Assembly (NCBI RefSeq): GCF_028641065.1
Contig: NC_073377.1
Span: 158,038,001 to 158,102,000, forward strand
Source of the DNA: Leucoraja erinacea
Taxonomy: Eukaryota
Length of the DNA: 64,000 nucleotides
Direction: 5' to 3'
Made by a program: the position numbers and the translations under genes. Below are positions 1-64,000 of this stretch, in pieces. The first letter of the stretch is position 1, and each line of letters opens with the position of its first letter. The notes beneath the pieces are model-generated. The model was not told the origin of the DNA and did no database searches. It worked only from the letters and a program-made list of their open reading frames with translations.

Positions 1-451
1 CTTGGCCTGCCGGTTCCTTTGCGATTAGTAAGCTCACCAGTGCTCTCTCTCTCTCTTCTTAATAATGTTCTAAACAGTTGATTTTGGTAAGCCTAAGGTT
101 TGGCTGATGTCTCTAACAGTTGTATTCTTGTTTCTCAGTCTCATAATGGTTTATTTGACTTTAGTTGGCACAACTTTGGTCCTCATGTTGATAAACAGCA
201 ATAAAAGTTTCCAAGGGTGATGGACAGACTGGAGGAAAGACTAGGTGCTGAATACCTGCTCTTATACCTGCATTAAGGAGGCAATTAAACACACCTGAGC
301 AATTACAAACACCTGTGAAGCCATGTGTCCCAAACATTATGGTGCCCTGACATGGGGGGGCTATGTATAAACACAGCTGTAATTTCTACATGGTGAAACC
401 AAAATATATAAAAATACCCTTTAATAAAATGACAATGTGCACTTTAACCAC
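1..451 (-). mobile_element. Tc1/mariner transposon fragment (transposase N-terminus + part of left TIR), cut by window edge
   Basis: Reverse complement of ~12020-12457 (e.g. cttggcctgccggttcctttgcgattagtaagctcacc vs ggtgagcttactaatcgcaaaggaaccggcaggccaag). Contains the TIR motif tgtgtcccaaacattatggtgccctga. Confidence 0.85.
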
Positions 452-2129
452 GTTATCTGTCCTGCTATTTACTTCTTCAAAAAATTCCAGCAGATTCGTC
501 AGGCAAGATCTCCCCTTCATAAAACCAGCTGACTTTGGCCTATCTTATCATGTACTCCATAACCTTATCCTTCATAATAGAAACATAGAAATTAGGTGCA
601 GGAGTAGGCCATTCGGCCCTTCGAAGCCTGCACCGCCATTCAATATCATCATGGCTGATCATCCAACTCAGTATCCCGTACCTGCCTTCTCTCCATACCC
701 CCTGATCCCCTTAGCCACAAGGGCCACATCTAACTCCCTCTTAAATATAATGGACTTTTACCAACCACTGAAGTCAGGCAAACCGGCCTATAGTTTCCAC
801 TATTATGCTTTGCTCCCTTCTTGTACAGTGGGGCAACATTCCAATCGTCTGGCACCACTCCTGACTCTAGTGATTCCTGAAATATCACTATTAATGCCTC
901 CACAATCTCTGAAGCCACCTCTTTCAGAACCCTAGGGTGCAGTCCATCTGGTCCAGGTGACTTATCCACCTTCAGACTTTTCAGTTTCCCAAACACCTTC
1001 TTATTAGTGATAGCCACGCCACTAACTTCCACCCCCTGACTCTCTTGAATTTCAGGTATGTCTTCCACTGTGAAGACTGCTGCAAAAAAGTTATTCAATT
1101 CCTCTGCCATTTCTTTATTCCCAATATCACTTATCCTGCATAATTGTCCAGTGCTCCAACGTCCACTCTTCTTACTCTTTATATAACTGAAGAAACTCTT
1201 GCTATCCTCTTTTATATTAGTGGCTAGCTTCCCTTTAGATTTCATCTTTTCGCCCATATTGCCTTTTTAGTTACCTCCTGTTGTTCTTTAAAAGCTTCCC
1301 GACAGTCTGGCTTCCCACTAATCTTTGCTATGTTATATGCCTTCTCTTTTAGTTTGATAAAGCCGTTGACTTCCATTGTCAGCCACGGTTGCCTCATTCT
1401 CCCCCGAGAATCCCTCTTCCTCTTTGAAATGAAAAGATTCTGCATCATCCGAGTTATTCCCAGAAATTCCTGCCATTGCTGTTCCACCGCGATTCCTACT
1501 AGGGTCCCATTCCAGTCAACTTTGGCCAGCTCCTCCCTCATGCCTCTGTAGTCCCTTATGCTCAGCTGTAATACCGACAGATCTGATTTCATCTTCTGCC
1601 TCTCAAATTGCAGGTTAAACCGTATCATGTTGTGGTTGCTACCATCCTTTACCTTGAGTTCCCTTATCATTACACAACACTAAATCCAGAATTGCCTTTT
1701 CCCTGGTAGGCTCCATTACACGCTGCTCTATGAAAGCAGGCACTCGGAGGCACTCTACAAGTTCCCTTTCTTGGGGTCCAGTACCAATTTGATTTCCCAA
1801 GTCTACCTGCATATTAAAATTTCCCATGACCACCGTAACATTGCCTTTCTTACATGCTGTTTGTATCTCCTGATGTACCGTATCTCCTGGCTACATTTGG
1901 GGGCTTGTAAATAAATCCCATTAGGGTATTTTTATTCTTGCAATTTCTCAGCTCTATCCACAATGTCTCTACATCTTCTGATCCTATGTCACCCCTTGTT
2001 AAGGACCAAATTTCATTCCTTCCCAGCAGTGCTCCCCCAACCCATCTGTCTGTCTTTCCGATAGGGCGTAGAAACTTGAACATTAAGCTCCCACTTCTGA
2101 TCCTCATACAGCCACATCACACAACATCA
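452..2129 (-). mobile_element. Degenerate CR1-clade LINE ORF2 (APE endonuclease to RT N-terminus), frameshifted
   Basis: ORFs 1850-2107, 1639-1833, 1242-1670 and 730-1257 give CR1 motifs (LWIELRN, MGNFN, PTREKAILDLVL, KSPGPDGLHPRVLKE, GNYRPVCLTSVVGK). Continues at 3480-3555 beyond a Helitron insertion. Confidence 0.85.
578..748 (-). mobile_element. HER1-like (elasmobranch CR1) 3' tail nested in older CR1
   Basis: tagaaacatagaaattaggtgcaggagtaggccattcggccc..., near-identical to 43237-43415. Confidence 0.8.
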
Positions 2130-3479
2130 TCTATATAATTAAAAGTCTCATCTTGACCACTTCCTGTTTGCACTGTGCTTTGATTTTTGAAAAAAACGCT
2201 ATGACATATGGCTGTGATTTTTTTGGCCATCTTACTCAGAGTATTCCTCCACTGCGCAGGCCCCAAGGATTTTTCCCATCGATGAAAAATAAAAGACTTA
2301 TTAGTGTTTAAAAAATCTTGAGGTTCTCTCTCCTGTCAATCACTGCCATTAAGGCCACGCCCCTTCCAGCTGGAGGGGGAGGGACGATAAAACCCGGAAA
2401 TGTGGGCGTGGATCAATCTGTCTGCAAGATGGCGAGGGAGAGGTCATGACTCTCTGTTTGAGCTGGGAACTTACAGAACACAGTGAGTATGCAATGTACT
2501 TGTATAAATGCTTTGTTAGCCCTTAATGAGAATTAAATGAGTTGTTTGTCTTGAGGCTGCCCTGTGCTTGAAAGTGCAATGGCAACGGAAATGAAGTGAA
2601 AATGCAATCAGCTGCTTGGCTTGGGCCTGCCCTGTGCTAGAAACTGCAATGCAATTGCAATGCAATTGGAAATGAAATTAGTTGTTTCGCCTGCCTGAAA
2701 CCACTAATTTCGGCCCACACGGCCCCTATTAGCCGAGAAACTAGTCCCTTTTGCCCAAAATGCCCGCATTAGCCCAGGAGGAGCATTTTGGCCCAAAAGA
2801 CCTGTGGCAGGTCAGGAAAAGTCCAGAAAAAGTCTTTCACTGAGATTTCACTCAGATGTTTTTTTAAAAGAGCGCATTCGGCCCATCAGGCCTGTACTAG
2901 CCCAGGAGTCCCTTCGGCCCATCAGTATATATTCCTCCTGCAAGTATTAAACCTCACCACAGTATTTTACTCCCTCCCTTCATTTTCTCCCTGTGAGATC
3001 CAAGCCAGGATAGACTTTCCTCCTTCATTGCTGTGATCTGCAGAAAAAGATGAAACATTTCTAAAATTGATTCTCCACCCCCTCCCCTTCTCTCTCTCAC
3101 AGTCCCTCATCTGTTTTGGGCAGAATTTCTGGCAGTTTCTGAGCTGCCAGCCCACCAGGCCTGAGTGACTGAGCTGCCAGCCCACCAAGCCTGAGTGACT
3201 GAGCTGCCAGCCCACCCGGCCTGAGTGACTGAGCTGCCAGCTCACCAGGCCTGAGTGACTGAGCTGCCAGCCCAAGAATCCATTTGGCCCACAATGTCCA
3301 TACCAGCCCTCTGGAAACCAGTCCCTTCGGCTCACAACATCCATACTAGCACTCCAGAAAGTCCCCCACCCCCCCCCCCCCCCCCCCAATGGCCAGCAAT
3401 ATTGGAATTTGTGGAGAGGCGGAATATTAGATTGGGGGACCGTGTGAACATGGGACCCAACGGGTCCCACTTAGTCTAG
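2130..3479 (+). mobile_element. Non-autonomous Helitron, copy 1 (1350 bp)
   Basis: 5' TC (tctatataatt). 3' hairpin tgggaccc-aac-gggtccca (3451-3469) then CTAG (3476-3479). Inserted between A and T with no TSD. Flanks rejoin into CR1 endonuclease coding sequence. Second copy at 25402-27423. Confidence 0.88.
3139..3274. repeat. 30-bp minisatellite, ~4.5 units, inside Helitron
   Basis: Unit gagctgccagcccaccaggcctgagtgact, head-to-tail. Confidence 0.95.
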
Positions 3480-3555
3480 TACCTATTAATTTCCTCGTGC
3501 TACCAGCTCACCCACTTTATTTCTTATACCACGTGCATTCAAATACAACACACTA
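3480..3555 (-). mobile_element. CR1 ORF2 endonuclease N-terminal remnant (continuation of 452-2129)
   Basis: Minus strand reads VLYLNARGIRNKVGELVA. Confidence 0.75.
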
Positions 3556-4577
3556 CTACTTAAGATACCAAATATGTGAATCTTTTTTATAAAATCCTTC
3601 ACTTCTAGTAAGTTCAGAAATAAAATGAGGTAAGATTTAAGAAAAACATTGAGTTTGCCCAAAATATTCTAGAACATCGTAGCCAATAAATTTCACCTGC
3701 AGTAGAATTTCCTAAGTTATTAGTTCAGAAAAAAAACTTGAACGCCAATTGACAGCAAAAAAAGAAAACCAGATAAATAAAGTAATTTTAGTCATTTTGA
3801 TTCAGGAAATGGCATTGGGAAAAGTGGCCAGTGCCTTTGTATGAGTCCACACAACAATTTAGAACTTCCCAAGCAGATGGACGGGACTTTGATCTGTTAT
3901 CTCATCACAAAGACAAAGTGTGCAGATCTGAAATCAAATAACACCGTAGTCTGCATGTAGTATATTAAGTATATTTTGTAAACAGCAGAACAAGCAACAC
4001 ACAGGCAATTTCAACACAAACAATGAATTGACGACATATGTTTCTAAATGTATTTACAATTTTGTTACTTTAAACCGGCTAAGCTTTTCTAGCTTGTGAT
4101 TTAAGTAACATCCACAAATATTTTGAGCATCAAACTTCGAAGTTCATAGCAGCTAAACCCTCTGATCGTTTAAAAAAAGAATCACTTTAAAAGTTTGGGA
4201 TGCCAAATTAACCATTTCTTCTACCTACAGTAATTATTTCCTTCTTAATGCTCGAAAATCAAAAACAAATAGTTTCAAATAGAATTTTTGCTTTGGGGAC
4301 ATTGGTACTGGGCCTGTGATTGATGCTGTTGAGTGTATCTAGTGCCTCAGTCTGGGAGAAATGGCCCAAAAAAGGGTAACATTGGTTGGCGTATCCTTCC
4401 AGTGAGTATGAACAATATTGTGGAGATGCCACTGATCTATACCAGGCAAAACAGATACAAACACCTCCATTAGAATATCACTAAAGTAATGGCCGCAAGC
4501 CTAAAGCCTCCCACATATTTAACCAAAACTACACTCAAAGTCATAATATAAAGCCACACATGTCAAACTAATAGTTT

Positions 4578-4699
4578 AGGAAAGAACTGCAGATGCTGGT
4601 TTAAATTGAAGGTAGACACAAAATGCTGGAGTAACTCAGCGGGACAGGCAGCATCTCTGGAGAGAAGAAATGGGTGACGTTTCGGGTCGAGACCCTTCT
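4578..4699 (-). mobile_element. Short Penelope-derived terminal-repeat element with hammerhead-like motif
   Basis: Homologous to the PLE 3' end at 35041-35136. Flanked by 15-bp TSD tcaaactaatagttt (4563-4577, 4700-4714). Confidence 0.8.
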
Positions 4700-5839
4700 T
4701 CAAACTAATAGTTTGCAGTTTTACTGGAGGAAAAGTCACTTGATAATACTCATCATTGTTTGTTTATTCTTAATTATTAACCACAAAAAGCCTTGTCACT
4801 GATATACATTCCACCAATGAACTACAATGTATCTGGTAGTTCAAATACAGAAACATTTAACTCCAAAAGCTTATAAACATAGTGTACATTCTTTATTTTC
4901 TTCCATAAATGCTTATAAACACCAAGTTAAAAACTCAAAAACCTTCATATAACTTTAATTACATTTGTCCCCCATTATTGTTACATGATGTGATGTAAGA
5001 ATCTGGTTCTTGAGTAACATAAATAGCCATTTTGTAACATTTTAGAATTATAAAAGAGCATATGTTTTGTAAAGGAACATATTGCTACTGAGTTGGACAA
5101 TTTGTGCACAATATATTATTTATTGAAGTTATTTATTGAACAATAATTTCTGCTTCAATGTCCCAACTATTGTGTTAAGGACAGGATTTGTAACCTACCA
5201 TGACTAGGAACAGACGGGAAAAGAGCAAGCACAATTGATATTGTCAAAGGAAATATACTTTTATTCACAGTTGCTGTCATTCCAACACTTCACTTATGAA
5301 GGAAGTTTGAGGCAAATGACAGAACCATTTGAAATGCGAGCCTCTTCATACACCTAAACCAAGTCCAATGATGCTTTTAGCACCCTGATAACATTTAACC
5401 GCTCAAATATTAGTGCAACCGCCTTGGTTGTATTGACCAGGTGTCTTTCAAAATAGAAATGGTAAGTTAAAATAATTGTTCACATCCCGTAAGAAAAGTT
5501 TGCACTAAGCTCTTGCCACCCAGCAAGAAGCTACTGAAGCGCATCACAATTTACCAGCCAGGAGACCTCAGGTCTTTGCAAACAGGAGCCATTTCCCGCT
5601 TTGTAATTGTTTAAGATGGCGATGATTTTGTTTCAGAAACTCATTCTCTGAATGCAAGTGTTTCTAATGCAGTCATTTATTCATCCAACCACATGGATCT
5701 TGGCTGTATTCAAAATGTATGCAAGTAAATTTAATTACATTTATCAATTAGCGAAACGTGATTATAACTAATTTCTCCCATTATATATCCGGGCCGCTCC
5801 ATAATTCCTCAGCAGCATAATCACCGATGTTTTATAAAG

Positions 5840-6450
5840 CTATATCATAACTTCCCTATTGTTATATTCTATTCCCAGGCTATTGAAGGCATGTGTTCCA
5901 TTGTGCCTTCTTGACCACTGTATCTACCTGTGCTGCCACCTTCAGGGATTCTTGGACTTGCACAATAGAGTGCCTCTGTTCATCAATACTTTCAAATTCC
6001 CACTATACAATGTGTTTGTCCTACCCTTATTCATCTTCTGAAAGCGCATCAATTTGCACTGATCAGGATTATATTTCATCTTCCATGTCTCTGCCCCATT
6101 AAACAACTGATCAATATCATTATATCGCCTGTGACTATCTTCTTCATTATCAATAACTCAAAAATGTTCATGCCATTTTCAAACTTACTAATCATATATG
6201 CCAAGGTAGACCAAAATGCTGGAGAAACTCAGCGGGTGAGGCAGCATCTATGGAGCGAAGGAATGGGTGACCCTATATGCTACTTTCATATCCAAATTGC
6301 TAATGTACATACAAATATTAAGAGTCCCTGCAATGCTCCTGTAAAACACTACAGGTCGCAAGCTTCCAATCGCAAACCTACCCTCCACCATCATCATCTG
6401 TCTCCTATTACTAAACCAATTTTGTACTAGTTTAAAAGCCATCTTGTTGA
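5840..6450 (-). mobile_element. Old CR1 RT fragment interrupted by a ~70-bp PLE-tail fragment (6202-6273)
   Basis: ORF 6248-6442 VQNWFSNRRQMMMVEG. Insert flanked by tatatgc repeats. Confidence 0.65.
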
Positions 6451-6469
6451 AATCTCATTGTCTGCACCT

Positions 6470-6692
6470 CATTTTTACCTAGCCCTATCTTTCATTCATT
6501 TGTTCTATTTCTCTCTATATCACCGTCTCTATCTCTCGTTTCACTTTCCACTGAATCTCAGTCTATAGACAGGTCTCTACCCGAAATGTCACCTATTCCT
6601 TTTCTCCAGAGATTCTGTCTGACTCGCTGAGTTACTCCAGATTTTTGTGTCTGTCTTCGGTTTAAACCAGCATCTGCAGTTCCTTCCTACAC
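6470..6692 (+). mobile_element. Older PLE terminal-repeat element with decayed hammerhead-like motif
   Basis: cagtctatagacaggtctctacccgaaatgtcacctattcc...gagttactccag...cagcatctgcagttccttc. Confidence 0.7.
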
Positions 6693-9088
6693 GTATGAAC
6701 AGAAAGAATGTTTTAAGGAATGTTGCTGTTAAGACCATGGATTCTTTCTTGTATATGTGATAAATGTTCTAAATTTGTTGGGTGTGAAATCATAGACATT
6801 ACAGTATAATGTTACAGAATCTAATCCTCCTTTCACTGCCAAGTCCCTTTTCACTGTTGTGAAATACTAAACTCTTGAGGACTGAGGTCTCTCGTTATTT
6901 GTGGCTATTTTGTGTTTGGAGCTCCTTCCCACATCCCCAACCCCTCATTTTTGAGTAACATACATCCAGATCCAGTTGGAATAAGAAAACAAATTATACC
7001 TGGTACAACATATGGATTCAACCATTTTTTTCCAAAGAATCTGTTACTGCCACAGAAGCTATAAGTACCCAGTTTTACATATTTTTAGAATGTCTTATTA
7101 TTTTGCTCTCCTCGTAGCTCTGTCTGCTGGTTCAACATAGTTTCAGCAACGCTACAGTACATCATGCCAATGGGATATGGGATTGAGCCAACAAAATTAC
7201 GTTCCTTGAATTATTCAATATGGATGTTTCACAGTGCTACAGTTGAAGTTGCAAATAAAACCAGGTACGGCAGCACAGACAGAAACTTCAATGGTATTTG
7301 ACATTCTTATGTGTGACAGAGATGGATTACCTGCCCAAACTAATCCTGGGCCATGGGATTATGTTCTGCTTGCTAGGTTTTTATCCTTCTATGTCCAAAT
7401 ACAAAAGCCCTCCATCGATCTTGGCCTAGCCAGGATTCTTTCTGTTTCATTGTACGTTTAACTTCATTAATTTCTCTCAATATTCCTCTGTCTATTGTTA
7501 GTATTACCTTTTATTTAACCATGTGGTGTTTTCCACAAGCAGAATCTATTAGTGTGTGTGCGTGCATTAATTGCAAGCCTTGTTTATCTTTAATATTTCT
7601 TATTCTGATGAAGGCTGCATGTTTGCAAAACTATAACTGTCTATGTTTGTTTGACAAGATGAATACTTGCAATTTTCTCTGCGAGAAAAGGATTGTTCAA
7701 GAAATACTTCATTAATAAATGGCTTAGTTGAAAATCCCCTCTCTGTTATCTATGATCCCTAATGGAACATCAGCTCTCCCTCTCTCTCTCTCTCTGAGCG
7801 CTTGCAAGGACCAATCCAGGAACATTATCATTGCTGCTTCACTCACGAGGATGGCAGTTTTATGGAAACTAGACCTTGATACGAGCCACATATGTAATCA
7901 CTCATGTTCATGATAATGCAATTATACATTCCTCCAAATTGCCTGCATAACACCTTTATATGTTTTGGGCATGCAACCTGCATCCTATGACGAAAGCTGG
8001 ATACTGCCCTCAGGTTTCATCAGAAACTATCACTAGTGATGAATGTTTGATCGCTCTTACCAACACAGCTGGGTATCATGCAAACGTTTACAATCTCCTC
8101 CGTGTTCAGGACAGTCATTTACTTCCACACTTAATGTGCTCAATAATTCAACAGTTTAACACACAATGTTACAAGGTTTAAGAAAGAACACATTTGTATT
8201 TATGCAGTCTTCCATATTCTCAAAGTTTTATAGAGCACTCAGCAGCAAATGAATTATTTTAATACTTCACATTTTTGGTGTACAACCAAAGCTGTTTGCT
8301 ATTTTAAATAATAATATACCAGATATTTTTTTTTGGGTGGGAGAAGTGGAAACTAACGTAATTAAGGATGAAGCATTGAACGTGACAACTGAAAAGCTCT
8401 GTGTTTGTTTGTTGCTGTTAATGAAAGAAGATCTCTGGCAGACATGTCAGAGCAGGTTTCCAATGGAACTTAGCCCTTTAGATGGAGAAGAGAAAGTTAC
8501 TGACAATTAGGAGGGAGGGGGAATAACATAGCAGGGGGATAACATAGAATCAGTTTACTTTCTTCTAAATGAATATGGTTTGGATGAAATAAATTCTGAT
8601 ATTGTATATTCTGTTTAACTATAAAATAATGGATCTGCTGTTTTCACTACTAGAAATTGCACTAACACATTCGAAGCAATTTGCCCAAATAAGCATTTAT
8701 TGAGAGTGCAGTCACAAAAAAGGCAACTATTAAATCTTTAAAATATGATGTTTCTAATTTAATAAGAAACAGATTACTATGCATCAAAGCCACCAGCAAA
8801 TGATTCAATATTATTTTTTTCTTAATGATTTTAAAAATATCATTTACCTAATGTTAAGTTACTAACAGGTGGTAAGTTAATGCACCAATTAAAACCAGTC
8901 AAAACCTGTTTTGGTGTGAACCTATCACTCAAACACCAGTAGCAACTGGGTCTATGCTCTGCTGCACACCTGCCTTGGAAATCCAATTTGGCTTCTGTGA
9001 CCAGATGGTTAGATATACGAGAGAGAGAGGACAGTAGGTGAAGAGGTGAACGGGGATAGCTGGTGGATGGTTGTAATAGGGCTGGCTG

Positions 9089-9148
9089 TAATAGATTTAC
9101 AGCCATCCACCAATAGGGGATAGCTGGTGGATGGCTGTAAATCTGTTA
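9089..9148. repeat. 24-bp inverted repeat (hairpin, 12-nt loop) plus upstream direct repeat
   Basis: taatagatttacagccatccacca / tggtggatggctgtaaatctgtta (1 mismatch). ggggatagctggtggatgg duplicated at ~9052 and ~9116. Confidence 0.9.
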
Positions 9149-10188
9149 TTGTGAAGGGGGTAGGGTGAAAATAGTGAGGGATCAAGCAGGATAAATAGAC
9201 ATTGGGTCTGAACTGATCAAAAGACTGTGAACGAGTGAATCAGGAAACGGTTTGAATCATTTGAAAGCACTACTAGATTTAATTTATATTAATAGACTTT
9301 TGCAGAAAAAAAACATTCTCTTTTCACACTCATTCCCTAACTTATTAAATCACTGCTGAAAGGCTCTTTCTGGGAATACAATTTGCCAAGTATTTTTTGA
9401 TATGACCACCAACAGTCTCAAGAAAAGCAGTAATGGTGAACTGGGGCAAAATTGTTCTGTCCAATCACTGCTGCATATGTGCTTCCCCACTGCGCCCCTT
9501 CAAGCTAACTTCAAGTTAAATATTTGCTTCCAGCCTGCGTATCTAAATCTTAATTTATTAGTTCAGCAAACCATTGAAAAATGTGCACAGTTGATGTTTG
9601 GTCAGTACCAGCTGTAAAACACTCATGTTCATTCTGTCACTTCTGTGGCTCAATCGGAAAACCCTTTCTGTTCATTATTTTAAAATAGTAAAATAAAAAA
9701 TCTTTTGGACCAGATGAAAAGAGGATAAAGGGAAATTGATATAGCAATGGGAATACAAATGGTTTAGCTTCCAGTCCTCAACAATCCCAACTGCATATTT
9801 AAAATTCTCATCTGCGCATTAGTCCCACAACTCTCCAAAAATGTCCATTCTTTCAACTCCGGCATCTTGTTTCACCTTCCTCACACGTGGACTTACCAGC
9901 AATGGGATGCGATCAGCTGGTCCAATTACTCCCAAATTTTAACTCTGCCTCTTCAACTCAATGCATTTCTTTAACATTTTATTAAAATATACCTCTTTAA
10001 CTAATTTAATAATCACCTTGCTATAATATCTCCTCTCCATGCTAATTTGTGTTTAATTATATTGTGAATTATCTTTGGAATTTTCTGCACTAAAGTTGCT
10101 GTACAAATCCAAGCTATAATTGTTAATTGTCCAAATGAATTTTAATCGTAAACCACAAAGTCCTTTTCCAGGAGTCCTGATAATCTGT

Positions 10189-10382
10189 TTAAGAAGGAAC
10201 TGCAGATGCTGGAAAATCGAAGGTACACAAAAATTCTGGAAAAACTCAGTGGGTGCAGCAGCATCTATGGAGCGAAGGAAATATGCAACGTTTCGGGATG
10301 AAGGGTTTCGGCCCGAAACGTTGCCTATTTCCTTCGCTCCATGGATGCTGTTGCACCCACTGAGTTTCTCCAGCATTTTTGT
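10189..10382. mobile_element. Palindromic (head-to-head) PLE-derived mini element
   Basis: Two inverted copies of the PLE tail joined at the hammerhead region. 15-bp TSD gtcctgataatctgt (10174-10188, 10383-10397). Confidence 0.85.
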
Positions 10383-10774
10383 GTCCTGATAATCTGTCAA
10401 GACAAAAAACAATTCTATAAAATACTTGTACTTCCTTTCTCCTCATCTGGAAGCAATTGCCATTATTATGATAGCACCAACAAACTAAATAGATCATTTA
10501 TACCCCGAAAACAATGTGTTAAAATACATGCTGATCAGCACTACTTTGATATAAACCAATTCAGCAAAGTTTTTAAACGATCAAGAAAACGTTTGCATTT
10601 AAAGCAATCGCTAATCAATTTTATATACTTACTCATTCCCATTCCTTTATGTACACACTTACAATTTATTTTCAAAGACCTGCCACATAAATTCTATGAA
10701 GTGCAACAACTGATGCAGTTTGGTAGGATTATAATGCCAACAGATCTAAGTTATCACTTCTGCTGAAGGCACCT

Positions 10775-11021
10775 TAAGGAAACACTTTTTCTCAGAGAGT
10801 GTGGTGAGTCTGTGGAATTCTCTGCCTCAGAGGGCGTTGGAGGCAGGTTCTCTGGGTGCTTTCAAGAGAGAGCTAGATAGGGCTCTTAAAAATAGCGGAG
10901 TCAGGGGATATGGGGAGAAGGCAGGAACGGGGTACTGATTGGGGTTGATCAGCCATGGTCACATTGAATGGCGGTGCTGGCTCAAAGGGCCGAATGGCCT
11001 ACTCCTGCACCTATTGTCTAT
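10775..11021 (+). mobile_element. HER1/CR1 3' fragment
   Basis: ttctcagagagtgtggtgagtctgtggaattctctgcctcag...ggccgaatggcctactcctgcacctattgtcta tail. Confidence 0.8.
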
Positions 11022-11922
11022 AATTGAACTGACAGCTACTCCAAAATAAAGCTCCACTTTTAATGGTATTCATGGAAAAGTGTACTTAAAAACCATCTTA
11101 TGAGTTTGCAGCACATTAACCCTCTGAGAATTATTCTATCAAATATGGAAAATATTAATTTAGAAAAAACACAAAGGATGACAACAAGTATAGAAGACGG
11201 ATTTTACATTTTATATTTCCCGGTGACTGTTATGGTCATCGAAATATTGTTGACTGAAATAGCAACTAATATTAATGGACAGGAAATGATCTGGTAATAA
11301 CAGGAATGTATTTCATAAACTGAACTGGACATGTGGCCTAATATTCAATTGCAAAAGGCAGGAGCACGTTCCTTACAATTCATTCAGACCCACATAAGTT
11401 CAACTTAGAGACATGAACAGGTTATTTCATTTCCGTATACACTGACCAAGCCAAAAGTTTTTTTCTTTAACAACATAGGTTAACAAAATATGAACAAAAT
11501 AGAATATTTCAATTATACTTCCAAGTTATTGAAAAAGCCACTGAGTTTGTTATCGACTGCATGCCATATTGTGCAACTCCAAATACCTAAATCTGCAGAA
11601 AACCCATGAAAATGCAGACTGCATTTTTTCCCCCTCAAGTCATCACACATCTATGGATTCATTATAACATATGCTGTGTTGTTGTACAAAGAACTATTTG
11701 GAAAGGAGGTTGTGAGATTTAAGGTAGAAACTACAACATCTACATTTCTAGAAACTGGAGAGTGGAAGATTAAATTAATGTAAAGGTGAGTATTAAGATG
11801 TTAACTGGATTAAAATAAATCGAATTCTAATTAACTAAATTAATCCAAGTAATGAAAACATAGTGCAATTACAAAAATATAAATATTATAAAAATATGAC
11901 CACAATTGTTATTTACCTAATA

Positions 11923-13083
11923 CAGTGCCCTCCATAATGTTTGGGACAAAGACCCATTGTTTATTTATTTGCCTTTGTTATTTATTTGAGATTTGTAATA
12001 GAGAAAAAAAAATCACATATGATTAAAGTGCACATTGTCAGATTTCAATAAAGGCCATTTTTATACATTTGGTTTTACCATATAGAAATTACAGCAGTGT
12101 TTATTCATAGTCCTGCCTCCATTTCAGGGCACCATAATATTTGGGACACATGGCTTCACAGGCATTTGTAATTGCTCAGGTGTGTTTAATTGCCTCCTTC
12201 ATTAAGGTATAAGAGAACTCCGCGACCTCCAGACTTTCCACCACCTTTGGAAACTTTTATTGCTGTGTATCAACATGAGGGCCAATGTTGTGCCAATGAA
12301 AGTCAAAGAAGCCATTATGAGACTGAGAAACAAGAATAAAACTGTTCGAGACATCAGCCAAACCTTAGGCTTACCAAAACCAACTGTTTGGAATATCATT
12401 AAGAAGAAAGAGAGCACTGGTGAGCTTACTAATCGCAAAGGAACCGGCAGGCCAAGGAAGACCTCCGCAGCTGATGACAGAAGAATTCTTTCTATAAAGG
12501 GCATGTCCCACTTAGCGATTTTTTCGGAGACTGCTGGTGTCATATCAGTGTCGCCAAATGATTATGAACATTTCAAATTCCAGCAGCAACAAAAAAATGT
12601 TGCGAGACTTGAAAAAAACACAGCGATGACATGTTACGTCAGTCAATGTCGCTGAAAAAAATCGCCAAGTAGGATAGGCCCTTAAGTCAATCTATAAGGC
12701 CAAGTCAATCACCCGATCTGAATTTAGTTGAGCATGCCTTTTATATGCTGAAGAGAAGACTGAAGGGGACTAGCCCCGAAACAAACATAAGCTAAAGACG
12801 GTTGCAATACAGGCCTGGCAGAGCATCACCAGAGGAGACTGGTGATGCCCATGAATCACAGACTTCAAGCAGTCATTGCATGCAATGGATGTGCAACAAA
12901 ATACTAAACATGATTACTTTCATTTACATGACATTGCTGTGTCACAAACATTATGGTGCTCTGAAATGGGGGTACTATGTATAAACACTGCTGTAATTTC
13001 TGCATGGTGAAACCAAAATGTATAAAAAAAACTTTATTAATATCTGACAATGTGCCGGCAACTTTAACCACATATGATTTTTC
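11923..13083 (+). mobile_element. Internally deleted Tc1-type transposon (IR/DR-type TIRs), right TIR truncated
   Basis: TA|CAGTGCCCTCCATAATGTTTGGGAC start. ORF 12260+ has paired-like HTH and GRPRKT. C-terminal SQSPDLN remnant at ~12700. Right TIR from ~12938. Confidence 0.85.
12498..12682. mobile_element. PIF/Harbinger-type MITE nested in the Tc1 element
   Basis: TIRs agggcatgtcccacttagcgatttttt / aaaaaatcgccaagtaggataggccct. TAA on both flanks. Confidence 0.8.
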
Positions 13084-13084
13084 T

Positions 13085-13377
13085 CCACTTGGCAGAGACC
13101 TCTAGGCTGAATATTGGTCTTCCACAATAGCTTACTGAATTCTATTCTTGATCCTTGAGTAGTCTTACCTTCTCCCTAGTTAACTTCTTGTTTTTAATTA
13201 TAGGTATAAAAAGCTTTGAGATTTTCTTTAATTCGACTCGCCAAACCCATTCCATTGACCCCTTTGGCCCTTCTAATACAACAAACTATGTTTTAGAGGT
13301 TTGAACACTATAGAAACATAGAAAATAGATGGAGGAGGAGGCCATTCGGCCCTTCGAGCCAGCACCGCCATTCATTG
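13085..13377 (-). mobile_element. CR1 fragment plus short HER1 3' tail
   Basis: Tail tagaaacatagaaaatagatggaggaggaggccattcggccc at 13310-13377. Upstream part resembles CR1 ORF2. Confidence 0.55.
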
Positions 13378-15230
13378 ACTATGTATGCAAACCATTCAAA
13401 ATATCAAGCCCTTTTCACTTGCTTGACCATAACTTTGACTTTTGTACGCAAATTACATGATTTTTAAAATAAAATGGCATTACAAGATTTTATATAATGC
13501 AAGTTTGAGCATCAACAGGCTATGCTCACAATAATTCAGTTGCATAAATTCCTGCTAATTCAGAAGCTGGAAAACCACTGCTGTGCAGCCAGAATGAGTA
13601 GAACTCCTGAAAACTACAACTCACTCAAGCATTTCCTTGTTAAATACTTTTACCTACCTCTGAAACATACAACCAAGCTATTTACTTGGTCTGCGTAATA
13701 TCTGCTTTAAAATAGCAGCATGGACCACCAATGATTCCAAACCTGCATCAATAGGCTGTGGCCCCAAAAATATCAGCAAACAAAATTGAACTGCTATAAT
13801 TTTAATCAGTCATTAAGAGTCCTGATATCTGAACTCTGTATTAGCAGAATCACTGAATACGATTTGCTCTCTTGAAATTCTGACCAGGGAGCATGTACTA
13901 TTATCCAGGTGCTTGAGAAAGCTATCAAATGTAGACATTTTAAAATGTAACATTCAAAGGTGTGGGCATTTTTCTCATTGTATAAAATAAATACAGGCAT
14001 CAAAATTCAAACTATTATAGTATTAGTTTGATTAAATATTAGAAATAAATCAAACATTCAGTATATGTAAATGAATTTAAAATGTTGAAGAATATGTAAA
14101 GTTTATTAACTCAATACTTCTGTGTTACCATTAATAGATAACACATGTACCATTTCTGCCAAGTTAAATTATATTTGCCAATGTTTCATGCGTATCTTTT
14201 AATTACAGTGACTTCGAAACACTATTATCATATTAAATGCATATTATACCAACTCATTGTGGGAGCAAATTATAAATAGATATTTTTTTATATAATAAAT
14301 TCAAATATGATACAAATTCAGATACAAAAATAAATCTTATTAGGCAAAAAAGGAGTCAACGTTTATAATAATGCTCCTCTTATATTACAATTAGGTGTGT
14401 ATCCAATCATCTCAAATACATTTAGTCCCGAAAGACAGGGAACAGTTGGAAATAATAAGGTAATAATTGAACCAACCAGAGACCATGGAATAAATGTCAT
14501 GAATATCAGAAACTCAAAACTGAATTAAAGATGCACGCCATTTGTAATTGCCTATAATATGTGAATAATTTACTTTTTAAATATTTTAAATTTCTCCATT
14601 CCAATCCAACCTTCCCAAATATATTTACATAGTTTTAGCATGTTAAAACAAGTAAGATGGAAACAAAACTGCTACATCTGACTAAACCAAATTACAAATC
14701 CTAACATCATGATACAACTTCATATTTTTCCATATTGTCACGATGACCACTCATATTTACACCAACATCATAATACACCACAAATGTACACTGTTCTGTA
14801 CAGGTCAAAATTCAGAGAATCCCCTGATGCGCGGAAGCTATCCTGTTTAACAAATTGAGTTTCAGAACACTCAATTTTTCTCTAAAAGGTATCAACAAAC
14901 ATCTTGAGAAATAATTCTAATGATTTACAAAAGATATGCAACACAGCACTAATTTTCTGCTTTCAGCAATCTTAGATTAACATCTGTATACTCTCTATTT
15001 AATGGTACACACGAGATCATGTTCCCAATTCATCAGCAAAATTACAAAGTGTATGCATTCTTTAATCAGGTAAGACATCAAGAAATTTCTGTACTATACC
15101 AATCCTCTCATTTTCATCTGGACATTTGCGAAACACAATGTCATATGTTTTTTGTAAGAGCACAGATGAAGCATGATCTTGAATTAATTTCACAACGTAA
15201 TTAAAAATACAAAATTATTGCCAAACTCAC

Positions 15231-17011
15231 CGTGACATTTTCTCAGGAACGTATCCTTGCAGTGAATAGCCGTCATTTTTTCCAGCAGGTATGGAGTTCT
15301 GTGGCATGACAGAGTGTGATTTCCAGGATCCAAGTACAGTGCACACAGGAGTAATTAAATTTAAAAGCTGAGGTCTCGCATCCCTCATAAAGGGGCAGGG
15401 CATTGAAATTGTGCCACTGGCTCCAATTCTGTAATGAAACGATTGTCCAGTTGAATTAACACCTACAATGGTAGATGGGGGTGAACAGGTGGCTTGGCAG
15501 TAGCCCTCGTCACTTGGCTCCTGTTTGATCACTGTTGTGTTTGGTTGTGAAAAGGCATCATGTCCATAACTAGAACTGGAGGAAGATGCAAGAGCCCCTA
15601 AACTCCCATAAAGGTCAAACACATCTCCATAAGTTGTCTTGAGATCAATCAACTGATGTGCAATTTCTGAAAATGGATTTTCTGAAACTTGGCCAGTATA
15701 CCCTGTGTTCAGACAGGCAGTTTCATTCATCTCACATTTTAAAGGCATTGAGAACGTTGAATTACATAGGTCTGAACTACCTCTACTTAGGAAACATGAA
15801 TCGCTAAAATCACTGTCTACTTCTGTTTTTATAAACTGAACAGGATTGCCAATGTTAATTGAACTTGTCTTTAAACAATCAGTTTTTGTTTTCTCTTCTT
15901 TAAATACATTAATTTCCTCATGAATCTGATTTCTTCCTGCTGGGTTCTGATTCAGATTAATGATCATTCTTGACCCAGTAGCGGGACTGCAGTTGGGAAA
16001 GTGCATATTATTTACAGCAGTGCTGGAGACAGAAGAGGGCACACTGTTATTATTAGGGCTGGACAAAAGGGTATTACTAGTGGAGGCAGAATGAGGGGAA
16101 GCGAGATTAGTAGGAGTGGAAAGAGGCGAATTCATGTTATTAGGACTGGAGACTGAAGAACACAGGTTACTGACATGGACAGGGCTGCTGATGGAAGAGC
16201 ACAAACTATTCATATTACTAGGGCTAGACATGGTTCGGCTACTTATCTTGGCAGAACCTGAGACAGCGCAATGAATGTCATTTGGGCTAGTGACAGAATT
16301 ATTCAAATGATTGATGTTATCAGGGCTAGAGATGGAAGATCCCAAATTGCTAACAGTGTCCGGACTAGATAGAGCTAAGTAATTTATTTTAGCAGGACTA
16401 GGAACACAAGAGTTCATATTGTTAGGACTTGATACTGAAGAGCATAAATTATTATAGTTTATAGGACTGGAGATGCATGAACCTCGACTATTTCTTCCAG
16501 GACTAGAGGATGTAGAACATCGTCTCATCCCTCTCTGTGACAAGATAGCTTTCACCTTTTCCTCTTGAAGGTTCAATTCTTGTTCACCATTTTCAGCAAT
16601 ATTGCTGGACCTCCCCTCCATTTGTTCAGTCTGCAGGCTGTAGGTAAACTCGCTCTCCACATCTTTTACAGAATCCATATACAAACCCATAGACTCTGCA
16701 ACAGTTTTTGAGAGTTCTTTAGCAGATCCGAGATGACACTTTGGATCTGAAGCAAGAAAACCAGGGTGCTGATACTGATGTTGTATTTGATAAGGTGGTT
16801 GATGATGAAGGATGGGAGAGACCTCCTGCCTCCTCTCTCCATTATCACTCTTTGAAACAGGTGGTATGCAACTAACATTAACAATAGTCATTTCATTGCT
16901 GTCACAGCTACCAATTTCATTGTCGGCAGCACTCAACGCAAGTTTGTTTAGAGGCCACTGTCTTCCAATATTCATTATTTCTGGGTAGTCAATATATCCT
17001 TTGGTCTCCAT
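15231..17011 (-). CDS. NR3C2: Mineralocorticoid receptor, first coding exon (exon 2; N-terminal domain, ~593 aa)
   Basis: Starts METKGY. Contains KELSKTVAESMGLYMDSV, Ser-Ser-Pro repeats, IKQEP, IVGVNSTGQSFHYRIGASGTIS and DGYSLQGYVPE, all typical of the MR NTD. Ends at phase-2 donor CG|GTGAGT (GT at 15230-15229). The ORF-track stop lies in the intron. Later exons lie outside the window to the left. Confidence 0.96.
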
Positions 17012-17952
17012 AGCTGTCTCTTTAATACACCTATAACAAAATTAAAGTCCATTTAAACATAATCCATCCTATTACACCTTTTCTGACAGATAAAATGCAT
17101 GCATCAGTACAAGTATAAAATGGGCTCCAATTTTTTTCAATTCGCATTACCTTTAGTAAATCTAATTAACTAGTGGTTAAATACATTCCTATGCCCTTTA
17201 GTATTTCAGGGTAAAACTTACCGCAGCTACTTCAGTTCAGATTTTCTGTTTAACTAGCTTTGAAGTTCACACAAAGACAGCTTATTACCAAAAGATTTGA
17301 TGCAGAAAGATATCTTGTGCAAGTTCTTTCAATTTATAAGCAATTGGTCATGAGGTGTTACTTAAAAATTTAAAATGCACATTTAAGAACACACGTTGAC
17401 ACAGGTGATATTTAAATATGCATACATTTCCATACAGACAATTGTGCAAAGAATAACTATCCCAGATCAGATAATTAAAACTAAAATCTTGCAACTTTCT
17501 CCCTTCTCTTGCTGAAAGTTTACGAATAATTGGACGATACAGGTGCATGTAGCATAAAACATATGCAGAACTAACTTATTCTCAGCCAGCTGGGATTTGT
17601 ACTCAACCCCAAAGGAATTCCTCTTGTTCTTTCTTGCAAAAGTTGGGATATTGTCCCTCGGGTTCTTATTTACAGGTGACTCGACAATGAAACGACTCCA
17701 CGGAACTGGATCGCTGTTATTGCTGAAGCGCCTGGATCTGCCCTGCTCCAGCGAGTTACTGATTTCGAATCCACGATCATTCGCCCTCACTTTCTTGCAT
17801 TTCGCCTCGCAACTGCTGGAGCTCTGTTATCCTTCATCTGATGCCTTAATATTTACCAGGCAACACTTAACTCTCAATTACAACTTCAGTCGTCCTGTCA
17901 ATAATAATGCAAAACATTAATTAAACTGTCAGCGCTGGTTTCTGCCACTTAC

Positions 17953-18230
17953 CCGTTTTCCCCGACGACTTGTTTTTAACGCTTTCTAGCCGATTCGGGC
18001 AAGGACACATTCAGATCAAACACGAAACGTGCACTCATTATATAGATCTTTAAAATATAAAAATATATGCGAGTGTCTGCTCGAACGTGTTATGTATTAT
18101 TTTTTCCACCAAAGTAGGGGCGGAGTGAGAACGGAAAGATTGGGCGGGTCCCTCTGCAAACTCTTCGCCAATTGCACACAAAGTGCTGGAGACCCGCCCG
18201 TGTCCGCCGCCGAATGGCTGCAAGCGGAGC
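17953..18230 (-). other. NR3C2: Candidate untranslated first exon of NR3C2 (proximal)
   Basis: Strong donor CGG|GTAAGT at 17953/17952, downstream of a TATTAAAA element and GC/CCAAT boxes. The 5' boundary is a guess. Confidence 0.5.
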
Positions 18231-19700
18231 GGACGTGCGGCGCTCTGCGGGACTTTTAATAGCCCCGGCCTCGCCAGTGGCTGCCGGAGCTGCCACTCGG
18301 GCGGGAGCTGCAAAGACATTTCCGAGGCCAAGTTGCAAAGGGAGCGGAGAGCCGCAGCGAGGAGCAACTTTGCGCAGCAGCGCCCGGAGATCGCCTCCCC
18401 GCCCAATGCACCGCAAAAACACCAGCTGACAGCCTCACCGCCCGGTACCTCTCTGCCACTTACTGCTGCCAGCCCAGCCTGTGCTGGCAAAACCTCAGTC
18501 AGGGGAATTGCTTTAATTTGTTAAAAATAAGGGACAAAATTGTTCCGCGTGTGTGACGCAATGCAAAAATAAAACCCCACGACTCTGCTTGGTGGGTTGA
18601 TTAAAGGCTCATTTTTAATGGTTGCCTCAAGTGGAAAAAAACCCACAATTTCCATGCAAAGCTTTCAGTTTTATGCCGACAAGAAACCTACCGGTGAGGA
18701 GGAGGAGGAGGAGGAGGAGGAGGAGGGGAGAGGTGCCCTTTCATATCCCCCGGTCTCGTTCCCTCATCCCCAATAAATAATCACAAGAGAAAAGTTAAAC
18801 TTCGCATCTGGAGATTGTAAGAAAGCCGCAGCTGTCCGGCTGGGCTGGGCTGGGCGTAGCAGCCAGAGATTTTACACCCTCCTCTCCACATCGCACTCTA
18901 TTTCGGGAAGGAAAGGTCAATCAGCGCGGAGTCTCGGCGATTTCAATCGGGGTCGTTTCATACTCGTTGCAGAGATATCTTCCGGGCTGTCAGTGACAGT
19001 CAGGTTAACAAACCGCGAAACCACCTGGCCTAATACCTACTGAAAATATATAGAGGTCCATAGAGAGAGAGAGAGAGTGCACAAACCTTCACATCCAAGT
19101 CATTGCGATATAAGGTCAGCGGACTCTACAGCAAGAAAGATCGAAGATCTTGAAGGTGCAATACTCTTTAAAAAAAAATTGTTTTAACAAAACAGTACAG
19201 ATCATTAAATCTCTCTCTCTGTGTGCAATCATGCAGCTGGAGGCTCGGCTCGGCTCGGCTCCCCGAATGAACAGTTGGGGGCTGTATTCCTTAATACAGG
19301 CCAAGTTCGCGAAACAAAACACAAACTGCGTGGTGAAACAGGGGCAAACTTTGTGCCCAGGAGAGTGTACGTCCGTCCGCCAGCCTGCCTGCCTTCCTTC
19401 GCTCCGCCGGGCTGTTGCCCGATGGTGTTGGCGAGGCGCTGAGACTCCTCCGGCAGCCCTCGCCGCCCTGATGTCAGGCTGTTTGTATTTACACGGCACT
19501 GGGCGAAATGCAAGGAGTAACCCGGCAAGAGCCAACACAAAACCAATGCAAAGGCCACCAGGCTTAACCCCAGCTACATCCTTGCGGATTTTGCCACGGT
19601 TTGTAGAATAAAAAACTACTCGACAGGATGTGGGTCAGCAGAGCGCCCCATCACACACGGCACTGCGCAGAGAATATGATTGTTCCCACCTTACTTGTCC
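18100..19700 (-). promoter_or_regulatory. NR3C2: CpG-rich NR3C2 promoter region
   Basis: Sharp CpG/GC enrichment in AT-rich, repeat-free DNA directly upstream of exon 2. GGGCGG boxes at ~18118, ~18142 and ~18397. CCAAT at ~18403. TATTAAAA (minus) at ~18254-18261. Confidence 0.7.
18696..18725. repeat. (GAG)n microsatellite, ~10 units
   Basis: gaggaggaggag run. Confidence 0.95.
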
Positions 19701-20405
19701 CGGACCTTTCTCAACGTATGTTTTATTTCTCTAAACTTTATTTTCTGCTTCAGAAAGGCATTACCAACCGCTGCGGAGTGTGCTTGGCATGTGAACTGTC
19801 AAGAAATTATAGTCCGTTCTTTTTCCGCATCTATTTAAACAAATGTTCTATCGTACCCGTCATGACTTCATTCTTTATGCATTGAAGTTGAACTCCTCTG
19901 TCCCCCACCAGCACACACACACTGCCCTAGTCTTTGCTTCACTGTCAACAAAGCACTTTTTTTTACCTCCCCATTCTTCACGTTCAGTTGCTTTCAGCTC
20001 CAAGGCGAGTTATTCTCTCCATATTCCATAACTTGATTCCCTACTTCCTTAGTTGCTCAACTTACTTGCTGGCTCGAAGGGCCGAATGGCCTACTCCTGC
20101 ACCTATTTTCTATGTTTCTCAATATCCCCCTCCCCTCCATCAACTGTTTCTGTCAAAGTAATTTGCACTCAAGTTGCAACTTGTGTCCCTGAATGTAAGT
20201 AGTTTGATCGTTCTCTTTCTCTATTAAGAATTTAGCAATCCAGATCTCTCGTCAAAAATCCAAGGAAATAGAAATCATACTTCCCAATGCTCAAAAATAA
20301 AGATAGATAATGTCAGCAAAATGAAGACTCGCCCATCTTGAAACTTCAAATACATTTCGAAGTTTAGAGAATGCACAATATGAAACGACCTGTAGTTATA
20401 TACAA

Positions 20406-20670
20406 CAGTGCTTCTTAAATTGGTGAATGAAAAATATTTTGGGGTGAATTAAATTAGAGGGGAGAATGAATTATTTTGGGGTGAATTAAACTAGAGGGGT
20501 GAATGAAGGGTGAATAATTTAATTTATTGAGATTTTTTTTTTTTCTATCTATTGCAGTCAGGCTGTGAGTGGGGTGTTGTGATTCGAGAGGGGTGGGTGG
20601 GAGGGAAAGGGCCCAGTCTTTGCAGACTGAAGTCAGGTTTTAAATAGGTGTGAATTGTTGTTGGTTGGGA

Positions 20671-20714
<44 letters not shown>

Positions 20715-22135
20715 GTTTCTGTTTATCAAACCTGCAGTGGAATTCATTCAGCTCATATAGACTCGCTTTTTCTGATTTTTCTTTGCTTGCAAATTAAGAC
20801 ACCAATTTGATGAAGGAATTCTTGCTATTGAGGGAGTGCAGCGTCGGTTTACAAGGTTAATTCCTGGGATGGCGGGACTGTCATATGCTGAGAGAATGGA
20901 GTGGCTGGGCTTGTATGCTCTGGAGTGTAGAAGGATGAGAGGAGATCTCATTGAAACATATAAGATTATTAAGGGTTTGGACACGCTAGAGGCAGGAAAC
21001 ATGTACCCGATGTTGGGGGAGTCCAGAACCAGGGGCCACTGTTTAAGAATAAGGGGCAAGCCATTTAGAAAGGAGACTAGAAAACATTTTTTCTCACAGA
21101 GAGTGGTGAGTCTGCGGAATTCTCTGCCTCAGAAGGTGGTGGAGGCAGGTTCTCTGGATACTTTCAAGAGAGGATTGGGCTCTTAAAGATAGCGGAGTCA
21201 GGGGATATGGGGAGAAGGCAGGAACGGGGTACTGATTGGGGATGATCAACCATGATCACATTGGCTCGAAGGTCCGAATGGCCTACTCTATTGTCTCTAC
21301 TGCACCTATTGTCTTTGTTGAAGTACCTAAAGAAACCAGCTCTAGAGGAAGAGTGTGCAGAAGGAAGTAGTTCATTTCTGAAAGAAAGTGAAACGAACAG
21401 GACTCAAGAGGAGGTATGTTCAGGAAACAGGTCACTTGTGAAGGGTGACAAGGGAACTGAGAATAACAAACTTAAAAATGCAGTTACCTATGTTACAGAT
21501 TATTACTCTGTTAATGATATGGGCAAGGAAAAACGTAATCTCAAGAGGAAATACCAGTACTCTCTCTTCAAAACTCATGAAAAGAAAGTGGAACAAAGAA
21601 TATATTGAGTGTGGCTTTTCCCTTCCCCAAGATGAACTAGCAAAATCCTACTCCCTCAGCTCAGTGCATGTTTTGCAGGGTAAAATATAGCAACCAGTGC
21701 CTGGCTCCTTCAAAATTACAGTAATTTAAGAACAAAACATAACAATCATCAAAACAAGTCCATACAGTTTTTCAAAAACACTCGTGAGTATTTGTGGAAG
21801 CAGCAGAATTTCTTCCAGTCGATGGTAAAGAATGACACTGTGACTAAAAAACTTCTTCTTGCCTATCTTCAAATAGCGCATGTGCTCATGAAAGAAAAAA
21901 AGCCATACACAGAGGCTGAGAAAGTTGTCAAACCGTGTTTGAAAATCGTTGCCAATCTACTACATGGTGGAAAGCAAGCAGTGGATAAAGTGGATTAAAT
22001 TATATATAAAATTATGCACAAGGGAGAATAAGACGGAAATTACCAAAAAACATAAGAACATTTAGTTGAGGGTGAATGAAATTTTGTGATAAAGACTCAA
22101 GGGTGAATGACACTAAAATAGTTTAAGAAGCACTG
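20406..22135 (+). mobile_element. Internally deleted hAT (Buster/Charlie-type) transposon
   Basis: Perfect 14-bp TIR cagtgcttcttaaa/tttaagaagcactg. Perfect 8-bp TSD atatacaa with central TA. Transposase remnants KRKWNKEYIECGF and IAHVLMKEKKPYTEAEKVVKPCLKIV. Confidence 0.9.
20809..21315 (+). mobile_element. HER1/CR1 3' fragment nested in the hAT element
   Basis: ORF 20836-21186 QRRFTRLIPGM...RGDLIETYKI...TRGH, followed by the HER1 tail. Confidence 0.88.
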
Positions 22136-22259
22136 ATATACAATATAGTATTAAAATGGGTTTTTTCCCCAAACAAAGCTACTTTTTAATACTTTTCTCA
22201 ATAATATTTTCATCTCAATAAAGCTTCTCAATTTTCTCCATAATGCAAATAGTGATGAA

Positions 22260-22830
22260 AGTTGAAGGTGGACAGTGTGGTGAAGGAGGCTTTTGGTACA
22301 GTGGCCTTAATCAGTTAGGGCATTGAATCTAGAAGGGTGAGGCGTTATGTTGAAGTGTACAAAACTTTGGTGAAGTTGGAATACTGTGTTCAGTTCTCAA
22401 AAAAATTGCGCTAAAAGTTTATGAAGATGTCGCCAGAACTCAAGGGACTAAGTTATACTGAGAGGTTGAGCAAGCTGGGACTTTATTCATTGCAGTGTAG
22501 GAGGTTGAAAGATGTTCTTACAGAGGTGTATAAACTGCTGTGGGGCATAGATACGGTGAATGCATACAACTTTTTCCCAGGGTTGGGGAATCAAGCAGTA
22601 GAAGGCATTGGTTTATGGTGAGAGAAGAAAGATTTAATAATGACACCAAGGACAACTTATTCCACAGAGTGTAGTATGTATATGCAACAAGTTGTCAGAG
22701 AAAGTGATTGAGGCAGGTATTATTAAAACATTTAAAATACATTTGAACAGGGGCATGGATAGGAAATATAGATGTGCATCTTAGTTGGCCAAAGAGACTG
22801 TTTCTGTGCTCTGTGACTTCATAACTCTGT
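22260..22830 (+). mobile_element. Old CR1 3' RT fragment
   Basis: LSYTERLSKLGLYSLQCRRLKDVLTEVYK. Confidence 0.7.
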
Positions 22831-23227
22831 GACTCCAATGGAAATATGCATAATCGAGGAAATTATAGACTGGTGAATCAATGGTAGGGAAGCTAATTCA
22901 AAGTTCAAAGTAAACGTTATTGTCAATTCAATTATGCAACAGTAGTTACACAGATTGAAATTACGTTTCCCCATACTCCAAATGTGCAAGTAATATTAAA
23001 AACACAGACAGACAACATACCAATAAAAATAGACAATAAACATTACATTATTTAAAATATTAAAATATTCACAGTGTGCCAAAATGTAGCAAAAACTTTG
23101 AGGTATTTTAAAAAGGGTGCAACAATGAAAGGTGCAATGGTAAGGACTCTCAGGATTAGGATTTTCTCCCCTTTGAAAGAGAATGGGTTAACTAGGGACG
23201 GCTAGCATGGCATTATCCTGAAGAGCA

Positions 23228-23428
23228 GGAGTAACTCAACGGGTTAGGCAGCATCCCTGGAGAAAAAGGATGGGTGTCATTTCAGGTCAGGACCCTTCTT
23301 CAGACTGAGAGAAGAGTCTGAAGAAAGGTCCCTTCATGAAATGTCACCCATCCTTTTTTTCTCCAGGGATGCTGCCTGGCCCGTTGAGTTACTCCAGCGT
23401 AAACCAGCATCTGTAGTTCGTTGTTTCC
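23228..23428. mobile_element. Palindromic PLE-derived mini element (older)
   Basis: ggagtaactcaacggg...cccttcttcagact-gagagaag-agtctgaagaaagg...cccgttgagttactcc. Confidence 0.8.
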
Positions 23429-23640
23429 AAATTTTGGCTTTGTCCAGGGCATGATTTGAGGAGGTGACAAAAGTGATTGATGAGGGGTTAGTCAAGTTTA
23501 ATTTAGTTTATTATTGGTAGGGAAGTGGATGGTGTCTACATGGACCTCAGTAAGGTATTTGGTAAGGTCCCTCATTATAGTCTGATCCAGAAGATTCCAA
23601 TGCATAGGATCCAAAGTGACTTGGAAATTTGGATTCAGAA

Positions 23641-24483
23641 AGAGCATTTTAGTTCGTTCAAGTTCCCATTATTGCCACATGCACCAATTAGGGTACGGTG
23701 GAATTTGATTTACCATGCAGCCATACAATCAAAAAGAGCACACTACACAATAGAATACAACATGAACATCCACCATAGTGGAATCAACATTCTTCACTGT
23801 GGTGGAAGGCAATAACGTCCAGTCAGTCCTCCTCCTTTGTTCAACCGTGGTCAGGGCCATGAACCCGCAGTCGCCGCTACGAATGGCCCGATGTACAAGC
23901 CCTCTCGTCGGGATGATCAAAACCCGTCGTCGGGACGGACGAACGGCTTGGAGGTCCCGAATCGGTCGCTTCCTACCGGAGACCGCGGCTTCACGATGTT
24001 ATAGGTCGCAGGCTGGCGGTCGGAGCTCTTCTCCGGCGATCCCCAGCAAGGTATCCCAGACTCCACAGTGGAAAGGCCACGCTGCGCCCGTGGCTAGAGG
24101 TTCCGCAGACCGTGGCTTCAGGATGTTGTAGTCCGCGGGCCAGCGATCGGAGCACTTCTTCTGGCGACCCCCGGTGTGGGATTGCCCGGCTCCGCGATGG
24201 AAAATCCGCGCTGCGCCCGCTGCTGAAGCTCCGGGCCCGACTACGGGTGAGGCCACACTAATCCATGCTGTTAGGCCACGAGGGAGGGCGAAAATGCGAC
24301 TAGGAGAAAAGTCGCATTCCACCGAGGTAAGTGATTGAAAAACAGTTTCCCCCTTCCCCGCCCCCACACTAAAACACTTTTAGACATACTAAAAACAAAA
24401 AAAAAACTCGAAATGGCGAACAGCTGCTAGCGAGGCTGCCGACTTGTGGCGCAACCCGTCGGGAAATAAACGGGTGGCGCCGC
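23641..24483 (-). mobile_element. GC-rich non-coding interspersed repeat (probable non-autonomous retroelement)
   Basis: Interrupts CR1 between WIQ and RQRVVV. Shares blocks with 46030-46405 and 25035-25255, and architecture with 47300-48042. Confidence 0.55.
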
Positions 24484-25837
24484 GACAGAGAGTAGTGGTA
24501 AACGGGTTGCATTCTGGCTGGATATCTGTAACCAATGAAGTTCTACATGGATCAATGGTGGGAACGTTGTTGAACTTGTTTGTGACATATATAAATGTCT
24601 CGGACAAAAAGCAGATAGATTGCTTGCTAAATTTGCAGATGACACAAAAAACGGTGATGTTGTGGACAGCGAAGAAGGATGTCAAAGGTCACAGCAAGAT
24701 ATAAATCTGTGAGGTGTATAACTGTGAGATGTTGCACTTTGGGAGGTCAAATGTAAGGGGAAAGTACACAGCTGTTGGCAGGACTCTTGACAGCAATGAT
24801 GTACCTAAGGAACTTGGGTCCAAGTCTATAGCTCCCTGAAAGTGTGAATACAAGTAGATAGATAGGGTGATAAAGAAGGCATATAGTGTGCTTTCCTTCT
24901 TCAGTTGGGCATTAAGTCTAAGAGTCAGGAAGTCATGTTACACCTTTGCTTTAGCCACATTTGGAATATGAATTGCAGTTCTGGTTTCCCTATTACAGGA
25001 AGGATGTGAAGGGCCAGTGTGGGCTCTGACTTTGACTCTGGCATCGGGGGGAGAGGGAAGTGCAGGGGAGAGATAAGTTTTTTTGCCTTCCATCACAGCG
25101 AGGTGGAGATGCGCTGTGATGGATGTCTGTGTAAATTGTGTTGTGTCTTGGGTCTTTTTTTTCTTGTATGTATGACTGCAGAAACAACATTTCACTTGAG
25201 CCTCTATGAGGTTCAAGTGACAAATAAATTGTATTGTGTATTGCATTGTATTGTGGAGACTCAGGAGAGGATGTGGAAGAGGTGTACTGGGATGATGTCT
25301 GGATTAGAGGGTATTAATTATAAATTAATTGGATGAACTTGGATTGTTCTCTCTGGAATGCTGGTGGCTGAGGGGAGACCTGATCAATGTTTATTAAATT
25401 ACTAGACTAAGTGGGACCCGTTGGCTGGTCCCCCAACGCAATATTCCACACCTCTCCACCAATTCCACCCCAATATTGCTGGCCAGTGGGGGGGGGGGGG
25501 GGGGGGGGGGGTGGGTGGGGGGGGGGGGTCCCTGTGCCGGGTCTACCTTTCTGGCCCTCAGAGTGCTAGTATCAAGGGTGTTGTGGGCCGAAGGACTCAC
25601 CGGTTTCCAGAGGGCCAGTGTGGACATTGTGGGCTGAATGGATTCTTGGGCTGGCAGCTCAGTCACTCAGGCCTGGTGGGCTGGAAGTTCAGTCACTGCC
25701 AGGCCTGGTGGGCTGCCAGCTCAGAAACTGCCAGAAGTTCTGGCTAAAACAGGTGAGAGACTGTGAGAGAGAGGGTGGAGAATCAATTTTAGACATTTTC
25801 ATCTTTTTCTGCAAATCACAGCAAGGAAGGAGGAAAG

Positions 25838-26280
25838 GTTACACAAAAAAGCGGGAGAAACTCAGCGGGTGCAGTAGCATCTATGGAGCGAAGGAAATAG
25901 GCAACGTTTCGGGCCGAAACCCTTCTTCAGACTGATTGGGGGCGGGGGTGGACGGGGACAAGAAAGGAAAAAGGAGGAGGAGCCCGAAGGCTGGGGGATG
26001 GGAGGAGACAGCAGGGGGACTGAGGAAGGGGAGGAGACAGCAAGGACTAACAAAATTGGGAGAATTCGATGTTCATGCCCCCAGGATGCAGACTCCCCAA
26101 TCGGAATACGAGGTGCTGTTCCTCCAATTTCCAGTGCTGCTCGCTGTGGCCATGGAGGAGACCCAGGACAGAGAGGTCGGAGACGGAGTGGGAGGGGGAG
26201 TTGAAGTGCTGAGCCACCGGGAGGTCAGCTTGGTTATTGCGGACCGAGCGGAGGTGTTCGGCGAAACGATCGCCCAACCA
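25838..26280 (-). mobile_element. 5'-truncated Penelope-like element (GIY-YIG C-terminus + 3' tail) nested in Helitron
   Basis: ORF 26047-26277 DRFAEHLRSVRNNQADLPVAQHFN matches the end of 33570-34901. 15-bp TSD aaggaaggaggaaag (25823-25837, 26281-26295), present once at the empty site in Helitron copy 1. Confidence 0.9.
25900..25935 (-). ncRNA. Minimal hammerhead ribozyme motif
   Basis: AGU-CUGAAGA-A-GGGU(UUCG)GCCC-GAAA-CG-UU-GCC: CUGANGA/GAAA boxes, stem II and a palindromic stem III seed. Confidence 0.6.
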
Positions 26281-26599
26281 AAGGAAGGAGGAAAGTTTAG
26301 CCTGGCCTGGATCTCACAGGGAGCAAGTGAAGGGAGGGAGAAAAATACTGGGGTGAGGTTTAATACTTGCAGGGGGAATACTTACAGATGGGCCGAAGGA
26401 ACTCCTGGGCTAGTACAGGCCTGATGGGCTGAAGGGGCTCTTTAAAAAAAGAAATCAGAGTTAAATCTCAGTGAAAGGCACTTTTTCTGGCCTTTTCCGG
26501 GCCTGGCACGGGCCTTTTGGGCCAAAATGCTCCTCCTGGGCTAATACGGGCATTTTGGGCAAAAGGGACAGGTTTCTCGGCTAATAGTGGTTTCACGCA

Positions 26600-27030
26600 G
26601 GCCAAACAACTCATTTCATTTCATTTCCAATTGCATTGCAGTTTCAAGCAAAGGGCAGGCCAAATAGCTCATTGCATTTTCATTTCACTTCCATTGCCAT
26701 TTCAATTTCAAGCACAGGGCAGGGCAGGCCAAGCCAAACAGCTGATTGCATTTTCACTTAATTTCCATTGCCATTGCACTTTTAAGCACCGGGCAGTCTC
26801 AAGCCAAACAGCTGATGGCAATTTACTTCATTTCCATTGACATTGCACTTTCAAGCACAGGGCAGGCCCAAGCCAAACAGCTAATTGCATGTTCTTTACA
26901 TTTCCATTGCCATTGCACTTTCAAGCACAGGGCAGGCTCAAGCCAAACAGCTCAATGCATTTTCACTTCATTTCCATTGCCATTGCAGTCTCAAGCACAG
27001 GGCAGGCTAAACAACTCATTTCATTTTCAT
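26600..27030. repeat. ~65-70-bp minisatellite, ~6 units, inside Helitron copy 2
   Basis: Unit approx. ttccattgccattgcactttcaagcacagggcaggcccaagccaaacagctgattgcattttcacttca. Confidence 0.9.
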
Positions 27031-28681
27031 TAAGGGCTAACAAATTATTTATTCAAGTACATTGCATACTCACAGTGTTTTGTAGTTGCCCAGCTCAGAC
27101 AGAGAGTCATGACCTCTCCTTCGCCATCTTGCATACTGACTGAGCCACGCCCACACATCCGGGTTTTATAGTCCCTCCCCCTCCCACCATAAGGGGCGTG
27201 GTCTTCATGGCAGTGATTGACAGGAGAGAATCTCAAGATTTTTAAATTTTATTTTATTTTTATTGTCTTTTATTTTTCATCGATGGGAAAAATCCTTGGG
27301 GCCTGCGCAGCAGAGGAATACTCTGAGTAAGAAGGCCAAAAAATCACAGCCTTATGTAGTAGCATTTTTTCTAAAATCAAAGCACAGTGCAAACAGGAAG
27401 TGGTCAGGGTGAGATTATATAGATGAGAGTAAATTTATTATTAAAATTATTAGGTAGGAAAGATAGTCATAATTTTTTCCCTCAGAATGGAAATGGCAAA
27501 TAATAGAGGGCATAGCATTAAGATGAGAGGGGGAAAGTTTAAAGGGTATGTGTGAGGTAAGTTTTCTATACACAGAGTGTGAGTGGTGTCTGGAACATGC
27601 TGCCAGGTATGGTGATGGAAGCAGATACTGTAGGGAATGGCTGGATATGGATCATGCACAGGCAGAAGGGATTAGTTTAGTTTTGCTTTATGTTCAACAC
27701 AGATATCGTGGGCCATAAGGCTTGTTCCTGTGCTGTTCTATGTTAACAATGTTCATATTATCTTTTGAAAGCTGAATAAATAATGCTGATGAATCTTGCA
27801 AATACAAGTCCAAAGCCACAGCTCTAAACAAAAAGAAACAAGTCCAAGGATAAACTGAGAAAGGGAGTCTTTAAGTAAAAATTAAGTAATTGGTCATAAA
27901 AGTAATTTTTATGTTTCATGTTACAGTAAATTTAATGTTACATGTAAATACGTTATTTTTAACGTATTAACTCTAATGTATTTATAAACTCTAATCTGGG
28001 GGACAATGTTGGAGAATAAGCAGAATAATGTAATGTGAAGATTGTGACAGGACACAAAATACTCCCAATATTCAATATCAATTATTTTGTCTTATTCACT
28101 GTGACAAGTTTAAAAGGAACAACTCAATGCAGCATCACCTATAGGAGTAAGAGATACTGCAGGTACTTGTAATGAGATATACGCAACACGTGACTCACAT
28201 TTTAAAATTACATTCATCAGATATAAACATGCAAAGCCCCAGGTTCTTCTTACCTCATTTAAGATTTTTTGTGTGTTTTGTTGAAAAGAAATTCAACTGT
28301 GCAAAGCTAAATAAGCCACCATGTCATTGGACAGATTTTGTTTTCTGATGTGGGAAAATTGCTTTAATAGTTTTTGTTGGGCTTATCAAAGTGGTATTGT
28401 TTTAATGTTGGAGGATTGCTATCTCCCTCTAAATCTTTCCTATTCATGTATTCAATTTCCTAAATTAATTTTAAATATTGTTTTTGCACCTGCCTCAACC
28501 ACTTCCTCCAGCAGCACATTTTATATATGTACCATCCTCTATGAAAAGATTGCTCCTCAGGTTAATCTTTCGCCTCTCGCCTTAAATCTATGCCCTCTAG
28601 TTCTTGTTTATTGATTCCCCAGTTCTTGATTCTCCAACATTGGGAAAATGTTTGAGTGTATTCACTCAACATTATAAAAAT

Positions 28682-29363
28682 CAAGCACGGAAATCGCTAT
28701 CAAAACATGGAGGGGACAGGGGGGGATACAATTTCTTGGCGGCCGCGCGCGCATGTGCACACTCACACACACACGCGAGGCTTCGGAGGCTCAATCCAGC
28801 GCTAAATGCAGCTCAACTCTGCATATCTCGCCGGGTAAACCTATAGCCCTGCCTGGACTGGTGGGACACCAGCGCTGCTTCTCCGCGTTGGCTGTAAACC
28901 TGGGCCAAATTTCCCGTAAGTCCAGGCAGGGCTGTAGGTTAACGTGGCGGGACAGGCAGAGTTGAGCAGGATTTAACACTGCTTCTCTGCGCTGGCTGTG
29001 GGCCTGGGGGCACAGCTCCCGTCTGACTCCTGACGTCTCTGGCCACCTCCGGGCGTGGGGTGGGGGGGGGGGGGGGGGGGGGGGGAGGCACTCGGGTGGG
29101 GACGGGACAGTGCCAGAGAGCCGGGATCGATCCTGGCTGCGGATGAGGTGCAGGTCTGTGCCGCCCCCATTGCCTGCTGACCGACGCCCCTCTTGTCCAA
29201 TCGGCGCCCTCGATCACCAATCCCACCCCCACTGTCTCGCAGAAGGCGGCAATTTCACCGGGTTTTAAAATCCGGATTACAAAAAACTGTCCCCCCACCT
29301 CTCAAAACAGGGAGGACGTGTCCCACCTGTCACCCTCCACCCCCCCCCGGGATTTCCGCCCTG
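28682..29363. mobile_element. Non-autonomous hAT-type element
   Basis: Imperfect TIRs caagcacggaaatc / gatttccgccctg. Perfect 8-bp TSD ataaaaat (28674-28681, 29364-29371). Confidence 0.75.
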
Positions 29364-29562
29364 ATAAAAATGAACAAAATCAATAATGAAAATGTTGCTC
29401 AATACCACTTCAATAGCAGTTTCAATTAGGCCTCAAAATGAATTATTAATACTTTCACCCTAAACAGGGAGAAGCCTTATTTCAATATTCAAATCACAGT
29501 CCTAGACCCATTGTAAGACTCCAGTTCAATTTCTGTGGGTCATCCTTTCCCTGTTATACTGA

Positions 29563-29888
29563 AATGTTCCCGATGTTGGGGGAGTCCAGAACCAGGGGTC
29601 ACAGTTTAAGAATAGGAGTAGGCCATTTAGGACTGAGACGAGGAGAAATGTTTTCACACAGAGAGTTGTAAATCTGTGGAATTCTCAGCCACAGAAGGCA
29701 GCGGAGGCCAATTCGCTGGAAGCTTTCAAGAGAGAGTTGGATATAGCTCTTAGGGCTAACGGAATCAAGGAAGGGAAATAGCAGGAATGGGGTACTGATT
29801 CTGGATGATCAGCCATGATCATATTGAATAGCGGTTCAAGTGGTTCGAAGTGCGAATGGACTACTCCTGCACCTATTGTCTATGTTTC
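29563..29888 (+). mobile_element. HER1/CR1 3' fragment
   Basis: atgttcccgatgttgggggagtccagaaccagggg...cctgcacctattgtctatgtttc. Confidence 0.82.
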
Positions 29889-30444
29889 AAAGGGCCTTCC
29901 AGAAATTTTCAAACAGGTTTAAAAATATATAGACAGTCCATGTTTTACCCCAAAAGAACATTACAGACATTCATGTCCCATGTATGAATCACCATTAATT
30001 TCAATCTCCAACCCTGATCTTGCCACCTATCTGTATTGGCAGACACCTTAGTGTAGACACTGTGTCGCCTTCATGCCCAAGTTGGTTTTGCATATAGCCT
30101 GTCACCGCTGGCAACTCGCTCGCAGCCACCATGAGAAGGTCCAGCCACAAGAGGTCAATAACAACTCCAAGGTCAGACACACTAATTGGCCTTATTTGCA
30201 CATGGGTTATGATTGGTGAGAATGTAAGTAAAAGGGACTTTTGGAATAAGCGTGACAAAGAGGTATCTGGCTCAGCTAAGTGTCGTTTGTTCTTTGCTTT
30301 CTGTCATGGGATTCAATACCACAACACTAATTGCCTGCCCACCCAGATAGAAAACCACAACTTATGGCTCCATACCAGCATTCTAATGACCAAGCACTAA
30401 TTGCTTTGTGTGTCTCACTGTTACCAATGGACAGGAAGCAAAAT

Positions 30445-31752
30445 TACATAATTCTCCAACATTTCCACCACCTTCAACATGATCCCCCCCCACCAGTCAC
30501 ATCTCTCCATTGACGCATTCCGACATTTCTGCCACCTTCAATGATATCCCACCACCAGTCCCATCTTCACGTCCAACACATCATTCTCCACCATTTCCGC
30601 CCCATTGAACATAACCCCACCAGCAGCCACATCTTTGGATCCCCACAACTTTCTGCTTTCCAAGAGAGACCACTCTCTCTCTGCAACTCCTTGGTTCACA
30701 CATCACTTCCCATCCAAACCACCTGCTCCCCAGGTACATTCCCGATGTTAGGGAAGTCCAGTAACAAGGGGTACAGCCTAAGGATAAAGGGGAAATCCTT
30801 TAAAACCGAGATGAGAAGAACTTTTTCACACAGAGAGTGGTGAATCTCTGGAACTCTCTGCCACAGAGGGTAGTTGAGGCCAGTTCATTACCTATATTTA
30901 AGAGGGAGTTAGATTGGGCCCTTGTGGATGTGGGATCTAGGGGCATGGAGAGAAGGCAGGTAGATGAGGGATGATCAGCCATGATCAAATGAATGGCGGT
31001 TCAGGCCGACTCAAGGCGAATGGACTCCTGCACCTAATTTCTATGTTTCTATGTTTCTAAGTTACATTCCCCTGCAATCGTAAAAGGTGTATCACCTGTC
31101 CCTCTACCTCCTCCCTCATCTTCATGCAGGAATCCAAACAGCCCCTCCAGGTGCAACAGAGGTTCACATTTACCTCTTCAAACCTCATCTACTGCATTGG
31201 GTGCTCCTGATGTGGCCTCTATTGCACGGGCAAATTCAGGCGTAGATTAGGTAACCATTTTGCCAAACACTTGCATTCTGTCCACTCAAGGCTGACTGGA
31301 TCTCCTGTTTGCTAACAATTTTAAGTCCCCTTCCCTTCCCTTCCCATACCAACCTTTCTGTCTTTAGCCTCCTCCATTGCCCAAGTTAGCCCACACACAA
31401 ACTGGTGGAACAGCACATTATATTACACTTGGGTGGTTTACAAGCCTACAGTGTAAACATTGAATTCCCCCATTTTATGTAATACCCCCAGCCCCCCTTT
31501 CTTTCCTGTGCCTCCCACCCCAGTGTGCTATCAACCCCCCCTCACCTGTATCCACCTATCACTTACCAAGCTTTGTCCCACTCCTACTGTGCTTTTCCAG
31601 TTTTCTCCCCCTGACTACAATCAGTCGCAAAAAGGATCTCAACACGAAATATCGCCTATCCATTCTGTCCACAGATGCCGCTTGACCCATTGAGTTACTC
31701 CAGCATTTCTAGAGTTTTGCTCAAAATTCCAACATCTGCAGTTCCTTGTGTC
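30445..31752 (+). mobile_element. Old Penelope-like fragment (linker/GIY-YIG region + tail) with nested HER1
   Basis: Similar to 34370-35136 (caggtgcaacagaggttcac...aacctcatctactgcatt). Triplicated ~70-bp block at 30450-30640. Confidence 0.75.
30744..31062 (+). mobile_element. HER1/CR1 3' fragment
   Basis: HER1 tail with (tttctatg) repeats. TSD-like tacattccc at 30735-30743 and 31063-31071. Confidence 0.82.
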
Positions 31753-33569
31753 AGCAACATTACAATGTCCACTGCTCTTGCATTTACTAAAATAAACCAT
31801 ATTCTTACCCCTTTTCTGGTATTAAAGGCTTTCAGGCAAATTAGACCAAGACTGTTACAAAGCGAGGTTAATGCTTCTAAAAAGAGCCTGAAACACAGAC
31901 AAGCATTTTCTCCTGAGCAATTCTTTTTTTTTTTGCCATCATATGTCCAACACAACCATTTTTTTGCCAATAATTTAAATGGTAGGTGTTTAAAAACATG
32001 ACCCGCCCAATCTTGTAGCATTCGTTATGCCCGGAATATGTATGATGTACTCTATCCCAGACACAGGAAAAACTCACTTAGTACTGTTTCCTTTTTTCAG
32101 TAATTACTTCATGGCTATCAAGATATAAAGTAAGATGTGGCATGAAAATAACATTGTCATGATTTTGCCAGCATGAACATCAACAATAATTCTTCAACAA
32201 TTTACTGATCCACTCAACAGTTAAATGGCACAGCATCCCTATTTCTGAGTTAATGTAACTATTACCAAACTCAGATGGCAATATAATTACACACAACACA
32301 ATGGCAATCAAAATTTCCACAGAGCTCCCATTTAAAATGTTTTCCTGTGGAGAGTTTGAAATCTTTCCACATTTTTCCTGTAAACTTGTTACCATTTCCC
32401 TTCATTTTCCAAACGGTGCATAATCAGATGCCTTAACATTAAACAAATATGTATTCAAAAAATCATTCTTTTGCATTGTATATGATTATGATCACCTAGC
32501 TTTAAATAATATTATAGAAAGAATCACATCATTAACATTACAATTTTATAACTGAACAAGAACTTATCGTTACAGAACTAAATAATGTACAGGTGACTTA
32601 CATCACCAGATCATTCTAAACACTTGAAAGAATGTAGTCATTGTCACAAGACATGTATAATTTGATGACTTTTGAGAATTTATAGTTAAGCACTTTCTTC
32701 AATTGTAGTGAACACCTCATTCAATAATGTATTCTGTATCTGCTCTTGAGCAAACTCTGCTTTTTACATTGGTTTTATTCATTTATCTGGAAGCATATAC
32801 CACATACTTTGTCCCCCTTTGTCCCCCTCCGTCCCCACCTCAATGAGTTCCGCGCCCATCACGAGCTCTTCTACCGTCGCCTCCGCCTCACAGCTTTTTC
32901 CATGGGAAGGAGTCCTCGCCCCCCCATTGATGACCCCTTTTCCCGTCTCCAACGCACCCCCTCCTCGTGGAACCCCCCTCGTGGTCCTCCGGCTTTAGAA
33001 CTCTTTATTCAAAACTGCCGTCGCGACATCAACCGCCTCAACTTCTCCACTCCCCTGTCTCACTCCAATCTCTCCCCCCCCCCCGAACGTACTGCCATCG
33101 ACTCACTCCGCAACAACCCAGATTGGGTTATCAAACCAGCCGACAAGAGAGATGCCGTGGTAGTCTGGCGTGCCGATCTCTACAAAGCTGAGGCCACGCG
33201 CCAACTCTCGGCACCTCCTCCTACCTACCCCTGGACCATGACCCCACTGACGAGCACCAGGCCACTATCTCCAGCACTATTACCGACTTCATCAACTCCC
33301 ACACCCTGCCCAACCGAGCCTCCAACCTCAAAGTTCCCCAGCACCGCAGGGCCAGATTTTACCTTCTCCCCAAAATCCACAAACCTGACTGTCCAGGTAG
33401 ACCCATTGTCTCTGCCTGTTCGTGCCCCACCAAACTCATTTCCGCATACCTTGACTCCATCCTATCCCCTTTAGTTAAATCCCTCCCTACCTATGTTCAA
33501 GACACCTCAGACACTCTCCGTCATCTCCGCGCATTCCATTCTCTAGGCCCTCACCCCCTCATCTTCACC

Positions 33570-34901
33570 ATGGACGTCCAGTCACTCTACACCTCCATCC
33601 CCCACCAGGATGGTCTCAAAGCCCTCTGGTTCTTCCTCGACCAGAGAAGCAACCTATACCCAGCCACTGACACTCTCCTTCGCCTAGCGGAGCTGGTCCT
33701 TACCCTCAATAACTTCTCGTTTGACTCTTCCCATTTCCTCCAAATACAAGGCGTAGCTATGGGCACACGCATGGGCCCCAGCTACGCCTGCCTCTTTGTC
33801 GGGTACGTCGAACAATCCTTGTTCAATACGTACCAGGGCCCCATCCCCGACCTCTACCTCCGCTACATCGACGACTGCTTTGGTACCACCTCCTGCACCC
33901 GCACACAACTGACTGACTTCATCCACTTCACCACTAACTTTCATCTGGCACTCAAATACACCTGGACCATTTCCGACACTTCCCTACCATTCCTTGACCT
34001 CACTATCTCCATTGCAGGTGATAGACTTCTGACCGACATCCACTATAAACCAACTGACGCCCATGGCTATCTGGACTACACTTCTTCCCACCCTGCTTCC
34101 TGTAAGGACTCCATCCCCTACTCCCAATTCCTCCGTCTACGCCGCATCTGCTCCACGGATGAGGCGTTCCACACCAGGGCATCTGAAATGTTCTCATTCT
34201 TCAGGGAACGGGGATTCCCCTCCTCCACCATAGATGAGGCTCGCACCAGGATCTCTTCCTTACCCCGCAACACTGCTCTCTCTCCCCATCCCCCCACTCG
34301 CAACAAGGGCAGAGTCCACCTAGTCCTCACCTTTTGCCCCACCAGCCGTCACATACAAAAAGTAATCCTCCGTCAGTTTCGCCACCTCCAACGTGACCCC
34401 ACCACTCGCCACATCTTCCCATCTCCCCCCATGTCTGCCTTCCGCAAAGACCGCTCCCTCCATAACTCCCTTGTCAATTCTTCCCTTCCCTCCCGCACCA
34501 CCCCCTCATCGGGCACTTCCCATTGCAACCGCAAGAGATGCAACACTTGTCCCTTTACCTCCCCCCTCAACTCCATTCAAGGACCCAAGCAGTCATTCCA
34601 GGTGCAACAGAGGTTCACCTGCATCTCCTCCAACCTCATCTATTGCATCCGCTGCTGTAAATGTCAGCAGATCTACATCGGTGAGACTAAGCGGAGGCTG
34701 GGCAATCGTTTCGCCGAACACCTCCGCTCGGTCCGCAATAACCAACCTGACCTCCCGGTGGCTCAGCACTTCAACTCCCCCTCCCACTCCGTATCCGACC
34801 TCTCTGTCCTGGGTCTCCTCCATGGCCACAGCGAGCAGCACCGGAAATTGGAGGAACAGCACCTCATATTCCGCTTGGAGGTCTGCTTCCTGGGGGCATG
34901 A
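33570..34901 (+). pseudogene. PLE reverse transcriptase + Cys-rich linker + GIY-YIG endonuclease (open 443-aa segment)
   Basis: MDVQSLYTSIP, GVAMGTRMGPSYA, YIDD, FLDL, CNRKRCNTC linker, NLIYCIRC..IYIGETKRRLGNRFAEH. Confidence 0.9.
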
Positions 34902-35040
34902 ACATTGAATTCTCCCAATTTTGTTAGTCCTTGCTGTCTCCTCCCCTTCCTCAGCCCTCGAGCTGTCTCCTCCCATCCCCCAGCCCTCGGGCTCCTCCTC
35001 CTTCTTTTTCCTTTCTTCTCCCCGCCCCCCACCCCCCATC

Positions 35041-35074
35041 AGTCTGAAGAAGGGTTTCAGCCTGAAACGTTGCC
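35041..35074 (+). ncRNA. Minimal hammerhead ribozyme motif in PLE 3' terminal repeat
   Basis: AGU-CUGAAGA-A-GGGU(UUCA)GCCU-GAAA-CG-UU-GCC. Confidence 0.55.
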
Positions 35075-36027
35075 TATTTCCTTAGCTCCATAGATGCTGC
35101 TGCACCCGTTGAGTTTCTCCAGCATTTTTGTGTACCTACCACATTAGTAATATCAAGTGGTGGAAATAACAACTCTAAATTTATAAATCGGGTTAAGATT
35201 AAATTTCACAAGCAATGAAGAATGTTCATTCCATAATCTCATATTCTGTTATAGAGCTATTAAATCAATTGTTAATTGTTCTATAATATCAAACATGCTT
35301 TCAGTCAACAACAAAGAAATTTAGTTCTGGAAACAATCCTCTAGTTTGGATGTAAGCCATCGAGCAGGCATTTCATCAACAACGATTTTAAGAAGTTAAC
35401 TTTGGAAATTCTTGGTAAGATGTAAAATTATTATTTAATCGAGGATATAAAATGGAAAACTTTCCATTTTTCAGCTACCTTCACCTAGCAAGCATACGCT
35501 TTGTATTATGTTCTTTTCATGCAGCGGCAAGTTCTGACTTTCATCAAACCCACAGATGTGCTTCGCAAACAAAAACTGCAAAAAGCAGAAAGAAAGAGAG
35601 AGAGAGAGAGAGAGCGCGAGAACACGAACAAAACATTGTAAAAGCTGTGAAGTCAATTCAAACAAAGAAAGACTTTATTAACTTGGAATTGCAAGGCTGT
35701 ATGATATATACAACAAGTCTGGCCAATGTTGTGGATGGATGACCTACAGCATGACTGGCTAGTTCTGATACAAGGAAAGTGAATTACCTGAAGGTGTTGA
35801 TTTCAATGTTGAATCCAGGAAACTGGAACATATCCAAATGGACGATAAACTTGGGTGAGATTTTTTTGTGTAGAGTTAAACATACAAAAATATGCAGAGT
35901 TAAATAACAACCAAATAAGTTCTTGGGTACAAATTAGGACCTAACAGAATCATAAAATTCAGAAAATCTTCTAACCTTGGAACAATTCAAATGTTTGTAA
36001 TTATTGATTTTCTTTTAATGGACTCTT

Positions 36028-36880
36028 AGTTAGACCCAGGCAAAGCCACGGGTCCCGGTGATGTCAGCCCTAGTGTACTCAAGGAGTGTGCCAGCCAGTT
36101 GTGCGGAGTACTCCAGCATATCTTCAACCTGAGCGTGAGCCTGGAGGGGCTTCCTGTGATGTGGAAGACATCCAGCCTGGTTCTTGTACCGAAGAGGACA
36201 CGCCCCAACTCCTCCGATAACTACAGACCGGTGGTGCTAACTTCACACATCATGAGGTCCCTGGAGAGGCTGGTGCTCACTCACCAGCGACCTCTGGTTA
36301 AACCCTGCCTGGACCTCCTGCAGTTCGCTTACCAATCAAAGATGGGGGTTGAGGACACCATCATCCACCTGCTCCAAAGTTCCCATGCTCACCCAGTGGC
36401 GGACTGGGTCTAAAAATATTGGTTGCCAGGAGACAAAAGGGGCCCACTTCATCAGGGGCCCACGATATAGGGGGCCCACTTCATCAGGGGCCCACTTGCC
36501 ATCGGGCAAGCTGACACCCTGGCCAGTCTGCCACTGTACTCACCTGTATAAGCCAGGAAGCATTGTGAGAGTCATATTTTGTTACTTCTCCAATACGTTT
36601 AACACCATCCAGCCTGCACGGCTAGGGAGCAAACTGATGAAGATGCGGGTGGATGCTCCATTGGTGTCCTGGATCACCAACTACCTGACTGGACGACCAC
36701 AATATGTCAGGCTACAGAACTGTGCCTCGGACATGATAGTGAGCAACACAGGGGAATGTCCTCTCTCCCTTCCTGTGCACTATCTACACCTCGGACTTCA
36801 GATATAACTCAGATTCCTACCACCTGCAGAGTCTTTCAGATGACTCGGCAATTGTGGACTGCATCAGTGAGGGGAGGGGA
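36028..36880 (+). mobile_element. Rex1/Babar LINE RT fragment
   Basis: KATGPGDV..LKEC, DNYRPVVLTSHIMRSLERLV, QFAYQ, FSNTFNTIQP, WITNYLTGRPQYV. Confidence 0.85.
36394..36536. mobile_element. 143-bp hAT-type MITE nested in the Rex1 fragment
   Basis: TIR cagtggcggactgg / ccagtctgccactg. 8-bp TSD tgctcacc/tactcacc. Four internal ggggcccac motifs. Confidence 0.8.
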
Positions 36881-36914
36881 GGGAAGGCAAGGAAGCATCA
36901 TTTGATTGGCCATC

Positions 36915-37446
36915 AACTGAAAGACTGACAGAAATCCAGTTGTGTCTCAAAAGAAGCAGAAATTCATATACCTTGGCTTAATAATTCACAAATTATATAT
37001 GTACATCACTTTTCAAGGTATAAAATGAAAAAGACAAGTAATGTCTTTACTGAAGCAAAATTTCCAGCTTTGTTGTGTACCTTTGCAAAACAATTATTGT
37101 CTTTAACAAACAGTCTGAACTGTATGAATGGGCTTTTGGCTTGCACCAAGTGTTTGGTAAACACCAAAAAGCATCATCAACAACACAAAAAAGTATGTTT
37201 TTTTTTATCAGTTTATGGATCCAGATATCATGTGAATCTTTTCAGCAGAAGCCTACAGTTTCAGTTGAAAATTGGATCAGTGACCTGGGAGGGGGAGGAA
37301 AACAAAAAAAGCATCATTTGATTGGCCTTTTTTTTTTTTTTTTTTTTTGTTATCTGCGGAACTGAAAGACTGACAGAAATCCAGTTGTGTCTCAAAAGAA
37401 GCAGAAATTCATATACCTTGGCTTAATAATTCACAAATTATATATG
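36915..37446. repeat. ~87-bp exact direct repeat (36915-37001, 37360-37446)
   Basis: aactgaaagactgacagaaatcc...cacaaattatatatg occurs twice. Confidence 0.9.
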
Positions 37447-38360
37447 CTTCATTTTTTTCAGCTTTAAGAAAAAGGTAGAAAGGTAAATAAAATGCAAAAA
37501 GTCGTGAAGTGCAAGAGTGTTTACTGAAGAAAGCCCCTTCCAGCTTTGAAGTTGTGAGAAAATAGACCCTAGAAAAGAAAGAAAGAGAAAATGGAAACAA
37601 TCGCTCTATTATAACATTAAACTCCGCAGAAAGGGGACTACCAATGAGTCTGTTTTTGTTGTTTTACCTCCCGTTACCAGGTTGATACCACCATATTTGT
37701 TTTTTTTTGGTAAATTACTACCAAAAAGCATCATGTAATAGGTCCACAAAAAAGAAGTCTTTTGGAATTGGTTTGCTTTACCTGCTTTAGGAATCCATCT
37801 CTATCATGTGTAATCTTTTCAGCAGATATTTGAGCCCACATTTTCAGTTGAAAATTGCATTTTCAGAATTTAAGTATAAGCTTTTTTTTCCCATTATTAG
37901 CCCGTAATTAAATAAATTCTTCTGAAACACGTTTAATTCAGGGTTACCTTCCGATATTCCGAAGATAATCCATTCTGGTTTTGGTACCAGTTTTATTTTG
38001 ATCAATTTTGAAAAAATATCAAATATTTCATACCAGAATTTTTGGATTTTTGTACAAAAAACAAAAGAGTGCGCTATGGTAGCTTCTTGACACAGGCATT
38101 TATTCATTTTCTTTCTTTTCTAGGATCTATTTTCTCACTTTACTTCTCTCTAACTTCTTCTCTAAGGGGCTTTCTTTTCCCAACACTCTTGCACTTCACG
38201 ACTCTTGCGCACTCTCCTTACTTTCCTTACTTCTACCTTTTTCTTAAAGCTCAAAAAAAAATGAAGCGGTACAAAATATGTATTAAGATATATGTGTTGT
38301 GTAGTATTGTAATTTACCGTACTTCTAATAAAAATAAAATAAAAAATAAAAAAAGAAAAT
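37447..38360. mobile_element. L1-like 3' end, inverted structure (minus ORF2 C-term/3'UTR, then plus 3'UTR with A-rich tail)
   Basis: ORF 37844-38107 FWYEIFDIFSK..PEWIIFG. gtcgtgaagtgcaagagtg (37501) vs cactcttgcacttcacgac (38184). A-rich tail at 38327-38359. Confidence 0.6.
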
Positions 38361-40914
38361 TGGAAAATGTTCCTTTTCTCAACATAATCAAATCGAAATG
38401 AATTTCCTTTGCTTTGTTTAAGGCACACATTGCATGGGACAATTAGTTTGACGAGAAAATCTGGAAGTGCTTACATAATCTTGGCATTGTGGCAACAGCC
38501 TAGATCTCAAATCAGGCAGTTTTTTGTAACTGAGTGGTGGGGCAATCCCAGAATACTAATTCCACTTGGCAGAACTTCACAACGATTTACAGTTCCAGGT
38601 GCATAAATTCAGGACCTGAATGTTTTTAATGATTTTTCCTGCAAATGACGTATACAAATTTTGCTTTCTCCAAATTCTGAACACATGCACCTTCATTTCA
38701 TATCTCCCCCAGCACCTTCAGAAATGTCACCTTCTACAATTTATCCTTCAGCAGCCAACACAAGACTCTACTGTGGGATATCTCATTCTCATTCTAAACA
38801 CACACTCTTCTACTTCCTCCCTTCACAGTGACCACTACTTTGTCACGCAATCCAGCTTCATCACTTGCCTCTTTCACGATTCTTGCCTCATTTCATGTTC
38901 CACATTCCCATTCTCATTGTCGTGTTCCTTTAACCTTTCAACAAGCATCTTGCAGTGAAAACACTGAACACTCTCCAGGTCAGTCATGCTTATTTATTAA
39001 TACCTTTCCTCTGTTTGGGAGAACACAGAGGAGCAGGATTGGGCAACAACCATCAGACCTACTCCTCTTTCAAAGCTGGAGTGACATCGAAACCAATAGC
39101 CATCCAAAGCTGTTCAGAAAGGATATTGGGCTTCTCTGAATAAGGCCCCTGAATGAAATCCGAGCAAATGCACAAAGTGTAGCTTAACATAAAGTGTCAT
39201 GGTGATGCCTGTCATCTTTGTTGTCCATTGTTCTAACTCTTGACGATGTCCTCCTTCTCCTTCTTGGTGCTCAACATTCACAATCTTCACTCAACATCCA
39301 CAATCTTCTCAGCGTAGGAACATCTTTCTAAGAGGCTCATTGATGATTGAATGGCAGAGTAGACTTACTTCCGCTAGTTATAGGAGCCTAAATCTGCTCA
39401 TATAACTTATGAACATGAATTTATTTAAGGGATATCCTCACAACGAGAGAAAATATTAAGGGCTTCACCATTTTGTAATCAATGCTGAAGAGTTTACTGT
39501 TCTCCAGCCAAGCTCTCGAAACAAGAGGCCAGGAAGATCAGGAAACTACCATACAGGCTTTAGTATGGATTTTTGAAGGCATCACTCATATTCTCCAGCT
39601 TGCTGGTCCATAAATGAGTGGATGTGCTGAGTCCCAACCCTGGGAGTGATAGTAATTAAAGGGGAATTCCACATAAAGCCTTTACTCAATGTGATGTTGT
39701 GGTTGCTTCCCCACCACACTCTCAATGAATGCCAATGTTCAGACAGCTCAGACTGCTTGGTACATGTTAACCTGCAAGAAGATTCAAACTCCGAGAAGTC
39801 ACCAGCCACAAGCTTTCAGAGATTTCCATGTGAGCAATTGACACCATCCAGTGGACCAACGCCCTATATCTGTGTGATATGGATCCATAACAACAAAAAT
39901 AATAATAATTCGAAAACTTAAGTTAATAGCACTGGCATAGTTGTGAATATTTAACAGTGTAGTTGATTAGGTAGCAGGTGCATGCAATATTGTCACCCTG
40001 TTAGCATAAGTTTAGAAACCAGGTTATGTGGGAAGCAGCTAAGTTGAAATGATTGGCCACATTGCCAGAGCTAAGTTGTAAAGTGCACTCTGTGCAATGA
40101 AAGAATATTAATCCTTAGTTCATTATGTGGTACGCTCTGTTTCAGATGAGTTCATGCCTCTCATGGCAGTTGTGAATATGAAGGGATTAGAGTTTCTTCA
40201 GCATATGTTGTATGGGAAATTTCTCTTAGGAAAGTAGCTGCCAGTAAAACTGGTGCAACATTGCACAAATAATTTTCAGTGATTGCACACCAATTTAACA
40301 TTAATAGAGTGAACGAATGTTCATAAGCTGTTCCCAGGTCTGATGGTTTCATGAATATTATTTATTATGCCTTGGAGATGAGATATATCTGAATATTCTC
40401 ACATTCTGTTTCTTGCCTGGAAGGAGCCAGTGGAAAAAAATGTGATGAGCAGTGGTGACTCTGACTGCAACTGGAAGATTATGACCACTGGGTTGCTGTT
40501 CCGCCAGGCTGTATAGTTCAACAGCAATAATCCTTCCCAAACACATCCTCCTTATGCACTGTGTCTTAAGGTTATTTAAGAAACTGGTTCTAAATCTAGA
40601 GACTCTGAGTTCTGAAGAAAACCTTTTACAAACAGTTCCTTTCAATGCAGGCTTCCAACAGCTTAAATAACATTTTCAATTTGCTTGGGACTCTGCTGCG
40701 TCTCCTCCTCTCCGATTATTCCTCCGTCCACAGGAATAAAGTGAAAAGGAAGCTAGTCAAGGGAAAATACAGTATATATATAATTTAGAAGCCTCTGATA
40801 CTCCCAGGTCCAATCATGTCAGGAAGCAAATGAATCTTACTTGAATCTATTCATGAGCCATCCACTTCAATTGCAGTGTGTACATCTGCAATCTTTGTCA
40901 TATGATGAATACAA

Positions 40915-41560
40915 AATAGACACAGAGGTGCTGGAGTATCTCAGAGGGTCAGGCAACATTTCTAGAGAACGCGGATAGGTGACGTATTGGAATGGGACTT
41001 TCTTTAGATCTATTGTGGCGGAGTGCAAGAAAGGTGGAAGAGAGGAGGGGCAGGACAAAACGTGACAAGTGATAGGTGGATGCAGGTGAGGGAGGGGTTT
41101 TATAGGTGGGGGTGGTTTAGTTAGTTTAGCTTATTGTCACGTGTACCGAGGTAGTGTGAAAAGATTTTGTTGTGTGCTAATCAGTCAAGAGAAAGCCAAT
41201 GCATCATTACAATCGAGCCATCCACAATGCACAGATACATGATGAAGTGAATAATGTTTAGTGCAAGATAAAGTCCAGTATAATCCGATCAAAGATAGTC
41301 TAAGAGTCTCCAATGAGGTCGGCAGCAGCTCAGAACAGCTCTCTAGTTGTTGGTTGGATGGTTCAGTTGGTGTATCTGTATTCACTCATCACTTCCCAGC
41401 TTTGTGCTGCCCCTCCTCTCCCCAGCATCACAATCTATCTGAAGAAGGACCCCAAATCAAAATGTCACCTAAGCCTGTTCTCCAGAGATGCTGCCTGGTC
41501 CACAGTGCTACTCCAGCACTTTGCGTCGGAGGATCTGCGGTTCCTTGTATCTACTCTGCT
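40915..41560. mobile_element. Decayed inverted PLE tails enclosing a Rex-type 3' UTR fragment (41115-41370)
   Basis: PLE tail minus at 40915-41110 and plus at 41385-41550 (tctgaagaagg...aatgtcacc). ttattgtcacgtgtaccgagg tail in between. Confidence 0.6.
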
Positions 41561-41584
41561 GAATAAATTTAGGTCAGTGAGATT

Positions 41585-41832
41585 TTAATTTTAGTTTTAG
41601 AGATGTAGCACAGAAACAGGTCCTTCGGCCCATCGAATCCACACCGACCAATGATCACCCGCTCACACTAGTTCTACCTTGCACACCAGGGATAATTTAC
41701 AGAAATCAAGTAAACTACAAACCTGTACATCGTAGGAATGTGGGAGGAAACCGAGGGACCCAGAGGAAACCCACGTGGTCACAGGGAGAACATACAAACT
41801 CTGTGGTCAGGATTGTGCCACTGTGCTGCCCT
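41585..41832 (-). mobile_element. HE1/V-type SINE (partially deleted)
   Basis: V-domain tgtgggaggaaaccg...ggaaacccacgtggtcacagggagaac..caaactc with CR1-type tail. Confidence 0.75.
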
Positions 41833-42304
41833 GATTTTGTTATAGTTATCTCTTGATTTAACCTCCGACACTTGACAAGTTGGTTTAAGATTGGATTTAT
41901 TTATTTTAGCTCTTTAAAATTTGCAATATTATACCTGTATAATTATTTTAAAAAATACTTGAAAATTCCATGCAGGTCCTATCTTGGAAGATCAGAGGAC
42001 AAAGATTGATCAAACATCCTTGCAGGACTTAATAATGTTGTTGTTTATGTTAATTATAATAATTGAACTGGAAAGGTTCACCCACTTATCCACCATGACT
42101 TGCAATAAATATCACAGGAAACCCGTGCTTGCATCAATTTTTGTGGGATTCTGTTTTTTTTTTTACAGATTACTGCATGAATAGTAAACCCTTATGGAAA
42201 TTAATTTGCCTAATTGTGACAGGCAGGTTAATTTTTGATCACTTGAATGAAAGAAAACACAATTATTTGGCACATTCTACAATCTCAAGGCACCCTACAG
42301 CTAA

Positions 42305-42760
42305 TATTATTGTTACGTGTATCGAGGTAACGTGATTGTCACGTGTATCGAGATTATTGTCACGTGTATAGAGGTAAAAACCTTTTTGTTGCATGCTATC
42401 CAGTCAAAAATTATACATGATTACAATCAAGCCATCCACTATGTACAGATGCAGGATAAACGGTATAACGTTTAGTGCAAGATAAAGTCCGATAGAGTAT
42501 GATTAAAAATAGTTCAAAGGTCTCCAATGAGGTAGATGGAAGGTCAGGACCACACTCTAGCTGGTGAGAGGATGGTTCAATTGCCTGATAACACTTGGGA
42601 TGAAACTGTCCCTGAATCTGGAGGTGTGCGTTTTCAAATCTCTTAACTCTTGCCTGATAGGAGAGGGGAGAAGACGGGGTGACTGGCCCTTGATTACCTG
42701 GTGCCCTTGCTGAGGCAGCGTGAAGTGTAGATGGAGTCAATGGAAGGGAGATTGATTGAA
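42305..42760 (-). mobile_element. Rex/L2-type 3' fragment with triplicated tail motif
   Basis: attgtcacgtgtatcgag x3 at 42305-42376. Shares 3' UTR with 41115-41370 and 49540-49700. Confidence 0.65.
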
Positions 42761-43236
42761 TGTGTGAATGTTTCTAATGTTCACAAACACATCAAGGCAA
42801 TAAAATAAACGAAATAAAATTTAATGAGCTGCAGTTTCAAACAGATTTAATTGAAGTCTGAGTGCTCAGCAATATTTAATCAGACGAAAATTGGTCTAGT
42901 CTATTAAATATTATTCTGTAGTGATGCTGGCTCATTCTTGTAATTCCATTTGAGAACTAAAGACATTTAAGAAATAATTTAATTGAAAAATGTAACGTTA
43001 TAAAGGGATGGAAATGAATGGGGAAAACAAATTGTTACTGGCTACTGAGAATTAAAAATCAGCAGACAAACAACCAGTTGGGAACATAACAACAAGTTGG
43101 GAACATAGTCATGTATCAGATCTGATAGAAACGTGCGCATAAAACCTGGATTGTCATCTTGCTAAAAGCTAGTAAGTTGGCAAGTTACCTTCATCTATTA
43201 ATGTTCTGAGATAAGGTAATCAACCTCAAAAGTTAA

Positions 43237-43620
43237 CATAGAAACATAGAAACATAGAAATTAGGTGCAGGAGTAGGCCATTCGGCCCTTCGAGCCTGCA
43301 CCGCCATTCAACATGATCATGGCTGATCATCCAACTCAGTATCCCGTACCTGCCTTCTCTCCATACCCTCTGATCCCCTTAGCCACAAGGGCCACATCTA
43401 ACTCCCTCTTAAATATGGCAAATGAACTGGCCTCAACTACCCTCTGTGGCAGAGAGTTCCAGAGATTCACCACTCTCTGTGTGAAAAATGTTCTTCTCAT
43501 CTCGGTTTTAAAGGATTTCCCCCTTATCCTTAAGCTGTGACCCCTTGTCCTGGACTTCCCCAACATCGGGAACAATCCTCCTGCATCTAACCTGTCCAAC
43601 CCCTTAAGAATTTTGTAAGT
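43237..43620 (-). mobile_element. Young HER1/CR1 3' fragment
   Basis: ORF 43336-43644 YKILKGLDRLDAGGLFPMLGKSRTRGHSLRIRG... with (tagaaaca)n tail. Confidence 0.9.
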
Positions 43621-45771
43621 TGAATTTTTGTAGTTTTGTAACATCTGAAAGCTTGTCCATTACATGTCACCAGTCTCGATCAGCCATACTGGAGGTCACT
43701 GAGCAGAAGACAGGCCAAGGTATACGCCAGGTACTCATTAAAATAATATACAAAGTTGGTTCATGAATGTTTGCCATTTTTGGAACAATTGGATGCATAG
43801 ATATTTCTTCAAATGTTAATTTTGTGTGGCATTTTATTCAACAGTTGTGCTTAAGCAGATAATCATAGACTAAATGTGAGAGAGAGAAGATGAAATAGGA
43901 ACTGAAGTTGAATGTGAAATAGTCTTTCTCTTTAACTATCTTCACTTATGGGACATGCATTTCATTGGTAGGTCTGGCATTTAATAACCAATCCTGAATG
44001 TTCGAGAAGATGGAGGAGAGCTGCCTTTAAATATTTCATTCCTTGAATAAAGGTTTTCCAACTATATTGTTACACGGGGATTCCAGGATTTTTTCCCCGG
44101 CAGCATTTACATCCAAGGTTCAACGATTCAATGGTTTCTTTCTTGTCACGTGTACTAGGTACACTGAAATACGTTTTTGCGTACAGCTCAGCAGGACTAT
44201 CCCTGTACATAAGTACAAACACCCCACCAAGTCCATATGCAAGAGGCACCATTTTGGTGCCATTTTACAGTCCCAGCTGCAGTTGTAGCCGTTGCCTCCA
44301 TTTTGGTCATCCCATGACCCAATGTCCCTCTCCATGCCTGCCCTCTTCAGCCCATGCTCCAAAGGGGGGGGACATGTCAGGAATGAAAGTGATGAACAGG
44401 TAATGTTCTTATGATTTTCTCTCTTTATTCAGAGAAGCAGATTTTGCAGATTTGTCAGTTATTGGTGAAGAAAACCTAGCAACTTGCTGCCATGCATTTT
44501 GTTGGGGGTAATCATTGCAAACAGTGAACCAATAGTGAACAGCATGAATGCTCCGGGTTTTGGATATATGTTGCTTTTTTCTAGATGGTATCGCATTTCT
44601 TGAGTGTTGTCGGAATTGGATTCATCTAACAGAGTTCACAATATAATGTCATACTCTTTGGGAAGCTGAGAAGAGATTTTGGAGTGTAAGGAGGTGAGTG
44701 CCTAGCCACAGAGTACTCGATCTCTAATTGCTGTTGTAGCCACAGTATTTATGTGGTATTATGTGGTAGGGAACTTCTTGGTTTACAACAACTATTAGGA
44801 AGCTAACGATGCAGGATTTTATGAAGGCAATTCAGTTGATTCTCAAGAGGTGATGATTACATAGCATGGCATTTCAGTAATATTAATGTTACTTGTCAAT
44901 TAACAGACTATGCTTGGATATTAGTTCGGCCTTATTGTGCATGGAACTGTTGTTTTAAATTTAAAAAAATTATGTGAAGTAATTTCTAGTCTTCAGTCTT
45001 CCTGAATGATTAGTTGGTGGAAATTTTCACTCATCTAGTACAGGATATTGATTTGGAGATTGTGGAAGGCTCAAGAAATGAATTGGTGAGACAGAACTTA
45101 ATATAAGATTCCATGCAAGAGATTTATGAAAGACAATACTGGAAATAACATCACTTTAAGTTGTGCAGCAATGATATATCAGAATTAGTGCCTAAAAGAC
45201 AACAGATTAGGAATGTATTCATACAAATCCAAGAAATGCAGCATTGTGGCAATTAAAAACATCTTAATGTAGATTTATTTTGTTTTGATGTGAAAGTGAA
45301 CATTGGTAAAGTTGGCACCTTATTTTTAATAGAGATTTTTGCTTACAAGTTTTGTCTGATGTAAAACTCCTTCCAAATATGTGAATAGTGGTACAGCACC
45401 CAAAATTCATCATTGGCAAGATTTTTGCCAACACTAGTATTATAAATGTCAGCCGTTGTTCACTCAGAGAACAACAGCTTTCACTAAAGCTTATTTCTCA
45501 GAAAACAGAGCTATTTAAAGAGCCAGTCCTACTTAACTAGATTTCATAGCCAGACTGCTGCACAGTATTTTCACACTCTCAACCTACACTGCACACTGCC
45601 CACAGGTCTTCCTTGTGGCTTTAAACGCTGTTCTAAAAACAAAACTAACTTATAATGGGGATTTACTTACACTTACCATGCCTCCCGATGGATGACAGGG
45701 ATGTGCAACAAGCACTTCTCAGGCATCAGAAGCACCCACAGAGAACATGCAGGAGGCGATCTAGAGCATAG

Positions 45772-47100
45772 AGTCTAAGGGTTATGCAGCATGGAAACAG
45801 GCCCTTCAGCCCAATTCATCCATGTTAATCAAAATGTCTATCTGAACAAGTACCATCTGCTTGCATTTGGTCCTTATCCCTCCAAATCTTTCCTTCATGT
45901 ACTTGCCTTTTAGTTTAGTTTAGTTTAGTTTAGAGATACAGCGTGGAAAAAGGCCTTTTGGCCCACCGAGTCCGCACCGACCAGTGACCCCTGCACTAAC
46001 GTTACACACACTAGGGACAATTTACACTTATTGATTGATTGATTGATTGATTCTTTTAATGACCACACAGCCAGGCTGGTGGAATTTGTTATGCCAATGC
46101 AGCACATTAAAAAAAAAAGAATACAAACATGACAATACTAAAGAACTTTAACATGAAAACATCCCCCCACAATGGTTCCCATTATGAGGGAAGGCACAAA
46201 GTCCAGTCCCCGACCCCAGTTCCCCCATAGTCGGGCCAATTGAGGCCTCCACAGTTCCCTCTACGGAGGCCCGATGTTCCAGGCCGTTCTTGCCGGGTGA
46301 TGTTGTTCCGGCGTCGGGAGAGTCCTCTCAGCGGCCTGGGAACCCTGGAAACGGCCACCTCCTTACTCGAGAGACCGTGGCTTCCGGAGCCGACAAGGCC
46401 GGAATACCAAGCCAATTCATACCCGTACGTTTTTTTTTGGAGTGTTGGAGGAAACAGAAGATCTCGGAGAAAACCCACGCGATCATTGAGAGAGCGTACA
46501 AACTCCATACAGGCAGCGCCCATAGTCCAGATCAAACCCGGGTCTCCGGCGCTGCAAGTGCTATAAGGCAGCAACTCTACCGCTGCACCACCATGCTGCC
46601 CATAAATGTTGTGCCCACTTCTACAACTTATTCTGGCAACTTGTTCCAAATATTTACCAGCCTCTGTGGAAATAGTTTGCCCCCCTCAGATCCCTTTTAA
46701 ATCTTTCCTCTCACCTTAACCCTCTGCCTTCTAGTTTTAGACTCCCTTCCCTGGGAAAAGTTTGTGACCATCAACCTTATCGATACTCCTGATTTTATAT
46801 ACCAATCAAAGTCCTACGGTCTAGGGAAAATAGTTCCAGCCTATCCTTCCTCTCCTTACAACTCAAGCCTTATAGCCCCAGTGACATCTTCAGGCATCTT
46901 TTCTGCACCTTTTCCAACATAGTTGTATCCCGCCCATAGCTGGGCAACCAGAACTGCATTCCAAGTGTGGTCCCATAAATGACTTGTATAGTTGCAATAT
47001 AACATACCAACCTATATACTGAATTGCCCTGATTTATGAAGACCAGCATGCCCAATGCCTTCTTCATCTCCCTATCTACCTTCATTGCCATTTTTCTACA
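45772..47100 (-). mobile_element. Old CR1 3' fragment with nested V-SINE
   Basis: ORF 46870-47190 (MKKALGMLVFI..QFWLP..LEKVQKR) and CR1 tail near 45772. Confidence 0.7.
45908..46600 (-). mobile_element. HE1/V-type tRNA-derived SINE, interrupted by GC-rich insert 46030-46405
   Basis: Head gggcagcatggtggtgcagcggtagagttgctgcc (A box) ... ggtttgatc (B box), V-domain, (ctaaa)n tail. Confidence 0.8.
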
Positions 47101-47299
47101 ATGTTGAATGCTCAACAATCTACATTGTTCGACATTCAGGGGGTCATGGGCAGCTCTGTATTGCATGCTTTGGCCTTCTGATGAGCTCAACCATTATGTG
47201 CTCATAGGAAGCAGGCTGAAGACAGACAAAGAGGACAGCAGGAATGCCAAGATTACTATTAGGACGAGGGAGCCGGAAAAAGAGAATGGAAAGACAGGT

Positions 47300-48042
47300 G
47301 TGGATTGGATTGGATTCAATTTTATTGTCATTGCACTTTTCAGTGCAACAAAATGGTTTAGCCTGCAGTCATAACATAGAATAAATAACAAAACACACGC
47401 TCAACACAGTTTAAAGTCCCAAAGACATTGTCTCTTCCCTCCTTGCTCTCCCTCTGCGCCGAGGCAATCCAGGCCTCCGATGTTGTGACCCCGCCGGGTG
47501 ATGGTAAGCAAGTCCCGCGGCTGAATCCGAGCTCCGCAAACGGGCCTGTTCAAACTCCGCGGCCCGGGGTGGTCGAAGCTGCCGAAGCTGCCGCCCTCCA
47601 GTCCAGCGGACGCAGCTGTAGTTGCGGGAGCTCCAGAAAAACAGGTCACCAACCTGTGAACTGCGAGCTCCCGACGATGTCGTCCACTGGCCCGCGGCCG
47701 AGTCTCCGAGGCTCCAAAGTCGGGTCGGAAGTTGGGTCGCAACGCCACCACAGCCCCGAAGTCGGCCAGCCTCGCGTTGGTAAGTCCTGGTTGGCTCTGC
47801 CTCTGGAGCCTCGAGGTCGGTCCCAGTTGGAGGCCGCCAGCTCCGCGATAGGCCTCAGCGCAGACAGACACGGAGACGGGGGATACGGCAAGAAAGGTCC
47901 CATCCCCCCCGAAGGAAGAGTCAAAAAACATGTTACACCCACACACACATACACAACTAAATAAACCAAAAATAAACTGTAAAAATGGGACAAAAGAAAA
48001 CAACAAAACAAGAAAAGACAAACGGACGCCACTTCCGGAACC
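47300..48042 (-). mobile_element. GC-rich non-coding repeat with LINE-type 3' tail
   Basis: 5' ggttccggaagtggcg followed by a T-rich tract. 3' ...gcaatgacaataaaattgaatccaatccaatc tail. Confidence 0.55.
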
Positions 48043-49277
48043 TGGCCCCACTCACGACAGACTCTCAGCATCAAGAACCTCATCCAAAGCTTCCCCTGGA
48101 GAACAGCCTTCTGCATATTACCTTGTGACCCCAATGGTATCCAACGTTTCCTACACAATGTAATACAATCAATTTACTGTGATCACTACACAGCAATCTA
48201 TACTGCATCAAAAAATATTTACAATAATGTTACTTAGCTAAGAATAAATGCATACTCTGTCTCCAATGAATAAGAGACTGAATCTCTCTATTCAGTTTTT
48301 AGTGTCAGCCAGATGTTGCTGGGTGGGTTTGCTTAAAGCAGAATACTTCATTGAAAAGGTAGAGATTGTAATCATCATGAAATCTTGCAATAATATGAAT
48401 GACACTCCTTACTCGCAACACTGAACAATGAAAATAGCAGGGCCACTAAAAGAGGTCCGAAGAATACTAAATAATGCCTTCATGATTCAATGGAACCAGC
48501 AGGCAGGAGCTGCACTTGATCGAAATACATTCAGTAAGCTCTTGCTCTTATTTGCAATTGCAACCTTCAACATGGTGGCATAACCCAACATCATTATTTG
48601 ACAGCCACACTGAGGTCCTCAAGCTCTAATGAGCCTATGTAGAAGAAACATGACATTGGTGTTGCACAATGATGTGCTTCAGGCATACAAATCTAGCCTA
48701 ACCTTCTGACGTTTTCTTCCCCACAATGACTTTTGAATAACATTTCTCATATGAAAGGGCATGAAGCATGGATTGGCTTTCTGACGTTTGACAGGTTTTA
48801 GTGTAACCACACAATCCAATACATCCTCACATTTCCCAAATGATCTCAACTCAGTGCATATTAGCTTTATCTATTAGATCAAACTTGACGTGATGTCACT
48901 CTGCACTACGGTTGAATTCTGAGAGAGCACAGCCTGTACAGTGTCATCATAATGAACCTTCTACACCAGTCCAGTATTATTGCTAATATTAAATCACCAT
49001 GGTATAAGGGAGCTTGATAATAGTAGGCTGTTGCTGGCAACGTCTACTGCTCACTGTGCCAGTCAATGGAGGCCACATTGTAACCTCATGACATGGCATG
49101 AAAAACCACATCCTCTCTTGTGAACCATCCCTTGAAGCTGATCTGAGCAATAGGCAAAACATCATCCGAGAATGGGACTGCATGAGATGACAGGATTTGC
49201 ACCCATGTGCATAGGTGATCTCACATTGACAACTGCATAGACATTAATACCAAGGCTGGCTTTACAGTTTCTTCGAA

Positions 49278-49540
49278 TGGAGACGAGGAAACACTTTTTT
49301 CTCACAGACAGTTGAGAGTCTGTGGAATTCTCTGCCTCGGAGGGTAGTGGAGGCCGGTTTTTTGGACACTTTCAAGAGAGAGCTAGATAGGGTTCTTAAA
49401 GATAGCGAAGTCAGGGGATATGGGGAGAAGGCAGAAACGGGGTACTGATTGGGGATGATCAGCCATGATCACATTGAATGGTGGTGTTGGCTCGAAGGGC
49501 CGAATAGCCTACTCCTGCACCTATTGTCTATTGTCTATCT
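49278..49540 (+). mobile_element. HER1/CR1 3' fragment
   Basis: Same tail as 10775-11021. Confidence 0.82.
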
Positions 49541-50451
49541 TTGATCTGGCTTTACCTTGCACTAAACATTGTTCCCTTATCCTGTATCTGTACACTGTGA
49601 ATGTTTAGATTGTAATCATATATTGTCCTTCCGCTGGCTGGTTAGCAACCAATAAAAACATTTCATGATACCTTGTCACACATGACTATAAACTAAACTA
49701 ATATGTAAGAATAAAGAAGTGAGGAATGAAAAACATGAGTAGAGGACCAAAGTCAATTAAATTAGATGGCTTCATCAGAATGAATGGATCAACAAGAAAT
49801 TCAATGGAACAAAACACATGTTTGTATACAAAATTCATCTAAACAATACATCCATATTCACTCAACACTGGTGCCTCTTACTTTTTGTATTTCTCCTTTT
49901 AGGTTTGGAATCTACAATTGGACCACAGTGATTTCTCCGTGGCAACTTCCTGGCTGCTGGAAGTCTGACTGTCTTCTTTTCTTTGAGATACAGGTGTTCT
50001 CATGTTATGCCCAGAATGAGTGTATGTGCCAGCTTAGACTGTGACGTACCAAATGGGTTGCCAACAGACGGATGAAGCAGAATTGGTTGCATTGACAAGC
50101 TCTCAGTGCTGGCGAGCCAGAGGTTGCGGGAAATATCTTGACACTCAGAGAGAACAGGAGGCTCTTTTTCTGCACTGGTTCCAAGAGTACCAGGCAGAAA
50201 ACTGTGTGAACATCAAGTCTAGCCCAGACTGATTGACTGATGTTTTAGGTTTCAGAATGCTGCCAAGATCACTCAATAGCCCCCGGCTCTCTGCTACCAA
50301 TTGAAAACACCATTAGCAAAGCAGCAGCTACCTGCTGCTCTTGGAATCAAAGATGCTGGTTCAGCTCAATTGGACTGTGCCTCAGTTGAGGCAGAAATCT
50401 GCTCACTCATTTGCTATGTTTCTTTGGCATTGTCTTTGCCTTGCACAAATC

Positions 50452-51646
50452 CCGATTCAGATTCAACTTTATTGTCATTGTGCAGTGTACAGTACAGAGA
50501 CAACGAAATGCAGTTAGCATCTCCCTAGAAGAGCGACATAAATATGAGCAAAAAATAAATCTATTAATGTGCATACAGTCATAGTATTTTTTTTTTTCCT
50601 GGTGGGAGGAGTGTCCGGGGGGTGGGGGGGTGATTGGCAGTCACCGAGGTACAGTGTTGAGTAGTGTAACAGCCGCAGGGAAGAAGCTGTTCCTGGACCT
50701 GCTGGTCCGGCAACGGAGAGACCTGTAGCGCCCCCCCGGATGGTAGGAGGGTAAACAGTCCATGGTTGGGGTGAGAGCAGTCCTTGACGATGCTGCGCGC
50801 CCTTCGCAGACAACGCTTGCTTTGGACAGACTCAATGGAGGGGAGTGAGGAACCGATGATGCGTTGGGCAATTTTCACCACCCTCTGCAGTGCTTTCCGG
50901 TCGGAGACAGAGCAGTTGCCATACCATACTGTGATACAGTTGGTAAGGATGCTCTCGATGGTGCAGCGGTAGAAGTTCACCAGAATCTGAGGAGACAGAT
51001 GGACCTTCTTCAGTCTCCTCAGGAAGAAGAGACGCTGGTGAGCCTTCTTGATCAGTGTTGAGGTATTGTGGGTCCAAGAGAGGTAATCGGAGATGTTGAC
51101 CCCCAGGAACCTGAAGCTGGAAACACGTTCCACCTCCGTCCCGTTAATGTGGATGAGGGTGTGCGTGCCGCCCCTAGACTTTCTGAAGTCTACAATGAGC
51201 TCCTTGGTCTTCTTGGAGTTAAGGGCCAGGTTGGGGGGGGGAGGAGAGTAGACTCTGGGATGGATGTGCTTGAGAGGCGTATGAGGCACAAGGTGCAGGT
51301 CATCCTGAAAAACCCCGGGCATCCCCTCCATGTAATTCTGGAGTCAAAAGAGCACTCGGAACAACAACCGGCTCCTCTCCCTGCCCTGTAGAACGGAGCG
51401 GTTCAGGAGATCCTTCACCCCTGCAGCCATTAGATTTTATAATTCGGTCCGCTAGGCTGTAGGGGGATGCATTTTTGCAATTTTTAATTTTTAATTGTTA
51501 ACTATTGGTCTTTTTAAGTATTTATTGCTCTCAGGTAGTGTCCACAGTGTATTCTATGTATTTTCTGTCTGCGCTCATTTGGAATCTGTGAGTTTGTTGG
51601 TTGGGGGCTTCTGGACATCTGAATTTCCCTGAGGGGATCAATAAAA

Positions 51647-51682
<36 letters not shown>

Positions 51683-52100
51683 GGTTGTTGTCAGCACACC
51701 ATGCTGCTAGGAGCTGGACCTCCTCCCTATAGGCCAACTCATCGTTGTTGCTGATGAGGCCAATCACCGTTGTATCATCTGCATACTTGATGATGGTGTT
51801 AGTACCATGTACAGGTGTGCAGTCGTAGGTGAAGAGGGAGTAGAGGAGGGGGCTCAGCACACAGCCCTGTGGAACGCTGGTGTTCAGGGTGAGGGTTGAA
51901 GAGGTGTGCTTGTCTAACCTAACAGACTGGGGTCTGTTGGTTAGAAACTCCAGTATCCAGTTGTAGAGGGAGGGGTCGATGCCCAAGTCACCGAGTTTGG
52001 TGATCAGTTTAGAGGGTATAATGGTGTTGAATGCTGAGCTGTAATCGATGAACAGCATTCTTATGTAAGTGTCTCTGTTGTCGAGGTGGGAGAAGGCGAC
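50452..52100 (-). mobile_element. 5'-truncated Rex1/Babar LINE (RT C-terminal half + 3' UTR)
   Basis: [28 protein letters not shown] (51531-52139) joins ALNSKKTKELIVDFRK...HPNH (50579-51331) across a nested insert. Confidence 0.9.
51234..51681 (+). mobile_element. Nested Rex-type 3' fragment with (TAT)n tail
   Basis: ERRMRHKVQVILKNPGHPLH. (tat)n at 51650-51681. aggttg duplicated at the flanks. Confidence 0.75.
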
Positions 52101-52498
52101 AAAGTCTTTTCCTAAACGTTTCCCCGTTGTTGGGCTCATTCAATCCCTTTCAATTAGCATCACTATCTGTTTCCAACCTTCACTCTTCTTCCCCTCTGCC
52201 TGACTCTAGCTCTACTAGTGCCAAGCATCTCTCCTCTTCAAATACATCCCTCGAATCTAATCTAATCCTTTCTTTCCAATGCCAGACTCCAAATGGAAAG
52301 GTATACCGTAACGGTGAGCTTTTCTACAGCAGGTAATTTCCCCTTCTTCTGTGTAAGATTCCTCTGACCCTCTAGGGCCATAGGCAGCAGTTCAGGGATC
52401 TCCTCTGCGCAAGAAACCTGAACAGAGTTCATCGTCTTGCAGCAGAGTTCACCTGCAAACATTAAGCCTCAGCAACAAACATGACATAACTGCAGTGA

Positions 52499-52725
52499 AG
52501 GTAGACAAAAATGTTGGAGAAACTCAGCCGGTGTGGCAGCATCTATGGAGCGAAGGAAATAGGCGACGTTTCGGGTCGAGACCCATCTTCAGACTGCTGT
52601 ACTAGAAGGGTCTTGACCCGAAACGTCGCCTATTTCCTTCGCTCCATAGATGCTGCCTCACCCGCTGAGTTTCTCCAGCATTTTTGTCTACCTTCGATTT
52701 TCCAGCATCTGTAATACCTTCTTAA
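52499..52725. mobile_element. Palindromic PLE-derived mini element with hammerhead motif
   Basis: ~90-bp inverted arms. Minus-strand AGU-CUGAAGA-U-GGGU(CUCG)ACCC-GAAA-CG-UC-GCC at 52562-52596. 15-bp TSD acataact(g/a)cagtga. Confidence 0.87.
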
Positions 52726-55700
52726 ACATAACTACAGTGAGAATAGTTGCAGTCTGATGCAGCCAGCATCTCCTGAAGGGACCATTTGTTCCATGTGTCA
52801 GAGATCGCGTAAGCTGAAGCTAATTACCTAGGCTTAACAGCCGACTACAAGCTTTGAGTAGACATCTATGATATAGCTTTGGTAATAGTTGTCACAATGT
52901 TCCCTGAATCTTGCATGGTGTGACAGAAGCAAGTTGCCAAAGCAACTTTAGCTATTTTACTTCGGAGTCACGTGAGTGACTACGTGAAGAACCCGCCAGG
53001 ACGCATGCGTGTCATATCGTCTAACGCATTGCGTACAACTGGCAGGGTGGACGCGATTCTCCTGCCAGCAGTCAGACCTGAAGGTAAGTTTTTAAAACTT
53101 TTTCCAGGTTTTATCTTCCTGCAGGAACCACTACTTAGAGGTCCTGTAAAGCCCGGGGTGAAGTCCAGAGGACCCAGTCAAGGGAATACCGGTCACGACC
53201 TCGGGCACACCCGAAAACATCGGGATACCCCCCCCCCCCGACATATAGCCGCTTTAAAGACCGCTTGAATGCGGGAGCGGGCGGCGGTGAATTCGCCTCT
53301 CGGGCCACTGCCGTTGGAGCCAGCAGCCTCACACTGGTGCCGGTGGCACCTGGGAAAAACACAGCGGGGATACCCCAACACACAGCCGCCTCAAATACGG
53401 ATAGCAGAGGGGAGCATTGCAGCGGAGAAGTTGCCTCTCGGGCCGTTGGCGTTGGAGCCAGCGGCTTTATACTGGTGCCAGTGGCACCTTCACAGTGGGG
53501 ATACCCCCCGACAATGTATATCGCGGCTATCCCTTTCACAGGGACCGCGGGGATATCCCTGTTGCAGGAGCCGCGGGAATACCCAGCATGGCGGGGGGGG
53601 GGGGGAAAGTCCCGACTACAAGGGAACCCCGGCTGCATACAAGGACCTCAAGACCAAGCTCGAAGGGGGGGGGGGGGGGGGGGGGGGGGAGAAGGAGCGT
53701 TGCCCCCGCAGCAGAAGGGTTAAAACAGGACCTGCAGGTAAATTCTTTACTCTCAGGTTGTTTAGTTCTATTTCTGTGAGGATGTGTTACAGGAAAGGAA
53801 CCATGGACTAAGTCCAAATGGAGACTGACTGCGGAGGACCGCGGGAGTGCGGGCAGTCAGCATGGGTTGGCTACACCTGGACCGCTAATCGATCATCAGT
53901 CTCCGACCTGGCACCTGCACAGTCGGAATCGACACCACAGTCTGGCAGGAAGGCCAAGCAAAAATCGGACAGGCCGAAGACTCGGACGAGTCCTGCTGTG
54001 AAGACTCACCACTAGCGGGAGCAACTGATAGAATATCCTGCATGGAGCGGTTGATGGAGCAGATGCTCCAATGTGACATGCTCCGGTATATGGAGTCTAG
54101 TCACCATGGGGTCCTAGGATGCCCAAGGCAGCACCTTATTGAGGGCTGCATAATGCATCTCCCTCGACAGAGGGGAGCATTAGGATTCACTTCTGGGCTG
54201 ACTCTGAAGACATGGGTTTGGTTGAAGATACCACAAGTGTGCAGGAGGTGCAGGAAAAACACAACCAGCAGCAGGAGCTCGACGAGGGCCATTGGGCTCA
54301 GGAAGGCCACATCATCACACAAGACCTCACATCTCCAGCGGCAGCACCACTACGCACCCACCAGCAAACCACGATGCACTGAAGCTGGTGTAAGCTTGAA
54401 GGCCGTACAACCAGGACAAAGGTCTTTTTTAGGCCACAGCCCAGAACGGCCTTCCTGGAAGATGCGCCAACCCCGTACTGGAGCTCCTCTACCTCCCAGG
54501 AGCAGAAGTGCAAAATCATGCACACATGGTTGAGGCAGCTCCTGGGTCGGGTTGCACAAGTCCTCCCATTCGGATAAAGGTATGGAGCCACATCGATGAT
54601 GTCTCCTGTCACGGATACAAGTTGGTAATACTTAAACTGGTTTGAATATTTACACTGGTTTGGGATAACATAAGATTAGTTTATACTGCACAACAGGTAT
54701 GGTTGGAGTTGCCTTTCAAGGCAGGCTCACAATATGGGATGTGGACTGATCATTGTCAACAGCCTCAACCCGCATGTGCAGTATAGACATTTCTGAATAA
54801 CTTCCATGTGATCATTTCCTTTCACAGGGTTGAAGATATTTGAAATTTAACTGGATGAGGCAATGATACACTCAGGAGCGTTGCAAAATGGGCTAACTTC
54901 AGTTTCCAGATTATTTACCAAATCACTACTATCAGTGCTTCGACTGCACAGAGCTAACAAATAAGTGGCATGGCCAATCTGGATGATATTGAACATACTG
55001 TATTTTACTAAATTAGCCTTATCAGCCACATAGCTATATTTGAGAAATTGAGGTTCTCACCCATCCAGTTAAATTCAAATTAAGTTGATACCAACTGAAA
55101 CTATTGATTATTGGGATACAATCAAACCATTTATTTGTCTGGGATCAGCTCTGAGACAAAAGATTAGACCTCTGCAATTCTCAGCTGAAACTAACAAAGT
55201 CACAATGATGGACAAACAGTATTCAGTGTTGCTCCACTAAAAACCTCTCATATGTAAATCTGCAGTTATTTCCAAACTGATGCTATTGCCCAAAGATGGG
55301 AAATCTACTAATACCATCTCTAGTTACGGAGGCAGATGGGATTAACATGAGTTATCAAGTGTTCCGTCAAGGTATCAACTGTCAATGGACACCAGGTGCA
55401 TTCTGTGCATTAAAGGGCGTGTGGATATGCATAACCTGCATGCACAAGTCCAAGGTGATACACTTTGGTGGTGGTATATGTTAATCACAAAGGTACAATC
55501 AAATCAAAGTATCCGGTGATAGTTTTACCCAACCGCATTTAGCACTAGTGTATTATCATGCAAAATCAATAACAACACAGAATGAATGTGTGATCACAAA
55601 GTATTTAATGACATTGTGGATTGATGGAACATTAATGATTGAGATGCTTGCATCCAGGCTCAATCAAGAGTTGCAAAAAATACAAGGAATATTAGTGGCG

Positions 55701-55937
55701 AAGGGTGCATTCTCGCTACACTAGGGAGGAATGTTCTTTTATGTCTTCCTCCATTTGGCCTCAATAGACGGGTCTTGCACAATTCAGCAAGATTCCCGCT
55801 TCCGGGTTATACACCCATGGTTCCCACTGATGTGGGGAATGAGCATAAAACCTTACATGGTTATTTCCGGACAAAAAGATGCTGGTTCAGTTGTGATGTT
55901 GAAACCATCCTCTGCATGATATAATCAATTCATAGAC

Positions 55938-58482
55938 TTAAGAATAGAATAGAATAGTTTCTTTATTGTCATTGTAACATGGACCATGTACAACAAAATT
56001 TAAAATGTCAGCCAGTCAGTGCAGCATTCAAACATTTCTAAAAGCTAACGATACATACACGGTAAAATAATAAAGATAAACAACTAAATAAATATCACGA
56101 ACACAGCACGCATGCACACCCAACCCTCCATCCTTCTGTCGATTTCACAGTTACCACAGTCCCTTAGTCTGTATCGCCCCTGCGTTCCTTGGCGGATACA
56201 TTTAGTGCCTTTATAGCAGTGGGGTAAAAACTGTTTTTGAGTCTGTTTGTCCTTGTCCTTGTAGATCTGTACCGTCTGCCTGACGGCAACAGTTCAAACA
56301 GGGAGTGTCCGGGGTGGGAAATGTCCTTTATGATATTCTGGGTTTTTTTGGTGCAGCGGGAACTGTGTAAGTCCTCCAAGGTAAGGAGAGGGCAGCCGAC
56401 AATCCTCTGGGCGTTGTCAATGGCCCTCTGGAGCGCTTCCCTCTGAGCCGCTGTGCAGCTGGTGTACCACACGCATACACAGTATGTTAGTATGCTCTCA
56501 ATGGAGCACCGATAAAAGGACAGCAGCAGTCTCTGAGTGATGTTGTTCTTCCTGAGCACCCTCAGGAAGTGCAGTCTCTGCTGGACCTTTTTCAGCAGCG
56601 CAGTGGTGTTCACGCTCCACGTCAGGTCCTCCTCAATATGGATTCCCAGGAAGCGGAAATCCGCCACCCTCTCTACACAGTCCCCTCTGATAGTCAATGG
56701 TACCATGTCCGTTTTGTTCTTCCTGAAGTCTATTATTACTTCCTTTGTCTTTAAGGTGTTGAGGAGCAGGTTATTTTCTTCGCACCACACTGTCAGCTGC
56801 TCCACCTCATCCCGGTAGGCGTACTCGTCCCCCCCGGAGATGAGTCCCATCACTGTAGTGTCATCCGCAAATTTGACAATGGTGTTGCTGTGGTGGGCGG
56901 GGGTGCAGTCATGTGTGTAGATGGTGTAGAGCAGGGGGCTCAGTACGCAGCCCTGTGGAGAGCCGGTACTGAGGCTGAGGGCCGTGGATGTGTGATGGCC
57001 CACTCTGACTCTCTGGCTGCGACCCGACAGGAAGCTATTTATCCACGTACAGGTGGAGTGTGCAAGACCCAAGTCCCCCAGTTTGTCCACCAGTTTGTGG
57101 GGAAGGATGGTATTAAAAGCAGAGCTGTAGTCCACAAAGAGCATCCGCACGTAGCTCCCCTGCTGCTCCAGGTGAGACAGTGCAGCATGGAGAGCTGTGG
57201 CTACAGCGTCCTCTGTGGATCTATTTGCTCTGTACGCAAACTGGTGGGGGTCAAAGCTTCGGGGCAGGAGTGATGTGATATGACCCCGGACCAGTTTTTC
57301 AAAACACTTCATCACCACTGGTGTGAGTGCGACTGGCCGGTAGTCGTTGAGGCTGGAGATGTTGGTTTTTTTGGGCAAGGGGACTATGGTGGAGGACTTC
57401 AGACAGGGTGGGACAGTGGACTGGGCCAGAGACTGGTTAAAAATCCTTGTAAAGACTCCAGCCAGCTGGTCTGCGCAGTCCTTCAACACGCGTCCAGAGA
57501 CGCCGTCAGGACCAGTAGCCTTCCTTGGATTGATGGCCCGCAGAGTGCGCCTCACCTCATGCTCCTCTATCTTGAGGGTTAGGCTGCTGTGGACCATGTG
57601 CTGTGATGTGGCTGTCTCGGGTGGCTCCACTTCAAAGCGAGCAAAGAAGTGGTTCAGCTCCTCTGCCAGCGAGGCGTCACCTTCAACAGCTCCAAGGTTG
57701 GTCTTGTAGTTGGTGAGATACTGGATCCCCTGCCACACCTGCCTGCTGTTATTACTGTCCAGGTGGTCCTCTATCTTCCTCCTGTAGTTCGATTTGGCCT
57801 CTCTGATGCCTCTCTTCAGGTTAGCTCGGGCCGTGCTGTATAAAGCCCTATCGCCAGACCAAAAAGCGGTGTTCCTCTCTTACAACAGCCGCTGGACCTC
57901 CCGGGTCATCCAGGGCTTCTGGTTGGGGTAGACCCGGATGCGTTTGTCCACTGTGACCGTGTCCATGCAGTTTTTAATGTAACACAGTACACTGTCTGTG
58001 AACACCTCCAGGTCCCGGTGTTCAAACACCTCCCAGTTGGTCCTGTCGAAACAGTCCTGCAGCTGCTGAGAAGCACCATCAGGCCAGGTTGTGATGGTCT
58101 TTGTAATAGTAGGAGCGGTTTTCCTGAGGGGGGCATATGCAGGAATTAAGAGCAGGGACATATGGTCAGACTGGCCCAGGTGTGGTAGTGGTCTAGCCCT
58201 GTAGCCCAGCTTGATGTTGGAGTAGACCTTGTCCAGTGTGTTAGCTCCTCTTGTAGCACATTTAACATGCTGGTAGAATTTGGGCAGCATTTTCTTCAAG
58301 TCCGCGTGGTTAAAGTCCCCTGCTATGATGTGAACACCATCAGGATATATGCTCTGTTGACTGCTAATGCTACCATACAAATGACCGATAGCCGAGTTAG
58401 CATTGGCATCCGGTGGTATGTACACAGCAGTTATCATGACAACAGTAAACTCTCTAGGGAGGTAAATGGGCCTGCATTTAAC
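55938..58482 (-). mobile_element. Young 5'-truncated Rex1/Babar LINE inserted in DIRS
   Basis: EN (AVYIPP, AGDFN, TLD, SDH) and RT ORFs in one frame. (ctatt)n tail at 55941-55956. Confidence 0.92.
56164..58437 (-). pseudogene. Rex1/Babar EN-RT polyprotein, open except one in-frame TAA (57882-57880)
   Basis: ORFs 57880-58437 and 56164-57738 share a frame, and the intervening codons read [29 protein letters not shown]... without stops. Motifs [24 protein letters not shown]. Confidence 0.88.
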
Positions 58483-60100
58483 AGTCTCTTACAGACTCTT
58501 ACAGACTCTGAGAGACCGTTTCCTGCGGCTCGGGTTGTAAAACCATAAGCATTAGGAGTGCCCACTGCAGATTGCAGGGAGAGCACCAAATAGCAGCAAA
58601 CCGCATAGGAGATGGGAAGTATTGTTTATTCTTCTTTACGTTTACCTTGGCACGGATGGCTGACACATTGAAATTCAGTTTTATGGGATTATAACATCGT
58701 TATAATTCCATTTACTGTGCCTGAAGTACCTCCTCATCGTTTGGCTGCGGAGAATATAAACCACTCTCTCCGGTCTCACCTTCTGACGTCTAGATAATGA
58801 AGGGTATCGTCAACTAAAAACCTCCTAGGCCTAGGGACGCAGATATATGGGTTTTTAACATTGTGCTACGTCACTTCGCCGATGAGCTCCAGCAACATCC
58901 CTGTCCTTGGTCAAACTCACGTACTAGTGGTTATGCCATGGCGCTGAGTACAGTGCTACGGGTCCAGTCATTGCTACACTGGATAGAATGATTATATCTG
59001 CGGGCTATAATAACATGTTTTGTTTATGATTAGTCAAGCAGAGTAGACAGGGACACAGACCAAGCTAGATGTTGCATATCCCATGGACCTTGGGTTGCCT
59101 GTGATCATGCATCTACACCAGTATGTCAAGGTCCCTAAGAGCCTCATAGACTTTGACTAGCAATATTGTTAGTTACATAAAACCTCGTTAGAAGGAATCA
59201 CTACGAACCTTCTCCAGAGGGTTAAATGGGTCTGGCATATACAGGAGTGTACATTGAAATTGAGTCTCACTCTACCAGGACCGCTATACCTCAGCAGCAG
59301 GGTTATGGACCACATCCTAGTGGCTGCAGGATGGTCAAACTATTAATCTGTACAAATATTCAGAATAAACCCATTGCCAGATCGGGGGTATTTGCCACTT
59401 CTATGTTAGGTATGGTTCATACTTCCTCCAGGTTGAGGGAGGTTACGATTCACACTATTGTTCATTAATAGCATCAACATGTCTATATCTATGTCATGTC
59501 TGAATGCAATATTAATGTTCACTCATCATTGGCCCACTGATGCTGTGTATGACGCCTGGACTTGTTTCCACGGCATGAAATCACAGAGCTTTAAAACCTT
59601 CCCGTAGTCACTCACGTGACTCCGAAGTAAAATAGTAAGATTAAACGAGAACTTACCAGTTTGAAGTTTGGTCTTTATTTTATGAGGAGTAACGTTGAGG
59701 GATTACGTGCCCTCCACGTGCACCCTCGATCATAAAGTTCAACTGGTATCCTATTTCTCTGTTCAGTTCATTTACTGTTATCTGTGATTTCACACCGCTG
59801 CTTTGAAGATTGACATGCATGCGTCCTGGCGGGTTCTTCACGTAATCCCTCAATGTTACTCCTCATAAAATAAAGATCAAACTTCAAATTGGTAAACTCT
59901 CGTTTAATCTTACTATTTCTCTTTTAATAATTGTATGGCAAAACTGCCTGGGCAAGTGGCATCTTTCTGAAGTATTGTGTGGAAATTGTTCCCATGACCT
60001 TTGATATATTTACTGGATTGTTTAGGACTGTACCTAGGAGTAAGGTTATGTTTAGGTGTAATGCCTGCACATCCCAGTAAATCAAAAATGTCTAAGGCCT

Positions 60101-60620
60101 ATGGTGGCACAGTGGTGCAGCAGTAGAGTTGCTGCCTTATGCCCCTGTCCCACTTAGGAAACCTGAACGGAAAGCTCTGGAGACTTTGCACCCCACCCAA
60201 GGTTTCCGTGCAGTTCCCGGAGTTTGCAGGTGGTTGCCGGAGGTTGCAGGTAGTGGAAGCAGGTAGGGAGACTGACAAAAACTTCCGGGAACCGCACGGA
60301 AACCTTGGGTGGGGCACAAAGTCTCCAAAGGTTTCCGTTCAGGTTTCCTAAGTGGGACAGGGGCATAACACTGTCAGAGATCTGGGTTGGACTACGGGTG
60401 CTGTTTATCTAGAGTTTGTACGTTCTCCTTGTGACTGCGTGAGTTTTCTCCAGGTGCTCCGGTTTCCTCCCACATTCCAAAGATGTGCAGGTTGGCAGAT
60501 TTATTGGCTTCACTATAAATTAGCCCCTAGTGTGTAAGATAGAACTAGTTTATGGGTGATTGCTGGTCGGCGTGGACTCGGTGGGCCGAAGAGACTGTTT
60601 CCATTTTGTATCTCTAAAAC
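60101..60620 (+). mobile_element. HE1/V-type SINE interrupted by a MITE
   Basis: ggcacagtggtgcagcagtagagttgctgcc head, V-domain ccaggtgctccggtttcctcccaca, CR1-type tail. Confidence 0.8.
60140..60365. mobile_element. Near-palindromic PIF/Harbinger-type MITE
   Basis: ~75-bp inverted arms beginning tgcccctgtcccacttagg. Flanked by TTA/TAA. TIR related to the MITE at 12498. Confidence 0.78.
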
Positions 60621-60819
60621 CTGCCTAACAGTCCACTGTTCTGCCCCCCTATAATGACCCTCAGCATTACACAGCACAACCAACCACCATCTCCCCTCAG
60701 CTTCCAGCTGTGGGGTTTAAACCCTCTGTCGTGTTTCCTGTCTACAATGTGCTGCTTCTGCCCTGACATAGTCACCTTAAATAGAAGTGGGAGCTGTTGC
60801 AATACAGCAAATGGGTCAT

Positions 60820-61055
60820 TATTTGTATAAGATAATTTGTATTTGTATAATTACAAGCAGTTGAATAAGGGGTGGGAATTAATAAGCTTTGGCTTCTTCC
60901 TGCTCCTTTTTGGACACATACGATTTCATTTATTTATAGATATTGTTTATGACACTTCATAAATATTCTTGTTTTGTTTTTTTATATGCTGTTTCAGACT
61001 TGCTTTTTATTCTGTTCGAAATAAATAATAAAAAATAATAAAAAAATTTAAAAAA
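60820..61055 (+). mobile_element. LINE 3' UTR remnant with A-rich tail (L2/Crack-like)
   Basis: aataaggggtgggaattaataagctttggcttcttcctgctcc motif followed by an aataaa-rich tail. Confidence 0.4.
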
Positions 61056-61846
61056 TGATTTGTTTTGCTATTGTGCCAGTCATATTGGATAAAAAAATAT
61101 AGCCCTTTGTGTGCATTGTGGAAGAAATTAAAAATAATTGGAGAAGCACAATCTTAAACATTCACAGTGAAATGACAGCCCAAATGATAAAAGATAAAAT
61201 TTCAAAGTCCTGTTTCCCTCGATGAATTGAGGAAGCTTCTTAATGTGAATATTCTTACATTTTTATCTAAAAAAATAAAATTTAGCCCATGCCAAGTGTT
61301 GGTTTCCTTATAAGAACATTGTAAGTAAGAAAACTTTACTAAAAAAGAACCTTGTCTTTGTAGAGACTTTGGAAATCACACTTTTTTTAAATTGCTGCTT
61401 CCGTTACTTTACTAACCCATTATATAAAATAATTTTACTTCTTCATCAAACAAATGTTAAAAAAATAAAACAGTGAAACATAATTCTGAGAATTATGATT
61501 TATTTTTGTGTTGTTCTATTCATGACTCCACAAGATGGCATTGTGTAAGGAAATATTATATTGCATGTGAAGCAAGTTTTCTAAGCTTCAAAACAATATC
61601 AATAATAAATACAATTAATAAACTCAACTTTGGTAAAGCACAGATAATATATCATAAAAAGTAGAATTTGAAAATGACCTTCCAGATTCAGATTAAAGCT
61701 AAATTCTGGACACACCATTTAAATAAAACCATATCCCTGATCCCCAAAGAATGTTTGTGGAGTTGTGAGAAGCCACAAGACACAGATAAAATACATTCTT
61801 AGTTTGATCAACGAGAACAGTCAAGCTTAAAGACTGCAGTAAACAA

Positions 61847-62200
61847 GTCATTGAGTCATACAGCATGAAAACTGACCCTTTGGCCCAACTTGTCCATGCC
61901 ATCAAAATGCCCACCTACTGTACCACCTAAGTCCCATTTGCTCGCATTTGACCAATATCCATCTAAACTATTTCTATTCATGTACCTGTCCAGACGTCTT
62001 TTAAATGTTGTTATCGTACCCACTGTCCTCTGGCAGGTTGATCCATACATGTTTCAACTTCTGTGTGAAAAAACTTTATCTCAGATTTTTGTTAAATCTT
62101 TCCCCTCCCACCTTAAGCCTATACCTTCTAGTTCTTGGTTCCCAACCCTCGGAAACAAACTGTATGCTTTCACCCAGGTCTATGTCCCAAGCTGTGCATG
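61847..62200 (-). mobile_element. Old CR1 3' fragment
   Basis: TITTFKRRLDRYMNR plus CR1 tail. Confidence 0.7.
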
Positions 62201-63699
62201 CTGAATAGAGTGGGTATCAGACCTACCTTGCCTAGGTATTTGGCTTTTCTTGCAACCTTGTGAATGGCCCTTAAAGCATTGGCAGGAAGTTCCCCCTAAA
62301 AAAATTAAGTTGATTTTTTGAACGTACCTTTCCATGGACCAGAAGCAGCAAGAGTGTTCTCCCTAATATGCATTATATGTTAAACCAGAGAGAGCTGCTC
62401 TCATCTTTTCTCCCAGAATATCAGGTGGAGTTGATTATTGCAGATTAGACCTTTGGATAAGTGGTGAACAAGTTGGAGGGAGGAAGAGGTGGTTATCGGT
62501 AATTGAAGACTTGGTGAGGTGATTGTAACTGCTTGTTGGGTAGCAAGAAGGTGGGTGGTGGTGGTGGTGGTGTGGGGGGCAGCGAAAGGTGTGCAAAGTA
62601 CTATTGATACAGAGTTATTATATATCACATATATATTACTTTAATTAGAATACATACAGAGACCATCAAAATTAGTACTGTAGGCTCTGAGTCGTAAGTA
62701 ACTAACCAACATACCTGCCCGCATTCCACCAGGTGGTCGTGGTAATGTGGAAATCAGACATGGATTATGGATCAGGTCAGCAGCAAAACCGGACATGGAT
62801 CAAATCAGCAACACTGTTTGATCTGCAAAAGGCACGCTGCAACTGTGCTGATCAGTGCCTTGAATTGTGGTGCAGATAAGAATTGAGTGTGGCTCGTTAG
62901 TTCAGATGAGGAGGGGGAGCAAGAGATCAGTGCCCTGGGTCACGGGTGTCATTAGAAAGGAGGAGGAGGAGAGATAGGAAAGAGTGCCTGGAAATCCATG
63001 GGGCAATTGGGATTGCCTGGAGAGTGCTGTCCTTGCAGTGGTGGCAGGAGATCAGAGTTTTGGATGTAGAGGGGGAGGGGGGGCTGCCTGGGGATTGGAC
63101 TGGGGCGGGTTTGTGACTGCAGATCAGTGCCTTGGTTGGCAGGGGTCCTGGGCGATCACAGCCTTGGCATGGTAGTGATCAATACCTTGGCATTGGATAT
63201 GCAAAATCAGGGCTGTGGACATGCCAGGGCTGAGGGCATCTAGTCGGTTTGGGTTTGCACGTGTGACCTATAATTACCAACTAATTAAAGAACTAGTATT
63301 CTGACAGGGCCGGGTTCCAATGCTAGGTTGAGATTTGTTCCAAAATCCTCCTTTAAAAACCACTACAGTCAATTTGTTTTTTTTCCTGATTGTATCAATT
63401 TTGAAGCACACCTTGGATTCTGGAACAACGGAAGCTTTGTACAAAAGAATTATTGTATATAGTTGTATACATAACTGATATAAGTTATGCCATTGGTGAA
63501 AGATTGAGTTGGGATCAATTCTACACAGAATTGATCGGAATTATGCTTCATTCTAGAATAAAGTAATTTTACAGGTATGGGGTTGGAAAATATCGAAGTT
63601 ACATGTCTGAATTACTGGGATAAAATAGGGTAAAAGATTAATCTAATCTTCAGAGTGGCTTAGCATTTGGCAAGTGTTCATCGCTGATGATTAATTAAT

Positions 63700-64000
63700 T
63701 AAAGACTGGATAGACTCGGCTTGCACTCGCTAGAATTTAGAAGATTGAGGGGGGATCTTATAGAAACTTACAAAATTCTTAAGGGGGTTGGACAGGCTAG
63801 ATGCAGGAAGATTGTTCCCGATGTTGGGGAAATCCAGGACAAGGGGTCACAGTTTAAGGATAAGGGGGAAATCTTTTAGGACCGAGATGAGAAAAACATT
63901 TTTCACACAGAGAGTGGTGAATCTCTGGAATTCTCTGCCACAGAAGGTAGTTGTGACCAGTTCATTGGCTAGATTTAAGAGGGAGTTAGATGTGACCCTT
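63700..64000 (+). mobile_element. HER1/CR1 3' fragment, cut by window edge
   Basis: Near reverse-complement of 43390-43620. Confidence 0.85.

Follow-up and report, generated by a model that had tools for sequence, protein, structure and literature searches.

The window analysed here, a stretch of 64 kb from a cartilaginous fish, holds eleven loci that share a short segment with the 3' end of a Neptune-type PLE, and a hammerhead ribozyme motif lies within that segment. The question raised by these loci is whether the short copies form a family of their own with 5' ends cut by the ribozyme, or are ends of the PLE itself. We favour the second answer, with a probability of roughly 0.6: the copies would be 5'-truncated PLE 3' ends (solo pseudo-LTR segments), each copied straight from PLE RNA by the PLE protein, with both target strands able to prime, and the hammerhead would be a passenger and not the maker of the 5' ends.

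Copies of the PLE 3' end

All 11 loci named in the initial annotation do contain the 3' segment that it had traced to the PLE at 32806-35136. In a search of the window with an arm-derived profile, 14 arms match at E 1e-19 or better; two other rows were left out of the count, one at E 0.37 and one at 50781-50907, dropped as a candidate copy because it had been an input row of the profile and aligned poorly. Since the loci at 10189, 23228 and 52499 are head-to-head pairs of arms, there are 14 arms in 11 loci. Every arm is collinear with the 3' end of the Neptune-type PLE throughout its length, and 6 of the 14 are longer 5'-truncated PLE copies. The copies appear to derive from at least three Neptune-type PLE families.

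The PLE at 32806..35136 (+ strand) is itself 5'-truncated and lacks the tail described below; it carries an RT and GIY-YIG frame in two pieces (about 32818-33207 and 33213-34901), a 3' UTR and the hammerhead. Its protein matches RVT_1 at E 3.6e-8 and gives no match to the GIY-YIG Pfam family; full-length homologues do have a recorded GIY-YIG match, and no variation is seen in the YIGE, His and Cys columns. The zinc-finger-like linker between RT and endonuclease has three invariant cysteines in 12 of 12 sequences, and passages of PMC8557442 describe a CX2-5CxxC linker as a Neptune-type feature that Nematis also has. A Neptune-type PLE origin of the copies is supported at the level of sequence. 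An exact-pattern scan for the shared 3' segment returned no loci in viral contigs and none in metagenome contigs, a single bacterial-genome match of the pattern was unrelated outside it, and a protein-based scan of viral contigs found no relative.

A solo short copy with the tail lies at 4578-4699 (- strand) between the halves of a 15-bp target-site duplication (TSD; 4563-4577 and 4700-4714, the whole feature being 4563..4714). The shortest copy, 6202..6273 (-), has neither tail nor catalytic core, and the second-family copy at 6556..6697 (+; provisional 5' boundary) has the tail and a decayed core. At 25838-26280 (-) there is a 442-bp 5'-truncated PLE without tail (25823..26299 with its 15-19-bp TSD), which holds the endonuclease C-terminus and the 3' UTR and keeps its hammerhead core intact (25940-25892 region). 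An old 5'-truncated PLE of the third family, ~1 kb long (30449..31752, +), is interrupted by another repeat at about 30740-31055, and its 3' end, with tail and decayed core, is the copy at 31620. Two further old third-family copies with decayed cores, at 40915..41120 (-; without tail, approximate 5' boundary) and 41376..41550 (+; locus 41435, partial tail), have about 110-140 nt and about 60 nt of PLE 3' UTR upstream of the core, respectively. The earlier description as mini-elements, several of them said to lack coding sequence, does not fit 25838, which codes for part of the endonuclease, 31620, which ends the ~1-kb PLE, or 40915 and 41435, with their stretches of 3' UTR.

Clear TSDs of 15-19 bp are found at 4 of the 11 loci (4578, 10189, 25838 and 52499), judged against a null in which a score of 12 or more was reached in 1 of 300 random site pairs. 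The long PLE 32806..35136 is flanked by a marginal 8-bp repeat (null 7/300), and a 12-bp repeat with one mismatch may flank the old PLE 30449..31752. The statement that several copies have their own TSDs is thus right for four loci but not for 6202 and 41435, whose 7-bp flanking repeats are at chance level; a search at 6556, 23228 and 40915 found none. Mobilisation by the PLE, as proposed at the outset, is supported: the PLE machinery would have inserted short copies, each with a TSD of its own.

The hammerhead motif and the 5' ends

The predicted minimal type I hammerhead of the PLE (35042..35073, +) has CUGAAGA at 35044-50, an extra A at 35051 and GAAA at 35064-67, and the arrangement CUGAAGA-N-stem II-GAAA-CGU(C/U) is present as first described. 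Stem I has 2 bp (35042-43 paired with 35072-73) and stem II 4 bp (35052-55 with 35060-63); the self-complementary ACGU lies at 35067-70 and the cut is predicted after 35071. Rfam, the check that had been suggested, gave 11 matches in the window, up to E 5, with no hammerhead family among them. With a covariance model built from 14 invertebrate motifs alone, the top seven window matches are element arms (E 1e-4 to 0.08, rough values) and the next match stands at E 0.69. Stems I and II covary across the invertebrate Neptune relatives, to an extent exceeding all 500 shuffles, and of 43 invertebrate loci 17 have the motif in sense, downstream of the ORF, as against 0/43 in antisense and 0/43 in the ORF body. 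The 10.1-11.1 pair is G-C in 16 of 18 rows and G-U in 2 of 18, and the ACGU palindrome has A-U in 17/18 and C-G or U-G in 15/18. That the minimal type I hammerhead, with ACGU as its palindromic stem III, is a real motif is therefore supported on comparative grounds, its cleavage being predicted only. The original classification stands to that extent, on the invertebrate-only model and the covariation, but the core is intact in only 3 of the 14 arms (25838, 35041 and the left arm of 52499).

Across the window copies the core does not clearly stand out by its conservation: 113 of 127 core letters are conserved as against 588 of 693 in the 3' segment, the best stretch of which reaches 176 of 196. 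The four stem II variants listed before are present and pairable, but ACCU and GCCU reflect C-to-T changes at CpG and are not compensatory. Only 2 contiguous stem I pairs form in 4 of 4 window rows, compared with 3-6 in 12 of 14 invertebrate rows, and these two agree with the covarying register. In all four window copies that were folded, the stem I pair has a predicted probability of at most 0.003. Single-strand folds of five copies were not more stable than shuffles and lacked the hammerhead fold, and by folding the head-to-head copies would transcribe into long duplexes that bury the motif. Below-threshold microRNA-like Rfam matches, the four best of which lie on palindromes, were rejected as microRNAs because they reflect the palindrome hairpins.

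The 8 short arms begin at 35035-35069 in PLE numbering, within 35 nt spanning the core, and therefore carry most or all of it; the core is intact in only one of them. Not one of the 14 arms begins at the predicted cleavage site, after 35071, where a cut would yield a 3' product without the catalytic core. Read depth in public runs stands, over the core bin, at 54-82% of the next bin and not at background. Ribozyme-made 5' ends, the new part of the initial annotation, are thus not supported. The copy at 4578 begins inside the CUGAAGA box, at a junction of microhomology: 6 of the 7 letters compared in the target end match those just before this point in the element. Under a constant-hazard null, which is crude and is applied here to small window numbers, the crowding of the eight 5' ends has a P of about 0.002 per insertion. 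Inverted arms of invertebrate loci are not clustered at the hammerhead: on our reading, 1 of 10 begins within 3 nt of the core and the others about 46-770 nt upstream of it. Rfam gave no match to a SINE head (tRNA, 5S or 7SL RNA), the copies start at differing places, and 0 of the 29 tandem-repeat rows in the window involve these elements. The copies have neither a sequence peculiar to them nor a shared fixed 5' end, they form no tandem array in the window, and the three palindrome centres all differ; a SINE or retrozyme family in the strict sense is not supported, though a sub-lineage that amplifies independently may exist.

Head-to-head insertions and two-sided priming

Copies end at either of two alternative PLE 3' ends about 33 nt apart, the short end and the tail end, and several short-end junctions have 2-4 letters in common with the target. 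Public reads show loose ends at both: those at 35136 have mixed flanks, and those at 35137 continue into the tail. The outer ends of the palindromes are PLE 3' ends on both sides, and in all three window palindromes the ~33-nt tail is on one arm only; each of the six arms has its partner as nearest neighbour. The palindrome at 10174..10397 lies wholly inside a single 15-bp TSD (10174-10188 and 10383-10397); of its two profile arms the left (10189-10297, -) has the tail, and the right (10298-10382, +) is tail-less and extends further 5'. That at 52484..52740 is likewise enclosed by one 15-bp TSD with one mismatch (52484-52498 and 52726-52740), its left profile arm (52499-52596, -) being tail-less, with an intact core and extending further 5', and its right profile arm (52604-52725, +) having the tail and no CUGA box. 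In the second-family palindrome at 23225..23432 (locus 23228) the left arm (-) is tail-less, shortened at its 3' end and extends further 5', and the right arm (+) has the tail and an internal deletion. The tail-less arm is the one extending further 5' in 3/3 window palindromes, by only 6-15 nt at centres that mutate. The same polarity is seen in 4 of 4 scorable invertebrate loci (L007, L025, L035 and L061, three of them from one family); among the 8 two-armed invertebrate loci two are tail-less at both ends and one is not scorable, and a 13-16-bp TSD surrounds the unit in 4 of the 8.

In the reading that we prefer, the endonuclease would cut with a stagger of about 15 nt, and each free 3' end could prime reverse transcription from one of two start sites, the short one or the tail one. 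Priming by one strand, with the cDNA end joined to the other target end by microhomology, would give a solo copy. Priming by both strands, one per site, would give a longer tail-less cDNA and a tail-primed cDNA; the 3' end of the longer one would pair within that same cDNA or with the tail-primed one and be extended, and the result would be a head-to-head insertion whose shorter arm bears the tail. Either the RNA template or cDNA synthesis would usually end at the hammerhead region in this lineage, and the short hairpins of that region may act as pairing sites for cDNA joining; the hammerhead itself would be under selection in the autonomous element, and its cleavage would require a dimer or help from protein. 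In vitro, both strands of the target are extended by a Poseidon PLE, which has two start sites marking the limits of the tail; hammerhead cleavage is not required (PMC11167929). In public reads the 3' segment has 3-9 times the depth of the endonuclease region in 4/4 runs (our ratios), part of this step arising because several families share the 3' segment but not the ORF at 84% likeness. The locus at 23228 counts against the model, with its shortened left arm and no TSD found, as does the lack of strand-change joints among the 15 of 174 read joints listed.

The ingredients of this model are already published; we did not find the tail polarity rule in the literature, nor is it stated in the parts of PMC3846280, PMC8557442 and PMC2377424 drawn on here. 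Its lasting value would be mechanistic, in the origin of one-tailed head-to-head PLE insertions and the role of the PLE hammerhead. Two predictions that can be counted follow from the minimal insertions: the shorter arm should bear the tail, and 5' ends should lie over the hammerhead core. Mirror-image insertions hint that PLEs copy from both sides of a DNA break. We tentatively go further and regard it as possible, if well short of probable, that the mini-palindromes are the genomic record of an ordered two-sided integration, in which a PLE dimer primes both ends of the 15-nt staggered cut, with a leading cDNA from the tail-less site and a shorter partner from the tail site; in cartilaginous fishes the hammerhead fold would then have come to act less as a nuclease than as a stop-and-join signal in reverse transcription, yielding a 100-bp end fragment in great abundance and supplying host introns with many ready-made RNA hairpins.

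Other readings and known elements

It is rather unlikely that the copies are instead an independent non-autonomous family, in which an RNA of ~100-135 nt starting just upstream of the hammerhead (from a start site of its own, from a splice acceptor or through a protein-protected footprint) serves as the template, mobilised in trans like a SINE, with the palindromes forming from it. Such an RNA would fit the 5' ends of 6 of the 8 short arms, which crowd at 35035-35048, a pyrimidine tract ending in CAG directly upstream of the core, and the D. virilis intron end that maps to helix I (PMC4209133). Public reads show a sharp depth step at 35042, over the same core region where the short arms begin, and loose 5' ends with mixed flanks at that position (335 reads in an RNA run, 176 contigs in a DNA run). 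Against a short RNA, the copies lack a sequence and a fixed start of their own, and the short arms group in the same families as ORF-bearing copies in the 14-arm distance table. RNA over the 3' segment is strand-symmetric (2530 vs 2348) and in run X21 89% of placed reads continue into unlike flanks, as expected for read-through of host transcripts; there is no pile-up of read starts or ends over the segment, and no splice joint among the 15 of 174 joints listed. A spliced form that would lengthen stem I was also considered; those 15 joints include no splice.

The palindromes could also come from one priming event, by self-priming on an antisense template or through extrachromosomal hairpin DNA, with endonuclease resolution leaving the tail on one end, as put forward in PMC3846280 and PMC8557442. 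Arms that are each other's nearest neighbours (6/6), the strand bias of PLE-body RNA reads, and the small hairpins at two of the three centres (a micro-hairpin of the hammerhead sequence itself at 10189; an 11-bp stem with an 8-nt loop at 23228), would suit this. We consider it improbable: in 3/3 window palindromes each arm has letters absent from the other (the tail as against the extra 5' letters), and therefore one cDNA primed at one site cannot template both; moreover, in ORF-bearing invertebrate loci the direct arm greatly exceeds the inverted one in length, and both-strand extension has been observed in vitro (PMC11167929).

The insertions that we attribute to two-sided priming resemble the inverted pseudo-LTR insertions described in parts of PMC3846280, PMC8557442 and PMC2377424, in being head-to-head with a TSD around the whole unit, in an optional tail at one end only (30-40 bp there), in small junction palindromes and in heavy 5' truncation. 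They differ in consisting of two 80-135-bp arms without ORF, in TSDs of about 15 bp rather than 8-10, and in 5' ends that crowd on the hammerhead. The PLE hammerheads treated in the relevant sections of PMC4209133 share with ours the core boxes, the extra base between 9 and 10.1, G10.1-C11.1, a loopless palindromic 15.2-16.2 and a location in the PLE terminal repeat. In fish Neptune, Poseidon and Xena PLEs they are mostly single motifs tied to truncated PLEs, with opposite-strand pairs 100-700 bp apart, whereas the opposite-strand pairs of the window are almost adjacent. Stems I and II have 2 and 4 bp here, compared with 4-5 and 7-8 bp in S. mansoni families; those sections report a 2-bp helix I only for D. 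virilis and hold no mention of cartilaginous fishes that we found. PAc, the Anolis Poseidon element of PMC11167929, likewise has its hammerhead upstream of two tail-delimiting RT start sites and no RNA-seq ends at the cleavage site, but belongs to a different clade, and its start sites are described as non-homologous, as against 2-4 shared letters in the window; the main text has no discussion of inverted products. With PLE hammerheads, solo ends, inverted ends and tails all in print, the headline of the initial annotation is therefore largely known.

Non-LTR retrozymes (PMC7229834; preprint 10.64898/2026.07.22.740005) are like the copies in being non-coding, with a type I hammerhead, PLE pLTR kinship and some dispersed monomers; they are head-to-tail tandems with working, mostly canonical hammerheads and circular RNAs, unlike the window copies, which occur singly or head-to-head, have in most cases no intact core and start elsewhere than at the cut site. 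That the hammerhead cut sets the 5' end of a retrozyme-like unit spreading via self-cleaved or circular RNA is accordingly very improbable, since the real and conserved motif, one arm (6202) starting ~3 nt upstream of the cut site, rare tandem-like joints in DNA contigs and the derivation of vertebrate retrozymes from PLE pLTRs (same preprint) are set against the arm starts, decayed cores, near-zero stem I pairing, buried motifs and lack of arrays given above, and against a depth of these joints of 59-823 vs about 1e7. Three RNA runs show no read pile-up at the cut site, and such libraries would hardly show one. The rare joints run from 35078-35083 back to 35039-35052 and from 35131 to 35041, and may represent tandem cores or tandem units, the kind of joint not being given in the data; a reading as palindrome centres was rejected because the inserted letter would match the minus strand in two rows.

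A large coding exon at 15230..17011 (-) resembles the N-terminal region of the mineralocorticoid receptor (feature score 0.90, of low recognition value and a lead only), and the PLE copies therefore probably lie in introns of a mineralocorticoid-receptor-like gene.

Parent element and its copies

The reference element, a 5'-truncated Neptune-type Penelope-like element (PLE) at 32806–35136 on the plus strand, encodes a reverse transcriptase together with a cysteine linker and a GIY-YIG domain, both located by alignment, in a reading frame split into two pieces. The linker is consistent with Neptune, judging by its description in the accessible part of PMC8557442. The closest named homologues of the reading frame come from sharks and rays (62–68% identity), and a 594-residue exon at 15230–17011 is, as a lead only, mineralocorticoid receptor-like. 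On these two counts, the window most likely represents intron sequence from a cartilaginous fish.

The initial annotation had described about 11 loci sharing the 3' segment of this element as a dispersed family of mini-elements. All 11 loci are genuine, but three of them (10189, 23228 and 52499) are each a head-to-head pair, making 14 arms in all, and six arms are something other than defined mini-elements: 35041 and 31620 are the terminal parts of long PLE copies, 25838 is a truncated PLE of 442 bp with coding sequence, 40915 and 41435 contain PLE 3' UTR, and 6556 has no clear 5' boundary. The arms sort into about three families. Target-site duplications (TSDs) of 15–19 bp surround 4578, 10189, 25838 and 52499 (a score of at least 12 occurred in 1 of 300 null trials). 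The repeats flanking the long PLE are 8 bp and those of the old PLE, whose 3' end is the 31620 copy, are a possible 12 bp; at the remaining five loci the TSD search gave no flanking repeat better than chance.

Two alternative 3' ends, a short one at ~35131–35141 and a second ~33 nt beyond, are found in both the window and public reads, and the segment between them is the PLE "tail". At the equivalents of 35131–35141 in 35041, the right arm of 10189, the left arm of 52499 and 25838, two to four letters match the first ones of the TSD, a hint that microhomology may assist priming. The 25838 copy itself sits inserted in one member of an inverted pair of a composite repeat (2327–3322 and ~25570–27229) built of tandem units of 30–32 nt and 70 nt.

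The hammerhead motif

Comparative sequence evidence shows that the minimal type I hammerhead proposed in the PLE 3' segment (35042–35073 in the reference element) is real, even though the suggested check with the Rfam model detected no hammerhead in the window. Scanning of metagenome contigs by protein alignment gave 80 related PLE loci (38–66% identity), of which 50 were chosen by hand for a match extending toward the C-terminus; in 43 of these, 250 nt or more of downstream sequence was available. A simple hammerhead descriptor matched the sense strand downstream of the protein match in 17 of these 43 invertebrate-type loci, and matched the antisense strand in 0/43 and the ORF body in 0/43. 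Fourteen of the 17 motifs were aligned (L031, L055 and L010, a duplicate of L008, were left out). Together with four window copies, 86% of cells pair and the covariation is higher than in any of 500 shuffles or any slid register, a test whose significance is overstated because the loci are related, several coming from one family. The 14 invertebrate motifs by themselves pair in 95% of cells. Of the 21 window matches to a covariance model built from these 14 only, the top seven are element arms, with rough E values of 1e-4 to 0.08, the following match having E = 0.69. The anatomy of the window motif agrees with the minimal type I hammerhead as described in the accessible text of PMC4209133.

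Loss of the core, a stem I of 2 bp and low predicted pair probabilities speak against activity of the window copies. The core is intact in only 3 of 14 arms, and in 4/4 window copies the predicted pair probability is at most 0.003 for stem I and at most 0.14 for stem II; the corresponding values are high in several invertebrate motifs. The extra conservation of the core named as a check in the initial annotation is not seen among window copies (113/127 vs 588/693 for the rest of the segment, about equal), as expected of dead copies. At 35046–35084 and the equivalent positions of other copies, the purine-rich 5' portion of the core can, in two families, pair with a pyrimidine-rich stretch immediately past the cut site, forming an alternative hairpin that would hold a monomer inactive. 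Rare joints in DNA contigs (35078–35083 to 35039–35052, and 35131 to 35041; depth 59–823 vs ~1e7) can be read as tandem duplications of the core (~32–43 nt) or the complete 91-nt unit; so read, they would put one core directly behind another, as dimer cleavage requires.

Inverted arms and tail polarity

At 10189 and 52499, both arms lie within a single 15-bp TSD, and therefore each outer boundary is formed by a PLE 3' end. The tail is present on one arm only in all three window palindromes, and the tail-less arm extends 6–15 nt further 5'. The nearest neighbour of each arm is its partner (6/6), and the three centres are all different, two being small hairpins. With the covariance model, hammerheads on the minus strand were also located 5' of the ORF in invertebrate loci, both arms being visible in eight; 13–16-bp TSDs were found in four two-armed loci, L007, L035, L061 and L055 (null 12/300). 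L007, L025, L035 and L061 carry the tail on their short inverted arm, and L066 and L077 have it at neither end. A mini-palindrome at L055:3301–3594 has two hammerhead-bearing arms, one 27 nt longer, within a 13-bp TSD, a design as in the window palindromes although the family is unrelated. With L008 and L055 left unscored, no scored locus shows a tail at each end or solely on the longer arm. It is on the shorter arm in 7/7 scorable cases (a chance of 1 in 128 for random, independent cases, although these are not fully independent). Tailed direct ends also occur in seven loci with no minus-strand match inside the fetched flank, so the tail site can prime long copies too.

A single cDNA primed at one site cannot have been the template for both arms, since each arm has letters missing from the other. 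In the accessible part of PMC11167929, the protein of a Poseidon PLE, a predicted dimer, cuts and extends both target strands and starts at two sites bounding the tail, and insertion is independent of its protein-assisted hammerhead. In the window palindromes, both ends of a staggered cut probably prime, one per start site; the longer, tail-less cDNA would then pair with itself or its partner and be extended into a head-to-head product, and joining of a cDNA end to the target by microhomology would give a solo copy, as at 4578.

The palindrome RNAs of 10189–10384, 23228–23430 and 52499–52727 are predicted to form long duplexes (−132 to −172 kcal/mol) and, if transcribed inside a host intron, could be substrates for RNA editing or small-RNA processing. 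Two more short inverted-repeat elements, at 59625–59923 and 60137–60368 (arms of 85 nt, 92–94% complementary), are probably MITE-like, with no kinship to PLE ends.

5' ends of the copies

The initial annotation envisaged a non-autonomous, retrozyme-like family with a ribozyme-defined 5' end. The eight short arms start at ~35035, 35040, 35041, 35046, 35048, 35048, 35061 and 35069, none of them at the predicted cut after 35071, and thus the ribozyme does not make the 5' end of the copies. The starts are crowded relative to a constant truncation hazard (P ~0.002, with 5 of 11 insertions counted, a crude null and some lengths approximate). In this lineage, the 5' ends at the hammerhead would reflect a stop in cDNA synthesis or the end of its template; a short RNA having a start site of its own is a serious rival. 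Most invertebrate inverted arms start 46–770 nt upstream of the core, and crowding there is therefore not general.

In the accessible parts of the literature, minimal hammerheads of fish Neptune PLEs occur mainly as single motifs and at times as pairs on opposite strands (PMC4209133); inverted ends, one-end tails, TSDs and junction palindromes are described (PMC3846280, PMC8557442, PMC2377424, PMC8969392); and retrozymes occur as tandem units (PMC7229834), with an origin in PLE ends (preprint 10.64898/2026.07.22.740005). PMC5753468 contributes nothing further. We found no report of these chondrichthyan copies, their core-crowded 5' ends or the tail polarity, which subscription papers, Repbase reports, figures or supplements might contain. 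The earlier observation holds in part and its interpretation is partly supported; the mechanistic addition to known PLE biology is modest and testable.

Four of 23 listed public runs, whose source organisms are possibly not the species of the window, were mapped to 34300–35200 at 84% likeness. Depth at 35075–35105 was 8.6, 3.3, 3.2 and 5.1 times that at 34734–34857, and that of the core bin was 54–82% of the former; the step comes partly from several families with only the 3' segment in common. Among the best-supported positions listed, loose ends with mixed flanks occur at 35042 in two of the four runs, and read starts or ends pile up nowhere in 34300–35200. A pyrimidine tract ending in CAG at 35005–35042, immediately 5' of the core, is splice-acceptor-like; the displayed read joints include no splice joint. 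In the polyA run, the segment is covered equally on the two strands, and 89% of mapped reads continue into unlike flanks, which points to host-transcript read-through.
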